DNA from: an uncultured Fibrobacterota bacterium
Lineage (GTDB): Bacteria; Fibrobacterota; Chitinivibrionia; Chitinivibrionales; FEN-1185
Assembly: GCA_963753345.1 (NCBI GenBank)
Contig: CAVWBU010000032.1
Location: forward strand, 32,001 to 96,000
DNA: 64,000 nucleotides
Direction of reading: 5' to 3'
A model generated the notes under the pieces. That model saw only the letters and a program-made list of their open reading frames with translations, was not told where the DNA came from and ran no database searches. Made by a program: the position numbers and the translations under genes. Of this stretch, positions 1 to 64,000 are shown one piece after another (position 1 is the first letter of the stretch; each line of letters begins with the position of its first letter).

Positions 1-254
1 ACCCCAAGAGCAGGACATGACAGGCAATCGGCACATCGGTCGGGTGGCCGGCCCGCGATTGCAGTAACCGTCTGTAAAGAGCACCGTCAAGGACGAGAGT
101 GACACACTATATGTTGTTTTTGGCCACACACGGCACCTGCGCGGAGCTCCAGAGGTATTTTAGGCTCGCCCATGATCCAACTCCTTGCATTTTCGTCTCA
201 GCCGCACCTATTTTTTGTTAAGAAGATACCGGCAACGTTCTCAGGAAAAGAAGT

Positions 255-977
255 GTGTTAATGATGTATCGGGGATGTGCAACGGCAATTCTCATGCTCT
301 CATGGACCGCTTTCTGCGGCCCGGTCTTCAGCGTGGGGGCGAATGTGGGCGGCACGGCGTCCATGGTGGAAGTCGATAAGGTGCCGCAGGAGATCAGTAT
401 CACGGCGACGAACTGGACAGGATACGTGAGTTTCGGGTTGTTTGGCGAGGTCAAATTGAACGAGTACTTTGGTGCTGGATTGGGGATCTCCTACGAGGGA
501 CGCGGCGGGTCTGTGGACGGGTATTATCCAATTCCGCTTCTGGGTAACCTCACCGGGGAGGAAACGTATGAATACCGATACCTTCAAATTCCGCTCTATC
601 TGAAAGGTACGATTCCCCTCATGATCCCGGGAAGCGTGTTTGTGACGCTCGGGCCGGAGCTTGGCGTGAAGCTCGAATCTCAAAGAACGCTGCATATTGA
701 CAATTGGAACAACCCCAACAATCCAAAAACCGACGACATCGACACGCTTTCGGAGCCGATCGATTGCGGCCTCAGCGCAAGCGTGGGCTACGAGCTTCCA
801 ATCTCATGGTTCGGCGGTCTTCGCGCGTATGTGGGATATTACTACGGCTTTATCGACATTTACGATGACAAATCCGTGACAACCACCGGCAGCAGTCTCG
901 ACTACAACATCTTCAACCGCGCCTTCAAATACGGCCTTTCCTTCTACGTCAATATCAACTCCCCGCGCCGGCGCTAG
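255..977 (+). CDS. Outer-membrane beta-barrel (porin/PorT-like) protein
   Basis: Signal-peptide-like N-terminus, alternating aromatic/Gly beta-strands, 'YRYLQIPLYLK' and 'GPELG' motifs typical of OMP_b-brl_2; real start may be ATG 261 or 264. Confidence 0.7.
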   Translation: MLMMYRGCATAILMLSWTAFCGPVFSVGANVGGTASMVEVDKVPQEISITATNWTGYVSFGLFGEVKLNEYFGAGLGISYEGRGGSVDGYYPIPLLGNLTGEETYEYRYLQIPLYLKGTIPLMIPGSVFVTLGPELGVKLESQRTLHIDNWNNPNNPKTDDIDTLSEPIDCGLSASVGYELPISWFGGLRAYVGYYYGFIDIYDDKSVTTTGSSLDYNIFNRAFKYGLSFYVNINSPRRR

Positions 978-995
978 GCGCTCCCCGGACCACGC

Positions 996-2580
996 ATGGC
1001 ATTTTCCCTGGCCGACTACAGCGACATAACGCCCCTGGGCAAAGGCGGCATGGCGACCGTGTACCGCGCGGTGCAGACGTCTCTGGGCCGGCAGGTGGTA
1101 ATCAAGAAACTGGGCGGGGAGGAGCCACCGGAGCCGGACGTTGCACGGCGGTTCGAAAACGAGGCGCGCGCGGCCGCAGGCGCTCGAGCACGACAACATC
1201 ATCCGCATCTACGACTACGGCGTGGACAACGGCGCGTTCCACATCGTGATGGAGTATGTTGACGGGTGCGACCTCGAGGGGCTGCTTGCGGAGCCGGAGT
1301 TCCCGGTGGACACGGGGCTGATGATCGTGTCCCAGGCGCTTCGGGGCCTGCACTTTTCGCACGGCCGCGGCATCGTGCACCGCGACGTGAAGCCCGCCAA
1401 CATCCTGGTGGCGGCGACCGGCCGCGTCAAGATCGCCGACTTCGGGCTTGCGCTGTCCGATGCGCAGTCGGCGCGCTTTACCCGCACGGGCGCCGTGGTG
1501 GGCACCCCGCATTACATGGCGCCGGAACAGCTCGACCTCGAGCACGTGCGCGACCGCCGCGTCGATGTGTGGGCGGCCGGCGTGGTGCTGTACCGCGTGA
1601 TTGCGGGGCGGCTCCCGTTCGACGGGGATTCGCTCCCGGTCATCGCGTACAACATCGTGCACCGGAAGGAGCGCGACATCGCGCTGTACGGCCGCGGGCT
1701 GCCGCGCGACCTCATCCGCGCAATTGACAAATGCCTTGCAAAGGACCCGGCAAAGCGGCTTCCGTCGCTCGAGCCGCTTATCGGGTCCATCGACGACATG
1801 CTGTATAAAAAAGGCGTGCGCGACCGGGCGGGCGCGATAGCGGCGGTGATTGCGCAGAAGAGCTGCAAGGGGCGCGAGGTGGTGTGGGACGGCAGGTCGG
1901 AAACAAGAATTACGTCCCCGCTGCGCGCCGTGCGACCGGCCGCGGGGAGTGGGAGATTGAAGAATTCGGTTCGGCCGATTCTTGTGGCCGCGGCCGTGCT
2001 GTGCGCTGCGCTGGCGCTCGGCGGAGCACTCTACTTCGGGACAACCCATAACCGCGCCGCACCGGAAGACGGCGCGGAAGCACCGGCCGTGACGCACCCG
2101 GCGCCTTGGCCGAAGCCTGCACCCGCTCCACAAGCGCCGGAATCGCACACTGTCAAGCAGCCGGGCAAGCCTCTTGCGACGCAGCGCGCGATCGCGCACG
2201 CGCCTCGCGCCGTCCCGCACGCCGAGCAGGAAAAGCCCGCGGCTCCCGCCGCCCAGGCCGCGGTCCGCGAAACTGCGGTCGCGGCGCCTGGCAACGGGCC
2301 TGTACCGGACACGCAGCAGGCCGCGCATCCGGCTGCGCCCCTGCCGCAGGCGGGAGCGGCCGTCGGCACGGGTGGTCTGTGCGTTCTGTCGTTTCCCAGG
2401 GCAACCGTGTCCATTGACGGCAGGAGCGCTGGCTCCACGCCCATCGAGACGCCGCTTGACATAGCGGAAGGGAAGCATACGGTGTCGCTTGATGCGCCGG
2501 GGTACGAGACAAAGGAGATACCGGTGAATATAAAGAAGAACAAGGTGGAATGGGTGAAGGCAAGGCTGGAGAAGAAGTAA
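996..2580 (+). CDS. Ser/Thr protein kinase with TM segment and C-terminal PEGA domain (frameshift ~1178)
   Basis: GKGGMATVY..VVIK in ORF 996; HRDVKPAN, DFG, GTPHYMAPE, DVWAAG in ORF 1141; PEGA-like tail (ATVSIDG..GSTP..GKHTVSL..PGY). Confidence 0.88.
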
Positions 2581-2592
2581 TAAAGAAAAGAC

Positions 2593-2622
2593 TTGAAAAT
2601 GGGTAGTAATATTTACTATACT
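2593..2622 (+). promoter_or_regulatory. Sigma70-like promoter of the TA operon with overlapping operator palindrome
   Basis: TTGAAA(2593)-18 bp-TATACT(2617); inverted repeat TAGTAA-TAT-TTACTA at 2604-2618. Confidence 0.6.
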
Positions 2623-2645
2623 TAAGTCGTAGGTACTATAGGAAG

Positions 2646-3023
2646 ATGATGATTGTCTGCTTGAATAGGGTGTTTGCCCGTCTCTTGAAAAAGGCGAGCA
2701 TTGAAAATGACAATATCAACGAAGCCATCAGTGAAATTGTGCAAGGAAATTGCATTCCATTGGGTCATAAGCTTTTCAAGAAGCGAATTGGTTCGCGGTT
2801 TCAGGGGAAGCGGGGTGCGTACCGGAGTATTCTATACTATCGAAACGGTGAGCTCATGGTGTTCGTATATCTGTTTGCCAAAAGTGATCGCGAAAACATA
2901 ACATACAAAGAAATGAAGGAGCTGATACAGCTGGCCCGTCTTTACGACACTCTGGACAGTCGTGCGGTAGAAGCTGCGATCAAAGAACAAAGATTTTGGA
3001 GGTGGCCCCGTGAAAAAGAATAA
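2646..3023 (+). CDS. Type II TA toxin, RelE/HigB family
   Basis: 'LFKKRI..GKRGAYRSI..VYLFAKSDRENIT..E' pattern; overlaps downstream HTH gene. Confidence 0.8.
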   Translation: MMIVCLNRVFARLLKKASIENDNINEAISEIVQGNCIPLGHKLFKKRIGSRFQGKRGAYRSILYYRNGELMVFVYLFAKSDRENITYKEMKELIQLARLYDTLDSRAVEAAIKEQRFWRWPREKE

Positions 3024-3345
3024 CGGAAGAAACAAAAAATGGCCCGCAATAACCGAAGTTGTACGCGAGTCGGTGAAGGATCTGTATGGAATTGTTGACA
3101 TCTCGGAGACAATGAAGAATTTCGACAGGCTCCAATACGAATGCCCGAAGACCTATACACCCGACAGAATTGTGCGTCTCCGGAAGCGCAGGCTTCACAT
3201 GAGTCAGCCTGTTTTCGCCTCTGTCTGCAACATCAAACTGCCAACCCTTCAAAAATGGGAACGCGGTTACTCAAAACCAACGCCGCCGGTGAACCGGCTG
3301 TTTCAGCTCGTGGAAAAAGGTGGGCTTGACCTGATAGCACGATGA
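3010..3345 (+). CDS. XRE-type HTH antitoxin (HigA-like)
   Basis: 'IVRLRK..HMSQPVFA..TLQKWERG..KP' HTH; toxin-first gene order. Confidence 0.8.
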   Translation: MKKNNGRNKKWPAITEVVRESVKDLYGIVDISETMKNFDRLQYECPKTYTPDRIVRLRKRRLHMSQPVFASVCNIKLPTLQKWERGYSKPTPPVNRLFQLVEKGGLDLIAR

Positions 3346-3494
3346 CCGTAACCCCGGCCCCTGGTTTTCTGCCAGAAAACGATTTTTTTCCGATAATCCC
3401 AATTTGCCATATTAAAGAGGTATATTGATGAGGACAGAGGAACCTGGTCCGGTTGCATCCTTACGAACGGCGGCATCAGCAAAGGAGGATGGTT

Positions 3495-4235
3495 ATGCCT
3501 GGGGAAATGCTGGCGCTATGCACACTACTGCTTGTCTCCAGTCTATTTGCTGAGATAACCCATGGAACCGTCACCATGCCCACCACAAAATCGGGATTTA
3601 TCATAAGCAAAGATTCGTTGATAACCTCATTCCCTTCACTATCTCCGCCGGTGGATGTACTCATTCAAATCGGAGGCTGTACGCTTTCGTGCCCGGGGAC
3701 ATGTTCCTACGGTATTTCGGGATGCAACGGCATATGGGAATTTCAGGTCCCGCTTGATTCGATAGATTTTAATAATACCATCGATACGTTAAATGCAGCC
3801 GTCATAAAGAGAAGAGACCCGGGAATTTCGATCATAGCGCAATACCTTTACGGAAAGGAATCGAACCCGAACATTTCCTTCATGGTGAGGGATTGCCTCG
3901 GCAACTTCGCGGTTTTTCAAGTTGTATCGGTTGAAACAAAACCGCAAGTCCCTGCCGGTCAGGAATGCTTTGGCTATGAAGTATTGACCATCACTGCAAA
4001 TTGGGTTTATCAATCGGATGGCAGCTTGAGGTTCCAGCCGCCCACTGCCGTTGCACAAAATCCGGCCTGCAGGGCCTTGAACATGTCACGCAAGGGGGGC
4101 TTTGAAATAGTTCCGTCGATGTTCGCCAAGGCGAACAGGCCCGCCTATGATATTATGGGACGCCCTGTAAAACCATCAAATGTCAAGTCGGCTTCCATGG
4201 TCATTCAGGAGAGAAACATACCTGTCGGCAAGTGA
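3495..4235 (+). CDS. Secreted Cys-containing hypothetical protein with short 'YDIMGR' C-terminal tail
   Basis: AGGAGG RBS, hydrophobic signal peptide, open frame; lower GC than neighbours. Confidence 0.6.
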   Translation: MPGEMLALCTLLLVSSLFAEITHGTVTMPTTKSGFIISKDSLITSFPSLSPPVDVLIQIGGCTLSCPGTCSYGISGCNGIWEFQVPLDSIDFNNTIDTLNAAVIKRRDPGISIIAQYLYGKESNPNISFMVRDCLGNFAVFQVVSVETKPQVPAGQECFGYEVLTITANWVYQSDGSLRFQPPTAVAQNPACRALNMSRKGGFEIVPSMFAKANRPAYDIMGRPVKPSNVKSASMVIQERNIPVGK

Positions 4236-4293
4236 GGGAGGGCTTTTCTCGGGACATAGTTGGCAGGGACTCACTCAATACCGGCGTGGTCCC

Positions 4294-4353
4294 TCTGCTG
4301 GCGCGCCAGGCAGTACCGGAGGGTGAGCCGCCGCAAAGTGGCGGGGCGCCCAA
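4294..4353 (+). repeat. Minimal (internally deleted) module B
   Basis: CTGCTGGCGCGCCAGGCAGTACCGGAGGGTGAGCCGCCGCAAAGTGGCGGGGCGCCCAA keeps both ends of module B (compare 39876-40021). Confidence 0.7.
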
Positions 4354-4577
4354 GACTAGACAGTTATATAAATATGCGCTTTTCCCCCTTTTCTTTAATA
4401 TATTAATGGCTGGAGGGGGGACTTTTCGAAACGGGCAAAGGCGCGCCCGACACCATTCTTTAATTTTTTCCCCCGCTTCAGTTCAATAGATCGACAGACC
4501 GTGCGCAGAGCTCGTACCGGGCGGGTCATTTTGAACTTGCAATTAAACGATTAATGAGGACGCAAGGAGGGGGAATC

Positions 4578-7361
4578 ATGGTGGTGAAAAGATTGATGAT
4601 CGCGGCGTTGTTGGGCGCAATGGTTGCGGCTATCGCAGGATATGCGGAAACATTTGTCTTGGACCCGTCAATAAGGCCGAGGATAAACCTGGGTTCAACG
4701 CCGTGGAAATTCACCAGGGGCGATCCTATCGGCGCGTCAACCGTTGCCTTCAGCGACGCGGCCTGGGGGACCGTGGGGATTCCGCACACGTGGGGCGACA
4801 CGCTTTCCTTCCTGAACATGGGCGCGGGCGGACCGGGCAATGGATACGATGCGAGCACCTGGTACAGAAACCATTTCACGCTCGACAACGCCTATGCGGG
4901 CAAGAAAATTTTCGTCGAATTCAGGGGCGCGGGAATCGGCGCCGCGGTGTATATCAACGGCACCTTCATTCCGGGCAACAGCGCGTACAACCCGAGCGCC
5001 ACGCACGTGATCGCCTTTATTCCCTTTATCGTGGACATCACACCGTATGTCAAGTTCGGCGGAACCGACAATGTTCTGGCGGTCAAGGTGAGCAGCACCG
5101 GCGGGATCTACAACGACCCGGGCTTTGCGGAGGCCTTCAAGTACGGCATGGAATGTGTGGGGCTTTTTAGGCCCGTGTACATGCATATCTGCAACAAGGT
5201 CTATATTCCCGCCAATGTGTACTCGGTCGTCAACAACTGGGGCACGTATGTGGGCGCCGTTTCCGCCACCGACGCGTCGGCCGACGTGCGCATTCTCACC
5301 CACGTGAGGAACGAAAGCGGCGCTGCGGCGAACGTGACCCTCACCACCAAGATCGTGGACGCAACGCACACGGTGGTGTGGACCGAGGACAAAACGCAGT
5401 CCATTCCCACCGATTCGGCCTTTGTGTTCGACCAGACCGCCACGGTTGCCAATCCCACGCTCTGGTATCCCGCGAACAGCCCGTACGGCAAGCCGTACCT
5501 GTACAGGGTGTACCATATTGTCAAGGTAGGAACCGCGACGGTGGACGTTTTCGAGACCCCGCTCGGCATCCGGGTGATCACCTGGAGCGCCGATTTTCCC
5601 GTTATCAACGGCCACCCGCATTACCTGTGGGGCGGCGCCTCGCGGTACGACTACCCGGCGCTGGGCAGCGCCCAGACCGAGGAACAGCAGTGGCGCGACG
5701 CGAAACTGATGGCCGACTGCGGCGGCAGCCTCTGGCGGCCGGGGCACGCCACGGCCAGCGGCGAATTTACCGAGGCATGCGACCAGTTCGGCGTCATGAT
5801 CATGCAGCCCAGCGGCGACATCGAGGGCACCCTCAACAACCCGTCGGCCTACCAGTACGGACTCAAGAAAGAGCTCCACAGGGACATGGTGATCCGCGAC
5901 AGGAACAATCCTTCGATTCTCGGGTGGGAAGTGAGCAACGGCCCCATCAGCGCGGCGCTGGAGACCGACATCCGGCAAACCGTCGACAGCGTATGGGACC
6001 CCGTCCATACCCGGGCGATGTCCGACCGGGGATACTGGAACGCCATACCGCAGTTCACCGCCGGGATCGTGAGCACCATTTCCTGTTCGTACACCGGGTG
6101 CGAGATCGCGTTTCATCAGCAGTATCCCGCCATACCGTCGTGGGGCGCGGAATCGTGGAGCGGCAGCAGGGGATTCCGGTTCGATTACGACAACGAATTG
6201 ACTTATGCAAATGAATATATCCAGAACTGGAAGAACAGCAAGAAGGGGAAATGTTTCGGTCTCACCCAGTGGTACATGGCCGAAACGCCGGGCGAAGACG
6301 GCGTGGGCAGGTCGTTCGGCACCTCGATGATGGACTGGAACCGAATCCCTAAAATGCTGTATTACATCTACCAAGCGTGCTGGATGAATTATTCCGTGAA
6401 GCCCGTGGTAAGGCTCGCGCATCACTGGAACCGCGCAGGCAACATAACCGAGAACGCATTTTCAAACTGCCCCTCGGTGCGGCTGCTCATCAACGGGACC
6501 AAGCAGGGCAACGATCAAATACCCTATCCGGACACGGGCAACGGCACCGCGCTGATGCCCAGACAATGCCAGTGGAATGTGACGTGGGCCACGGGAACGG
6601 TGACGGCCGAAGGACTTGACGCAAACGGAAACGTGGTGTGCACCGACCAGAAGGTGACCGCCGGCGCGCCCGCGTGCGTTGCGCTCACCGTTGCTTCTCC
6701 CATTGTAAAGCCGTGCGACGGCGACACCTTTAAAATCTATGCAAACGGCTCCGACGCGGCCTTTATCCTCGCCACGATTGTCGACGCGCAGGGCAACTGG
6801 TGTCCCACGTCCACCCCCAATGTAACGTTCAGCGTGTCCGGGCCCGGCAATTACCGCGGCGGCGCGGACAACAACACTTCGGGCGCCGGCGGTCAGTTCT
6901 ACCATTCGCCCGGCGACCACGAGCTCACCGCCGAAGGCGGCATGTGCAAGGTCGCGGTGCGGTCGACGTTTACCGCTGGAACAGTTACCGTGAACGCCAA
7001 TTCGCCCGGGTTGTGCCAGGGCACCGCAACGTTTACCACGCTCCCTGTTCCGCCGCCTCCGCCCGTTGCAGTGCTTGGCCCGAAATTTATTCAAAGAAGT
7101 GCAGCGGCGAGCGTGCAGATGCGGATGATAGGCCGCACCCTGCGCTATTTCCTCAACGTGCCCGCAACGGTGTCGTTCGATATTCTCGACGCGGGCGGCA
7201 GGGTGGTGCGGCATGTCGCGCGTTTCAGGCAGACCGAAGGCTGGCACCCGCTGATGCTTGGTGATGGGACGAGCGGCGCCAGCGGCGACGGTGTTTATTT
7301 TGTACGGTGCAGTGTGGATCAGGGGAGCTCATTTGTAAAGAGGGTAATAGTTCTCAAGTAA
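4578..7361 (+). CDS. Secreted glycoside hydrolase family 2 protein (copy 1) with DUF4982-like/Ig domains and C-terminal sorting-like tail
   Basis: GH2 motifs (VGIPHTW, WYRNHF, GLFRPV, TPLGIR, RDRNNPSILGW, DWNRIPK, HHWN, FSNCPSVRL); signal peptide; GGAGG RBS. Confidence 0.88.
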   Translation: MVVKRLMIAALLGAMVAAIAGYAETFVLDPSIRPRINLGSTPWKFTRGDPIGASTVAFSDAAWGTVGIPHTWGDTLSFLNMGAGGPGNGYDASTWYRNHFTLDNAYAGKKIFVEFRGAGIGAAVYINGTFIPGNSAYNPSATHVIAFIPFIVDITPYVKFGGTDNVLAVKVSSTGGIYNDPGFAEAFKYGMECVGLFRPVYMHICNKVYIPANVYSVVNNWGTYVGAVSATDASADVRILTHVRNESGAAANVTLTTKIVDATHTVVWTEDKTQSIPTDSAFVFDQTATVANPTLWYPANSPYGKPYLYRVYHIVKVGTATVDVFETPLGIRVITWSADFPVINGHPHYLWGGASRYDYPALGSAQTEEQQWRDAKLMADCGGSLWRPGHATASGEFTEACDQFGVMIMQPSGDIEGTLNNPSAYQYGLKKELHRDMVIRDRNNPSILGWEVSNGPISAALETDIRQTVDSVWDPVHTRAMSDRGYWNAIPQFTAGIVSTISCSYTGCEIAFHQQYPAIPSWGAESWSGSRGFRFDYDNELTYANEYIQNWKNSKKGKCFGLTQWYMAETPGEDGVGRSFGTSMMDWNRIPKMLYYIYQACWMNYSVKPVVRLAHHWNRAGNITENAFSNCPSVRLLINGTKQGNDQIPYPDTGNGTALMPRQCQWNVTWATGTVTAEGLDANGNVVCTDQKVTAGAPACVALTVASPIVKPCDGDTFKIYANGSDAAFILATIVDAQGNWCPTSTPNVTFSVSGPGNYRGGADNNTSGAGGQFYHSPGDHELTAEGGMCKVAVRSTFTAGTVTVNANSPGLCQGTATFTTLPVPPPPPVAVLGPKFIQRSAAASVQMRMIGRTLRYFLNVPATVSFDILDAGGRVVRHVARFRQTEGWHPLMLGDGTSGASGDGVYFVRCSVDQGSSFVKRVIVLK

Positions 7362-7372
7362 TCAAAGTTCGC

Positions 7373-7881
7373 TTGGGGGGGGAAGGCTCCCCCTCGCTCC
7401 GGCCCGGCATGCGCGCTCAAATTTCTGCTCGCTGATTATCGCATGCCGGTCCTCCGCTACCCCCTCGTGGGTGGCCCCCAAGGGAGTTGATTTGCAAGAA
7501 AGAAACATTTGCTGCGGGGGCGCCGAGAAAGAGCGTTGAAAAGTTGAAACGTAGAATTGTTGAATAGTCAAGGCCGGAAAACTGAAAAGCAAAAAAGCAA
7601 AGTGTCATTGCGAGCAAAGCGAAGCAATCACCCGAAGCAATAGTCAGCGGTAGTTGTTTTGAGGATTCGGATTGGCGCGAAAAGAAGTAATTGACTGAAG
7701 AGAATTCCGTTGCCGCGCGTTAGGTGGACCGGAGGGTGAGCCAGAGCGAATTGCCGACTGATCCCTAGCCGAAGGCGGTAGGGACAGGCGGCAACGAGGC
7801 CGGAGGCCGACGACCCTTGGAAGCACCCGAAGGGGTGGACCGAAGGGAGACCGGCCCGAGCGTAGCGAGGGAAACGCCCAA
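7373..7881 (+). repeat. Bipartite structured repeat, A+B composite
   Basis: A: GGGGGAAG..CCCCCT..CCGCTACCCCCTCGTGGGTGGCCCCC..TTGCAAGAAAG..GCTGCGGGGGC; B: TTGAC..TGCCGCGCGTTAGG..GGGAAACGCCCAA. Confidence 0.9.
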
Positions 7882-7936
7882 TTTCTTGCTATCTATGGGA
7901 AAATTATTATAACACAAAAAGGGGGGAGAGGCAAGC

Positions 7937-10736
7937 ATGACTCACAAAACAATTCTTTCAGCTGCCATTTGTATTGCGCTGGCGGCCTCATTTTGTCGGG
8001 CCGAAACCTATTCGCCCGATCCGTCGATCCGGCTCAAGATCAACCTGGGCGCGACGCCGTGGAAGTTCAACATCGGCGACCCCGTGGGAGCCTCCACCGT
8101 CGCTTTCAGCGACGCGGCGTGGACCACCGTTGGCATCCCGTACACATGGGCCGACATGCAGTCGTTTCTCAACATGGCCTCGGGCGGGCCGGGCAACGGC
8201 ATAGGCGCAATCGTCTGGTACCGGAAGCACTTCACCCTTGACAATGCGTATTCCTCGCGGAAGATTTTCGTCGAATTCGAGGGCGCGCATATCGGCGCGC
8301 AGGTGTGGATCAACGGCACCATGATAAAAACCAACAGCGCATTCAATCCGCAGGCCACCCACGTGATCGGGTTTGAACCCTTTATCGTGGACATCACGCC
8401 CAATGCGGTTCTCGGGGGAGGGGACAACGTTCTGGCGGTCAAGGTGAGCAACGTCGAGGGCTTCTACACGTACCCCCATTTTTCGTGCGAATTCAAGTAC
8501 GGCATGGGTGACGGCGGTCTGTTCAGGCCGGTGTGGATGCACGTCACCAATAAAGTTTATGTGCCGAACAACGTGTACTCGGTTGTCAACAACTGGGGCA
8601 CGTATGTCGCGGCAATCACCGCCACCGACGCCTCGGCGGACGTGAAGATTCTTACGCATGTCCAGAACGCAAGCGGCGCCGCTGCCACCGTCACCCTCAC
8701 CACAAAGATCGTGGAGGCCGCCACCGGCATCGTGGCATGGAGCGGGGACATGACGCAGGCGATAAGCGCGGACAGCAGTTTTGTTTTCGACCAGACCGCC
8801 ACCGTGCTCAATCCCAAGCTGTGGTATCCCGCCGCCAGTCCCTGGGGCAAGCCCAACATGTACCGGGTTTACCATATTGTCAAGATCGGCGCAACGACGG
8901 TTGACATTTTTGAAAGCCCGCTCGGTATACGGGTGATAACCTGGAACAACGATTGCCCTGTTATCAACGGCCACCCGCATTACGCGCCGGGCGGCGCCTC
9001 GCGGTACGATTATCCCGCGCTCGGCTCGGCCGTGCCCGAAGAAGTGCAATGGCGCGACGCGAAACTGATGGCCGACTGCGGGGGCAGCCTCTGGAGGCCG
9101 GGACATGCCACAAGCAGTTCCGAATTCGTGGCAGCGTGCGATGCGTACGGCGTCATGCTGATGCAGCCCAGCGGCGACATCGAGGGAAGTTTCATGACAT
9201 CCCAGATAGCGCCGTGGACCGCAAACTACAATGCCGGACTCAAGTACGAAACCCACAGGGACATGCTCATACGGGACAGGAACAATCCTTCGATACTTGC
9301 ATGGGAAGTGAGCAACGGCCCCATCGATATCGATTTTGCAAAAGCAATTCGTTCACAGTTGGACAGCGTATGGGACCCGGTTCACACCCGCGCCAGCTCC
9401 GATCGGGGCTACTGGCCCGACGTTCCCAATGTGCAAGCCGGCGCCACCAGCATCATTTCCTGCTCGGGCGCAGGCTGCGCCACGCCGTTCCATCAACAAT
9501 ATCCCACCATACCTACCTGGGGCGCCGAGGAATGGGGCGCAGGCACGGACTTCAGGTTCGACTACGATGGCGAGCTCGCCTTCGCGAACGGGTATGTGAA
9601 TAACTGGAGAACCATGACGAAGGCTCATGTCTTCGGCTATACCCAGTGGTACATGGCCGAAACGCCGGGAGAAAACGGCATCGGCCGGTCGTTCGGCTGC
9701 GCAATGATGGACTGGAACCGCCTTCCCAAAATGCTGTACAAGATCTTTCAGGCGTGCTGGAACAATTATTCGGTGAAGCCTGTTGTCAACCTTGCGAACC
9801 ACTGGAACCGCGGGGGCGCGGTGACGGTAAACGCGTTTTCCAACTGTCCGAGCGTCCGGCTCAGCATCAACGGCGTCAGCCAGGGGACCCAAACGCCGTA
9901 TCCGGACACGGTGGGCACCGCGCTGCTTCCCGGCCAGTGCCAGTGGAACGTGAACTGGGCATCGGGAACGCTCCTGGCCGAGGGACTTGACGCCAGCGGA
10001 ACCGTGGTCTGTTCCGACCAGAAGAAAACCGCGGGCGCGCCCGCGTGCGTCGCGCTGACCGTTTTGCCGCCGATTGTCCGGCCCGACAACGGCGACACGT
10101 TCAAAATCTACGCCAACGGTTCCGATGCGGCCATTTTCCAGGCCACCATTGTCGACGCTCAGGGAAACTGGTGCCCAACGTCAAGCCCCAACGTTACCTT
10201 TGCCGCTTACCACTCCCACGACCGGCAATTACCGGGGCGGCGCGGACAACAATATTTACAACGGGACGCCTTCCCATTCGCCCGGCGATTACGAATTGGC
10301 GGCTGAGGGAGGCATGTGCAAGGTGGCGGTGCGCTCGACATTCACCCCGGGAACGGTCACCGTGACCGCCAATTCACCCGGGTTGTGCCAGGGCACCGCT
10401 TCGGTCACCACGGTTGCGATGCCGCCGATTCCATCGGTTTCGGTGCAGGTCCCCGTGTGCGGTCAGAAGGTCTGTGCCGCTGCAACGGTGCAGATGCGGA
10501 TGATAGGCCGCACGCTGCGGTATTTCCTCAACGTGCCCGCCATGGTGACGTTCGACATTCTCGACGCGGGCGGCAGGGTGGTTCGTCATGTCGCGCGTTT
10601 CAGGCAGACGGAAGGCTGGCACCCGCTGATCCTTGGTGATGGGACGAGCGGCGCCGGCGGCGACGGTGTTTACTTTGTACGGTGCAGTGTGGATCAGGGG
10701 AGCAGTTTTGTGAAGAGGGTGATAGTGTTGAAATAA
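7937..10736 (+). CDS. Secreted GH2 protein (copy 2), frameshift ~10205-10225
   Basis: Colinear paralog of 4578-7361; ORF 7937-10306 continues in ORF 10074-10736 at GNYRGGADNN. Confidence 0.87.
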
Positions 10737-10754
10737 TAAGCGAGAATAGGATTT

Positions 10755-11289
10755 ATGGGGGGATGTTTCCCCCTCGCTGCGGCCTCCTCGGCCTTCGGCC
10801 TGCGGTGTCCTCCGCTACCCCCTCGTGGGTAGCCCCCAAGGGAGTTGATTTGCAAGAAAGAAACATCTGCTGCGGGGGCACCGAGAAAGAGAGTTGAATA
10901 GTTGAAAAGCCAAGAATCCAAGAGCAAAAAACGAAAAAAGAACCATCATTCTTGTTTTTTCAGCCACATAGTGGCGCGATATTCTTAGCCCGGGGCAACG
11001 CCCCGGGAATGTAAAGATAACAACGTCATTTCCCCTCTCCACTTGTGGAGAGGGGTGGCCGCGAAAGCGGCCGGGGTGAGGCGACGGTTCTGAGCATTCC
11101 GATTTGCGCAAGGAAGTAAATCGACTGAATAGAATTCTGTTGCCGCGCGCTAGGCAGGACCGGAGTGGTCCCGCCGTGGCGGGATTGCCGGCCGACCCCT
11201 CGCCGAAGGCGACTCGGGGCGGATCGGCAACGAGGCGAACAGCCGAGCCCGGAGGGAGGGCCGCCGCCGCGAAGCGGCGGGGCGCACAA
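10755..11289 (+). repeat. Bipartite structured repeat, A+B composite with two REP-like units in the spacer
   Basis: A 10755-10892, B 11121-11289; same motifs as 7373-7881. Confidence 0.9.
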
Positions 11290-11345
11290 GTTCTTGCTAT
11301 TTAAGAATTGAAAAATATTATAACACAAAAAGGGGGAAGGCAAGC

Positions 11346-14138
11346 ATGATTCACAAAACAATTGTTTCAGCGGCGATAATTCTTGCTCTGGCGGCCTCAT
11401 TCTGCCGCGCAGAAACCTACGTCCCGGATCCTTCTATCCGGCTCAAGATCAACCTGGGCGCCACGCCATGGAAGTTCACGAAAGGCGACCCGATAAGCGC
11501 GCAAACCGTGGCCTACAGCGACGCGGCATGGCGAACCGTGGGAATTCCCTACACCTGGGACGATTCCTGCTCGTTTCTCAACATGGACGCTGGAGGCCCG
11601 GACGCCAACCTGAGCACCGTCGCCTGGTACCGGAAGCATTTTACGCTTGACAATTCGTATTCATCGCACAAGATCTTCGTCGAATTCGAGGGCGCGCATC
11701 AGGCCGCCGCCGTCTACATCAACGGCACCTTTATCAAAAACAACGACACCCTCAATCCGAATGCCACGCATGTCGTCGGCTTTATCCCTTTTATCGTGGA
11801 CCTCACGCCGTACGTCCAGTTCGGCGGCCCCGACAACGTTCTTGCGGTGAAGGTGAGCAATGCGGGCGGCGGCTTTTACCAGGACCCCGGTTTTGCCGAG
11901 GCCTACAAGTACGGCATGGGCGACGGCGGGTTGTTCAGGCCCGTGTGGATGCATGTGACGAACAAGGTGTATGTTCCCGTCAACGTATACTCGGTTGTCA
12001 ACAACTGGGGAACCTACGTGGGGATCGTCTCGGCCACCGACGCTTCGGCGACGCTCCGCATCCTCACGCACGTGCAGAACGAGAGCGGCGGCGCTCAAAC
12101 CGTCACCCTCACCACCAAGGTGGTCGATTCGGCAAACGTGGTCGTGCTCAGCATGGACGCGACCCAGGCCATTCCCGCCGACAGCAGCTTTGTATTCGAT
12201 CAGACCGGCGATGTCGCCAGCCCGCACCTGTGGTATCCGGCCAACAGCCCATGGGGCAAGCCGTACATGTACAAGGTATACCATATTGTCAAGCTCGGCG
12301 GCGCGACCGTCGACGTTTTCAGGAGTCCGCTGGGCATTCGCGTCATCACCTGGAACAGCGACTTCCCGATTATCAACGGGCATCCGCATTACCTGTGGGG
12401 CGGCGCGTCGCGGTACGATTATCCCGCACTGGGCACCGCCGTGCCCGAAGAAGTGCAATGGCGCGACGCCAAGCTCATGGCCGACTGCGGCGGCAACCTG
12501 TGGCGGCCCGGACACGCCACGGCCAGCCCGGAATTCACGGCCGCCTGCGACGCGTACGGCGTCATGATCGTTCAGCCGAGCGGCGACATCGAAGGAAATT
12601 TCCAGACCGTCTATATCGCCAGTCCCACCACCAAGGTGCCTCTCAAAAAGGAATTGCACAGGGACATGATAATCCGCGACCGGAACAATCCCTCGATTCT
12701 GGCCTGGGAAGTGAGCAACGGCCCCATCGACTTTGATCTTGAGAAATACATACGGATCAACATCGACAGCGTGTGGGACCCCGTTCATACCCGCGCGATG
12801 TCCGACCGTGGGTATTGGCCGGACATTCCGGCGTTTACTGCGGGTATTGCGAGCACCATTTCCTGCTCGGCCACGGGCTGCGAGATTCCGTTCCACCAGC
12901 AGTATCCCGCCATTCCCTCCTGGGGCGCCGAGTCGTGGAGCGGCAACAACAAGGGATTCAGGTTTGATTACGACAACGAGCTCACCATCGCGAGTCTCTA
13001 TATCCAGAACTGGAAGCTCAGCAAGAATGCAAAGTGCTTCGGCCTTGTCCAATGGTATATGGCCGAAACGCCCGGCGAAAGCGGCATCGGCAGATCGTTC
13101 GGGACCGCGATGATGGATTGGAACCGCATTCCCAAAATGATGTACAAGATTTATCAGGCATGCTGGACCTACTACGCGGTGAAACCGGTTGTAAACCTCG
13201 CCTACCACTGGAATCGCGGCGGGGCCGTGACGGTGAACGCGTTTTCCAACTGTCCGAGCGTGCGGCTCAGGATAAACGGCGCGGACCAGGGCACAAGGGT
13301 TCCCTACCCGGACACGGGCACCGGCACCGCGCTCATGCCCACCCAATGCCAGTGGAACGTTACCTTCGCGGCCGGAGTGCTCCGGGCGGAAGGACTTGAC
13401 GCAGGCGGGAACGTGGTGTGCACCGATTCGGAAATAACCGCCGGCAACGCGGACCACATCCAGCTCACCGTCCTGCCGCCCATCGTGAGGCCCGACGATG
13501 GCACGACGTTCCAGATCCAGGCCAACGGCACCGATGCCGCCTTGATTCTCGCCAAGATTGTTGACGCCCAGAACAATTGGATTCCCACGGCAAGCAACAA
13601 CGTCACGTTCGCGGTGAGCGGCCCCGGGTACTACTGCGGCGGCGCGGACAACAACACCTCGGGCGGCGGAGCATACCATCATGCGCCGTTCGACCCCGAG
13701 CTCACCGCCGAAGGCGGCATGTGCAAGATCGCGGTGCGGTCGACGTTTACGCCGGGAACGGTGGGCGTCACTGCCACGTCCGGCGGGCTTTCGGGCACTG
13801 CCTCGTTCACCACGGTTGCGATGCCGCCGATTCCGTCGGTGGGCGTGATAAGCCCGGTGCACCATCAGGAGGTCTATGCCGCCGCGACGGTGCAGATGCG
13901 GATGATCGGCCGCACCCTGCGGTATTTCCTCAATGTGCCCGCAACGGTGTCGTTCGACATTCTCGACGCAGGCGGCAGGGTGGTAAAACATGTTGATCAT
14001 TTCAAGCAGGTTGAAGGGTGGCATCCGCTGGTTCTTGGCGACGGATTGACGGGTGCGAACGCTAATGGCGTTTACTTTGTGCGCTGCAGCGTGGATCAGG
14101 GGGGCAGTTTTGTGAAGAGGGTAATTGTCATTAAGTAA
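11346..14138 (+). CDS. Secreted GH2 protein (copy 3)
   Basis: Colinear paralog, intact 930 aa; leader shared with copy 2 (TTATAACACAAAAAGGGGG..GGCAAGCATG). Confidence 0.88.
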   Translation: MIHKTIVSAAIILALAASFCRAETYVPDPSIRLKINLGATPWKFTKGDPISAQTVAYSDAAWRTVGIPYTWDDSCSFLNMDAGGPDANLSTVAWYRKHFTLDNSYSSHKIFVEFEGAHQAAAVYINGTFIKNNDTLNPNATHVVGFIPFIVDLTPYVQFGGPDNVLAVKVSNAGGGFYQDPGFAEAYKYGMGDGGLFRPVWMHVTNKVYVPVNVYSVVNNWGTYVGIVSATDASATLRILTHVQNESGGAQTVTLTTKVVDSANVVVLSMDATQAIPADSSFVFDQTGDVASPHLWYPANSPWGKPYMYKVYHIVKLGGATVDVFRSPLGIRVITWNSDFPIINGHPHYLWGGASRYDYPALGTAVPEEVQWRDAKLMADCGGNLWRPGHATASPEFTAACDAYGVMIVQPSGDIEGNFQTVYIASPTTKVPLKKELHRDMIIRDRNNPSILAWEVSNGPIDFDLEKYIRINIDSVWDPVHTRAMSDRGYWPDIPAFTAGIASTISCSATGCEIPFHQQYPAIPSWGAESWSGNNKGFRFDYDNELTIASLYIQNWKLSKNAKCFGLVQWYMAETPGESGIGRSFGTAMMDWNRIPKMMYKIYQACWTYYAVKPVVNLAYHWNRGGAVTVNAFSNCPSVRLRINGADQGTRVPYPDTGTGTALMPTQCQWNVTFAAGVLRAEGLDAGGNVVCTDSEITAGNADHIQLTVLPPIVRPDDGTTFQIQANGTDAALILAKIVDAQNNWIPTASNNVTFAVSGPGYYCGGADNNTSGGGAYHHAPFDPELTAEGGMCKIAVRSTFTPGTVGVTATSGGLSGTASFTTVAMPPIPSVGVISPVHHQEVYAAATVQMRMIGRTLRYFLNVPATVSFDILDAGGRVVKHVDHFKQVEGWHPLVLGDGLTGANANGVYFVRCSVDQGGSFVKRVIVIK

Positions 14139-14154
14139 TTGACAAGAGCCTCTA

Positions 14155-14610
14155 GGAGGGGGAAGTCTCCCCCTCGCTTCAGACCGGCGCGCGATTCTTG
14201 AGTCCCTTGAGACCGTCAATCGCGCGCCGTTCTTTCGCTACCCCCTCCTGGGTGGCCGCCTTGACAAAGCAGATGCTGGAACATGTATTGCTGCGGCGGC
14301 ACCCACGAGCGATAGTTGAAAAGAAAATGCGTTGAAGAGTTGAAACGTTGAATAGTTGAACAATCAAAGAAGAAGCCATCACTGATTTATTGCGGATATC
14401 GAATGGCGCGGGACGAGGTAATTGACAGAATAGATCTCCTCTGCCGCGCGTTAGGGGCGACTGGAGGCCGCGCTGGAGCGCGGTGCTGCCTGACCACGGC
14501 CCACAGGGCCATCGTGGCAGGCAGCCCGAGGCCAAAGGCCGAGACCGGAAGGAGAACCGCCCGTACGTAAAGCCGCGGAATTCCGCGGCTTTACGTACGG
14601 GAACGCCCAG
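14155..14610 (+). repeat. Bipartite structured repeat, A+B composite (CCGCC/GGCGG stem variant)
   Basis: A 14155-14310, B 14422-14610; between convergent genes. Confidence 0.9.
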
Positions 14611-14633
14611 ATTTCTTTCCAAAGGGAACTTTA

Positions 14634-16040
14634 TTATTTAGCAAGATCCTCAATCATACTCTTCGCCGCATTTCTCCCCGCGCCCATTGCGAGTATGACT
14701 GTTGCCGCTCCGGTCACAATGTCGCCGCCGGCGTACACAAACTTCTTTGATGTCCTGCCGTCGGCCTCGGTCGCGACAATGGTGCCGTGCTTGGTGACGG
14801 CGATGTCGGGCGTGGTTTCGCGGATGAGCGGATTGGTGCTGTTGCCGATCGCGACGATCACCACGTCGCAGGGGATGTCGAATTCGCTGCCCTTGAGCGG
14901 CACGGGCCTCTTGCGGCCCGATTCGTCGGGCGCGCCCAGCTCCATGTGCAGGCACCGCATGCCGGTGACGAAGCCCTTGTCGTCCGCGAGTATGGCAACG
15001 GGATTGGTGAGCAGGCGGAACACAATGCCCTCCTGCTTTGCGTGGTGCACCTCTGCGCTGCGTGCGGGCATTTCAGCCTCGGTGCGGCGGTATACTATGG
15101 TGGAGGTCTCTGCGCCCAGCCGCAGCGCGGTGCGCGCGGCGTCCATTGCAACGTTGCCGCCGCCAACGGTGATTACGCGCCTGCCGCGGATGATGGGCGT
15201 GTCCGCGCCCGGCTTGTACGCCTTCATGAGATTGCTGCGCGTGAGGTATTCGTTCGCCGTGTACACGCCGACGCTGTTTTCGCCCGGGACGCGCAGAAAC
15301 ACGGGCAGGCCAGCGCCCGCGCCGATGAATATCGCCGCGTATCCCTCTTCGGTAAGCAGGCCGTCTATGGTGGCGGTCCTGCCCACGATAAAATTGCGCT
15401 CCACGCACACGCCGAGCCGCTCCAGCCAGCCGATCTCCTTTTTGACAATGTCCTTGGGGAGCCGAAATTCCGGGATGCCGTAGGTGAGCACGCCTCCGGC
15501 CTCGTGGAACGCCTCGAACACGGTCACGTCGAATCCCTCTTTGACAAGTTCGCCGGCGGCGGTGAGGCCTGCCGGGCCCGAGCCCACCACGCCCGCCTTT
15601 TTCCCGTTTTTCGGCTTCACCGCGGGAACCGCGGAACCGCCATGCGCCATTTCCCAGTCGGCCGCGAAACGCTCGAGCCCGCCGATATTGATGGCATCGC
15701 CTTTCTTTCCGAGAATGCATTTCGCCTCGCACTGCGTTTCCTGCGGACACACCCGGCCGCATACCGCGGGCAGCGAGTTCGTCTCCCGTATCTTTTGGGC
15801 CGCCTTGGCGAATTTTCCCTCGGAAACCAGCTTCACGAACTGCGGGATCGCGACGCTCACCGGGCACCCTTCCACGCACAGCGGCTTTGTGCATTGGAGG
15901 CAGCGCTTCGCCTCGGCAATTGCCTCGGCCTCGGTGTAGCCGAGCGGAACTTCGTCGAAGTTCCGCGCCCGGACCTTCGGATCCTGTTCCCTCATGGGCA
16001 TGCGCCTGGCGCGCGCTGGTGTTGCGGGTTTTTGCGTCAT
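14634..16040 (-). CDS. nfnB: NfnB/SudA-type NADPH-dependent flavoprotein (GltD-like large subunit of electron-bifurcating transhydrogenase)
   Basis: RCLQC..CVEGCP, CGRVCPQE.QCE Fe-S motifs; GSGPAG and GGGNVAMD Rossmann motifs; ATGA overlap with upstream partner. Confidence 0.85.
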   Translation of the reverse strand: MTQKPATPARARRMPMREQDPKVRARNFDEVPLGYTEAEAIAEAKRCLQCTKPLCVEGCPVSVAIPQFVKLVSEGKFAKAAQKIRETNSLPAVCGRVCPQETQCEAKCILGKKGDAINIGGLERFAADWEMAHGGSAVPAVKPKNGKKAGVVGSGPAGLTAAGELVKEGFDVTVFEAFHEAGGVLTYGIPEFRLPKDIVKKEIGWLERLGVCVERNFIVGRTATIDGLLTEEGYAAIFIGAGAGLPVFLRVPGENSVGVYTANEYLTRSNLMKAYKPGADTPIIRGRRVITVGGGNVAMDAARTALRLGAETSTIVYRRTEAEMPARSAEVHHAKQEGIVFRLLTNPVAILADDKGFVTGMRCLHMELGAPDESGRKRPVPLKGSEFDIPCDVVIVAIGNSTNPLIRETTPDIAVTKHGTIVATEADGRTSKKFVYAGGDIVTGAATVILAMGAGRNAAKSMIEDLAK

Positions 16041-16879
16041 GCCGGCCTGCCTGTCACGATGCAATGGTGCTTTTCGAGCGCGCTCTTTTCAAACGTGCGG
16101 TAGCCGCTTTGCCGCCGCATCATTTCGTCCCAGTCTATTTTGCTCGCGTCGAATTCCGGTCCGTCAACGCACGCGAATTTCGTCTCGTTGCCCACGGTCA
16201 CGCGGCACCCGCCGCACATGCCTGTGCCGTCGATCATGATGGGGTTGAGGGAGACCATTGTTTTTATTCCCGCGGTCACGGTGATGCCGGAGGTGACCTT
16301 CATCATCATGGCCGGCCCGATAATCACGCTGAAGTCGAATTTCGCGCCGCCATCGATGAGTTTCTTGGCGCTGTCTGCGGCAAATCCCTTTTCGCCGCGC
16401 GAGCCGTCGTCGGTGCATACGATGACGCGCTCAGAAACCTGCTTCATTTCATTCTCCAGTAAGAGCAAATTCGCGGCGCGGGCCGCCAATATTGTCGTGA
16501 TTTCGTTTCCGGCGTCTTTAAGGGCAGTAACAATCGGATACAACGGTGCTGCGCCGACCCCGCCGCCGATGCACAGGCATTTGCCGAAGTGCTCGATGCG
16601 CGTGGGCCTGCCGAGCGGCCCGGCAAGGTCGATAATGTTGTCGCCTTCGACAAGGATCGAAAGGATCGTGGTGGATTTTCCCGCGACCTGGAAAATAAGC
16701 TCGATCCAGCCTTCGGCCGCGTTCGCGTTTGCGATGGTGAGGGGGATGCGCTCGCCCTCGGTGGTGGCGCGCACGATCACGAACTGCCCGGCTTTTCGCA
16801 TCCTTGCAATGCGCGGCGCGTCGACCCGGTAGCGGTAGACAAGTTCGGAGAGCTGTTCTTTCTTGATGATTCTCTGCAT
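16037..16879 (-). CDS. nfnA: NfnA/SudB-type ferredoxin-NAD(P)+ reductase small subunit
   Basis: GQFVI..GERIPLTI, GPLG, GGGVG, TDDGS, DGTGMCGGCRV..CVDGPEF. Confidence 0.88.
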   Translation of the reverse strand: MQRIIKKEQLSELVYRYRVDAPRIARMRKAGQFVIVRATTEGERIPLTIANANAAEGWIELIFQVAGKSTTILSILVEGDNIIDLAGPLGRPTRIEHFGKCLCIGGGVGAAPLYPIVTALKDAGNEITTILAARAANLLLLENEMKQVSERVIVCTDDGSRGEKGFAADSAKKLIDGGAKFDFSVIIGPAMMMKVTSGITVTAGIKTMVSLNPIMIDGTGMCGGCRVTVGNETKFACVDGPEFDASKIDWDEMMRRQSGYRTFEKSALEKHHCIVTGRPA

Positions 16880-16969
16880 ATGTAGTAAGAGGGAAAATTA
16901 GTTCATGAGTGAAAATGGGTGGGAGGGAAGTTGGGGGAGATGTTGTCATTACAAGTCAAGAAGTTGGTC

Positions 16970-17008
16970 TTGGTGGGAGCACCGCTTCGCGTTTCCCCCT
17001 CGCGCCAG
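16970..17008 (+). repeat. Truncated module A head (A' variant)
   Basis: TTGGTGGGAGCACCGCTTCGCGTTTCCCCCTCGC, nearly the same as 41580-41613. Confidence 0.65.
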
Positions 17009-17036
17009 TTGTCTACACTCTATCAAATACAAAGAA

Positions 17037-17182
17037 TGGGCGTTCCCCTCGCCTTTGCTCGGGTCGGTCTCCCTCCGGGCTCGGCTATTCGCCTCGTTGC
17101 CGGACCGCCCCGATGGCCTTCGGCCGGGGTCGACCGGCAATTCGCTTTGACTCACCCTACGGTCCACCTAACGCGTGGGCAG
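17037..17182 (-). repeat. Module B, minus strand
   Basis: TGGGCGTTCCCC..GGTCCACCTAACGCG is the reverse complement of module B; close to copy 25255-25397. Confidence 0.85.
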
Positions 17183-17351
17183 AGGTTGAGTGCCACATCC
17201 TTTTCTAGGGCTGCCGCATCGTTTCGTCTTGACAATCCGCAATCGACAATGGGAAGGTGGGGCGCCCAGCTTTGTCTTCGTCTATCAAAAACCTTTTATT
17301 GGTGAGAGTTCTACATCCCACCTCCTTTCCGCACGGTTCTATATTTAGACT

Positions 17352-18545
17352 ATGACATCGAACAATCCCGCATCAATCAAACAAGCGTCCCTAAATACTG
17401 CGCGTTGTCTTGCTCTTGCCGGACTATTGATAAGTGCGACACTTTTTTCCTGCGGAAACCCGGCAAGCACCGGAGCCGCCGCCAAGCCGCCTGCTCCGCT
17501 CAGCATCAGGGCAGTCGGCTCGTCCCTGAGCGGCATTTGCGTGACGTGGGTGAGGGTGCTCGACGTCACATCGTACAATGTCTACAGGGGCAGCACCAGC
17601 GACACCGGGGCATCCGTGTTTGTAAAGAAGGTGGCGGCGGACACCTTTTTCGACACAGGCCTGGTCGCCGGAGCATACTATTACTATGAAGTAAGCTGCA
17701 TCAACAGCCTTGGCGAATCGCCGAAGTCGTCGGCCGTCGGCTCGACCACGGGGTTTCCCGGAAACGTGGCGGCGAAGGGGGTTTCCGCATCCGGCATTTC
17801 GGTTACATGGAATCCGGTTGCGGGCGCGGCGTTGTACAATGCGTACCGAAGCGAGTCGGATACGGGCGCGTTTCTCGCCGTGGGGCTGGTTGCAAACGAC
17901 ACCTTTGTCGATACGGGCCTCAGCGCCGGCAAGGTTTACTACTACGAGGTGAGCGCGACCGGCGGTTCGCAGGAGTCGCCGTTGTCGGGGGCGGTGTGGG
18001 GAATCACGATTGCCGCGGCGCCTTTCGGTTTGAAAATTGATTCTGTTTTTGCGAAGACGGCAAGAATCGTATGGCAGGCGGACACGGGCGCGTCCTCGTA
18101 CACGGTGTACAGGAGGCCGAATGACACCGCCGCTTTTGCCGCGGTGGGCGTCAGCGCTTCGGACACGTTTACCGACACAGGCCTTTCCCCGGCGACCCGA
18201 TACTCATACGCGGTCTCGGCGGTGAACCTGTCGGGGGAATCGCAGAAATCCGCGCCTGCAGGACTGCTCACCATTCCCGCCGCGCCGCAGATCGCTGTCG
18301 ATTCGGCCCTGTCGAGTTCGAGCGTGCTTGTACTTTGGAACGCGGTGACGGGTGCGACGGCTTACAGAGTCTACAGGAGAGATTCCACCACGACCGCGTT
18401 CGCGCTCGCGGGCGCAGCCGCATCAGATACGTTCTTTGTCGATACAGGTCTTTCAACCGGTATGAAATATTTTCACGAGGTGACTGCGCTTGACAGTTCG
18501 GGAGAATCCGCGCCGAGCGCGGTTGACAGCGTGACTACGCCATAG
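17352..18545 (+). CDS. Fibronectin type III repeat lipoprotein
   Basis: Lipobox LFSC; four repeats of W..V.GA..Y.VYR..F.DTGL..G..Y.Y.V.A..GES. Confidence 0.85.
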   Translation: MTSNNPASIKQASLNTARCLALAGLLISATLFSCGNPASTGAAAKPPAPLSIRAVGSSLSGICVTWVRVLDVTSYNVYRGSTSDTGASVFVKKVAADTFFDTGLVAGAYYYYEVSCINSLGESPKSSAVGSTTGFPGNVAAKGVSASGISVTWNPVAGAALYNAYRSESDTGAFLAVGLVANDTFVDTGLSAGKVYYYEVSATGGSQESPLSGAVWGITIAAAPFGLKIDSVFAKTARIVWQADTGASSYTVYRRPNDTAAFAAVGVSASDTFTDTGLSPATRYSYAVSAVNLSGESQKSAPAGLLTIPAAPQIAVDSALSSSSVLVLWNAVTGATAYRVYRRDSTTTAFALAGAAASDTFFVDTGLSTGMKYFHEVTALDSSGESAPSAVDSVTTP

Positions 18546-18810
18546 GCGGCGGGGGCTTCACCCCCGCGCCCCGACCTACTTTCTTTCTGCAGCGAAAGAA
18601 AGTAGGCAAAGAACGCCGCGCCTGCAGCGCCGCCTGATCCTTCGGCCGTCGGGCCGCTCGTGAACTCGCCCGGCATGAAGCATCTGCCAAGAACCTTGCG
18701 CTTGTACATGGAAACCCATTCGTCAATACCAAACCTGCCGGGCTCAGACAACACGAGCAGCCAAATCCTCCGGCCTCAGGGTCGGCGCTGATGGCGAAAA
18801 AACAAAAACG
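18546..18810 (+). repeat. Module C: different palindromic element in the A position
   Basis: GGGGG-CTTCA-CCCCC hairpin; perfect 13-bp IR CCTACTTTCTTTC/GAAAGAAAGTAGG (18575-18606); AACTCGCCCGGCA..TGCCGGGCTCAGACA. Confidence 0.6.
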
Positions 18811-18817
18811 GCAATGC

Positions 18818-18963
18818 TCTTCTGCCCAGCGCCAGGGCGGACGGCAGAGTGCGCTGGAGCGCAGGGCTGCCTGACCGCGCCGACAGGCATCGCGGCAGGC
18901 AGCACCGAGGCCTTGGCCGAGCTCGAACGGAGGCCCGCCGTCGCGAAGCGGCGGGGCGCCCAC
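18818..18963 (+). repeat. Module B, diverged variant
   Basis: CTTCTGCC..GCGCCAGG..GCGCTGGAGCGC..GCTGCCTGACC..GGCAGGCAGC..GAGGCC..GGGGCGCCCA; compare 14440-14610. Confidence 0.75.
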
Positions 18964-19005
18964 GCTACTCTTATATTGTAAAGCACACTTTTATCAAAGG
19001 TCTCT

Positions 19006-20127
19006 TCACTCTAGCCCGGCAGGCTGCATCCTAACCGACGCAACAAGAAACGGCACGCAGAAAATAAAGTACGAAATATCGAATTTCGATTCGAAAAATC
19101 CCGTGTGCAACCCGCATTCGAGCCCGGCGAGCAGCGTTGACACGGCGACAATCGAGAACATGAGCACGCCGCACAACCGGAGGCACCCCTCGAAGGTCCT
19201 CACGAACAATCCGCCCGCAACAGAAATCGCAAGGAATGCCGCGGTAACGGGCATGGGCGAGAAGGCCGACTGGAGAACCAGCGGGTTCTTTTGCGTAAAG
19301 GCGTTCCATCCCCAGAAAAGAAGCGGAACAAAGGTGAGGCAGAACCCAACAGCCATTCCGCCCGCCACCTTTGCAAATGCGGAAACGTCCCTGCGCTTGA
19401 GCAGCCTGTAGGATAGAAAACAGGCCAGGGGCAGTGCCGCGACGGCGCGCGTCGAGATAAGAAGGCCTCCCGCCATGCCGATCCAGAATAGCCGTCTCCC
19501 TTGGGGCGCACTCTTTTCCAGCCAGAACAGGTACACCACCACAAGCGCCATGTTGGCAAAAATCGTGCTCCGAACAATGACTTCGTATGCGAGCGCCGGC
19601 GAGGTCACCAGAAGAACGGTTTGCACAAGCAATGTCCGCGAATCCGCCTGCCGCCGGGCAAATACCGCGAACAGCGCGGCGAACGCAGCGAGGGTAAGCA
19701 CCCCGATTTCTCTGATGAAATAAAACGGGAAGGCGATGACAAAGTAGAACGGGAACGGCCCGGGCTGGTTGGCCTGGTTCGATTGGGCGAGATAGGGGTA
19801 GGTGCCTGCCATAAGGTTGTCGAGAAACGCGTTGATCACGCTCCAGCGGTCGTTCATGATGGTGTCAACTTTGACAAAATGGAGCGCAATCAGAAAGAAG
19901 AGCGTGAATGCGGCGGAGCACACCACGGCATAGCGCCGTTTGAAAAAGCCGACATTCAGGCGGGCGGCAAACAGGGGAACAGCAATGCAGAAAAAGGCAT
20001 AGCCTGCGGCGAGCGCAAGTGCGGCACCTCCGCTTATCCGTGAGGCGTATTTTACAATAAAGAGAAGGTTGACGATGCAGAGAAGCGTCAGGGTGACCGT
20101 GTTTCCCGGGGAGATTGTCTTATCCAT
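19006..20127 (-). CDS. Polytopic membrane protein, possibly GT-C fold glycosyltransferase
   Basis: ~10 hydrophobic segments; 'NDRW..G.YPY..PFPF' loop; start uncertain. Confidence 0.6.
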   Translation of the reverse strand: MDKTISPGNTVTLTLLCIVNLLFIVKYASRISGGAALALAAGYAFFCIAVPLFAARLNVGFFKRRYAVVCSAAFTLFFLIALHFVKVDTIMNDRWSVINAFLDNLMAGTYPYLAQSNQANQPGPFPFYFVIAFPFYFIREIGVLTLAAFAALFAVFARRQADSRTLLVQTVLLVTSPALAYEVIVRSTIFANMALVVVYLFWLEKSAPQGRRLFWIGMAGGLLISTRAVAALPLACFLSYRLLKRRDVSAFAKVAGGMAVGFCLTFVPLLFWGWNAFTQKNPLVLQSAFSPMPVTAAFLAISVAGGLFVRTFEGCLRLCGVLMFSIVAVSTLLAGLECGLHTGFFESKFDISYFIFCVPFLVASVRMQPAGLE

Positions 20128-20210
20128 TGGTGGATAAAATAAATTCGGTGCTTGTAGTTGCATTGGAAAAGAAGAGGCGGAAGGTCGTGCCTAAAAGAAA
20201 AAATAAGTTT

Positions 20211-20609
20211 AGTGGGGGAAGTATCCCCCTGCCTGCGGCCGCCTCCGGCGTCCTCCGGCACCCCCTCCTGGGTGCACCCCTGGAAAGGGTAGTTGCAAAA
20301 CCATACTCTGCTGCGGGGGCACCCATGGAGAGTGGTTGTCAGCTTGAGGAGTTGAGAAGAAAAAGCGTTGAACAAGTAGAAAATGCGAAGAACAGTCTGA
20401 GCGTTATCATTGCGAAGCGGATTCTGGCGGGCGAAGAAGTATAATTGACAGAATAAATATCTGTTTGCCGCGCGTTAGGTGGACTGGAGGCCGCGCTGGA
20501 GCGGAGTGCCGCCCGACACCCGGCCCGCAGGGCATAGGGCAGGCGGCAACGAGGCGAAGGCCGAGACCGGAAGGGAGACCGACCCTCGCGAAGCGAGGGG
20601 AACGCCCAG
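20211..20609 (+). repeat. Bipartite structured repeat, A+B composite
   Basis: A 20211-20333, B 20445-20609; between divergent genes. Confidence 0.9.
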
Positions 20610-20667
20610 CGTATCTTATGTTGTCAGGGATATTGAAACTTGTACTATTGTCCCGATCCCTGTGAAT

Positions 20668-20696
20668 TTGACTTTGACCCGCTGTGGAAGTATATT
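20668..20696 (+). promoter_or_regulatory. Putative sigma70 promoter of the LRR gene
   Basis: TTGACT-17 bp-TATATT, ~50 nt upstream of ATG 20748. Confidence 0.45.
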
Positions 20697-20747
20697 ATTT
20701 ATATACTTTACAAATAGCACATTATCCTCTTATTAAAGGGGGATTCC

Positions 20748-21446
20748 ATGAAACGAACCGTTTTTATTATTCTTGCGATTGCCTCAACCTGCGCTTTCGG
20801 CCAGGCAAATTCTGAGCAGGTTGCCGTGGTGCGGACCATTCTCGACAGCGCCGGACTGCAGGGCGTCACCGTGGAGAGCGTGACCAAGGCCGATTCGCTC
20901 GGCAGGATCACCTCTCTCGACTTGACAAACAAGGAAATGGAGAAGGCCGGCGTCAAGGTGCTCCCGCCGTCCATCGGCACCCTTACATCCCTCACGACCC
21001 TGCTTCTCGGGCGCAACAGCATCACCGATGTCCCTCCGGAAATAGGCCGGCTCACGTCGCTTGTCAAACTGGACCTCCAATACAACCAGATCGGCGAACT
21101 GCCTTCCGAACTCGGCAGCTGCGTTGCCCTGCAGGAGCTGGACGTTCGCCAGAACCAGCTCTCAAAACTGCCGCGAGAGCTGTTTACGCTCAAGTCGCTC
21201 AGGGTCCTGCAATTGTGGGGCAACCGGTTCACCTCGCTGCCCGAGGAAATAACCAAGCTCACCTCGCTGCGGGAGCTGTACCTCATGAACAACAGGCTTT
21301 TCACCCTTCCCGACGGCATCGTGAAGATGAAATGGCTCACCTACGTTGATTTTCAGGACAACAAGATCTGCGCGCCGTCGGCGGAACTATCGGCCTGGCT
21401 CAAGAAATGGGACGACCGCTGGAAATCCAAGCAGAAATGCTGGTGA
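20748..21446 (+). CDS. Secreted leucine-rich repeat protein
   Basis: Signal peptide; 23-aa LxxLxLxxNxLxxLPxEIGxL repeats. Confidence 0.9.
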   Translation: MKRTVFIILAIASTCAFGQANSEQVAVVRTILDSAGLQGVTVESVTKADSLGRITSLDLTNKEMEKAGVKVLPPSIGTLTSLTTLLLGRNSITDVPPEIGRLTSLVKLDLQYNQIGELPSELGSCVALQELDVRQNQLSKLPRELFTLKSLRVLQLWGNRFTSLPEEITKLTSLRELYLMNNRLFTLPDGIVKMKWLTYVDFQDNKICAPSAELSAWLKKWDDRWKSKQKCW

Positions 21447-21630
21447 GGCGGGCAGCGACCGAGGCCCGCTATTTTCCTCTGTAAGCCGTAAAAACCCGCT
21501 TTCGCAAAGCCGTCTTCCCTGCGTACGAAGGCGATCGTCGCCGTGAACGACTGCACGGCGGCATTCGGTCCCACGTACTCCTCGCTCAGCCCGTTGCCCT
21601 TTTGCCGCAGAAATCACATAATTTTCCTTT

Positions 21631-21662
21631 GAAGAACCCTGCCCCAAGGGGCAGGGTTCTTC
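21631..21662. repeat. Perfect 15-bp inverted repeat
   Basis: GAAGAACCCTGCCCC-AA-GGGGCAGGGTTCTTC. Confidence 0.8.
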
Positions 21663-21741
21663 CTTGCCTAAGGAAAATATATTTATAATCCGCCCGCTAA
21701 CCCCGCTCCAAGTCGCGGGGATTGCGCGGGCTGAGGCGTTC

Positions 21742-23515
21742 ATGGATGTCATCACGCAGAAACAGGCAGGAGTACCCCTGGCATTTCTTCCCACCACGCG
21801 CGAAGAAATGCATGGCACTGGGCATTGAGCAGCTCGACGTTATCATCGTAACGGGCGACGCCTACGTCGACCATCCCGCATTCGGCGCAGCCATGGTCGG
21901 ACGGTACCTCCAGTCGCTCGGAGTAACCGTGGGCATCATCGCAATGCCCGATGTAAACGACCCGTCGCAGTTTGCCGCGCTCGGGCAGCCGCGGTATTTC
22001 TTCGGCGTGACCGCGGGCAATGTCGATTCCATGGTGTCGCTGTTTACGGCCCAGAAAAAGCCGCGAAGCGACGACCCGTATGTTCCGGGCGGCAGGGCGG
22101 GCGTGCGTCCGCAGCGCGCCGTCATCGCCTATTGCAACGCGATCCGTCAGGCGTTCGGCGGCGCGGCCATCGTGATCGGCGGCGTGGAGGCGAGCCTGCG
22201 CCGCATCGTGCACTACGACTTCTGGTCCGATTCCCTTCGCCAGCCCATTCTGCTCGACGCAAAGGCCGACCTTCTCGCCTACGGCATGGCCGAGCACCCG
22301 CTGCGGGCCGTTGTTGCGCGCTGCAAGCGGGGAGAGCCGCTGTCCGGCATGCTCGACATTCCCGGTACCGCGGTACGCCTCGGCAAAGCCGCGCTTGACG
22401 CCGTGACTGCCGATCCGAAGAACAGATTCGTGCGGCTGCCGTCCTTCGAGGAGATCAGGAATTCGCGGGAGGCGTTTTCCCGCATGACAAGACTGTTCTA
22501 CGAAAACCCGGAGGCGGCGTTTCTGCAGGAAAGCGGCACCCTTGCAGTACTTGTCAACAAGCCCGCCGAACCGCTTACGCAGGGAGAAATCGACCGCATC
22601 TACGAACTGCCGTTTACCTACCATCCGCACCCGTCCTACAAACAGTCCGTTCCCGCGTACGAACAGATACGGGACTCCATCACCGCGGTGCGCGGGTGTT
22701 TCGGCGGGTGCAATTTCTGCGGCCTCGGCGCGCACCAGGGAAAAACCGTCCAGAGCAGGTCAAAGGAATCGGTGGTGCGGGAGATACGGAGGCGGTCGCA
22801 GCTTCCCGGATGGAAAGGGATCGTGTCGGACCTCGGCGGTCCCACTGCCAACATGTACGGCCTGTTCTGCAAACGGCCCAAGGATGGCAAACCCTGCACG
22901 CGCAGGAGCTGCCTCGCGCCTTCGGCGTGCGCGTTTCTGCACGCCAACCAGTCGGCGTTCGCCGATCTTATCCGCACGGTGTGCGGGCTCGACATGGTAA
23001 AGCATGTGTCAATCAACTCCGGCGTGCGCATGGACCTCGCCCTGCTCTGGCCCGAGATCATCGACGTTGTCGCGAAAAAGGCGACGGGCGGCCAGCTTTC
23101 CGTTGCGCCCGAGCACGTGTCGCGCGCCGTGCTTTCGGCAATGGGGAAACCCGAGGAAACCGGATGGCAGAGGTTCGAGGAACTCTTCGCGGCCGCAAGC
23201 GCGCGCGCCGGCAAGCAGCAGTTCCTTGTGCCGTATCTTATCGCGGGCCACCCCGGCAGCACGCTCAAGGACGCCGCAGATCTCGGCGAATACCTCCGGC
23301 GCAGGGGCCTGCGGCCGCGCAACGTGCAGGAATACATCCCCATCCCCATGACCGTGTCGTGCTCCGTGTATGCCACCGGCGAAGACCCGTTTACAGGAAG
23401 GAAAGTGCCGGTCACCTACAAGCTGAGCGAGGTGCGGCGGCAGAAGGAGCTCATCATGTGGTGGCAGGAACAAACGCCGCCCCCTCGCCGCGACCGCAGG
23501 GGAGGCCGGCGGTGA
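21742..23515 (+). CDS. ygiQ: YgiQ/UPF0313 family radical SAM protein (frameshift ~21811)
   Basis: FLPTTREEM / LDVIIVTGDAYVDHP, GNVDSMV, RGCFGGCNFC, DLGGPTANMY, VAPEH. Confidence 0.88.
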
Positions 23516-24530
23516 AGAACGGTTCCGTGCCGCCCTTCCACGCAGCCCGCCGTGTCCGCGCCGCCGGGCCGTGATGCCCTAGTCCATGCCATTCACAAAG
23601 GCGAATTCTGGAAACCCTGCCCCGGCACGACGCAGGGGTATTTGTGCTGCGGCTACCAGATCCTCACCCCGCTCACGGGCTGCGGCATGTACTGCAGGTA
23701 CTGCGTTTTGCAGGCGTATCTCGAAAACCAGGCGCAGGTCGTATTCGACAATTTTTCCGATCTGGAAAGCGGAGGTCCGCGGCAAGCTTGCCGTATGGAA
23801 GGGCGTGGTGCGGTTCGGCACCGGCGAATTCGGCGACAGCCTGTACCTCGAAGACAAACTCCGTCTGAGCGAAAAAATCGCGGCACTGCTTGATCCCTTT
23901 CCGAATGCGCTCGTTGAATTCAAGACAAAAAGCACAAACATAGGCAGCCTTGCGAAGATAAGGAACCCGCAAAAAGTCATGGTCGGGTTTTCCATGAACA
24001 CGCCGCGCATGATCTCATTGTTCGAGCACGGCACCGCGCTGCTCGAAGACCGGCTTGCGGCTGCGCAACGCTGTCTCGACATGGGCTTCTGGGTCGCGTT
24101 CCACTTCGACCCGATTTTGTGGTATCCGGAATGGAAACAGGAGTACCTCGATGTCGTTTCCCGCATACTCGGCGCCGTTTCCGATACGTCAAGGATCGCC
24201 TGGTGGAGCCTGGGCGGCTTTCGCTCATCGCCTGCGCTCAAGGCGCTGCTCAAGAAAACGAACGCGCACCTTCCGCTGTTCGCCATGGGCGAGCTTGTGC
24301 AGGGAGAGGACGGGAAAATCAGGTATTACCGGCCCATTCGGGTGGAATTCTATTCGGCGATACGGGAAGAAGTAGAAAGGCGAGATCCGGATATTCCGCT
24401 TTATTTGTGCATGGAGAGTCCGGAAGTATGGGAAGAAGCGGGGATGATGAAGAGAATTCCAAAAGGATTAGTGAGATATCTTGATGAGAGGGCGGAGAAT
24501 ATGTTGGGCATTGCAATAAGTAAAGATTAG
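23512..24530 (+). CDS. Spore-photoproduct-lyase-like radical SAM protein (frameshift ~23770; start uncertain)
   Basis: WKPCPG..YLCCGY..GCGMYCRYC.LQ.Y; GTGEFGDSL, EFKTKS, HFDPI, LYLCME. Confidence 0.8.
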
Positions 24531-24885
24531 TTTGGTGGGGGAAGTATCCCCCTGCCTGCGGCCCTGCGGTCCTCCGGCACCCCCTTCCTGGGCGGCCCCC
24601 AAGGAAGTTGATTTGCGAGAAAGTTGCTTGGGTTGGGGGGCACCCACGGAGAGGTGTTGAAAAGTACAAAGAAGAAGCTTTGATCATTTTCTTGATGATT
24701 CAAGATGGCGGGAAAAATGATCTTGACCGAATAGATTTCTTCTGCCGCGCGTTAGGTGGACCGTAGGGTGAGCTAGAGCGAATTGTCACTTCGTTCCCCA
24801 AGGTATGGAAATAGCGCTTCGCGCTTCATTATTGTGTCTCTTGCCTTGTGCCGGCCGACGACCCTTGGAAGCACCCGGCGGGGTG
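24531..24885 (+). repeat. A+B composite, B truncated at 3' end
   Basis: A starts at the base after the stop codon; B 24723-24885 stops at GCACCCGGCGGGGTG. Confidence 0.85.
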
Positions 24886-25005
24886 ATGGAGAGTCCGGAG
24901 GTGTGGGGAGAAGCGGGGATGATGAGAAGAATTCCAAGAGGGTTGGTGAGATATCTGGATGAGAGGGCGGAGAAAATGTTGGGAATTCCAAAAAGTAAAT
25001 ATTGA
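24886..25005 (+). pseudogene. Diverged duplicate of the last 40 codons of the SPL-like gene
   Basis: Ungapped match to 24411-24530, 16 mismatches in 120 nt by manual count. Confidence 0.92.
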
Positions 25006-25397
25006 TTTGGCGGGGGAGGTTTCCCCCTCACTCCGGCCCGGCACGCGCGACATTTTTTCCATGACTTCCCGCGCGCCGGTTCTCCGCTACCCCCTCCTGG
25101 GTGGCCCCCAAGGAAGTGGATTTGCAAGAAAGAACCGTCGGCTGCGGGGGCACCGAAAGAAATAGTTGAAGCGTTGAATGGTTGAAAAGCATAGACTGAT
25201 TCATGGCGTATGCGGATTGGCGCGGGAAGAAGCAATTGACTGATAAGATTTCTTCTGCCGCGCGTTAGGTGGACCGTAGGGTGAGCTAGAGCGAATTGCC
25301 GGCCGACCCGGCCGACAGGCATAGGGCGGACCGGCAACGAGGCGAACAGCCGAGCCCGAAGGGAGACCGGCCCGAGCGAAGCGAGGGAAACGCCCAA
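25006..25397 (+). repeat. Bipartite structured repeat, A+B composite
   Basis: A 25006-25162, B 25236-25397. Confidence 0.9.
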
Positions 25398-25442
25398 ATC
25401 TTATATTCATATTAATTACCATCAACCATTTTTATAAAGGCT

Positions 25443-26418
25443 ATGAATACTACAAACCCTCTTGCCATTGGATCAATTGCTCTCGGCGAAATTCCCCGCG
25501 TGGTCGCGGTCATCGACGAATTTCTCGACATGCACCGCATCGCTGCGCTTGCAAAGACCGGCGCGGACATCCTGGAAATGCGGTTCGACCTGCTGGGCGA
25601 CGACATCCCGTCGCTATGTGTATATGTTGACAAAATCAAGAAGACCACAAATTTCCCCTGCATCGGCACCATCCGCGAGACGGACGGCAACCGGCACAAG
25701 CGGATGGACATGTTCAAGTCGGTGATCCCGTTCGTGGACGCAGTCGACATAGAGATCGACGCATCGATCGCGCAGCAGGTGATCGCTCATGCGGCGGGGA
25801 AAACCGTGATCGTGTCGGAGCACGATTTCGAGAAGACGCCCGACATCGCGCATCTGCACGCCATTGCCGACAGGGCGCACGAGCCTCGGCGCCCACATTG
25901 TAAAGATCGCGGCAATGGCGCACAGCCGTCAAGATGTGGCGCGGCTGCTCGCGTTCGCGTCCGAATGCGCATGGCCGGTGGTGGTGATCGCCATGGGCGA
26001 TTTCGGCACCATCTCGCGCGTCCTGGCGCCGGTGTTCGGGTCGCTGTTCACGTACGGGTTTTTAAGATCGGCGGTCGCGCCCGGCCAGATTCCGGTTGGT
26101 AAATTGGTCGAAGAGCTGCGATTATATTATCCTCATATCAATAGTAAATCTAATCAGTTTTCAAATTCTGGTGGGGGCACCTCCTTGGCATCGGTTTCCC
26201 CCGGGCTCCGGCTTCCTCGCCTTCGCTTGCGGTGTCCTGCGCCTATCGCCCTTCCAGTTGGGCCGGCGCAACCGTCCGCGGGGCGGCAACGCTTGCGCGC
26301 TCGCGCGGCGTCACCCGTTCACGCTTCGCCCCTGCGCAAGAAATGCGCCTTCGCGCAATGTAATCAGTGCATTCGTCACTCGCAAATGCAACCATCGGTC
26401 GTGACAACAGACGATTGA
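25443..26418 (+). CDS. aroD: Type I 3-dehydroquinate dehydratase (frameshift ~25880; homology ends ~26135)
   Basis: DILEMRFD, DIEI, IVSEHDFEKTP, IVKIAAM, IAMG..G..SR, FTYG..APGQI. Confidence 0.85.
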
Positions 26419-26627
26419 CTTATCGAAGATCTAAATTGCCGTTTTCTGCGTTAGGCAGGACTGGAAGTCCCGCTATAGCGGGATGCCGCCTGACCACGGC
26501 CCGCAGGGCCATCGTGGCAGGCGGCCCGAGGCCGAAGGCCGACGACCCTTGGAAGCACCCGAAGGGGTGGACCGGAAGGAGGGCCGACCCGACCCCGAGC
26601 TGTGTCGAGGGGGAGGGGAACGCCCAA
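26168..26627 (+). repeat. A'+B composite
   Basis: A' variant shares GGGGGCACC..TTTCCCCC..TGCGGTGTCCT..GCGCTCGCGCGGCGTC with 41580; B 26415-26627. Confidence 0.8.
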
Positions 26628-26643
26628 ATCATTTATCGGGATG

Positions 26644-27324
26644 TTATGTTGTGCTTCTTGACCCCTTTTTCTGGCTTCGAAAAACAAATATCCTCACCCC
26701 GATGGTAATGACAAGCGCGACAAGCGTAAAGATTATTGAAATTGTCAATTGGTAATCGATGTTTTTGTATACGCGGATATCGTGCCGCTGTTTGACCCCG
26801 TCCAGATAGCCCAGCAGGCTGTCGAGCGTTTCAAACTCGTGTTTCATCGGTCCGGTGATAACATCGACCGCCTCGCCCGTAGCCTCCGATTTCGACAATG
26901 CGATGAGTGAATCGATGGTGATTGCGCATTCTGCAAACGATGCGCCAGCCTCTCCGACAAGACGGGAGCTCTTTTTGGTGCCGTAGAACGGCTTGGACTT
27001 TGCAATCAGTTCTCCCACCTCACGCTTGTGGGTGAGGATTTTCTCGGTGACAAGGTACTTTTCGTCGACGTCGGTAAGCAGGAACAGATTGTTGATGTCC
27101 TTGTTGATGGAAAGAAGTTTTATCCGCGCGGTCTGAATGTAGTTCTGGCCGATAAGGTCGGTCTTGAACATGCCCTCCAGATTATTTTGAAGCGAAAAGA
27201 TGTATTGAATGGTGGAGAGGTTGGCGATGAGCGCAATAACCACGGCGACCACCAGGCCCCAGGTGGGGTTGTGGATGAGGGCGGAAATGACAAAGCGGAA
27301 TAACGCGGCTATCTTCTTGATCAT
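26644..27324 (-). CDS. Membrane protein with four-helix-bundle (4HB_MCP-like) sensory domain
   Basis: Two TM segments flanking ~150-aa helical region; no cytoplasmic signalling domain. Confidence 0.6.
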   Translation of the reverse strand: MIKKIAALFRFVISALIHNPTWGLVVAVVIALIANLSTIQYIFSLQNNLEGMFKTDLIGQNYIQTARIKLLSINKDINNLFLLTDVDEKYLVTEKILTHKREVGELIAKSKPFYGTKKSSRLVGEAGASFAECAITIDSLIALSKSEATGEAVDVITGPMKHEFETLDSLLGYLDGVKQRHDIRVYKNIDYQLTISIIFTLVALVITIGVRIFVFRSQKKGSRSTT

Positions 27325-27391
27325 CCTGCAGTCCTTTGTCCCAGGTCGGGGCACACGCCATGATCAATCATCCGCATCTTTTCTTTCGGCG

Positions 27392-28412
27392 TTATTTCCC
27401 GCCCGTCATTTCAACCAGCTTCCGCAGTTTCTCCATCGCCTTGCCTTTGTCAATCGCCTTCTGCGCCATCGCGATCCCCTCTTTGGGGTCTTTGGCCACG
27501 CCGCTTGCGGCAATGGCGAACGCCGGCGTTGAGCGCCACGATGTCGCGCCGCGGCCCCTTTTCGCCCGAAAGCACCGCCTTGACAATTGCGGCATTCTCC
27601 TGTGCCGTGCCGCCCGCGATGTCCGATAGAATCCCCCGTTTGAATCCGAAGTCCTCGGGCCGAATATCGTACGACCGTACCGCTCCGTCGGCAAGTTCGG
27701 CGACGTGCGTTTCCGCGGTGATGGTGATCTCGTCAAGGTGATCGGCGCCGTGCACCACATAGGCCTTGGTGCTTCCCAGGTTGAGCAGCACCCGTGCCAG
27801 GGTAGGGGCAAGGCCGGGCGAGAACACGCCGAGGAGCTGGCGCTTGGCCATGGAAGGATTGGTGAGCGGGCCGAGGATGTTGAACACCGTGCGGATGCCT
27901 ATTTCCTTCCTGGGCCCGATGGCGAACTTCATCGCTTTGTGTAGAGACGGCGCGAACAGGAAGCAGATGCCGATTTCGTCAAGGCACTGCTTCATGATTG
28001 CCGGGTCGGCGCCGATGTTCACGCCGAGCGCCTCAAGCACGTCGGCGCTCCCGCATTTGCTCGACACGCTTCTGTTGCCGTGCTTGGCCACCGTTGCGCC
28101 CGCGCCGGCCGCGACAAAGGCCGCGGCGGTCGAGATGTTGAACGTATGCGCGCCGTCGCCACCCGTGCCGCACGTGTCAACCACGTGACGCTCATCGCTT
28201 GCCAGAACGTGCGTGGCCTTCTCGCGCATCACGGTGGCCGCGGCCGTAATTTCGTCGGCGGTTTCGCCCTTCATGCGCAGCGCCACGATGAAGGCCGCGA
28301 TCTGCGCGTCGGTGGCGCTGCCGCTCATGATGTCGTTGAACACGTCCCTCGCCTCGTTCACCGCAAGGTTCGCGCCCGAGGTGACCTGCCGGATTGCCTC
28401 CACGATATTCAT
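27392..28412 (-). CDS. trpD: Anthranilate phosphoribosyltransferase (frameshift ~27515)
   Basis: DTCGTGGDG..TFNIST, KHGNRSVSSKCGSAD, RTVFNILGPL.NP, LDEI. Confidence 0.95.
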
Positions 28413-28536
28413 GCCCGAGTCCTTTCGCGTGTGCCGTGCGCAAATGTGAACAAAATATATATTCTACCACGGCGCAGCCCGGATTCGGCATTGCCGCGCC
28501 GCTTGATAAACAATCACTAATGTAGTACAATAGGAT

Positions 28537-29139
28537 ATGTCCCTGGATAAGGAACAGTGCAGGCCCTCGGCGGTGTTTGCGTCGTCTGCCGCGAACATTC
28601 GCGACATTCCCCAAGGTTCTGAACGGGAATTTTGCGTTTTCGGTAGGTCGAACGTGGGGAAGTCGTCGTTTATCAACCATGTGTTCTCCAACGGGTCGCT
28701 GGCGCGGGTCTCGAAGACGCCGGGCAAGACCACGCTTGCCAATTTCTACAGGGTGAGCGACGGGAGTGTCTGGGCCGACCTCCCGGGCTACGGATACGCG
28801 CACAAGGCCAGGAGCGAACAGGTGCGATGGTCGCGCCTAGTGGCCGATTACTGCGAAAAGCGGGGAAACCTTTGCGGCGTGATCTGGCTTTGCGACAGCC
28901 GGCACCCGGGGCTGCCCCTTGACAAAGAGGCTTTGGCCTGGCTCTCGTCGCTGTCGCTGCCCGTGCTTGCGGTGCTCACCAAGGCCGACAAGCTGTCGGC
29001 GCGGGAGCGTGCCGAAAATCCTGCACGGTTCGTGCGGGAACTGCGTCTTGCGGAGCCTCCGGTCCTCTATTCCACCCGTCACGAGGAGGCGCGGCAGAGG
29101 TTCTGGGAGCGATATGAGGCCTGGGCGAGTGGCCGATAA
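28537..29139 (+). CDS. engB: GTP-binding protein EngB/YsxC
   Basis: GRSNVGKSS, SKTPGKT, DLPGYGYA, TKADK. Confidence 0.93.
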   Translation: MSLDKEQCRPSAVFASSAANIRDIPQGSEREFCVFGRSNVGKSSFINHVFSNGSLARVSKTPGKTTLANFYRVSDGSVWADLPGYGYAHKARSEQVRWSRLVADYCEKRGNLCGVIWLCDSRHPGLPLDKEALAWLSSLSLPVLAVLTKADKLSARERAENPARFVRELRLAEPPVLYSTRHEEARQRFWERYEAWASGR

Positions 29140-29157
29140 CGAAAAGGGATGTTTTGC

Positions 29158-29962
29158 ATGGGGCGGCTTCTGCGTTTTGTAAACAGGATGGGCGACTGGG
29201 TTGTGTCGCTGTGCAGGACCGTGTTCGACGTCACCGGTCTTTTCTACGACATTCTCACCGTGCTCTTCGTGGGCGGCAGGCAGGGCATCGCCTCGTCCTT
29301 CAAGCAGATCGTGAGCCAGGTGCTGTTCACCGGCGTGGAGGCGTTCTGGCTCGTGGGCGTCATCGGCCTTCTGTGCGGCATCACCATCATCATCCAGGCC
29401 ATGACCAACATGCCCAAGTTCGGCGTGGGCGAGTATTTCGGCAACATCCTCATCATCGTTGTCATACGGGAACTCGGCCCGTTTTTCACTTCACTCGTGG
29501 TGGTGGGCAGGTCGGGCTCGGCGCTGGCAACGTACATCGGCAACATGCGCGTGTCAAAGGAGCTCTCGGCGCTCGAGGTGATGGGCATCGACCCGGTGCA
29601 TTTCATCGTGATGCCGGCGTTTGTGGGCATGGTGATTTCCATGGTGTGCCTGTCGGTATACTTCGACATCATCGCCATCATCGGCGGATACTTTATCGCG
29701 CAGGTCAAGGTGAGCGATCCCGTTCAGGTACTTTATGAGCACGGTGCTCGGCGCGCTGCACCCGTGGGACATCATCGAATCGGTCTTCAAGAACGTGATG
29801 TTCGGCGCGATCACCGCGCTGGTGAGCTGCCATTACGGCCTTGCGGTCACCAACACGCGCGAGTTGCCGCAGGCCGCGCTCAAGAGCGTGGTGAGCTGCA
29901 TGATCGTGACGCTCTTGATCAACATTCTGATAACGGTGAGCGTATTTTTGTATTCGTTATGA
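29158..29962 (+). CDS. mlaE: MlaE family ABC permease (frameshift ~29720)
   Basis: IRELGP..GRSGSA..IGNMRVSKEL.ALEVMGIDP; C-terminus in ORF 29735-29962. Confidence 0.88.
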
Positions 29963-30027
29963 GGGATAAGACAAGAATCACCCTAAAGGCACGTGGGACG
30001 CGGAGAAGAATGAGGTGACTGGTATGT

Positions 30028-30063
30028 TTTCAACTCTCAACTTTCAACTGTCAACTTTCAACT
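30028..30063 (+). repeat. Heptamer tandem array (NTCAACT)x5
   Basis: TTTCAACTCTCAACTTTCAACTGTCAACTTTCAACT between mlaE and mlaF. Confidence 0.8.
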
Positions 30064-30111
30064 TGTTTGTCAGGGATACTGGAATTCTTTCAAAACATAA
30101 GTGTATGATAT

Positions 30112-30843
30112 ATGACTGACGCATTGCGGGTCGAGAACGTGCGGTTTTCGTTTGGCGGCGAGCCGCTGCTTGCGGGCGTGAGCCTGAGCGTGGCAACGGG
30201 CGGCATGCTTGCCATTGCCGGCCGAAGCGGATGCGGCAAGACCACGCTGCTGGAAATCTGCGCGAGCCTGCGGCAGCCGCAGGACGGTGCGGTGTTCTGG
30301 GACGGCGTGGAGCTGGCGACCCTGCCGCGCGCAGAGATAATGCGCAAGCGTCAAGGCATCGGCTATGTGTTCCAGAAGCACGCGCTCATTCACAACTTTA
30401 CGGTGTACGACAACGTCGCGCTGCCGCTGCGGTACCACCGGCACATGGCTGAGCATGATGTGCGGCGGGCGGTGCGCGCGTGCATGGAGGAGCTGGGGCT
30501 CCATGACGTTGACAAACGGTTTCCCAACGAGCTATCCGCTGCGGAGTCGCGGTGCGCCGCGATCGCGCGTGCCGTGGTGATGGGGCCGTCGCTGCTGTTC
30601 CTCGACGAGCCCACGTCGGGCGTGGACCCGGTGACCGCGGAGGCAATCGGCCGGGCGCTTTTGTCCATGAACGCATCGCGCAAGCTCACGGTTGTTGCCG
30701 CGTGCAACAACGTCGACGTTCTGAAAACGCTTTCGTGCCCGGTTGCGGTGCTCGACAGCGGCACGCTGCGCGACTACCGGGATGCCGCAGCGGCCCAGGG
30801 CGGGGGCGCGAACATGTTCAAGGTGTTACGGGAATCGTTATGA
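30112..30843 (+). CDS. mlaF: MlaF-like ABC ATPase
   Basis: GRSGCGKTT, VFQ..TVYDNVALPL, LFLDEPTSGVDP; between mlaE and mlaD. Confidence 0.85.
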   Translation: MTDALRVENVRFSFGGEPLLAGVSLSVATGGMLAIAGRSGCGKTTLLEICASLRQPQDGAVFWDGVELATLPRAEIMRKRQGIGYVFQKHALIHNFTVYDNVALPLRYHRHMAEHDVRRAVRACMEELGLHDVDKRFPNELSAAESRCAAIARAVVMGPSLLFLDEPTSGVDPVTAEAIGRALLSMNASRKLTVVAACNNVDVLKTLSCPVAVLDSGTLRDYRDAAAAQGGGANMFKVLRESL

Positions 30844-31769
30844 ATACAACGACCGACGACTTGCGGCTGACGGACGAGCCGTTCCACCGGAAGTACCGGA
30901 ACCTCTTTGTGGGGCTGTTTATCGCGGTCCCGCTCATGGTGCTGCCCGTCTTTCTCATCTACACGTTCTTCAGTTCCGACCTGTTTGCGAAATGGGATTA
31001 CCTGTATGTAAAGTACGAGACCGCGGGCGGCGTGGCGCCCAACGGCGCGGTCACCATCCTCGGCATGAACGTGGGCCGCATTGAGGACGTGTCGCTCAAC
31101 CCGGGCGGGTTTGTGGACGTTAAGCTCAAAATAAAGCGCGAGTACATGCCGTATGTAAGGCGCGACAGCAGGGCGCGGCTGCAGCAGAAAAACGTTGCCA
31201 TCGGCGACTGGGAAATAGACATTACCCGCGGCACCGTGGGCTCGTTGCCGGCGCAAAGCGGCGACACGCTCGCGTCCGAGGTGCAGGCGCCCATCGCTAA
31301 AACGCTTGACCAGGTGACAAAAACAGTGGAGACCCTCCAGAAAATATTGCAGAACATTCTCGACGGAAAAGGCACCGTTGGCCGGTTGATAAAGGAGGAC
31401 ACACTCATCAACGCGGCCAACAGCATAGCCAGAAACGCAAACGGCCTGGTGCTACGGGCATACGGAACGCTCGGCCGCGTGGACACCATCCTGGTTAAGG
31501 TGGCTGCCATCGGCGAAAAGGGCAAGGGCATTGCCGACTCGGTCGCGGGCCTCTCCTCGAAGGTTGGCAGGCTCATCACCGACGTCAACAGCCTTGTCAA
31601 CAGCATCCAGACCTCGGCGAAAGACCTTCCGTCTTTGATGAACAGGGTGCAGGCCGATCTGTCCGAGGTGGAGCTTATTCTAAAGGGCCTCCAGGCCAAC
31701 TTTTTGGTAAAGGGTTTCATCAACGGCCAGCCCGACCCGATGCTCAACGACAATCCGAAAACAAAATGA
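30840..31769 (+). CDS. mlaD: MlaD/MCE family protein
   Basis: N-terminal TM, MCE motif (V.ILGMNVGRI..V), GKGTVGRLI coiled-coil tail; ATGA overlap. Confidence 0.85.
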   Translation: MNTTTDDLRLTDEPFHRKYRNLFVGLFIAVPLMVLPVFLIYTFFSSDLFAKWDYLYVKYETAGGVAPNGAVTILGMNVGRIEDVSLNPGGFVDVKLKIKREYMPYVRRDSRARLQQKNVAIGDWEIDITRGTVGSLPAQSGDTLASEVQAPIAKTLDQVTKTVETLQKILQNILDGKGTVGRLIKEDTLINAANSIARNANGLVLRAYGTLGRVDTILVKVAAIGEKGKGIADSVAGLSSKVGRLITDVNSLVNSIQTSAKDLPSLMNRVQADLSEVELILKGLQANFLVKGFINGQPDPMLNDNPKTK

Positions 31770-32626
31770 CTTCGCGCATGACAAGACAACTCGTTTCACT
31801 TGCCGCCTGCGGCGCGGCGCTCCTCGCATGCTCGTGCGCGAATGCACTTGCAGGCAAACCGCCGCACTGGTCCAGCGGGTACGTGTTCGGTTCGCGGGGC
31901 GCGGCCAGCTTTTCCGAGGGAAAACTCGCGAGCGCGCTTGCCTTTTACGAAAAGGGCCTGAAACAGGCCGAAATCCACGACATTCCCGAGCAGGCGGGAC
32001 TGTATCTTTTCAACATGGGCCGGTGCCTGCTCGAACTTGACAAATACGATTCCGCGCGCATCTGCTTTGCCGCTTCCTACCGCCAGTTCTCCATGAGCAA
32101 CAAGGAAACCGAGGCGCGCCAGGCCGCCGGGTTCGCCGCGCTTGCATGGTCTGCCGCAGGCGCGGCGGACAGCGCGCTGGCCTGGTACAAGCTCGGCGCC
32201 ATAACCCCGAAAAACGCCCGCGACAAAACCTTCTGGCTCATGGTGCATGGACGCCTCTCCTGGGCGCGCGATCACACCAAGGAGTGCCTTGCCTACCTCG
32301 ACGAGGCGTTCGATCTTTACAAAAAAGATAAGGCCTGGTACGGCGCGGCCGAGGCGTGCCTTGCCCGCGCGCGCGTGTACCAGTACTTCGGCGACTACCC
32401 CGAGGCCTCAACGCAGATCACCCTCGCCTTGTCCCTTGGGGACAAGTCTTCCGTGCGCGCCAACCGCTGGCGCGTCCTATGCGCGGCCGCGACCATAAGC
32501 GCCTGCGCAAAAGAAATGGACCGGGCGGCGTGGTACTACGACCGCGCGACCAAGTGCATGGCCGAGGGAAAGACGGTACCGGCAAAGGACAGCGTGATGA
32601 CGTGCAGGAATGAGATGCCGTGGTAG
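31766..32626 (+). CDS. TPR-like helical repeat lipoprotein
   Basis: Lipobox-like LACSC; Ala/Tyr-rich helical repeats; ATGA overlap with mlaD. Confidence 0.7.
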   Translation: MTSRMTRQLVSLAACGAALLACSCANALAGKPPHWSSGYVFGSRGAASFSEGKLASALAFYEKGLKQAEIHDIPEQAGLYLFNMGRCLLELDKYDSARICFAASYRQFSMSNKETEARQAAGFAALAWSAAGAADSALAWYKLGAITPKNARDKTFWLMVHGRLSWARDHTKECLAYLDEAFDLYKKDKAWYGAAEACLARARVYQYFGDYPEASTQITLALSLGDKSSVRANRWRVLCAAATISACAKEMDRAAWYYDRATKCMAEGKTVPAKDSVMTCRNEMPW

Positions 32627-33384
32627 GGTGAGGGTCTTGTTGAAGGTGGGAGTATTAGATCGTTGAAGAATCCAATATACTTGCATTGAATTTGCCACTG
32701 TGTGAAATTGGTGGGCAATACGATCCCCGTCGAAACCTATTGTTGCTCGGCGAATTGGAGAGTTGGCGGCAAAGTGGTGCGGGCACTTTCTACCGATTTG
32801 GAGAATCGAAACGTGCGGATGATGGGCGATTCCGTGAAGGTTTGCAAAGGTAATGGCACAAATCTGCATCAAATGACCAGGGGCATTTGTCGTGATGATT
32901 TTCCATACCGCATTCGATCAGCGCGCGTTTATGCCCAAGTCGTTGAATGTGTTTCGGCTCTTCCAGGATTAAGGCTTCTAAATACGCTCAGAACTGAGAA
33001 GGGTTTCGGCAGAATGAAGTATAAGTTCAACAATGAGCCGCCGCCCAACTGTATTTCTCCTGAAAACTGCTGTGATTCGATTATAAAGCATTGGCTCTCG
33101 CAACGAAGCCTGCATTCCATGCCATGCCGCGGAACACAATGGAATGCAAATCAGCTGAAAAATTTATTCCAGAACCCGGTATACGCAATTGCACCTCGAA
33201 GTGGCTGACAAAATTACATTGGCGCACGAGGGAGGCTCGGTCGTAATTTATAGTAATGACGAAGACATGATTCCTGGATTAGTGACCGCTGCCGCTTTTA
33301 GGAAAGGTGAGATATTTTGGTTGACCCGGAGTGAGGAGCCTAGACCGGTCTATCAAAATATCCTCGTTACATCAGGAGTTAGAC

Positions 33385-34660
33385 ATGTCAGCACTAGAAG
33401 TCACGATTGAAGAAATTCGTCAGGATATTTTTACCTTCGCTGATCCTTCCTCGGTTGTGGAGGTTACCAACTCGGGTGACCTAATTTGGACACAGTCACG
33501 CCAACGACGTAGTGCTCGGCTAGTTAAGACGACAACTGGCTTCCCTGACGTGTCTTTTGACGGCAAGGTCTATTCATATGTGAGCTTTTTATCCTCTGCG
33601 GGGTTGCCAGATCTTCCTGATACTAGCTCAAGCCATACTGAGTCTGACTAAGATTGCCAGATAATATATGCCACATGCATGGATGGTCATGGCGGCTGGT
33701 ATGTTGGCGGACCAGTCTATTTCCCGATTTTAGTGAAGCTACTGATCGCACAAGGCGCACACTTTCTAGTACTCGCGTGCTATTTGTCTATGGCAATGCA
33801 GGAGTAGGCAAGACCTCCACGCTCAGGGCCCTAACAAGGAGGCAGGCAGAACTTTACCTCCGTGGCCAAACTCAAACTCTCTTTCTTTACCTCGATGCAC
33901 AAGGGAAAGGATTGAACCAACTTGAAGATGTGATGGCGAGGGCGCTACAACTACATCGCGCATATTTACTATCACTCAGTTTCTGCTTTGGCTAGGAGAG
34001 AATGTATCGTACCTATTGTGGACGGTTTTGATGAACTTATAGGGCCGAGTAATGCGCGCGAGGCGTTTTCAAATCCTGGATACTTCGTGGCGCAACCCGA
34101 TAGGCAGGGTGCCCTGATAACATCATCACGGTCTGCATTTTTTCACTCCGCACGTTGAACGGGCGGTGTATGTTGCGCGGCTCGCGGTTTTTTTTATGAA
34201 GTGGATCTCTGGAATGTGCCGCTGGAATACCGAGACTGCAAACAAGTATGGCAGCCTGCGCCTTGCCTCGATGCCAGACCTGTTACTGCGATCCCAACAG
34301 TTGCTTCAGCTTCCCGCTACCGAGGCAATTACGCATAAGCCATTCTACTTGGTGCAGGTTTGTGACATGCTCGTAAGTGGTGCGGATATTGATGAATCCG
34401 CTGACCTCGGCCGACAAGTAATTGATGCAGCACGAGGCGGGAAACGACTAAACTTCGGAACGGACGCGATGAGCCCTTACTCTATGAGTCAGGTCACCGA
34501 ATGTATATGCCAATTAGCGGAAGAAATGTGGTGCGAGGAGCGCGCCGATTTGGACATAGAAACATACGTGATTGCGATTGGAGGAAGGGGTGGCAAAGAT
34601 TTTAAGAATTGGCGGAGCAAGTCGCACCGGTATTGCTGCATTGGATACGATGGGTTTTGA
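33385..34660 (+). pseudogene. Fragmented NACHT/STAND-like P-loop NTPase
   Basis: Walker A VYGNAGVGKT (~33785-33815), Walker B IVDGFDEL (~34015-34040) in another frame, PFYL motif downstream; many stops/shifts; low GC. Confidence 0.55.
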
Positions 34661-35137
34661 AATGAATTGTTTAGGTTTGCATTTCAGTCTCACCGTTTGG
34701 CTTTGATACTCACATCTTCATTGGTCGAAGGCAGCGATTATATCTGCATGGCAGAACTACCTGCTGAAGCTGTGAACGGTATGTATATGTGAGTAAATGG
34801 GAGTAAAGCGAGTCAACGGTGATTGCGCAGGGAATGCTAACCGGCTGGAACCCGGCTGCAAACGGGTATGTATATTGGTAGGAAGAAGGGATATAAAAGA
34901 ATAATTTAGTTTAGAGAATGATATATAGATAGAATTATATGGAGGAGAGTTGATAAACATGAGGATATAGGAGAGAATTGGATTGAGAGGCAATCAAGCG
35001 AGTAAGCGAGTCAACGGTATATGCGGCAGGGTCTTTTACCAATATTGGCGGGCAGAGTCGCAGCTGTATAGCCGGCATTGGACGATACCGCAGGGAATGC
35101 GTTAGCCTGAGGAGGGATCCGAAAGCGAACGGCCAGG

Positions 35138-35294
<157 letters not shown>

Positions 35295-35304
35295 TGCACT
35301 CGCC

Positions 35305-36858
35305 GTGAGCGGGACAACGGTGTATGTTGGAGGGAATTTTACCAGCGTTGGCGGCCGGAGCCGCACCCATGTCGCGGCGTTGGATGCGACGACTGGAACT
35401 GCGACGGCTTGGAACCCGAATGCGAACGACCAGGTAAATGCACTCGCCGTGAGCGGGACAACGGTATATGTTGGAGGGCTTTTTAGCGGCATTGGGGGGC
35501 AGGACCGTAATTACCTGGCAGCTCTGGATTCGACAACCGGAAATGCCACGGCATGGAACCCGAAGATGAACAAGGCTGTCCAATCACTCTCAGTGAGCGG
35601 GACAAGGATATATGCAGGAGGATGGTTCGACGGTGTCGGCTGCGAGAACCGAAACCATATCGCCGCATTGGATGCGGCAACAGGAAAGGTTACCGGCTGG
35701 AACCCCAATGCGAACAACAATGTTCTTTCGCTCGCTGTGAGTGGAAAAACAGTATATGCGGGAGGGATTTTCGACAGCATTGGCGGTCAGAGACGTATTG
35801 GAATTGCAGCATTGGATACGATAACCGGCCACGCAACGATCTGGAATCCATTTGCCGACAGCACTGTTTCTTGTTTGTCAGTGAGCGAAACAACGGTTTA
35901 TGCAGGAGGGGATTTTTCCAGTATAGGCGGTCAGGTTCGTAACCATATGGCAGCTTTGGATGCAAAAACAGGGAATGCCACCGGTTGGAACCCTAATGCG
36001 AACTCCGGTGTCATTACAATCGCCGTTTGCAGTACAACGGTGTATGTTGGAGGGGTTTTCACCACCATCGGAGGACTCAGCCGCAACCATATTGCCGCCC
36101 TTGATGTGACAACAGGGAATGTCCTTACCTGGAATCCGAATGCGGATGGCAGTGTTGCCGCAATCGCGGTGAATGGATCAACAGTATATATTGGAGGATA
36201 CTTCCTCAGCATTGGCGGGCAGACCCGCTTCTGTATTGCCGCCCTCGATGCGACAACAGGGAATACCTTGGCCTGGAACCCAAATGCGAATAATTGGGTC
36301 ACTTCACTCGCTGTGAGCGGGACAACCGTATATGCCGGAGGATACTTCAACGGCATTGGCGGTCAGGGCCTCAACTACTTAGCCGGTTTAGATGCGACAA
36401 CAGGGAATGCATTGGCCTGGAACCCAAACGCAAACGGCACTGTATATTCACTCGCTGTGAGCGGGTCAACGGTGTATGTAGGAGGAAGTTTTACCGGCAT
36501 CGGCCAACGTATGGGCCACTACTATTTTGCTCAGTTCGGAGACTATATTCCTAACCCCGTTGTTCATCCTATCTCAGCGCAATCAACCGCAAAGAGCGCC
36601 GGTTTACAGATAATAAGCTCTAATTTCTTATCTGGCGCATTAGTCAAGTTTTCCTATTCGCTTTCCAAAGCAGAGCAGGTCTCCCTGCAGTTGTATAGAA
36701 TTAACGGCCAATTGCAATCCGACCTCATCAACAAGCACCAGCCCGCGGGAAATTATTCACTCACCATGCAACGTGACAAACTTGCCGCGGGCGCGTATCT
36801 GGTCGTCTTCAAAGCGGGGGAGTACCATCAGGAGAAACTGGTCTCTGTGATGAAATAA
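35305..36858 (+). CDS. Secreted beta-propeller-like repeat protein (8+ repeats of 48 aa) with C-terminal sorting-like tail; 5' end corrupted
   Basis: Unit VSGTTVY.GG.F..IGGQ.RN.IAALDATTG....WNPNAN..V..LA; tail LYRING..AAGAYLVVF. Confidence 0.8.
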   Translation: MSGTTVYVGGNFTSVGGRSRTHVAALDATTGTATAWNPNANDQVNALAVSGTTVYVGGLFSGIGGQDRNYLAALDSTTGNATAWNPKMNKAVQSLSVSGTRIYAGGWFDGVGCENRNHIAALDAATGKVTGWNPNANNNVLSLAVSGKTVYAGGIFDSIGGQRRIGIAALDTITGHATIWNPFADSTVSCLSVSETTVYAGGDFSSIGGQVRNHMAALDAKTGNATGWNPNANSGVITIAVCSTTVYVGGVFTTIGGLSRNHIAALDVTTGNVLTWNPNADGSVAAIAVNGSTVYIGGYFLSIGGQTRFCIAALDATTGNTLAWNPNANNWVTSLAVSGTTVYAGGYFNGIGGQGLNYLAGLDATTGNALAWNPNANGTVYSLAVSGSTVYVGGSFTGIGQRMGHYYFAQFGDYIPNPVVHPISAQSTAKSAGLQIISSNFLSGALVKFSYSLSKAEQVSLQLYRINGQLQSDLINKHQPAGNYSLTMQRDKLAAGAYLVVFKAGEYHQEKLVSVMK

Positions 36859-36880
36859 TCTCTCGCTTTGATTCGTTTAA

Positions 36881-37000
36881 CCTCACCCCCGTCCCCTCTC
36901 CCATGGGGAGAGGGGAGTGACCGATGCGAAAGCAGTAGATAAAATTGGGCGATGCGGAATTCTCGGGAGATTGCTTCGTCGAAGATTCCTCGCAATGACA
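36881..37000. repeat. Two REP-like palindromic units
   Basis: CCTCACCCCC..CCCCTCTCC..GGAGAGGGG (compare 11031-11081 inverted); GATTGCTTCG..CTCGCAATGACA (compare 7603-7629 inverted). Confidence 0.7.
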
Positions 37001-37069
37001 CTTATTTTTCTTTGTCCAGTTTTCGGGTATTGGCTTTTCAACTATTCAATGCTTCAACATTTCAACTGT

Positions 37070-37224
37070 TCTCCGTGGGTGCCGCCACAACGATGCACGG
37101 CCTTGCAGCTGTTTTGTCAAGGCGGCTACCCAGGAGGGGGTAGCGGAGGACCGGTCGCGTTTCTCGATTGGTGGATTGTCAAGTAACGCGACCGGGCCGG
37201 AGCGAGGGGGAGCCCTCCCCCCTT
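37070..37224 (-). repeat. Module A, minus strand (CCGCC/GGCGG variant)
   Basis: Reverse complement of A; begins ~23 nt after the stop of the TonB-dependent receptor gene. Confidence 0.88.
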
Positions 37225-37247
37225 AAATAAGTCTCTACTATTTGTAA

Positions 37248-39461
37248 TTAGAATCTTACGCTTATCCCGAATATCGGCGTTATCCCAAACGGCGTCACCT
37301 CCTGGAACCCGGTCCCGTTGAACTTGTATTCGAGCACCGGCTTGTAGTTGAAGAGGTTGATGATCTCGATAAAGAGCTCCGCTTCGGCGCCGAATATCCT
37401 TTTTGTAAACCCGTACCTGAAATTGGTGGTGAGCAGCCTGTCAAGGCGCCTGGAATAATATCCCGCCGAGGTGTCGATCGACGCGGACCTGCGGCCCACG
37501 CAATCCACCCGCACCAGCTCCGGACAGTACGGCCTTCCGCCCGAGCCCGACACCGACAGCGAAACCGTGTGGTTGCGCAGTATGGACGCGGTCGCGGCGG
37601 CCGAAAACGTGTAGCCCACGTCGGTCCAGTCGTCGTACCAGGCTGCATCGTCGAACTGGTTCTTCACGTCGAACAGGGACGCACCGAGGGAACAGGAAAG
37701 CCAGCCGCGCACGGCATTGACAAGAGAGACTTCGGCGCCGTACACCCTCCGGTGGCCGTCCTGGGGCCGCATGGCGGGCACGCCGGCGGCCGTTGTGTAC
37801 ACCACGTCCTGCACGTCGGGCGAGAGAAAGCGGTATTCCTGGTCGTACCACTTGTAATAGACCTCCACGTTTGACGTAACAAGGCCCCACGGCGTGAGGC
37901 GGTAGCCGAGCGTTCCCTGCCAGCACCTGAGGGGCTTTGCCTGTGCAAGGAGCGAGAGCTCGGAGGTGCGCAGGGAATCGTCCGGAAGGTTCGCGTTAGC
38001 CGAAAGCGCGTCGAAAAGGATGGTGGGAAGGTCGGTGGGAAACTGGTGATACAGTCCCAGCCCGGCGGCAAGGCTGCCAGCGCGGCCCAGTGAGACCATG
38101 CCCGCCACACGCGGCGAAACCGCGACATCGTCAAGCAGCCTGAAATAATCCGCGCGCATGCCGGCGGATGCCGAAAACGGTCCTGCCCGGAGCTCGTAAC
38201 CGGCGAACGCTCCCAGCTCCGGTCCTTCTATGGCAATTGCCTTTTCAACCGGTTTCTCGGCCCAGGCAACGGTGACCGGGGAATCGTTCTGGCAAATGAC
38301 GCAGGTGCCGCTGTTCATCGATTCGTCGGAAACCGAGAAAGAATACTTTGTATCGTAGGCACGGATTCCGGCGGTGATGGACTGGTTTTCGCCGGCTGCG
38401 AATTGCGAGCTGGTATTGAGCGAGGCATGCATGCGGTTGTCCGCATTGCTGCTCACCGGGTTTTTTGCATAGTGCTGTGCGAAGAACGCGTCCGAAAACG
38501 ATTCGAGGCTGTCGTACGATCGCCCGTCGCGCTGTGAATAGCTCACCTGGAACCGGTGCTCCTGAAACTCGTCCTTGTAGTGAAAGAGCAGGCCCGCGCC
38601 GCCCTGGAGGATCCGTTCTATTTCGTCAATGCCGCTATTGTGGGCGGCGCCGTCGTCGCCCTGCTGCACAATGGGGTAGCCGTAATTGTACGTGTTGTAC
38701 GAAAAAAGCCCGGTCGCCGAGATGACCAGGTTCGCGGACGGCAGATACAGAAGCTTGCCGTACAAATCGCCGAGTTTGGGGATGCCTTCGTCGCCGATGA
38801 TCGAGCGGAGCGCGGAAAAGTCCACGTATCGTCCGGCAAGCGCGAACGAGCCCTCTTTGCCGAACGCCGGCCCCTCGACCGAGGCGAGGCCGCCGGTCAG
38901 CTTGATGCCCGCGCTGCCATTTACAGAAGAGAACGATCCGCCTTTCATGTCGATGTCCACCACCGACGACATCCGGGGAGGATACGAGACCGGCATGTCG
39001 CCGGCAAAGAACCGCACCGAACGGATGAAATCGGCATTGATGAAGCCGATGGGGCCGCCCGAGCCGTTCGCTTGGGAAAAATGGTTGATGTTTTCCATTT
39101 CTATGCCGTCGACAAAAAAGACAATCTCGCTGGGGCGGCCGCCGCGGACAAACAGGGTGTTGTCGAATTTCGCCCCGAGCGAGGAGACGATTGACGGCAG
39201 GGTGCCCAGATAGCGGCTGATGTCACCGGCGGCGCCGGCCGCGGTCTTTATTTCCTTCGAGGAAAAGACCACGGCGTTACGGCGGTCTATTCCTGAATCA
39301 CGGATTGACGGCGCGGCCCGCACGACCATTCTGTCAACGTGCTCAGCTTCGGGCCGCGGGGCGGCAACGGAATCGCTCTGCGGCACGGCCGCGGTGTCCT
39401 GGCCGGCCCGGGACGGCAGAACAACAATGAACAGCAACAGAAAGCCGATAACGGATTTCAT
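37248..39461 (-). CDS. TonB-dependent receptor-like outer-membrane protein
   Basis: Plug motifs (DI.R.L.TLPSI..LFVRGG..FFVDG..NINHF), GMRADY, SPR, C-terminal Phe. Confidence 0.85.
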   Translation of the reverse strand: MKSVIGFLLLFIVVLPSRAGQDTAAVPQSDSVAAPRPEAEHVDRMVVRAAPSIRDSGIDRRNAVVFSSKEIKTAAGAAGDISRYLGTLPSIVSSLGAKFDNTLFVRGGRPSEIVFFVDGIEMENINHFSQANGSGGPIGFINADFIRSVRFFAGDMPVSYPPRMSSVVDIDMKGGSFSSVNGSAGIKLTGGLASVEGPAFGKEGSFALAGRYVDFSALRSIIGDEGIPKLGDLYGKLLYLPSANLVISATGLFSYNTYNYGYPIVQQGDDGAAHNSGIDEIERILQGGAGLLFHYKDEFQEHRFQVSYSQRDGRSYDSLESFSDAFFAQHYAKNPVSSNADNRMHASLNTSSQFAAGENQSITAGIRAYDTKYSFSVSDESMNSGTCVICQNDSPVTVAWAEKPVEKAIAIEGPELGAFAGYELRAGPFSASAGMRADYFRLLDDVAVSPRVAGMVSLGRAGSLAAGLGLYHQFPTDLPTILFDALSANANLPDDSLRTSELSLLAQAKPLRCWQGTLGYRLTPWGLVTSNVEVYYKWYDQEYRFLSPDVQDVVYTTAAGVPAMRPQDGHRRVYGAEVSLVNAVRGWLSCSLGASLFDVKNQFDDAAWYDDWTDVGYTFSAAATASILRNHTVSLSVSGSGGRPYCPELVRVDCVGRRSASIDTSAGYYSRRLDRLLTTNFRYGFTKRIFGAEAELFIEIINLFNYKPVLEYKFNGTGFQEVTPFGITPIFGISVRF

Positions 39462-39623
39462 GCTGAGCACCTGTCCAGGAAACCGGACTATGGTCAAAGC
39501 AACGGCGAAAGAGCGACAACTAGAAATATAAGAGCAAACGGGGTTTTTGGATCAGCGGTGGCGAAGAAAGTGTTTTCTGCCAGAAACCACTTAATACAAA
39601 TTCAAATACAAATGGAAGATATC

Positions 39624-40021
39624 TTGGAGGGGGAAGTGTCCCCGTGGCCCCAAGCCTCCTCAGCCTACGGCCTGCGGGGTCTTGGAGCACACCCCCTCGT
39701 GGGTAGCCCCCTAGAAAGCTGGTTCGCTGGAAAGAGGCTTCAGCTGCGGGGGCACCGAGAAAAAGAGTTGAAAGTTGACAGTTGGCAGTTGACGGCGGGA
39801 CTTGGGAGAGAGAACCCGCGTTCGTTCCAAGGATTTCAGCTGGCGCAAAGATATACTTGACCGAATAGATTTCTTCTGCCGCGCGCCAGGCAGGACTGGA
39901 AGGTGCGCTGGAGCGCATTGCCGCTTGACCACGGCCCGAAGGGCACTCGTGGCAAGCGGCAACGAGGCCGAAGGCCGAGCCTGGAAGGAGGGCCGCCGCT
40001 GCGAAGCAGCGGGGCGCCCAA
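39624..40021 (+). repeat. Bipartite structured repeat, A+B composite
   Basis: A 39624-39767, heptamer array 39767-39795, B 39857-40021; extra GGGGAACGCCCAA at ~40039-40051. Confidence 0.9.
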
Positions 40022-40071
40022 ATCTTCTCCTATCTATTGGGGAACGCCCAACAAATTAATTTATTAATAGA

Positions 40072-40317
40072 TTAGTTCAATCCACCGCAGCACCCAGCAC
40101 CCGCCCCGCAGTCAGAGGCCCCCGGGCACGAAGCTCCGCTCTGGCATGCGGGCCCGCTTGACATCTTGCCCATGGCAATGCCGCCTACGCGCGACATCAG
40201 TTTCCGGGTATCGGTGGACTTGCACTTGGGACAGGGCAGGATTTTGTTAGAGGAGGAAGAGACGATTTCCTCAAACACAATTCCGCACTTGCCGCATTCG
40301 TACTCGTAAATAGGCAT
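40072..40317 (-). CDS. FmdB family zinc-ribbon protein
   Basis: MPIYEYEC..CG..FE..CPKC.S..RKLMS. Confidence 0.88.
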   Translation of the reverse strand: MPIYEYECGKCGIVFEEIVSSSSNKILPCPKCKSTDTRKLMSRVGGIAMGKMSSGPACQSGASCPGASDCGAGAGCCGGLN

Positions 40318-40456
40318 GGGATAAAATCCTTTCGTCGATTATTGTGTGCACAAGGGTCAAAAATACATGATAAAATCAATACGAAGAGCCGGGGCCGGAA
40401 ATTTACCGGATTGCGCTTTTGGCCGGCGGACGGCGAAGCACGGCAAGGATTGAGAA

Positions 40457-41551
40457 ATGATACTCGGCGTTGCACGTGAAATTGCGCTCACCTTCATGGA
40501 CATGGCGCCGTACATGCTCCTGGGCCTGACGTTTGCGGGCGTGCTTCACGTCTTTATCCACAGGGACTTTATAGCAAAGCACCTGGGCGGCAGCAACGCG
40601 GCGTCGGTGGTGAAGGCCGCCCTGTTCGGCATACCACTTCCGCTGTGCTCGTGCGGCGTTCTGCCGGTCGCCCTGTCGCTCCGCAAGGGAAAAGCGTCCG
40701 ACGGCGCCACGATTTCCTTTCTTATTTCCACGCCCCAGACCGGCATAGACTCGATTGCGGCGACCTGGGGAATGCTCGGGCCGGTGTACGCGATCTTTCG
40801 GCCGGTTGCCGCGCTTATCATGGGAATCGTGGGCGGGCTGGCCACAATCCCGTTTTCTTCAAAACTCGACCATCCGCTCGCATCGGACAAGCGCTTTTCC
40901 TGCAACCTCTGCTTTGAACCGCGGCCGCATTCGCATTCGCTCCGGTACCGCGCCAAACGCGTATTTGCCTATGCGTTCCGCGATTTTCTGGACGACATCT
41001 CGGTCCAGTTGACAATAGGAATTGTTGCGGCCGGCCTCATTGCGTTTCTTATCCCAGACCATTTCTTCGAGAAATTTGCGAATAGCGAGCTTCTCTCAAT
41101 GCTTCTGATGATCGTGGTGGGCGTGCCCATGTACATCTGTGCCACGGCGTCGATTCCGGTCGCCGTTGCCCTGATGGCAAAGGGTCTGTCGCCCGGCGCG
41201 GCGTTCGTGTTCCTGGCCGTAGGCTCGGCAACCAACATTTCCTTTATCCTCGTGATTGCCGAGGTGATGGGGAAGAAGATCCTTGCCGTGTATCTTGCCG
41301 CGATTACCGTATTGTCGGTGGCAATGGGCTTTGCGCTCGACGGTATATTCTCCCTTGTCGGAACGGAATCGCTGAGGGGAAAACTTGTTCAGGATTTTTC
41401 AGAGAAGCCTTCGCCGTTGATAATGATCCTGTCGGCGGCATTTTTAATTGTGCTTGGGTTATCACTCGCAAGGGTCATCCGCGCAAAGATTTCCGATCGG
41501 CATAGTTGTCATGATGATGGGCGCCATGGTGAGGGATGTTGTAAGAAATAA
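40457..41551 (+). CDS. ArsP/DUF318 family permease (SO_0444-like metal efflux)
   Basis: PLPLCSCGVLP, FLISTPQTG.DS, PMYICATAS.P, His/Cys-rich linker and tail. Confidence 0.85.
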   Translation: MILGVAREIALTFMDMAPYMLLGLTFAGVLHVFIHRDFIAKHLGGSNAASVVKAALFGIPLPLCSCGVLPVALSLRKGKASDGATISFLISTPQTGIDSIAATWGMLGPVYAIFRPVAALIMGIVGGLATIPFSSKLDHPLASDKRFSCNLCFEPRPHSHSLRYRAKRVFAYAFRDFLDDISVQLTIGIVAAGLIAFLIPDHFFEKFANSELLSMLLMIVVGVPMYICATASIPVAVALMAKGLSPGAAFVFLAVGSATNISFILVIAEVMGKKILAVYLAAITVLSVAMGFALDGIFSLVGTESLRGKLVQDFSEKPSPLIMILSAAFLIVLGLSLARVIRAKISDRHSCHDDGRHGEGCCKK

Positions 41552-41579
41552 TCCAAATGATGAAAAAAGATTAATTCTT

Positions 41580-42018
41580 TTGCTGGGGGCACCGCTACGC
41601 GTTTCCCCCTCGCTGCGGCCTCCTCGGCCTTCGGCCTGCGGTGTCCTCCGCTCCCCCCTCCAGCGAAGAGGCGCGCCTGGGGCGCTCGACCTGCGCTCGC
41701 GCGGCGTCGCCCCTTCGCAACGCAACCACATAGGTATGCCGCTTCGCGGCGATATTGTATTACGGTGCTATCACTTTTGTAACTTTCCGAATCTGATCAT
41801 TACTAGACATTCAATCAAGCGCCTGTCACCTGCGCGTGCGTTAGGCCGGACCGGAGGTCCCGCCATAGCGGGATGCCGCCCGGACCCGCCGCTACTGCGG
41901 CATAGGGCCGAGGCGGCCCGAGGCCGAAGGCCGACGACCCTTGGAAGCACCCGAAGGGGTGGACCGGAGGGAGGGCCGACCTGACCCAGAGCTTGTCGAG
42001 GGGGAGGGAAACGCCCAA
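41580..42018 (+). repeat. A'+B composite
   Basis: A' 41580-41720, B 41830-42018 ending 16 nt before the polA ATG. Confidence 0.85.
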
Positions 42019-42034
42019 CTTATATTAATATCTT

Positions 42035-44737
42035 ATGCCAACAAGATCATCTACTAATCCCGACAAAAAACTGTATCTCATCGACGGCCACGCCATTGCC
42101 TACCGCGCGTACTACGCGCTTATCAAGAACCCATTGACGGATTCAAAAGGCAGGCCCACGGGCGCGGTGTTCGGGTTTGCAAACTACCTGCTCAAGCTGC
42201 TTGCCGAATATTCGTGTCCGTATGTGGCCGTGGTGTTCGACAGCCCGGTGCCCACGTTCCGCCACGAGCTGTTCAAGGAATACAAGGCGAACCGCGAGGA
42301 AATGCCCGCCGACATGCAGTCGCAGATACCGCTCATCCGCAGGCTGGTGGACGTGTTCAATATTCCTGCCCTCATCCAGCCCGGTCTCGAAGCCGACGAC
42401 ATCATCGCGCATGTCACGACGCGCGCTGCAAAGGACGGGTTCGAGGTGTTCCTTGTCACGCGCGACAAGGACCTCATGCAGCTCGTTGGCCCGAAGGTCC
42501 GCATGCTTGCATTCGAATCGAGCGGCGGCATAGAGGATATCGGCCCCGAACAGGTGAAGGAAAAGCTCGGGGTGCCGCCGGAACAGGTGCGCGACCTTCT
42601 TGCGCTCATGGGCGATGCGTCGGACAACATACCGGGCGTGCCTGGCGTGGGGCCCAAGACCGCACAGAAAATCCTTGAAAAGGCGCACACCATAGACGAT
42701 CTGCTTGCCGATCCTTCGTGCATCGAGAACGAAAAGCTCCGGGCAAAGATCGTCGAGAACAAGGAAACGCTCATCCTGTCCCGCAAGCTCGCGACGCTGC
42801 ACACCGACGTCGGATTCGACCTTAGCCTATCGGACCTTGCCGCGCGTCCTGTTAACAAAAGCGAAGCCGCGGCGTTTTTCAAGGAGCTCGAATTCTCGTC
42901 CCTGCTTTCCCATCCGATGTTTGCGGAGCACAGGAAACTCGATTATCGCGTTACCTTCTGTAAAACCATTGGGGAGCTTGAAGGCTTTGTCGAAAGAATC
43001 GAAAAGGCGAAACTCGTTTCGATCGACACCGAAACCACGAGCCTTGTTCCGCGCGAGGCAACGCTCGTGGGTATTTCGCTCGCGGTTGACAAAACAGACG
43101 CCCTGTATGTGCCGGTGGGCCACACCGCGCCGGAGGGAAATCTTCCCCTTGGCAAAGTCCTCGCCGTGCTGAAACCCGTGATCGAATCCGCCGCAATCGT
43201 CAAGATCGGCCAGAACCTCAAGTACGATTATCAGATATTCAGGAACCTCGGGCTCACGATGGCCGGTATCTCATTCGATGCAATGGTCGCCGGGTATGTA
43301 ATCGATCCCGGCAAGCGCAACTACAGCCTCGACGCCATGGCCGCGCAACTGCTCGGCGTTACCCCAATTCCTATCGAATCGCTTATCGGCAAGGGCGCGA
43401 AACAGAAGAATTTTGCCGAAACAGCAATTGCCGACGCCGCGAACTATTCAGGTGAGGATGTGATTCTCCCGCTGTACCTGAAAGAACTGTTTGAACCCAC
43501 GCTTGAGGAACGCAACCTGATAAAGCTTTTCCGCGATATCGAGATGCCGCTCGTGAGCGTGCTTGCCGACATGGAGTGGGAAGGCGTCTGCATCGACGAG
43601 GTTCTGCTGTCCAGGCTTTCAAGCGAGTACACCAAGCGCCTGTCGGCCATTTCGAAGGACATCTACCGGCTTGCCGGAGAGGAATTCAACCTCAATTCTC
43701 CCAAACAGATATCGGTCGTGCTGTTTGAAAACTTAAAACTGCCGAAATCCAAGAAGACCAAGACCGGCCTGTCCACCGACGTCGACGCCCTGGAGAAACT
43801 GCAGGACAGCCATCCGGTGGTGCCCAAGCTGCTCGAATACCGCGAGGTGCAGAAGCTTTTGTCAACCTACATCGACGCGCTGGGACCGCAGGTGCTCGTG
43901 AAGAGCGGCAGGCTCCACACCACGTTCAACCAGACCATTGCCGCGACCGGCAGGCTGTCGAGCACGAACCCCAACCTCCAGAACATCCCGGTGCGCACCG
44001 ACGCGGGCCGCGCCATCCGCGAGGCGTTTATCGCGCCGGCAGGAAAGGCCATCGTCTCGGCCGATTACTCGCAGATAGACCTTCGCATTCTGGCGCATGT
44101 GTCAAAGGACCGGTTTCTTGCCGACTCGTTCCACGAAGACAAGGACATCCACAGCCAGACCGCGGCGGCCATCTACGGTATCATGCCGGAGCTGGTGACG
44201 CCCGAGATGCGGCGCGCCGCAAAGACCATCAACTTCGGCCTCATGTACGGCATGGGGCCCGTCAACCTGTCGCGCCAGCTCGGCATTTCCTTCAGGGAGG
44301 CCCAGGAATTCATCGACAACTATTTCAAGCAGTTCCCTACCGTCAAGTCGTACATGACGAAAAGCATCGAGGCCGCGCGGGAAAAGGGGTTCTCCGAGAC
44401 CCTGCTCGGCAGGAGGCGCTATTTGCCGGAAATCAACGCCGACAACCGCCAGGTGCGCGAGGCGGCCGAGCGCACCGCGATCAACACGCCCATCCAGGGC
44501 ACCGCGGCCGACATCATCAAGATCGCCATGATCCGCATCAGTAACAACCGCGCGTTGGCGCCATGCCCGTTCACCATGCTCCTGCAGGTCCACGACGAAC
44601 TCGTGTTCGAGGTGAAGGAAGCCGACGCAGACGGCTTTGCGAAATGGGTGTGCGCCATGATGAGCGATGCGTACAAGCTCGACGTGCCGCTCAAGGTGGA
44701 GGCGGGGAAGGGAAGGAATTGGAGTGAGGCGCATTAA
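42035..44737 (+). CDS. polA: DNA polymerase I
   Basis: 5'-3' exo (LIDG..YRAYY, EADD, GDASDNIPGV), DTET, TGRLSS.NPNLQNIP, DYSQI, K..NFG..YG, QVHDEL. Confidence 0.98.
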   Translation: MPTRSSTNPDKKLYLIDGHAIAYRAYYALIKNPLTDSKGRPTGAVFGFANYLLKLLAEYSCPYVAVVFDSPVPTFRHELFKEYKANREEMPADMQSQIPLIRRLVDVFNIPALIQPGLEADDIIAHVTTRAAKDGFEVFLVTRDKDLMQLVGPKVRMLAFESSGGIEDIGPEQVKEKLGVPPEQVRDLLALMGDASDNIPGVPGVGPKTAQKILEKAHTIDDLLADPSCIENEKLRAKIVENKETLILSRKLATLHTDVGFDLSLSDLAARPVNKSEAAAFFKELEFSSLLSHPMFAEHRKLDYRVTFCKTIGELEGFVERIEKAKLVSIDTETTSLVPREATLVGISLAVDKTDALYVPVGHTAPEGNLPLGKVLAVLKPVIESAAIVKIGQNLKYDYQIFRNLGLTMAGISFDAMVAGYVIDPGKRNYSLDAMAAQLLGVTPIPIESLIGKGAKQKNFAETAIADAANYSGEDVILPLYLKELFEPTLEERNLIKLFRDIEMPLVSVLADMEWEGVCIDEVLLSRLSSEYTKRLSAISKDIYRLAGEEFNLNSPKQISVVLFENLKLPKSKKTKTGLSTDVDALEKLQDSHPVVPKLLEYREVQKLLSTYIDALGPQVLVKSGRLHTTFNQTIAATGRLSSTNPNLQNIPVRTDAGRAIREAFIAPAGKAIVSADYSQIDLRILAHVSKDRFLADSFHEDKDIHSQTAAAIYGIMPELVTPEMRRAAKTINFGLMYGMGPVNLSRQLGISFREAQEFIDNYFKQFPTVKSYMTKSIEAAREKGFSETLLGRRRYLPEINADNRQVREAAERTAINTPIQGTAADIIKIAMIRISNNRALAPCPFTMLLQVHDELVFEVKEADADGFAKWVCAMMSDAYKLDVPLKVEAGKGRNWSEAH

Positions 44738-44739
44738 AG

Positions 44740-44845
44740 AAGTTGAAGGTTGAAAGTTGAAGGTTGAAAGTGAGGGAGCGAAAAAGGAGAGCGTTCATCA
44801 ATAGTACTTGCTCCTGCTGTCAACTGTCAACCGTCAACTGTCAAC
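44740..44845. repeat. Convergent heptamer arrays
   Basis: (GTTGAAR)x4 after polA stop; (GTCAACY)x4 at 44819-44845 overlapping the stop of the opposite gene. Confidence 0.75.
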
Positions 44846-45783
44846 AATACTTTTAATATTCCCCGCTTCTTCGAATACTCAATCGCCTCCAGGCCTTTCT
44901 CAATCGTAAATTCTTTTGAAATCATTGGTGAAAAATCAGGCTTGTAGGTTTCCAGAAAACGAAGCGCTTCGGAAAAACGTCCGCAGCGCGAACCGACAAC
45001 GGTGATTTCATTGACTACAATGGGGGCGGGGTTGAAAGAAAGGTTCCGCGCGTAGGTGCTCTTGAGAACCAGCGTCCCACGCGGCTTGACGCATTCGATT
45101 GCGGTGGAAAACGCGTCCGGGTTTCCGGAGGCTTCAATCACCACATCGAACTGCTCGTGGTTTAAGTCACTTGACAGGACGGCAGAAATGCCGAGCCTTT
45201 CCATCATTTCAAGCTTTTCAACGTGTCTGCCGACAGCCATGGCTTTGCACGAAACCGTCGCGAGCACATGGGCAATGAGCAGCCCGAGCTTTCCGTCGCC
45301 GATGAGCAGCACCTTCTTGTTCTCAAGCACAACTTGTTCTTTGATTTCGAGCGCTGCGGCCAGGGGCTCGATGAAAATTGCGCTTGTGTCCGGGACGCTG
45401 TCTGGAATCATCACGACATTTCTTGACGGGACGCAGATAGATTCGGCGAATGCGCCGTCGCGGCCCCGTATGCCGATAACGGTCCGATTGGGGCAGTGCC
45501 GCTCCATTCCGCTTTGGCAATAACCGCACTCGCCGCAGCCGCAGTTGATTTCAGCGGTTGCGCGTTTGCCGATGAGACTTTTATCATCGGATTCTTCGAC
45601 AACGCCTACAAACTCGTGGCCGAGTATGCCTTTAAAACCCGGCATGTATCCTGCGAGGATTTCGAGGTCGGTGTTGCAGATGCTGGCCCTTGTAACACGC
45701 GGATCAAGACTTCGCCCTTTGTTACGGATGGGAACAGGCACGTCTGCGAGGCGGAGCGTTCCGTCGAAGTAGAGGGATTTCAT
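44827..45783 (-). CDS. Zinc-binding MDR family alcohol dehydrogenase
   Basis: ICNTD, GHEFVG, C.C.EC.YC..HC, EPLAAA, GDGKLG, GSRCG. Confidence 0.88.
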   Translation of the reverse strand: MKSLYFDGTLRLADVPVPIRNKGRSLDPRVTRASICNTDLEILAGYMPGFKGILGHEFVGVVEESDDKSLIGKRATAEINCGCGECGYCQSGMERHCPNRTVIGIRGRDGAFAESICVPSRNVVMIPDSVPDTSAIFIEPLAAALEIKEQVVLENKKVLLIGDGKLGLLIAHVLATVSCKAMAVGRHVEKLEMMERLGISAVLSSDLNHEQFDVVIEASGNPDAFSTAIECVKPRGTLVLKSTYARNLSFNPAPIVVNEITVVGSRCGRFSEALRFLETYKPDFSPMISKEFTIEKGLEAIEYSKKRGILKVLLTVDG

Positions 45784-45816
45784 AGTATCCTGAGTTTCGC
45801 TCTTATTCAAACGTGC

Positions 45817-45992
45817 TTGGGCGTTCCCCTCCCCCTCGACAAGCTCGGGGTCGGGTCGGTCTCCCTTCGGGCTCGGCCATGCGGCCTCGTTGCCGGCTGC
45901 CCAAGGCCCTGCGGGCCGTGGTCGGCGGCAATGCGCTCTGGCGCACCCTTCGGTCCACCTAACGCGCGGCAAGAGAAGTTTCATCAGTCAAT
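45817..45992 (-). repeat. Module B, minus strand
   Basis: TTGGGCGTTCCCC..GGTCCACCTAACGCGCGGCA..CAGTCAAT. Confidence 0.88.
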
Positions 45993-46042
45993 ATAATTGC
46001 TCCCGCCATCATGAATTGTCAAGGAACAGAACAGGTCTTCTC

Positions 46043-46566
46043 TTAGAGCTTCATTGCTAATTCCATCAACTCTTTTTCCATCTTGAAATATCGCTTCATC
46101 GCCATTTTCACCGATTCGACTTTTTCTTTTTCCATTTTCCTTCGTGCTAATATCTCGCTAAACCGTTCTTCAAGCGTCACCACCCGGTCCTTGACGCGCG
46201 CGTCCGCGTACGCGACGATCTTGTTTTCCAGCGTGCGCGGCAGAAAAGATTCGTTTGGTGATCCACGCAGTACCGAAAGCTCGTACATGCTCCCGTGCAT
46301 CACGATGGCCGCGAGGTCGGAAAGGCCTTCCTTTTTCAATATATTGATGGAATTGATTTCATGATCCCCCTTTCTCCTCTTCCGATATCATGCAGAAGGG
46401 CCGCGATGCGGACCTTTTCGGGGTTTACATCAAGGGATGGACGCAAGTCATGGATCTTTATTGCGAGGTCAAATGCAAAAGCGGAGACTTTCCTTGAATG
46501 CTCGATGCGGGATTTGTCAAGGCCGTATGTTCTAAGAAGAGCGAGTGCTTGACGATAAGTAACCAT
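46043..46566 (-). CDS. HD-domain (HDIG) phosphohydrolase-like protein (frameshift ~46355)
   Basis: EHS..V, AALLHDIGR, H, P.TLE.KIVAYAD. Confidence 0.8.
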
Positions 46567-46741
46567 AAGTATCAAATGAAAAGTGATGCACGGGCTTGGG
46601 TGTTCCAATTCCTAACATTAATCCGGCTCTGCTGGCGATCTCTCGTGGTGCCCCCCCCCGCAGCCGGCGTATCGCTTGCAATGACATATTGACTTGTATT
46701 GATCACGATGTCGGCTTGATTCCCGGGCCCGGCCAGCTATC

Positions 46742-46874
46742 GCTCGTGGGTGCCGCCGCAGCGAAGTATGGTCTTGCAGCTATTTTGTCAAGGCGGCCAC
46801 CCAGGAGGGGGTAGCGGAGGACAGCCGCAGGCCGAAGGCCGAGGAGGCCGTAGCGAGGGGGAGACTTCCCCCAC
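46742..46874 (-). repeat. Module A, minus strand (CCGCC/GGCGG variant)
   Basis: Starts ~8 nt after lysC stop; a second A 3'-half remnant at ~46640-46685. Confidence 0.88.
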
Positions 46875-46882
46875 TTGAAAAT

Positions 46883-48246
46883 CTATTTTTTAAAAAATTC
46901 CTGATACAATGTATTCACCGCCTTCGTCTCATCCGACGCGTCAATGCCGAATATCATGCTTATTTCCGAGCTTCCCTGGTTGCACATTTTGATGTTGACG
47001 CCTGCCTTGGACAGCGCCGCCGCGGCCTGCGCCAGTACGCCGATCTTGTGCAGCAGGCCTTCGCCCACCACGGCCACCAGCGCGATGCCGAACTCCGACT
47101 TGATGTCGTCGGGATGGAGCGTGTCGTCGATCTGGCGGATGATGTTGTTGACGTCCTCGGGCTTGAGCTGGTTCTGGTCGAGGATGATGGAGATGTTGTC
47201 CACGCCCGAAGGGCAGTGCTCGTACGAGAGGTTGAGGTCCTCCAGAATAGAGAGGAGCCGCCGCACGAACCCCTTCTCGCGGTTCATGAGGAATTTCTGC
47301 AATGTAAAGCTGCAGTAGCCGCCGCCGCTGGCGATGCCGGTCACGTCGCGCTGGCTGGGCAGCCGCTCCGATACGATGAGCGTGCCCGGGTTGTCGAGGT
47401 TGAAGGTGTTGCGCAGCCGGATGGGGATCTTTTTCCGCATCACCGGGCGCACGGCCTCCTCGTGCAGCACGTTGAAGCCGATGTAGGAGAGCTCGCGCAT
47501 TTCCTTGTAGGTGAGCGCCGGGATCTGGAGCGGGTTCTCCACGGCGTTGGGGTTGGCCGAGAAGATCCCGTCGACGTCGGTCCAGTTCTCGTATTCCACT
47601 GCGTCAAGGGCCTCGGCCAGGATCGAGCCCGTGAGGTCCGAGCCGCCGCGGGAGAACGTGACCACGTCACCCTCGCGCGTAACGCCGAAGAACCCCGGGA
47701 ACACCACGATATGCTGGGAGCAGATTTTCTTGAGGCCCGCAAGCTTGAGCGAGATTTCGCTCAAGGGCTGAGCGTCGCCGAAACTGGGGGTCACGATCAT
47801 GCCCGCGTCCTTCGGCGAGACGTACAGCGCCTTCCTGCCGATGTGCTTGAGGTATTCGGCGAACAGCCGGGCATTGACGTCTTCCCCTCCCGCAACCACG
47901 AGGTCGCGGAACTTGCCCGGATGCTCCTTGGGCGCGGAGATCCGGGTGTCGAAATCGTCGAGCACCGCCTCGATGATGTCTTTCTTCACGCCGAGCGGTT
48001 CGTAGATGCCGCGGAAGCGGTTCTTGACGTCGCCGATCTCCGGCGAGGCGTCCTTGCCGGAAAGCGCCTTGGCGGTCGCCTTGATGAGAAGATCGGTGAC
48101 CTTGACGGAAACACCTTTTGCCTTTCCCGGCGCCGAGACCACCACGCAGCGCCTGGTGGGTTTGAGCTCGAGGATCTTCGCAATCTGATGCAGGGTCTCT
48201 TGGTCGCAACCGATGTTCCGCCGAACTTGCACACGATGAATTCCAT
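46883..48246 (-). CDS. lysC: Aspartate kinase (frameshift ~48195)
   Basis: VCKFGGTSVA, VVVSAPGK, TFSRGGSD.TG, WTDVDG, ELSY.G..VLH, two ACT domains. Confidence 0.92.
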
Positions 48247-48263
48247 GAAACCGTCTCCGTTTG

Positions 48264-49243
48264 TTAAGGTACGGCCGCGGGCGCGGGCTTGCCGCGCTGC
48301 CTTCGCTGGTATTCCGTGGGCGTGAGCGCCTCGTGCCGCTTGAATGCGCGCGTAAACGAATTCGCGTTCGGGTAGCCCACCGCCGATGCGATGTCCGCCA
48401 CCGGAACGGCGTTTTTTTCGAGCAGGTGTTTCGCGTGTTCCATGCGGACATCGACCAAGTATTTGTACAGCGTTTTTCCCGTTTCCCGGAAGAAGATCAG
48501 ATTAAGATAATTGATGTCGACCCCGCACTCGCGCGCAAGCGCATCCTGGCGGTGAAGCGAACCGTAGTTGAGCCGCATATGGCTGATCGCCTTTGCCACG
48601 AGGCTCTTCTGCTTGTTTTTTGGAAACTGGCTTTCCTCGATGACAAGAATCCCCTTGCCGAGCAGGACAACGAGGATTTCCAAAATGCGCGACATGGACG
48701 CGAGGCCCAGCATTTCCCGATGGTGCGCGATCACGCGGATGCAGTCGAACACGAGGTTCTCGAAATAGAGCCTGTCGTTTCCGTCAAGCACCGCCCTTCC
48801 CTCGACTTCGGAGTTCCAGTAGCACTTCGCCTGGTGTGACGGCAGCAGGGAAAACTCCATGAGGAAGCATTCGAACGGCCCTTTCTGGTGGAGGTAGGCG
48901 TGCCGCTCGCCGATGTCCATCACGCCGAGCAGCCCGGGCCTGGCGCTGCCGAAGGTATTGCGCGTCGCGTTCTGGAGTATTCCCGTGCCGTCAACCTGGT
49001 ACCAGAGCCGGTAGCAGTCCTGCTGGAACCGGAGCATGGTGTCGGGGGTGCCGGCGGGCATGGAAGGTTCCTGAGGTAATCGAGGCGCCCGATCGCGATC
49101 TTCACCCTGGGCAATTCGACGACAACGCCCTGCGGCATCCACGACGAAAGGCCGTTAAACGTCTCGAATCCCGGGTATTGCGGGTGCGGCACGATCGCCG
49201 ACGCCTTGAACCCGGAAAGGATTTCGTGTCGGGTCTGGAGCAT
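48264..49243 (-). CDS. AraC family transcriptional regulator (frameshift ~49070)
   Basis: C-terminal double HTH (YLN.IF..ETG..RMEHAK.LL..IA..VGY..SFTRAFKR..TPTEY). Confidence 0.85.
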
Positions 49244-49305
49244 GAAGTAAAAAAATACATTTTACGCGCAAGCGCGGGCAGCCGGACGTTGCCGCACGGG
49301 CGGAA

Positions 49306-49590
49306 TCAGAGCAGCATTTTGATGAACCCGGCAAGGGCGAGGACAAGGAGGGTCGCCGCGACCACAGCGATCCATGAGACCTTCCGCTTTGCTGTTCCGG
49401 CGGTTCCGAATTCCCGCTCGCGGAGATCTTCGTAGTCAACGTCGTCGTCGAGGTCTATTCCGTCAAGGTAGGTTTTGTCGCTCCAGCCGGTGCGCTCGTC
49501 CGAGCCGCAATGCGGGCAGGCCTTGGCGCCGACACGTACTTCACCATTGCAGACGGGGCAGGTAAATGTTTTATTTGTTTTTTCTTTCAT
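49306..49590 (-). CDS. Small zinc-ribbon membrane protein
   Basis: CPVC..GAKACPHCGSDERTGW, C-terminal TM. Confidence 0.75.
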   Translation of the reverse strand: MKEKTNKTFTCPVCNGEVRVGAKACPHCGSDERTGWSDKTYLDGIDLDDDVDYEDLREREFGTAGTAKRKVSWIAVVAATLLVLALAGFIKMLL

Positions 49591-49607
49591 TATAAATAAA
49601 ATAATTC

Positions 49608-49750
49608 TTGGTGGGGGAGGTATCCCCCTGGCCCCAAGCCTCCTCGTCCAGCGGGACTGCGGGGTCTTGGGGCACACCCCCTCGTGGGTAGCCCCCAAGG
49701 GAGTTGGTTGGCAAGAAAGAAACCTCGCTTGCGGGGGCACCGAGAAGGAT
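49608..49750 (+). repeat. Module A without a recognisable B
   Basis: TTGGTGGGGGAGGTATCCCCCT..CCCCCTCGTGGGTAGCCCCCAAGGGAGTTG..TGCGGGGGCACCGAGAAG; followed by (AATCTAC)-like heptamers ~49790-49820. Confidence 0.88.
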
Positions 49751-49829
49751 TGTTGATTGATGATTGCGAAATGCGGATTGAGGATGAATCCGCAATCTAC
49801 ATTCTACAATCTACAATTCTAGGGGCCTT

Positions 49830-50771
49830 CTAGACCGCTTCCAGCTTCTTGACGGACGTGTTATCCGCGAACACCCGAATCACATTGCAATATGCCCACG
49901 CTCCGTATATCCCGCAGGTGATGACGGTGAGCAGTATCTGCGCCCAGACGGTCTTCCAGACATCGAAATACTTGAAGCCGGCGTTGAATGAGCAGCCGCC
50001 GGAATCCTGCTTTCGGGCAACGGTCCTGTTCATGAAATAGGCATAGATCTTTGCAAGCGCAACAGGATAGTAGATGCCGAGGGTGATTATGGTCAGGAGA
50101 ATCTGCAGCAGTATCATGCCCATCGACGGGAGCGCCTGCGTCTCCCATCGTATCGAGTAGCCCCTGTACCCTGCGTTGACCAACCATTTGTAAACGAAGT
50201 ACATGTACGGTATCAGAATGAGAACCACGACGGCCTGGGTAACAACCGCGAACCAGATGTTCCCGGCAAAACCTTTTATGATTAATGGAATTGCAACTGA
50301 ACAGAGAAGCATGGGGAGGATCAGCGTGGCGAGAAGCAGGCCGAACAGATGGAGCCCCTTTCCATTGAAGCTCAGGGGGGTGTTTTGAAAGGACGTTCTG
50401 CCGGCCAGGTATTTGAGCAGCCTTGTCGCATACCACGGAGCATAGATGCCTAGGGTGATCAGCGAAAGCAGGCCCCTGCCGATGTTGAGAAGAACGAATT
50501 CGCCGGTTTTTCCTGAGTAGGTAAACGGCTGGTCGTTAAGGCAGACCCCGCGAATGATTTTTCTCAGAATGGGCGTTGCGAGGAAGAGGATTGCAAGGAT
50601 CATCACAACCATGAGGCAGAAGATCGCCAGCAGGTTGGACATATTTCCGGGATCTTCCTTCATTGCCCTTGCAAGCAGCTGCATCGCCACGACCGGAACA
50701 AAGTAAAACACTATGACCGCCAGGTAGAGTCCGAACCAATCCGAGCCTTTGAGCTTAAAGGAAAAATTCAT
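49830..50771 (-). CDS. DUF898/YjgN family membrane protein
   Basis: Repeated 'LL..ITLGIY.PW' motif; GGAGG RBS before MNFSFK. Confidence 0.8.
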   Translation of the reverse strand: MNFSFKLKGSDWFGLYLAVIVFYFVPVVAMQLLARAMKEDPGNMSNLLAIFCLMVVMILAILFLATPILRKIIRGVCLNDQPFTYSGKTGEFVLLNIGRGLLSLITLGIYAPWYATRLLKYLAGRTSFQNTPLSFNGKGLHLFGLLLATLILPMLLCSVAIPLIIKGFAGNIWFAVVTQAVVVLILIPYMYFVYKWLVNAGYRGYSIRWETQALPSMGMILLQILLTIITLGIYYPVALAKIYAYFMNRTVARKQDSGGCSFNAGFKYFDVWKTVWAQILLTVITCGIYGAWAYCNVIRVFADNTSVKKLEAV

Positions 50772-50796
50772 GGTGTCCTCCCTTTGTGACGGTGAG

Positions 50797-51846
50797 TTAC
50801 TTTTTTGAACAAGCGAAATTGTTTTCCAAGTTTTTCCGTGTGTGCCAACTTGATGACGGCCGATTATCTCTGTCAACCGCATTGATCCGCCCAACGAGCG
50901 ATTTCAGCCGCGGGTCGGAACCGATCTCCTCTTCAAACGGGTTTCCGTTCTGCCACCCTGTTTTCCCGGTCTTCCGGAACCGTTCCAGCCTTCTTATCGC
51001 GATTTCGCAGTAGACAGGATCGGAATCAACGGTGCGGCAGCAGCGGTTGTTCATCTCCGCCGAAAGGAGCGTTGAGCCGGAATGGCAGAAGAAGTCGACG
51101 ATAAGGTCGCCTTTCTTCGAGCTCGCCCGTATGATGCGTTCGGCGGACGCAAGCGGCTTCTGCGCGTAGCAGCCGTTCACGTTTTCTTCCATTCTGTAAA
51201 AGACCTGCTGGATATCGACCCAGACATTGCCGGCGCGGATGGTGGAGGATTTGCTCCGCTCCAGGTTCTCTTTCACCGCGCCGTTCACTTTTTTGTAATA
51301 CCCGCGCAGGATTTTCGGGATGCCGGTGTACTCGGCGTCCGGGTTGAAAACCGGATCGCCCTTGACGTAGTAGAGCAACTCCTGCCGCACCGCCATCCAG
51401 TTGCGCTGCGTGCCGTAGCCCCGCTGGTTGCGCATGGTGATGAAACTGCGGGCCCTAAAGGGCGTCTCGCGCATCATGATCATGAAGTCCGGCAGCGGCT
51501 GAAAGCCGCTTTTCTGGTCGGCGCCGAGCCACACGTACAGGGAACTATTGTCTGTCAAGGCATGGTCCGTGGCGTCGATCCACGTTTTGCACCACCGGAC
51601 AAACGCCCGCACATCCCGTCGTTCAAAGGCGGCGAGGTTGTAGGGCGGGTCCAAAATCGCGCATACGGCCTTTTTGCCGCCCATCAGTTTGTCAATGTCG
51701 GCCCGGCATCCCGCGTCCAGACAGCCTATCCGGTGCTTCCCAAGCGGGTCGTCCCAGATTTCGCCGCGTTTGAGCCTTGCGTGCGCACGGAGGAGATTTC
51801 CGAGCTCGGGATTTTTGTCCAGTCTGGGGAGGGGAAGGTTTTTCAT
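50797..51846 (-). CDS. Site-specific DNA methyltransferase (N6/N4, beta-class order)
   Basis: DPPYN before QKP..ERII..DFFCHSGSTL. Confidence 0.85.
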   Translation of the reverse strand: MKNLPLPRLDKNPELGNLLRAHARLKRGEIWDDPLGKHRIGCLDAGCRADIDKLMGGKKAVCAILDPPYNLAAFERRDVRAFVRWCKTWIDATDHALTDNSSLYVWLGADQKSGFQPLPDFMIMMRETPFRARSFITMRNQRGYGTQRNWMAVRQELLYYVKGDPVFNPDAEYTGIPKILRGYYKKVNGAVKENLERSKSSTIRAGNVWVDIQQVFYRMEENVNGCYAQKPLASAERIIRASSKKGDLIVDFFCHSGSTLLSAEMNNRCCRTVDSDPVYCEIAIRRLERFRKTGKTGWQNGNPFEEEIGSDPRLKSLVGRINAVDRDNRPSSSWHTRKNLENNFACSKK

Positions 51847-51908
51847 TATGCCGGCTCGACCTGTTGCTCCGCAGTCAACTTACAACCCTCAACTGTCAAC
51901 AAAGATAT

Positions 51909-52784
51909 TCAATACGATATGGTATCCTTGAACCGCCGATGGAACCATCCGAAATAGTGCTCCGGGTACTGCTTGATCCACCGGGACAGTACGTCGTTAT
52001 GCGACGTCTGGACCGCGGCGATGAATTCGTCCTTGTTGTCGCGGGAGACTTTGATTGCGGGCGCCGCTTCAATGGCGATGTCGTACGATCCGTCAGGCTT
52101 CAGCAGCGCAAAGGGAAGCACGATGCCGCAGTCTGTTTTGTGAAGCAGTCCGGCAACGGTGCGCACCGTGTTCGCTGGTTTTCCAAGAAAAAGCACGGAC
52201 GTGCCCTGGTCGGCCGCGTACTGGTCGATGAGCATGGCGATGATGCCGTTGCGGGCAAGAACGGTAAGCATTTTGCGCAGCGCGCCCGAGGCATAAATGG
52301 GCGTCACCCTGGCCTTCTTCCTTTTTGCCAGCAGCCATTTCTCGACCCTAGGGTTGTGCATGGGCCGGGCAAGAACGTTGAGGTCGGAAAAATGCGAGCC
52401 GAAGATGGCGGCGAGCAGCTCCCAGTTGCCGAAATGCGCCAGCACGGCGATCATTCCCTTGCCCCTCGCAAGGGCCTTGTCGACCTCGTCCAGATTGTTT
52501 ACGGTGCAGGGGGGGGGCCTCCGACGTCCGGCCCGAAGAAAATCGGAACCGTACCTGCCGATGTTTGCGTACAGGGCACGGAGGGTTTTCCGACGTTCCT
52601 CTCCGTCAAGCATGCCGACGTGGTCGAAGTTCCTCTCAACCACCTTCCGGTAGACGCCCGCATAAAAAAGCAGCATCCCCACCGCCGCCCCTGCGGCCAG
52701 CGCACACCGGCGCGGCACGGCGCACACGATAAATTCAACGGCGCGCAGGCCGCAATATTCAAGAACATGGGAAAGGAATTTCAT
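51909..52784 (-). CDS. Lipid A late acyltransferase (HtrB/MsbB family)
   Basis: AHFGNWE, IAMLIDQ, FLG, WI.QYPE.YF.WFHRRFK. Confidence 0.88.
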   Translation of the reverse strand: MKFLSHVLEYCGLRAVEFIVCAVPRRCALAAGAAVGMLLFYAGVYRKVVERNFDHVGMLDGEERRKTLRALYANIGRYGSDFLRAGRRRPPPCTVNNLDEVDKALARGKGMIAVLAHFGNWELLAAIFGSHFSDLNVLARPMHNPRVEKWLLAKRKKARVTPIYASGALRKMLTVLARNGIIAMLIDQYAADQGTSVLFLGKPANTVRTVAGLLHKTDCGIVLPFALLKPDGSYDIAIEAAPAIKVSRDNKDEFIAAVQTSHNDVLSRWIKQYPEHYFGWFHRRFKDTISY

Positions 52785-52878
52785 GGCGCTGCACGTTTGG
52801 GATACGGCGCGGTTGACGCACGCGCCGTAGGGACGAGCGAGGAAGAACCCCTGACTGGCATGGAAGGGCACCGCACGA

Positions 52879-53184
52879 TTATTCGTCCTTCCCGCGTTTT
52901 CTCAGCCACGCAAAGAGACCTCCGGAAAAGCCCCCTATGCCGATCATGAACCCGAAATCGTACCACCTGCCCGCGTTGGGATACGCGTAAATCCTGATAT
53001 GGTCGGAAAACAGGCTTATAAAGAACGTGACCGGGGCGAAAAATCCCTGCCACAAACCTTTCCAGAATCCGGGGCCTGTCTTTGCAAGAGGGATGAGGTG
53101 CGGCTGCGTTGCGGCGCAGGAAACAAGGAGCATGGCAGCCAGCAGCAGGAGAACGCAGACAAGCACACGACGGGAATGAGCCAT
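52879..53184 (-). CDS. Small membrane lipoprotein
   Basis: Lipobox LVSC; 'GFWKGLWQG..IY..PN.G.WYDFGF' motif. Confidence 0.7.
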   Translation of the reverse strand: MAHSRRVLVCVLLLLAAMLLVSCAATQPHLIPLAKTGPGFWKGLWQGFFAPVTFFISLFSDHIRIYAYPNAGRWYDFGFMIGIGGFSGGLFAWLRKRGKDE

Positions 53185-53412
53185 GAGGTTCCTTTCATTG
53201 GGGCGCGGCGTTGGCAAATCCTCCTGAACAAATTACGTAATTCGGTGCGGAAAAACAAGTTTGCCGCCCGGCGGGAACAGGCGAACCATCGAACTGCCGG
53301 CGGCACGCGGTTTGTGACGGCCGGAATTGCAGATTGCGGAAAAACAAACGGCGCCGGCGAATGCCGCCGGCGCCATGTGCAAACAGTCCGAAGTGTATTC
53401 CGCTCTCCTGCG

Positions 53413-53916
53413 TTACTTTTTTCCTGTGGTTCTCTTCCCGGCATTCTTTTGCTTCTTGGAGGAGGCGGCTATCTCCGCCACGCGCCTGGCCGCCTCGCGC
53501 TTTCCGATTCCCCGCAGGGCTAGGAGCTTGACGAGGGTGGAACCGCGCAGCCTCAGGCGACCGCCCTTGCGTTCCATAACGTAAACCGACTGGCCCGATA
53601 CGCCGAGCAGCGCGGCAAGCGAGTCCTGGGAAAGCCCGAGATTCTTCCTGAGCGCCCGCACCGTCTTCGATGTCACGCGGATTTTTGCATCGGCTCCCTG
53701 GGCGACCGCGGATCCGGTTGTTTTCTCCAGAAGCGCGTTCTGAGCGGCAGCGAGACGCTTGTTTTCCGCTTCGAGAGCCGCCACTCTTTTCTTGAGGGAA
53801 GCGGCGGTCCGTTTGAGGATGTAACTGGCGCTCCGCAGCGGGGTGACGGACGCCCGCACTTCCTTGCGGCTTATCCGGCCGATCTCCGCTTTCAGAATCT
53901 GGGACAGATTAGGCAT
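53413..53916 (-). CDS. Coiled-coil plus XRE-like HTH protein
   Basis: MPNL..ILKAEI.RISRKE; LRKNLGLSQ..LA.LLGVS.QSVY..E. Confidence 0.8.
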   Translation of the reverse strand: MPNLSQILKAEIGRISRKEVRASVTPLRSASYILKRTAASLKKRVAALEAENKRLAAAQNALLEKTTGSAVAQGADAKIRVTSKTVRALRKNLGLSQDSLAALLGVSGQSVYVMERKGGRLRLRGSTLVKLLALRGIGKREAARRVAEIAASSKKQKNAGKRTTGKK

Positions 53917-53978
53917 GAAACGGTCCTTTCTTTTGATGAAAAATCGACTCTGTCAAACATGACACTGCAAACACATCC

Positions 53979-54007
53979 AAAATACAAGTTAGCTTGAATT
54001 TCGTCAA
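53979..54007 (-). promoter_or_regulatory. Putative sigma70 promoter of the HTH gene
   Basis: Minus strand TTGACG-17 bp-TATTTT. Confidence 0.4.
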
Positions 54008-54089
54008 GGAGAATAACGAAATTGCGTTGAAGGAGCGTGCGGCCCCTAACTGGAGTTTTGACGCGAGCCTCGTAGAATTCCGCGGGTTT

Positions 54090-55382
54090 CTACTTGTTGA
54101 TGACCGCGGAATTCGGCGCTGGCAGTCTGAGCGCAAGGACATTGTCGATTGTCGCGCGCGAAACCTGGGCCGGAAGGCCGGGCAGCAATGAAGCAACGCT
54201 CGCCGGAACGTTCGCCGGATGGATGAGCGCGAGCTGGACCTGACGAGTCTTCACGTCGAGCAGGATCACGAAGAGGCGGTAGCCGGTTTCGGGCCGCCTG
54301 AAGGCCGCGCCCGGGCCCTTGGTGGGCGACGAGGTCGCTCCTGTGGATGCTTCAAGGCTCGTGGACTTGTTGACAAGATCGACTTTTGGATCGAGGCCCG
54401 AGACTTTGCAGGCCTGACCGCACGGACCTTCGCCCACGTACCCGGCATACCCGAAGAAATTGGTGGAAAAAACGTCGAAGTTCTGCGAGGAGTTGTTGTC
54501 GTTGACAACCTCGAAAACGTTGAACTGGCCGCAGCCGTCGGCAAGCCACCACTGCGTCGGGTCTTTCGCGTAGCACTGGCACGACCCGAACGCGCCCGAG
54601 CGCACCATTTCGCCGTGGGACAGACCGATCCACGGCGCGTCGTACCAGCCGTTGGTGGTGTCGTTGCCGCAGTTTTGTGCGGCGGGTATGCCGCTGGCCG
54701 AAAGCCGGGGCATGTAGGCCTGAAGGATTATCATCTTCGAACCGATCCATCCCCAGTACTGGGTGTCGCTTGTCGGAGGGCAATAGGGCATGCTTCCGGT
54801 GCCCGTGGCGAATTTCCTGTTTGTCGAGACATTGACGAGGCAGGTGTTGCCCACGATGCCCTGGAAACCGGCGGTTTCGGTGTTGTTGCCTTTGAAGGCG
54901 ATTCCGGTCATCACCGTCGGGCTCGCGTTGTCCCACATCGATACGCGGCTCCATTGCGTCACGTTCGTGGAATCGGGCTGATAGGCCGCGATCTGCTTGA
55001 CGATCATGGGACCGCGCAGCGTCATGATGAGGTCTTCGTCCCACGGCGTAAGGCTGTCGCTCGTGATAACGTACTTTGCCATGCAGCAGGTGCCGCTGCT
55101 CTCGGCGTCGCACGGGCCCACGGCCGGGTCCCTGCGGCTGGGAAACCAGCCCGGCGCGCCGATGTTCTGGAAGGTGATGGTGCCGCCGTCCGATGTCGCG
55201 TCAAGAGCGGTCTTGTCGAATGTGACGCCGGTCGCGTTTGCACTGCCGGGATTCTGCGGGACTGCGGGGCCGAGATTCGGTTCCGGCGTGTTCATGCCTT
55301 CCGAATCGTTGCAGCCGGGGAGCGTCGTGATCAAGGCCGCGAATACGGCACCGCAAATAACGGTTCTCAGGGCATTTTTCAT
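54090..55382 (-). CDS. Lipoprotein resembling fungal Tos1/DUF2403-DUF2401 (GH16-like fold)
   Basis: Lipobox LPGC; 'PWDEDL..LRGP..VKQIAAY', 'DAPWI', 'CQCY..GCGQFNVFEV', 'F.RP' (family recalled, not searched). Confidence 0.6.
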   Translation of the reverse strand: MKNALRTVICGAVFAALITTLPGCNDSEGMNTPEPNLGPAVPQNPGSANATGVTFDKTALDATSDGGTITFQNIGAPGWFPSRRDPAVGPCDAESSGTCCMAKYVITSDSLTPWDEDLIMTLRGPMIVKQIAAYQPDSTNVTQWSRVSMWDNASPTVMTGIAFKGNNTETAGFQGIVGNTCLVNVSTNRKFATGTGSMPYCPPTSDTQYWGWIGSKMIILQAYMPRLSASGIPAAQNCGNDTTNGWYDAPWIGLSHGEMVRSGAFGSCQCYAKDPTQWWLADGCGQFNVFEVVNDNNSSQNFDVFSTNFFGYAGYVGEGPCGQACKVSGLDPKVDLVNKSTSLEASTGATSSPTKGPGAAFRRPETGYRLFVILLDVKTRQVQLALIHPANVPASVASLLPGLPAQVSRATIDNVLALRLPAPNSAVINK

Positions 55383-55500
55383 AGGGTTGCTCCTTTGTGG
55401 TGGACGGCGTAATGGGAACGGATCCTTAGGGGCCTTGCAGTAATAATAATGAGAAACAGGCCGGAATGAGGAAGACAGGCCGGAATGCAGGAAGAATTCA

Positions 55501-57354
55501 TCATCCTTTCTGCATTTTCTTGGCCATCCGCTGCAGCTCCGAAACCGCTTTCCTGTTGTATTCGTGGTCGGGATTGTTGCGGAGCGCGTTGCGGAGCTGC
55601 CACCATGCGTCAAGCGCATCCTTATAGGTTTGTTCGGTGGGATTCGCATCGAATTGCGCCGTGAGGCAGAGTGCCGTATAATAGGAAACTTCCTGCCGCA
55701 GAACATCGTAATCGATAAAAGCGTGCGGAACGGTAAGGCTCTGGGCAAGGAGACGCCTGCATTCGGCGTAGTTCTGGTTGCGAAACGCGAATTTAGCCTT
55801 TTCAAGAATGAACTCGCCGTCGTTGACGCTGTTGCTCTCAAGCATCTGGGCGAGCCGTCCAAGGTTTCCGGTTGCCTCGAATACCCGCATCCTGAGAATG
55901 AGCGGCTTGGGCGTGTGCGCGACGTCCTTGGGAAGGAGATCGTACAGGGATAGCACGTTCTGATAGTTCCTTGCCGCAAGCTCCTTTTCCATTATGACAA
56001 GGTTGTCATCGGTGCCGTATTTTTCCCGGAGCGACGAAAAAAGTGAGGCTGGTTGCGCCGTTTCGCGGCTGGAAAGACTTGCGGCCGGGGCAGGAGACGG
56101 CTGCTTGCCCGGCGAAGCCACCCTTGTCCTGGCGGCGGCGGTCTGATGCGGCTCAGGCGCGGCCGCTTCCGAAGGCGCGGGCTTTGCCGCCTCCGTCTGC
56201 ACGGGCGGGGCCGGTACGGCAGGGCGCGGAGCGACGGCTTGGGATGCGGGTATTGACATAAGGGAATATTGGGCCAGCGGCCACACAAGCACATACATCC
56301 CTGCTGTCGCCGCCGCAGCAAGGCACACGGCGGCCACCGCCTTGAGCGGGAAGCGGCGCCGCGTGGCCAGGACGGTCTTTGTGCCCTTGCCCGCCGTGAA
56401 CGCGGCCATGATCTGTTCCGGGCTCCTGTTGGTGAACAGCGCATGGATCTTGTGCAGCTCATCGAGCAGGGCCGCCGCCGAGGGCTCGCGTTTGTCGGGC
56501 GCCTGCTCCATGCATTTGTAAATGAGACGCCGCAGCCTCGGCGGCAGTTTGATGTGAAATTCCTCCAGCGGCTTGAATTTGTTCCTTGACTTGTCGGCGA
56601 TAAGCTTTGGCAAATTTGTTTGCGGGAACGCCACCACGCCCGTCACGATCTCGTACATGGTGACGCCCAGCGCGTAGATGTCGGTGGTGACGTCGAGCTT
56701 TTGCTTTTCGAGCTGTTCCGGCGCGAGGTATTGCAGCGTACCCGCCACGAGGCCGTCCATGGTGTGAAACGAAACGTCGGCGGGCCGCGCGATGCCGAAG
56801 TCCATGAGCTTCACGATGCCGCTGGAACAGATCATGATGTTGGCGGGCTTGAGGTCCCGGTGGATCACGCCGTGGTAGTTCTTTCCGTAGATGGAACAGT
56901 CCTGGTTGTGCGCGTAGTTGAGCGCGCGGCAGATCATGATGCAAATGGCGGTGCACACCACGGGCGGCAGCGCACCACGCTCGGCAATGAGAGCGTCGAG
57001 GCCCACGCCTTCCAGCTTTTCCATCTCGATGTAAGGGAGGCCGTTCCATTCGCCGACCCCGTGGATTTCCACGATGTTCGGGTGGGAAAGCTTGGCGGTG
57101 ATTTTTATTTCGGTCTGGAAACGCTGCCGTGTGGATTCCGAGGATCCCGGGTTGATCAGCTTGACGGCACGGTACATTTCGAGCTGGGAATTCCAGATTT
57201 CGTACACCGCGGCCATGCCGCCCTGGCCGAGAAGCTTGGTGATGACGCCCGAGCCGAGCGGAATCCGCTCTTTTCCGTCCGGAAGCGCGACCGGCGAAGG
57301 CGTGTTGGAGAGTGCAACGTTTCTTACGATTATCTTGTCGTTTGCGTCGTCCAT
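55501..57354 (-). CDS. Ser/Thr protein kinase with TM and C-terminal TPR-like region
   Basis: GQGGMAAVY, AVK, HRDLKPAN, DFG, YLAPE, DIYALG. Confidence 0.9.
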   Translation of the reverse strand: MDDANDKIIVRNVALSNTPSPVALPDGKERIPLGSGVITKLLGQGGMAAVYEIWNSQLEMYRAVKLINPGSSESTRQRFQTEIKITAKLSHPNIVEIHGVGEWNGLPYIEMEKLEGVGLDALIAERGALPPVVCTAICIMICRALNYAHNQDCSIYGKNYHGVIHRDLKPANIMICSSGIVKLMDFGIARPADVSFHTMDGLVAGTLQYLAPEQLEKQKLDVTTDIYALGVTMYEIVTGVVAFPQTNLPKLIADKSRNKFKPLEEFHIKLPPRLRRLIYKCMEQAPDKREPSAAALLDELHKIHALFTNRSPEQIMAAFTAGKGTKTVLATRRRFPLKAVAAVCLAAAATAGMYVLVWPLAQYSLMSIPASQAVAPRPAVPAPPVQTEAAKPAPSEAAAPEPHQTAAARTRVASPGKQPSPAPAASLSSRETAQPASLFSSLREKYGTDDNLVIMEKELAARNYQNVLSLYDLLPKDVAHTPKPLILRMRVFEATGNLGRLAQMLESNSVNDGEFILEKAKFAFRNQNYAECRRLLAQSLTVPHAFIDYDVLRQEVSYYTALCLTAQFDANPTEQTYKDALDAWWQLRNALRNNPDHEYNRKAVSELQRMAKKMQKG

Positions 57355-57558
57355 ATAACGGTTCGGTTGAGGGACTGGGTTTGGGGCGGGAACCAGTTAT
57401 TGACCCTGCATTTTTCCACAATTGCCAACATATTGTAATTATACCCTTTCTCCCGTTCACTTGCCCATAAGTTTTGCCCGCCGCAGGCGAAGAGGTTCGT
57501 TGTTGCCTGAATGCGGGTGCAAAACAACGGTGCGCATGGAGCGCGCGAACAGCGGTTT

Positions 57559-60132
57559 TCACTTGACGACGAGGAAACCGACGGAACAAACGCGCGCTCC
57601 TGTGCGGAATTCAGCGAGATACTTGCCCGGTCCGCGGCAATTGCCGTCCCACAGGATTTCATTCGCGGTTGCGGCGACCGACCGCCTGAAGACGCACTGA
57701 CCTCTCATGTTGTAAATTGAGAATGAGCCCGCGGCGCCGGTTCCCGGTTGTGAAGGAGCGCGATTCTGCGGCAGGGAGAACCGAATGATGCCTTGGGCCG
57801 ATGCACGTCGACAAAGTAGAGCATCCGGCGGAAGGCCGCGGTTCCGGCAGGGGACCGCAACCGGGCTCGGAAGCGGCCGGGGAAGTCGGTCGGCGAACGG
57901 GTACTCGCAGAACGCCACGAGGTCCTGCCGCTGCTGAACGGAGAATCCGAGCACCGCATTGTTCGCTTTTTCCGCTTCGCCGCCGTGCCACAGGATCGCC
58001 TCAAGAATGCTTCGCGCGCGGCCGTCGTGAAGATAATTGCTTCTGCCGGTCCCGTCGGCGACGTAGCCGAGTCCCCACAGCGGCGCGGTCCGCCACTCCG
58101 ACCCGAGCGCGCTGTCGCTGCCGTAGGCGTCCGCGAGGCCGGGCCCCATGTCGTGGAGCAGAAGGTCGGTAAAGGGCTGGATTTCCAGGTTGTCAAGCTC
58201 GGCGAACCGGTTTCCGACGCCCGTCCGCATCGCGGGGACATGGCATTTGCCGCACCCCGAGGTTCCGAACAGCGCCTTGCCGCGGATGGCCGCGGAATCC
58301 CGCCAGTTTTTTCTTTGGGGAGGCGCAAGCAGCGCGGCATAGGAAAGCAGCGCCGAAAGCCCGCTGTCCGGCAATTCGACGGCAATGCCGCCGCCGCTGT
58401 CAACCGGGAAATAGCGGTTGGTGAGGCCGAGACAGCGGTTGGCGCAATAGGCGATTTGTCCCACAAGGCTCGGCATCGACGCCTTGTATCCGAACCTGCC
58501 AAGGTGCTGCGTGCCGTCAACGGGGTCCACGGCGAAAAACGGCCTCCCGGAAATGCCGTCGCCGTCCCTGTCGTCCGGATCCGCGCGGCTCAGGATGGCG
58601 CTGTCGGGGATGGCGGCAAGAAGCCCGGTGCCGCACAAAAAGGGACTTATCCGGTAGGAGTACACCGCGCCGCTCCCGAGGGGGCCGTGCGAAAGATTGA
58701 CAAAATTGACAAGCGGTTTCCGCAGCTCGTAGGATTCGCCGCTGGCGAACGTGCCCGTAACAAACGTGTACGAAACCTGCACGTTCCCGTCCGGCGCCAT
58801 CCCGCCCGTCGCTTTGCAGCGGAGCATGTCGCCGTACACGGGGTGCGGTGAAAGCATGCCGGCCGACGTTACGCCAAGGAATACGATCGCGTCAAGCGAA
58901 TCGCCCGCGCTGTCCGGCGGGTGTCCGGGCCCCGCCTCCCGGTGGCATTCGTAGCAGCTCTCCTGCAGGTACCGGGGCCCCAGCGCGCCCGAAACAACAA
59001 AGGGGCTCCGTTCGTTTGCAGGCGTGGTGACACCGCCGTTGCAGACCGGGAGGGGTCCCGCATTCCGAAGCATCGACGTGCTCCAGTCGGTGCAGAAGAA
59101 AGTCCTTCCTGTCAAGAAATCGAGGGACCTGCCGGGTGCGGCATCCACGACCTGCTGGCCGAACCCGAACGCCGGCTCGGTCACCACGCTCACCGACGCG
59201 GCGCCTGCGGCATTGGCCCACGGGTGCTGGTACTGCTGACCGAGCCGTCCGTCACCGACATAGTACCGGTGAACGGCCGACGTCTGCACCGTTCCCGAAG
59301 GCGCCTCGGTGAGAGAAAGTTCGAAATCGACCAGTTCGCCGGTGGCGACCGAGGCTATGGTTGCGGTGTACCAGGGGACCGCGCCGTACGGGGATCCCTG
59401 CGGGAATGCCGGCCCTGGCCCTGTGTGCTGCGAAACAAGAAGATTGGTGCTGCTGCCCATGTTGAGCGCGTACTCCGCCCGCTTGCACGCCGAATCGACG
59501 GGCACGTGGTTAAACGCGTGCAGTTCAAGGCTGCTGCTGTTTGCAGAAGGGAATACGGCAAGCTCGATGCTGTCTCCGTAGTCCTTGAACACGAGCGTGT
59601 ACACCGTGGCGGCATACGCTGCGCCGGGGAACCTGTCCGCCCCGAGCTCGTTTTCATGACCGTCCCGGAACCGTCCCGAGCACTGGACCAGCAGGGGATA
59701 AACGGCCTCCCCGCCAAACGCCATTCCCATCGTTTTTGTAAACCATTTCGTGTCGCTTGCGAACGTTCCGGTTCCCGTGAGCGGGACGCATTGCAGCGAA
59801 TAGTAGTAGTCGATTGCCGAAGGCGGCACGGCGGGGACAGCCGCGGAAAAACAGTCGCCGTTTCTTGTCATCGCAAGCGTCGCCGGCGGGCCGTTGTCCA
59901 TGATGTACGTGAGATTGACTCCCGCGATGGCCGCCATGTCGTCCGAGAATTTAAAAGGGAAGTATTTGAAGACCGCGCTCCCGCCGCTTTCCACCACGTC
60001 CTGGGTGAAGAAATTGATATGGACAAAATCGTAGGTGACGGCTGCCGCGCGAAAGCTGAGTGCGGCAATTGCGCAACAAACGATGGGAATTGTTCTGTTT
60101 GATCGCACGATACCCGCCGCAGCGCAAGCCAT
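57559..60132 (-). CDS. Secreted di-heme oxidoreductase (DHOR) family protein with N-terminal extension and sorting-like tail
   Basis: LGP..SCYECH, DPDDRDGDGISGR, GRFGYKA, GCGKCH, PFTDLLLHDMG, WRTAPLWG, YLHDGRAR. Confidence 0.85.
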   Translation of the reverse strand: MACAAAGIVRSNRTIPIVCCAIAALSFRAAAVTYDFVHINFFTQDVVESGGSAVFKYFPFKFSDDMAAIAGVNLTYIMDNGPPATLAMTRNGDCFSAAVPAVPPSAIDYYYSLQCVPLTGTGTFASDTKWFTKTMGMAFGGEAVYPLLVQCSGRFRDGHENELGADRFPGAAYAATVYTLVFKDYGDSIELAVFPSANSSSLELHAFNHVPVDSACKRAEYALNMGSSTNLLVSQHTGPGPAFPQGSPYGAVPWYTATIASVATGELVDFELSLTEAPSGTVQTSAVHRYYVGDGRLGQQYQHPWANAAGAASVSVVTEPAFGFGQQVVDAAPGRSLDFLTGRTFFCTDWSTSMLRNAGPLPVCNGGVTTPANERSPFVVSGALGPRYLQESCYECHREAGPGHPPDSAGDSLDAIVFLGVTSAGMLSPHPVYGDMLRCKATGGMAPDGNVQVSYTFVTGTFASGESYELRKPLVNFVNLSHGPLGSGAVYSYRISPFLCGTGLLAAIPDSAILSRADPDDRDGDGISGRPFFAVDPVDGTQHLGRFGYKASMPSLVGQIAYCANRCLGLTNRYFPVDSGGGIAVELPDSGLSALLSYAALLAPPQRKNWRDSAAIRGKALFGTSGCGKCHVPAMRTGVGNRFAELDNLEIQPFTDLLLHDMGPGLADAYGSDSALGSEWRTAPLWGLGYVADGTGRSNYLHDGRARSILEAILWHGGEAEKANNAVLGFSVQQRQDLVAFCEYPFADRLPRPLPSPVAVPCRNRGLPPDALLCRRASAQGIIRFSLPQNRAPSQPGTGAAGSFSIYNMRGQCVFRRSVAATANEILWDGNCRGPGKYLAEFRTGARVCSVGFLVVK

Positions 60133-60271
60133 GAAGTTTGCGCAGGAAGTGTCCCTAAAACACGGACTCGGTGAATGGAAAATAATTTGCCACGGGTGCA
60201 GAGGGCTGTGCGATGTGCGTTGAGTGTAAAAAGGAAGACAAGAAAAGGAGGTGGCGTTCCCCGCGCCTACG

Positions 60272-61891
60272 TTACTTCGCCATGGTGACGAGCAGCTGGC
60301 CGGGCCGCTGATTCTCGTACAGCAATTGTATCCAGCCGGGCGACCGCGCGGCGCGGGAAATGCTTATCTCGTCAAGGTCTCCGAACAGGTACTGGTTGTC
60401 GTATCCGAACACGATCCTGTCCCTCGGATTATCGCGGCACAGCGCGACAAGACTGTCCACGGCCAGGCCGGTTTGCGCGCCGTCCACAAAGAACGAAGCC
60501 GAACCCGACGAGGCGTTCCAGGAGAAGGCGACATGGTGCCATCCGTTAAGCGCGAGCGCCGCGGCCGACACCGCCGTCCCGCAGCCCTTGCCGCCGAACG
60601 ACAAATGCAGGCCGTTTGAGTCGCCGGGCGCGTCGCCGAAGTACAGCCTTCGGGCGCACGAATCCTGGTTCACGGCGGTGTCCTTCGAAACAATCGTGCA
60701 GCGTTCCCTGCGAAGGTTTATCCACAGCACGATGGTGAAATCGCCCGACGCCATGGTAAGTATCTGTTGACTGACGAGAATATAGTCGGCCCCGTTGAAG
60801 TTGTGGCCGGGTCCGATGAGGCCGGTCCGGTCCACCGCGCTGATGAAGTTCGCCCCGAAAGCCCTGTTGGCCGTCGCGTCCGCAAAACCGTCGGCCGTTC
60901 CAAAGGCCGTTGCCGTGTCGTCAAGGTGCCAAACGCCCGCGAAACCGAAAGCGGTGTCGAATACGGCGGGGCCGTTTGAAGCGTTTGCCACGCCGATGTT
61001 TCCCCACGACATGGTAATGAACTGCGCCGCCGAAGCGGGATACACCGTATCAACCGACACCCATACGACGGCTTGTTTGCCGGCAGGGTCCCATTGCGCA
61101 ACCTGGAAATGAAGGGGCGTGCCGTCCTGCTTTGCAAACCGGATGTCGGAACCGTCGGAACGGGCCTGGCCGAACGCAAAGGTGCTGTCGAGCCGGACAA
61201 GCAGCGGGAAATGGGTCACCATGGCCGTGACGTTCGCGCCGGTCGGAGACGTGTTGATGAGTATCTTCGCCGAATTCGACACAAAGGCGGTGTCGGACGG
61301 CGGCACGTTCACGTTACTGCCGAGTATAACCGGCGCGGCCGCACCGGTCTGTTCAAAAACAATGGAAGGTATGGCGCCACGCGGCACCGAGTCAAGGGTA
61401 ACGGATTGGACGTGCGCCGGAACATTCCGCAGGAATGTGGTGCCCGGGATGTATACCTGTCCGCCGAGAGAATCCGCGGCACCGGCGAGGCTGATGACGA
61501 CGGTCCCGGGCTTTCGCAGCGTGTCGGGGGAAACGGTGAGCGAGTCCTTCTTTGCAAGCGCGATTCCGGTGATAAGCAGGGATGTGCCGTGCGCGGGATT
61601 GATGGCTTCTATGTTGTATGACCCCGGAACTACCTTGTCGAATGCGTAAGCGCCGTTGACGTCGGTGGTGTCTCCGCGTGCGGTTTTCGCAAGCTGGTCG
61701 TGCGCAGGATTGAAGTCCGAGGGAATGAGCAGGACGCGGGTGCCGGGAGCGGGCACGCCTGCGGTGTCGGTGATAATCCCGTCTACTTTTGCGTTTTCCG
61801 AGGAACTGGTGCCGCCCGCAATCTGAGGTGTGCCGCAAAGGCACAGCAGGCCGAGGGAAAGCGCGGCCGCGGCCAGAAACAGCGCTCTCAT
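60272..61891 (-). CDS. DUF2341 + LamG-like lipoprotein with carboxypeptidase-regulatory-like N-domain
   Basis: Lipobox-like CLC; FPLLVRL..DGSDIRF..WV; GVWHL; WHHVA; GDLDEI..RS..WI. Confidence 0.8.
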   Translation of the reverse strand: MRALFLAAAALSLGLLCLCGTPQIAGGTSSSENAKVDGIITDTAGVPAPGTRVLLIPSDFNPAHDQLAKTARGDTTDVNGAYAFDKVVPGSYNIEAINPAHGTSLLITGIALAKKDSLTVSPDTLRKPGTVVISLAGAADSLGGQVYIPGTTFLRNVPAHVQSVTLDSVPRGAIPSIVFEQTGAAAPVILGSNVNVPPSDTAFVSNSAKILINTSPTGANVTAMVTHFPLLVRLDSTFAFGQARSDGSDIRFAKQDGTPLHFQVAQWDPAGKQAVVWVSVDTVYPASAAQFITMSWGNIGVANASNGPAVFDTAFGFAGVWHLDDTATAFGTADGFADATANRAFGANFISAVDRTGLIGPGHNFNGADYILVSQQILTMASGDFTIVLWINLRRERCTIVSKDTAVNQDSCARRLYFGDAPGDSNGLHLSFGGKGCGTAVSAAALALNGWHHVAFSWNASSGSASFFVDGAQTGLAVDSLVALCRDNPRDRIVFGYDNQYLFGDLDEISISRAARSPGWIQLLYENQRPGQLLVTMAK

Positions 61892-62748
61892 ACGGTTTTC
61901 CTCTTGTCGTCGAGCTCGGCGATGCGGGAGGCGGTTTCGCTCAGCGGGAAAAGCTGGAAATTGAACTGATACACCTGGCTGCTTCCCTCGTCACGGTTGA
62001 CAATAGAGATGACCCGTTCCTTGAACGCGGCGAGCTCGGCGAGCAGCACTTCGTAGCAAGGCCGGGAAATGCCCATGGTGATGCCCGAGATGTTCCGCGC
62101 TTCGGGCGGGAGCGATTCGTTCGAATCGCGGGCCAAAAGAAGCATGGTGCTGTTGAACGAGCGGCGCGCAAGCGACAGAATGTCGGAGCCGCTCGTGATC
62201 GCCGCATTCGTCTGTTTGTAGGTTCCCTTCTTCTGCTTCTTCACCAGATTGAGCCGCAGCAAAAGCTGCACGGACTGCCTGGCGTCCCTCGGCGCAATCG
62301 CGGGCCGAACGCATTTCGCAAGCAGTTCCCAGTCGTCGCAGAAGTCGTACAGGCATATCAGCTCGCGGATCGCGCTGTTGTGCCATTTCTCAAAATATAC
62401 GTATTGGTCCGCGGTGAGGCGATGCTCGTTCACATAATCAATCATCGACAGCATTACGCTGTAGTGTTCCTGCTTCTCAAAGGCCGTCTTCGACTGATTG
62501 AACTGCACGAGGTGCCGGAAGAACGAGGCCTCCTTTTTGTTCAGGTTGAGCGCGCCGATGAATTTTTCAATGGCCTGCAGGGTGAGATTGCGCTCGCCCT
62601 CGATGACCTGCTTGAGAAAGACAGGGGACTTTATGTTCGCCTTGTTGGAAAAATACCGGTAGGAAAAGAATTGCGTGGTCTTCTTTTTTTCGTTATAGTA
62701 GTCCGCAAGGAATTTTCTGTAGTCGATGTATTTGAAGATCTTTTCCAT
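61888..62748 (-). CDS. TIGR02147/DUF4423 family protein
   Basis: IF.Y.DYR.FL.DYY..FSYR.F, G.RNL, W..SAIREL, R.IS..T, VYQ.NFQLFPL. Confidence 0.88.
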   Translation of the reverse strand: MEKIFKYIDYRKFLADYYNEKKKTTQFFSYRYFSNKANIKSPVFLKQVIEGERNLTLQAIEKFIGALNLNKKEASFFRHLVQFNQSKTAFEKQEHYSVMLSMIDYVNEHRLTADQYVYFEKWHNSAIRELICLYDFCDDWELLAKCVRPAIAPRDARQSVQLLLRLNLVKKQKKGTYKQTNAAITSGSDILSLARRSFNSTMLLLARDSNESLPPEARNISGITMGISRPCYEVLLAELAAFKERVISIVNRDEGSSQVYQFNFQLFPLSETASRIAELDDKRKTV

Positions 62749-62894
62749 ATATATGAATTTACCACAAGAGAACGGCCGCGAACACCTTAAAATGGAGGAA
62801 AAAAGAAGTATATGTATTCACGTTGTATACATGGGGGGTTGTAAGATTTTGATATAAAGTGAATTGTGAGATGGAAGGACAAGTAACTAAAATA

Positions 62895-63326
62895 TTTGGT
62901 GGGGGAAGTTTCCCCCTGGGGTACAACCAACCGGCGAATGGAATATGCAATTTCTATACAGGCCGGTTGTTTGCACCCACACCCCCTCGTGGGTAGCCCC
63001 CAAGTAAGTTGCTTTGCAAGAAAGAAACTTTGGTTGCGGGGGCACCGAGAAAGAGAGTTGGAAAGCTGACGGTTGACAGTTGACAGCAGGACAATGAGAA
63101 GTCCTGACGGATTGTCTAATGATTCCGGCTGGCGCAAGAATATAACTTGACTGAAGAGATTACCGCTGCCGCGCGTTAGGCGCGACTGGAGGTCCCGCCG
63201 AAGCGGGATGCCGCCCGGACCCGGCCCTGTGGGCCATAGGGCCGAGGCGGCCCGGGGCCGAAGGCTGAGACGCGGAAGGAGAGCCGCCCCGCGCCTTTGC
63301 TCACGGAAGGCGCGGGGAACGCCCAA
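62895..63326 (+). repeat. Bipartite structured repeat, A+B composite
   Basis: A 62895-63057, heptamers 63057-63087, B 63147-63326. Confidence 0.9.
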
Positions 63327-63405
63327 GACATTGACTGAATTATAGAAGCCCGAGGTGCTTTCCTGAAAAATCATTATATTTAGGACATACCTGCACATAG
63401 GGGGA

Positions 63406-64000
63406 ATGGTGAGGCTGCACACACATCGAGGCCTGATAATTCTGTCAATGTTCGTAATTGCTCAATGCGCCTTTTCCGACGAATTTTCCCCCGACTCCAT
63501 CACCGCGCTTGCCCGAAAAGTCGTCAACTACCGTCTCAAAGGCGGTATTCAGAAACTGGGCGACGGGTTTGTCTCGCACTGGACCTGGGACGACGGCGCC
63601 TACATGACCGGCGTGATGGCGGCGTACCGGCTCACCAAGGATCAGAAATATCTCGACAGCGTTAAGGCGTGGGCGCAGGCGGTCAACTGGCAGACGCCCA
63701 ACGACAACGGCCTTTCGCGCAATCCGGACGACCAGTGCATCTGCCAGAGCTTCTGCGAGGCGTTCATGGTCGATCCCGTCCCCGCAAACCAGTTCATTAT
63801 TGCGAAATGGGAAGCCAACTATCACCTTAACTACGACAACCCGTACAGCCAGTGGTACTGGTGCGACGCCCTGTACATGGCGCCTCCCGCGATCTCCATG
63901 CTGGGTTCGATTACCGACAGTAGCAAGTACTACGATACACTTTCTGTCCAGTGGTGGTACTGGGCGGGACAGCTCTATGCTTCCCCGTATCATCTTTACT
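63406..64000 (+). CDS. Secreted GH105/GH88 family hydrolase (runs off window)
   Basis: Own translation: signal peptide, W.W..GAYMTGVMA.Y, NPDDQCICQ, WYWCDALYMAPP. Confidence 0.82.
   Translation, partial: MVRLHTHRGLIILSMFVIAQCAFSDEFSPDSITALARKVVNYRLKGGIQKLGDGFVSHWTWDDGAYMTGVMAAYRLTKDQKYLDSVKAWAQAVNWQTPNDNGLSRNPDDQCICQSFCEAFMVDPVPANQFIIAKWEANYHLNYDNPYSQWYWCDALYMAPPAISMLGSITDSSKYYDTLSVQWWYWAGQLYASPYHLY

Follow-up and report, generated by a model that had tools for sequence, protein, structure and literature searches.

What occupies so many of the spacers between genes in this DNA, and how does it spread? A first-pass annotation of the 64-kb stretch analyzed here (the window) described two sequence modules, A and B, recurring as ten composites, four solo A copies, and four solo B copies, and proposed an element mobilized in trans, a landing pad for cargo, or a multicopy structured RNA. 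We called A and B copies with nhmmer profiles, both in the window and throughout the genome under study (G000; 4.5 Mb, 94% complete, about 500 units). The sister species G001 served as the comparison genome for orthologous sites, and four further genomes of the same genus (G002, G003, G004, and G005) were also compared. Genes were called with a home-made caller (79.5% coding), and distances and orientation counts given below are therefore approximate.

Modules A and B recur across the window

Profile searches returned 12 A and 13 B hits in the window. Both families exist at nearly all of the places first annotated, far above chance. All ten composites have a B hit and nine have an A hit, the one at 26168 lacking the latter. 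Three of the four solo A copies (37035, 46734, and 49607) were recovered, and 16970 has no profile hit. Likewise, three of the four solo B copies (17034, 18791, and 45817) were recovered, and a B at 4294 is unsupported, with no nhmmer hit, no covariance-model hit, and a poor alignment. The copies and related features are as follows.

7372..7884, plus strand: full composite (A 7372-7566, B 7666-7884; nhmmer), with a covariance-model hit at 7712-7881; begins 10 nt past the stop of GH2 paralogue 1
About 7536-7570, plus strand: GTTGAnn array of the preceding composite (sequence)
10752..11291, plus strand: full composite after GH2 paralogue 2 (A 10752-10918, B 11097-11291; nhmmer, covariance model), with an additional small repeat module (module family 5) in the A-B spacer
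14152..14613, plus strand: full composite with convergent genes on either side (nhmmer, covariance model); A starts 13 nt past a stop and the B end lies 20 nt from the opposing stop; kept at the orthologous G001 site
16970..17005, plus strand: A-type 5' hairpin stub of about 36 nt (by eye, G001 alignment); the matching G001 site holds a full A-to-B composite
17034..17185, minus strand: B (nhmmer, covariance model), within a region that is a plus-strand composite in G001; past it, near 17285, lies a remnant of a plus-strand B 3' end
18550..18962, plus strand: A'-type hairpin directly past a stop, then B 18791-18962 (nhmmer for B); the orthologous G001 spacer is about 80 nt and element-free, and contig X10 is also shorter here
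20208..20609, plus strand: full composite in a divergent spacer (nhmmer, covariance model), kept in G001
24531..24790, plus strand: A and the 5' half of B (truncated, 24701-24790; nhmmer), the first copy of a tandem duplication that includes the last ~50 nt of the upstream gene; contig X8 runs from 24410 directly to 24886 without it
25006..25399, plus strand: full composite, second duplication copy (nhmmer, covariance model); G001 has one composite only at the duplication site, 24531..25399
26168..26629, plus strand: variant A' and B 26404-26629 (nhmmer for B, covariance model); A' has the same 5' hairpin as A and a different 3' half; the B end is 14 nt from a convergent stop
37035..37227, minus strand: solo A (nhmmer), 20 nt past the stop of a TonB-dependent receptor gene
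39623..40023, plus strand: full composite (nhmmer, covariance model); the orthologous G001 composite has the opposite orientation
41579..42021, plus strand: A' and B between permease and polA genes (nhmmer); the A hit, 41579-41664, spans just the first 82 profile positions (5' part), and B ends 13 nt upstream of the polA start; site flipped in G001, filled in G005, and empty in G002, G003, and G004
44740..44826, no strand: post-polA spacer without A or B (G001 comparison, L042:4244 versus C32:76705-76884), with a GTTGAAG/GTTGAAA array in the polA direction and an GTTGACAG array in the convergent gene's direction; G001 has a composite here
45817..46014, minus strand: B (nhmmer), 720 nt downstream of the same-strand A at 46734-46876
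46734..46876, minus strand: A (nhmmer), 6 nt past the stop of the gene ending at 46883
49607..49763, plus strand: solo A (nhmmer); the upstream neighbor is a minus-strand gene start
62895..63326, plus strand: full composite in a divergent spacer (nhmmer, covariance model)

The units share one order genome-wide

The whole-genome profile search identified 296 A and 421 B copies. A same-strand B lies at most 600 nt downstream of 215 of the 296 A copies (median gap, 45 nt) and upstream of just 2, in agreement with the annotated A-before-B order and showing that the two modules are tightly linked genome-wide. Half of the B copies have no recognized A. On one strand, the full unit reads A, a GTTGAnn tandem array, and B. 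All 123 arrays within or next to a unit share its strand, and 41 of 54 free arrays come after a gene of the same orientation, with a median distance of 12 nt from its stop. Nearly all copies are extragenic, with 96% of A and 92% of B hits overlapping called genes by less than 10%. These data describe one ordered, modular, and abundant family, bigger and more complex than REP units, as first proposed; the GTTGAnn array, and the finding that a stop codon can adjoin the B end as well as the A end, had not been part of that description. Units are found on many contigs, in both orientations and beside housekeeping genes such as polA, unlike an integron attC/cassette array, in which an integrase gene accompanies a single co-oriented array with attC directly past each cassette ORF.

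Module B is a large covarying fold

Module A comprises an invariant G5-N6-C5 hairpin at its start, which is the sole invariant small palindrome, and then a palindromic hairpin that is hypervariable and a bulged one of about 60 nt. Only 1 of 17 predicted pairs covaries in a 14-copy alignment (genome-wide, this pair is CG in 148 copies and GC in 47). The conservation of A is mostly at the sequence level.

Module B is a multi-helix domain of 145 to 200 nt, with two stacked helices closing it and a T-rich tail after it. Our model, built on 78 distinct sequences, has 41 pairs in 10 helices. Pairing is maintained in 87.3% of cells, versus 75.1% after shuffling (0 of 500 shuffles reach the observed value) and 34 to 47% with slid partners, and 31 of the 41 pairs change on both sides. 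Compensatory change beyond controls, as looked for in any structured noncoding RNA, is thus strong in B and nearly lacking in A. Among 225 base pairs compared in 14 orthologous copy pairs from G000 and G001, 30 had changed on both sides and 10 on one side while remaining paired, and 11 were broken (slid controls, 0 to 5 compensated and 17 to 25 broken); part of this compensation may be replacement by another copy, because the B copies differ by 18 to 25% and their flanking genes by about 10%.

Wobble pairs are asymmetric between strands (G.U 206 versus A.C 76), largely owing to two columns without which the counts are 94 and 76, and folding z-scores give the named strand no more than a modest advantage. 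Junction strands hardly vary, two of the helices contain tandem G.A pairs, and the P2/P6 junction has two competing alternative pairings. At its 3' end, B has a hairpin, GGAACGCCCAA, and then a T-rich tract (42 to 79% T at +4 to +17) that starts 4 to 10 nt past the last helix. A consensus scan of a 19-kb stretch detected no enrichment of hairpin-plus-T terminators (23 found, 23.1 expected).

No Rfam family reached its gathering score in the window, and relaxing the search to E values up to 10 across 24500-26700 returned nothing relevant. Other genera within the order Chitinivibrionales have low-copy B-like elements, whose helices are kept with different letters, and no B turned up in the families sampled from the rest of Fibrobacterota. 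B looks like a large folded domain new to the RNA catalogue that we searched (Rfam).

Either end of a unit can adjoin a stop codon

The A end lies past a co-oriented stop, at a median of 21 nt, in 132 of 206 composites and 58 of 78 solo A copies, and the seven stops named in the first-pass annotation are 0 to 27 nt from A, as it had stated. The B end faces a convergent stop, at a median of 22 to 30 nt, in 88 composites and 118 solo B copies. Either end of the unit can therefore adjoin a stop codon about 20 nt away. The share of spacers that contain a unit is 25.5% for convergent, 15.3% for divergent, and 8.8% for tandem genes. Orientation relative to the upstream gene is about 64% consistent, both among composites (the 132 of 206 above) and among units in tandem spacers (118 of 182), which is weak for an element that needs to be read in one direction.

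Two readings give B a role of its own. One takes B as a promoter and 5'-leader cassette, riboswitch-like, controlling the gene downstream. Several B copies in the window do end 13 to 54 nt before a start codon (7937, 11346, 25443, and 42035), and in two of six distant genomes examined (L062 and L065), as more loosely in a third (L061, 104 nt), a co-oriented gene has a B-like element upstream. However, the gene downstream of B is co-oriented in just 202 of 408 cases, with a convergent stop facing B in the other 206, so that the reported tendency of B to end 15 to 80 nt before a start does not hold generally. B is most frequent where genes converge, its neighbors are functionally unrelated, and promoter-like sites lie downstream of it, at 20621 and 20668. 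The ~64% consistency likewise implies that B is not a leader for the next gene; we rejected this reading on orientation and consider it very improbable. In the other, B, with or without the array, is a free-standing multicopy gene, equipped with its own promoter and terminator, whose small RNA product acts in trans or binds a protein. The elaborate fold kept across the order with its invariant junction strands, the T-rich tail, the B copies that have no recognized A, and a TTGAC...TAGATT block conserved upstream of B in G000 and G001 are in its favor. Yet by eye this block lacks usable sigma-70 spacing, BLAST matches in G002, G004, and G005 start only at the B core, indicating that the block is not conserved there, and a trans-acting RNA would not usually have more than 400 diverged copies. 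We regard such a gene as unlikely.

Units turn over rapidly between relatives

At 27 orthologous sites that are filled in G001, G000 is the same at 15 and differs at 12 (4 without an element, 2 flipped composites, 4 of other composition, and 2 with an extra copy), so the sites are not invariant across relatives. The A segments after GH2 paralogues 1 and 2 are 95% identical, and the paralogue genes are 68 to 79% identical. In another sample, a near-identical contig lacks the tandem duplication of gene end and composite. These comparisons show that, from one sister species to the other, units are rapidly gained, lost, flipped, duplicated, and rebuilt.

No known mobilizing enzyme tracks the family

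In three further readings, a dedicated enzyme moves or copies the units. Elements derived from IS200/IS605 have asymmetric hairpin ends and a structured RNA at the right end. If the units were non-autonomous elements of REP/RAYT-like or IS200/IS605-derived type, A would form the left end and B the right, both folding as single-stranded DNA, and a Y1 HUH transposase acting in trans would mobilize them. The units resemble such palindrome-associated elements in having two fixed, dissimilar, hairpin-rich ends in strict one-strand order, the right one structured. They also lack inverted ends and target duplications, as the first description had it: the longest word shared by the flanks of 139 composites averages 4.31 nt (4.16 for shuffled partners), inverted words in the flanks average 4.58 (4.58 shuffled), and the end logos share just TTGG...CCAA. 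Of the four other genomes of the genus that were searched, three (G002, G004, and G005) do encode a Y1 transposase. In contrast, Y1_Tnp (PF01797) has no match in G000 despite its ~500 units, in a search that was positive in 6 of 14 named control genomes, and TnpB (PF07282) has none in five genomes. In G002, the IS200-like copies have an identical core of 553 bp in common, and neither A nor B occurs within about 1.4 kb of them. The A end has no invariant 4- to 5-nt target motif (the letters before its hairpin are 48 to 69% conserved), the replication-strand bias of units (205 of 363, 0.56) is no greater than that of genes (0.56), and neither omega-RNA nor HEARO is matched in Rfam. This origin is doubtful.

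MITEs such as Correia/NEMIS are defined by terminal inverted repeats and target-site duplications and can be co-transcribed with neighboring genes. The units are similarly small, noncoding, abundant, intergenic, and polymorphic between relatives (for a survey of MITEs, see PMC11602168), and other small repeats in this genome (family 2) have true inverted ends. A classical MITE moved by a DDE transposase nonetheless fails these defining tests, as the unit ends share at most the four letters above, the halves are mutually unrelated, and target duplications are lacking; we give it very little credence. In nine widely spaced A...B pairs examined by eye, the intervening ORFs looked mutually unrelated and none looked transposase-like, and they give no support to the proposed landing pad with cargo. 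A SINE-like retroelement, copied via RNA by a trans-acting reverse transcriptase and with the GTTGAnn array as a slippage tail, would account for the RNA-like fold, the strict one-strand order, the simple-repeat tract past A, and the lack of inverted ends. Against it, RVT_1 has no match in copy-rich G000 or in G005, which has more than 100 first-look candidate copies, no target duplications are seen, and no group II intron or retron is matched in Rfam, making this reading highly unlikely. The distribution of IS110 does not track the elements either. Mobilization in trans, as first suggested, thus finds no Y1/HUH transposase, TnpB, or reverse transcriptase in G000.

The units resemble known mosaic repeats

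The A-array-B family belongs with REP/BIME, BOX, and TwoAYGGAY RNAs as kin in kind, with no sequence common to any of them. REP units are imperfect palindromes of about 35 nt with a conserved 5' tetranucleotide and are tied to a RAYT (Y1 HUH) gene; in enterobacteria and pseudomonads, REP/BIME have been proposed to act in mRNA 3'-end stability and in termination. Like these, our units are extragenic, number in the hundreds, are enriched behind genes and between convergent genes, form hairpins in a mosaic with other short motifs, and have no inverted ends or target duplications. Unlike them, they show no sequence similarity, no unit built as a ~35-nt palindrome, and no Y1 gene in G000, and their modules measure 150 to 200 nt, B being a branched multi-helix fold. 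BOX elements of Streptococcus pneumoniae, with about a hundred intergenic copies, consist of boxA, boxB repeated n times, and boxC, modules of 45 to 60 nt that form simple stem-loops. They share with our units a modular one-strand order, intergenic location, predicted stable RNA structure, and the lack of a transposase, but have no equivalent of the branched 145-nt B domain and belong to a different phylum.

A report on TwoAYGGAY RNAs of Pseudomonas describes tens to hundreds of copies, with a 5- to 6-mer array upstream and REP arrays downstream (bioRxiv 10.64898/2026.09.22.753630). TwoAYGGAY (RF01731) is likewise a multicopy, structured RNA-like intergenic element with an oriented degenerate short-repeat array upstream, associated with further repeat modules and varying widely in copy number between close relatives. 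The array unit here is longer (7 to 8 nt, GTTGAnn), the copy number is higher, and A has no counterpart. The RF01731 model, of two hairpins with AYGGAY loops, was in the library searched and gave no match; the fold of B differs, having no AYGGAY loops.

A modular noncoding repeat, probably transcribed

Taken together, we favor, at a probability of roughly 0.55, the reading that A-array-B units are a genus-wide family of modular noncoding mosaic repeats, new and REP/BIME-like or TwoAYGGAY-like. The units are probably transcribed into RNA downstream of genes: they would be read through from the upstream gene and so form part of the RNA downstream of or between genes. B would then act as a folded single strand, most likely RNA, and by analogy to REP/BIME may be a 3'-end structure that could stabilize, end, or insulate transcripts. 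Instead of cut-and-paste transposition, spread and turnover would involve copy-and-replace recombination between the numerous copies, or else a factor acting in trans.

A more far-reaching possibility, to which we assign a low probability, is that B is a new large structured RNA class with its own activity and that A-array-B is a protein-less mobile element; such a class would, just as tentatively, be confined to the order Chitinivibrionales among the genomes sampled. The near-invariant junctions, tandem G.A pairs, and competing P2/P6 pairings are compatible with this, as is the lack of any known mobilizing enzyme that tracks the family. If true, the activity of B might be self-cleavage or processing, or B might recruit a host recombinase or polymerase in the manner of a guide or bridge, and an RNA-propagated element without a protein of its own would account for units being flipped, replaced, or gained at gene ends with no transposase involved.

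Two repeat modules and a short tandem array fill the intergenic space

The genome that contains the window (4.5 Mb in 55 contigs; ~58% G+C) has an intergenic space that is a mosaic of repeat modules. Repeats with at least 10 copies make up ~19% of the caller-defined non-coding bases (171 kb), or ~4% of the genome, and profile matches to modules A and B cover 13.6% of non-coding bases. The rest of the repeat load consists of A', a variant of A with the same 5' hairpin and a different 3' half, of small modules in the A-B spacer, and of at least one family whose ends are true inverted repeats. Gene calls (3593 genes, 79.5% coding) came from a home-made dicodon caller, and the position and orientation counts that depend on them are approximate. 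The genes of the window are unremarkable (three tandem GH2 paralogues, polA, a permease, radical-SAM enzymes, a TonB-dependent receptor, and LRR proteins), and a sequence-run search matched the window in 12 runs, all of them DNA metagenomes sampled from peat, soil, and freshwater sediment, with no RNA run among those listed.

Using profiles seeded from the window copies and then iterated across the genome, we found 296 copies of A and 421 of B. A same-strand B lies within 600 nt downstream of 215 of the 296 A copies (median gap, 45 nt) and upstream of only 2, so the fixed order of A before B on one strand, proposed in the first-pass annotation from the window, holds for the genome. This gives 215 composites, 81 solo A copies, and 211 solo B copies; part of the solo B set is really A'-B composites, since the A profile misses A' and many of these copies lie ~245 nt from the upstream stop codon. 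A repeat finder recovered both families, with 12 A and 13 B matches in the window. All ten composites named in the first-pass annotation contain a B match (with only the 5' half of B at 24701-24790), and nine contain an A match (at 41579, to the first 82 positions only); the composite at 26168 lacks one because it carries A', with its different 3' half. Three of the four solo A copies were recovered, the fourth (16970) being a 36-nt stub, as were three of the four solo B copies, with no support for that at 4294.

A third module, a tandem array of GTTGAnn units (e.g., GTTGAAAA, GTTGACAG, and GTTGAGAA), lies between A and B. The genome has 184 arrays of at least three units, 177 of them intergenic, and every array in or beside a unit is on the strand of that unit (123/123). 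Reversed sequence is not a valid control for these counts, as AGTTGA is identical when reversed. Free arrays also trail co-oriented genes (41 of 54; median, 12 nt past the stop). In the spacer after polA, where this genome lacks both A and B, the two convergent genes each have a separate array behind them that points in the direction of that gene, and other species of the genus show the order stop-array-B without A as well as A-array-B. Taken together, these three observations indicate that the array is a gene-end feature independent of A and B. Arrays behind stops point to a 3'-end signal, and none has been described for this group in the literature searched, which was covered by few queries.

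Smaller repeats share the same spacers. A hairpin module (CCCTCTCCAC...GTGGAGAGGGGTGGCCGC...GCGGCC) occurs in at least 14 places, among them C19:9195-9288 and window 11030-11095, where it is inserted within an A-B spacer; the spacer seems to be a collector of such inserts. A separate family of ~134 nt (33 segments, e.g., C18:20545-20678 and C52:56925-57063) ends in true terminal inverted repeats (TAACGCCGCGCTAA ... TTAGCGCGTTGTTA) and looks MITE-like, with no relation to A or B. The window also has a tandem repeat inside a gene, in a stretch (34-36 kb) where G+C falls to 48% around long runs of adenine:

~34991, upstream limit of degenerate copies of the 144-nt unit
35142-35294, two runs of adenine (~34 and ~54 bases), briefly interrupted, just 5' of the repeat-protein gene
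35296-36504, a 144-nt (48-residue) unit present 7-10 times in tandem, within an ORF of 517 residues that matches beta-propeller families (PQQ_2/BamB-like, DUF5122)

Adenine runs of this length are odd for bacteria; an assembly artefact or a slippage tract might account for them.

Module B has a conserved branched fold

Module B is closed by helix P1 (GCGUU/AACGC exchanged for GCGCC/GGCGC) stacked on P2, which enclose three or four inner arms (P3; P4 with P4a and P4b; P5; and an optional inserted hairpin). P6 is a highly variable hairpin. The junction strands are nearly invariant (GGACYGGAGG, CAACGAGG, and CCGAGMCCGGARGGAG), and the 3' tail reads CCAA followed by a T-rich tract. Across 78 distinct sequences from several species, 87.3% of cells are paired at 41 base pairs in 10 helices, compared with 75.1% in shuffled alignments (0 of 500 reach the observed value) and 34-47% when partners are slid; a model covering part of the same structure guided the alignment, which biases this value mildly in favour of that structure. 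Changes on both sides occur at 31 pairs, and the covariation score is 0.282, versus 0.113 for shuffled and at most 0.058 for slid controls. Tandem G.A pairs occupy 149 cells in P3 and P6, and by eye the P2/P6 junction has two competing pairings.

Two near-invariant G.U pairs indicate the named strand as the folding strand, with a nearly even wobble balance once those two columns are removed (G.U 94 versus A.C 76). Four copies gave folding z-scores of -2.1, -3.8, -0.8, and -1.1 for the named strand, against 0.1, -3.6, -0.8, and -0.2 for its complement. No Rfam family matched the window at gathering thresholds, and relaxing the limit to an E value of 10 in 24500-26700 gave chance-level matches only; ARAGORN found no tRNA or tmRNA genes. 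A consensus scan of a 19-kb stretch for hairpin-plus-T terminators showed no enrichment (23 observed, 23.1 expected).

Module A begins with an A-rich and then T-rich lead-in and an invariant GGGGG-N6-CCCCC hairpin, continues with a hypervariable hairpin that is often a perfect palindrome, and then has ACCCCCUC...GGGU and a bulged hairpin (GGCCCCC...GGGGGC). Its structure is plausible and poorly tested, since the helices hardly vary: a single pair covaries (CG in 10 copies and GC in 4; genome-wide, 148 and 47). Covariation is strong in B and nearly absent in A.

Units lie mostly behind genes

Among 206 composites, 132 have the A end behind a co-oriented stop codon, as do 58 of 78 solo A copies (median, 21 nt), which bears out the placement described for the window; otherwise, a start codon lies 98-120 nt from the A end. 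At the B end there is a convergent stop in 88 composites (median, 30 nt) and in 118 of 202 solo B copies (median, 22 nt), or else a start at 90-115 nt. Of the convergent spacers, 126 of 494 contain a unit, against 75 of 490 divergent and 226 of 2554 tandem ones, and in the tandem class units point in the direction of the genes in 118 of 182 cases. Ending shortly before a start codon, as noted for B in the window, is no general rule, as the gene 3' of B is co-oriented in just 202 of 408 cases; B is therefore no leader or promoter of the downstream gene. A sequence block upstream of B was considered separately as a sigma-70, sigma-54, or Bacteroidetes-type promoter and rejected, because its spacing was unconvincing by eye and it is not conserved in three other species of the genus (G002, G004, and G005). 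Units show no excess replication-strand preference (0.56, as for genes), and the 11:3 plus-strand excess among window units is only local.

Units turn over between species and strains

We compared 27 orthologous spacers with the sister species (G001), in which all are filled and the flanks are ~80-95% identical. The state is equal in 15. Of the other 12, the element is absent from our genome in 4 (one retaining a 35-nt palindromic remnant of the B end), the entire composite is reversed in 2, the composition differs in 4, and our genome has an additional copy in 2. Sites are thus variable across relatives, one of the outcomes the first-pass annotation had looked for. The permease-polA spacer carries A' to B (+) in our genome, standard A and B (-) in the sister species, and a composite (+) in G005, and it is short and element-free in G002, G003, and G004. 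The permease itself (window 41551 versus loci L043-L046) has a ~70-residue C-terminal extension in G002-G005, which by eye looks like a heavy-metal-binding domain; the extension is absent from our genome and the sister species, where the gene stops right at the repeat unit.

At 17 kb, a (-) B lies inside what is a (+) composite in the sister species, with a remnant of the old B end left behind, and at 24.5 kb the last ~50 nt of a gene are tandemly duplicated together with the composite. Contigs of four DNA runs break at the repeats and yielded two usable observations: the 24411-24885 duplication is missing from a contig of another sample that is otherwise nearly identical, and the region at 18322-19022 is shorter in a related strain. 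The window also carries three tandem GH2 glycosidase paralogues (4554-14138; DNA 68-79% identical) with a composite behind each, and part of the A behind paralogue 1 is 95% identical to the A behind paralogue 2, well above the identity of the genes. The middle paralogue lies in two overlapping frames (7937-10306 and 10074-10736) and may be frameshifted.

The divergence of orthologous B copies, 17.6% in paired columns and 24.7% in the remaining core columns, exceeds that of the flanking genes. Among 225 base pairs, pairing survived changes on both sides in 30 and a change on one side in 10, and 11 broke, versus 0-5 compensated and 17-25 broken in slid controls. This pattern reflects either in-place selection or replacement by other intact copies, and each means that the fold of B matters. 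Median nearest-neighbour identity is 85% for A and 89% for B, so the majority of copies are old, with no recent burst; the few copies at least 98% identical include those on a duplicated contig. That contig, C54, is a 100% identical copy of part of the window (~18.8-20.6 kb, contig C32) spanning a B copy, which points to contig redundancy or mixed strains in the assembly (contamination estimate, 4.8%).

B is distributed more widely than A

A covariance model found full-length B in four of the five other species of the genus and none in G003 (99% complete). Six further genera of the order have 1-9 weaker matches. Matches occur in 11 of 61 genomes of an order-level sample, ours included, and in 9 of 121 of a phylum-wide sample, all in families known from the order-level sample; families f10-f17 have none (0/63 genomes). 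The distant copies adjoin unrelated genes and keep P1, P3, P4, and P5 in other letters (e.g., P5 as CUCAC/GUGAG versus GGCC/GGCC). A has BLAST matches in the same four species of the genus only. The low copy number of B across the order and this restriction of A indicate that B is, judging from these sequences, old within the order and underwent amplification, along with A, in one genus. A 20-letter B motif, sought in a species-level genome collection, has 33 loci, 31 in three MAGs (Chitinivibrionales, Fibrobacteres or Fibrobacterota) and 2 in Alphaproteobacteria, which are probably chance matches.

What the modules may be

The first-pass annotation's observation of a dispersed bipartite element is confirmed, and its interpretation, an element mobilised in trans or a structured RNA, is supported in part. 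A classical MITE is rejected: as already noted for the window, target duplications are lacking (shared flank words, 4.31 versus 4.16 nt), and inverted ends are limited to TTGG...CCAA. Among candidate mobilisers, the four enzyme families searched, namely Y1 transposases (none in our genome), TnpB (none in five genomes), reverse transcriptases (RVT_1; none in our genome or G005), and IS110 (absent from the element-rich G004), do not track the elements in their occurrence, and the IS200-like copies of G002 are unrelated to A and B and flanked by neither. The idea of a landing pad with cargo gained no support either. In the nine widest same-strand A...B pairs examined, the ORFs are by eye mutually unrelated and none is transposase-like; we take some of them, by eye, to be a leucine-rich-repeat-like lipoprotein, a TsaE-like protein, and a ThyX-like protein. 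Separately, two ORFs in different frames at 46043-46610 (-), between A (46734-46876) and B (45817-46014), look by eye like an HD-domain protein split by a frameshift; its 98-residue piece matches no Pfam family. We consider it improbable that B is a new active RNA driving a protein-less mobile element.

The account with the best support is a scaled-up mosaic repeat of the REP/BIME kind, to which we assign a probability of roughly 0.55, a confidence limited by the weak orientation rule (~64%). As REP/BIME-like repeats, the modules would reside behind genes, tolerated or used there, and would probably be read through as RNA downstream of or between genes, with turnover via recombination among hundreds of copies or via an additional factor. 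Of the modules, B is the likeliest to carry a function of its own; by analogy with REP, it might form a structure at the 3' ends of transcripts that stabilises, terminates, or insulates them.

The closest case described is the TwoAYGGAY RNA of Pseudomonas, which has an oriented short-repeat array upstream and REP arrays downstream, varies from tens to hundreds of copies, and has no known function (bioRxiv 10.64898/2026.09.22.753630). A-array-B resembles it in having an oriented array of short repeats upstream of a structured element. A distant-family genome (G033; locus L061, 1322-1621) has two B-like elements back to back on opposite strands within a divergent spacer, like the divergent doublets reported for TwoAYGGAY.

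A full-text literature search returned nothing on such repeats in Chitinivibrionales or Fibrobacterota. REP, BIME, BOX, and Correia elements have shaped thinking on mRNA stability, termination, genome plasticity, and strain typing, and all, to our knowledge, come from a few well-studied phyla. In practice, such repeats fragment short-read assemblies (~570 contigs for the sister genome) and make ORF callers set gene starts too far upstream. With its 145-nt branched fold, strong covariation, and lack of a catalogue entry, B is a candidate for structural and biochemical study. The A-array-B family is a far larger and more elaborate counterpart of the known elements in an uncultured Fibrobacterota lineage of peat and soil, and its copy-rich genus set against copy-poor relatives provides a natural experiment on the amplification of structured elements.
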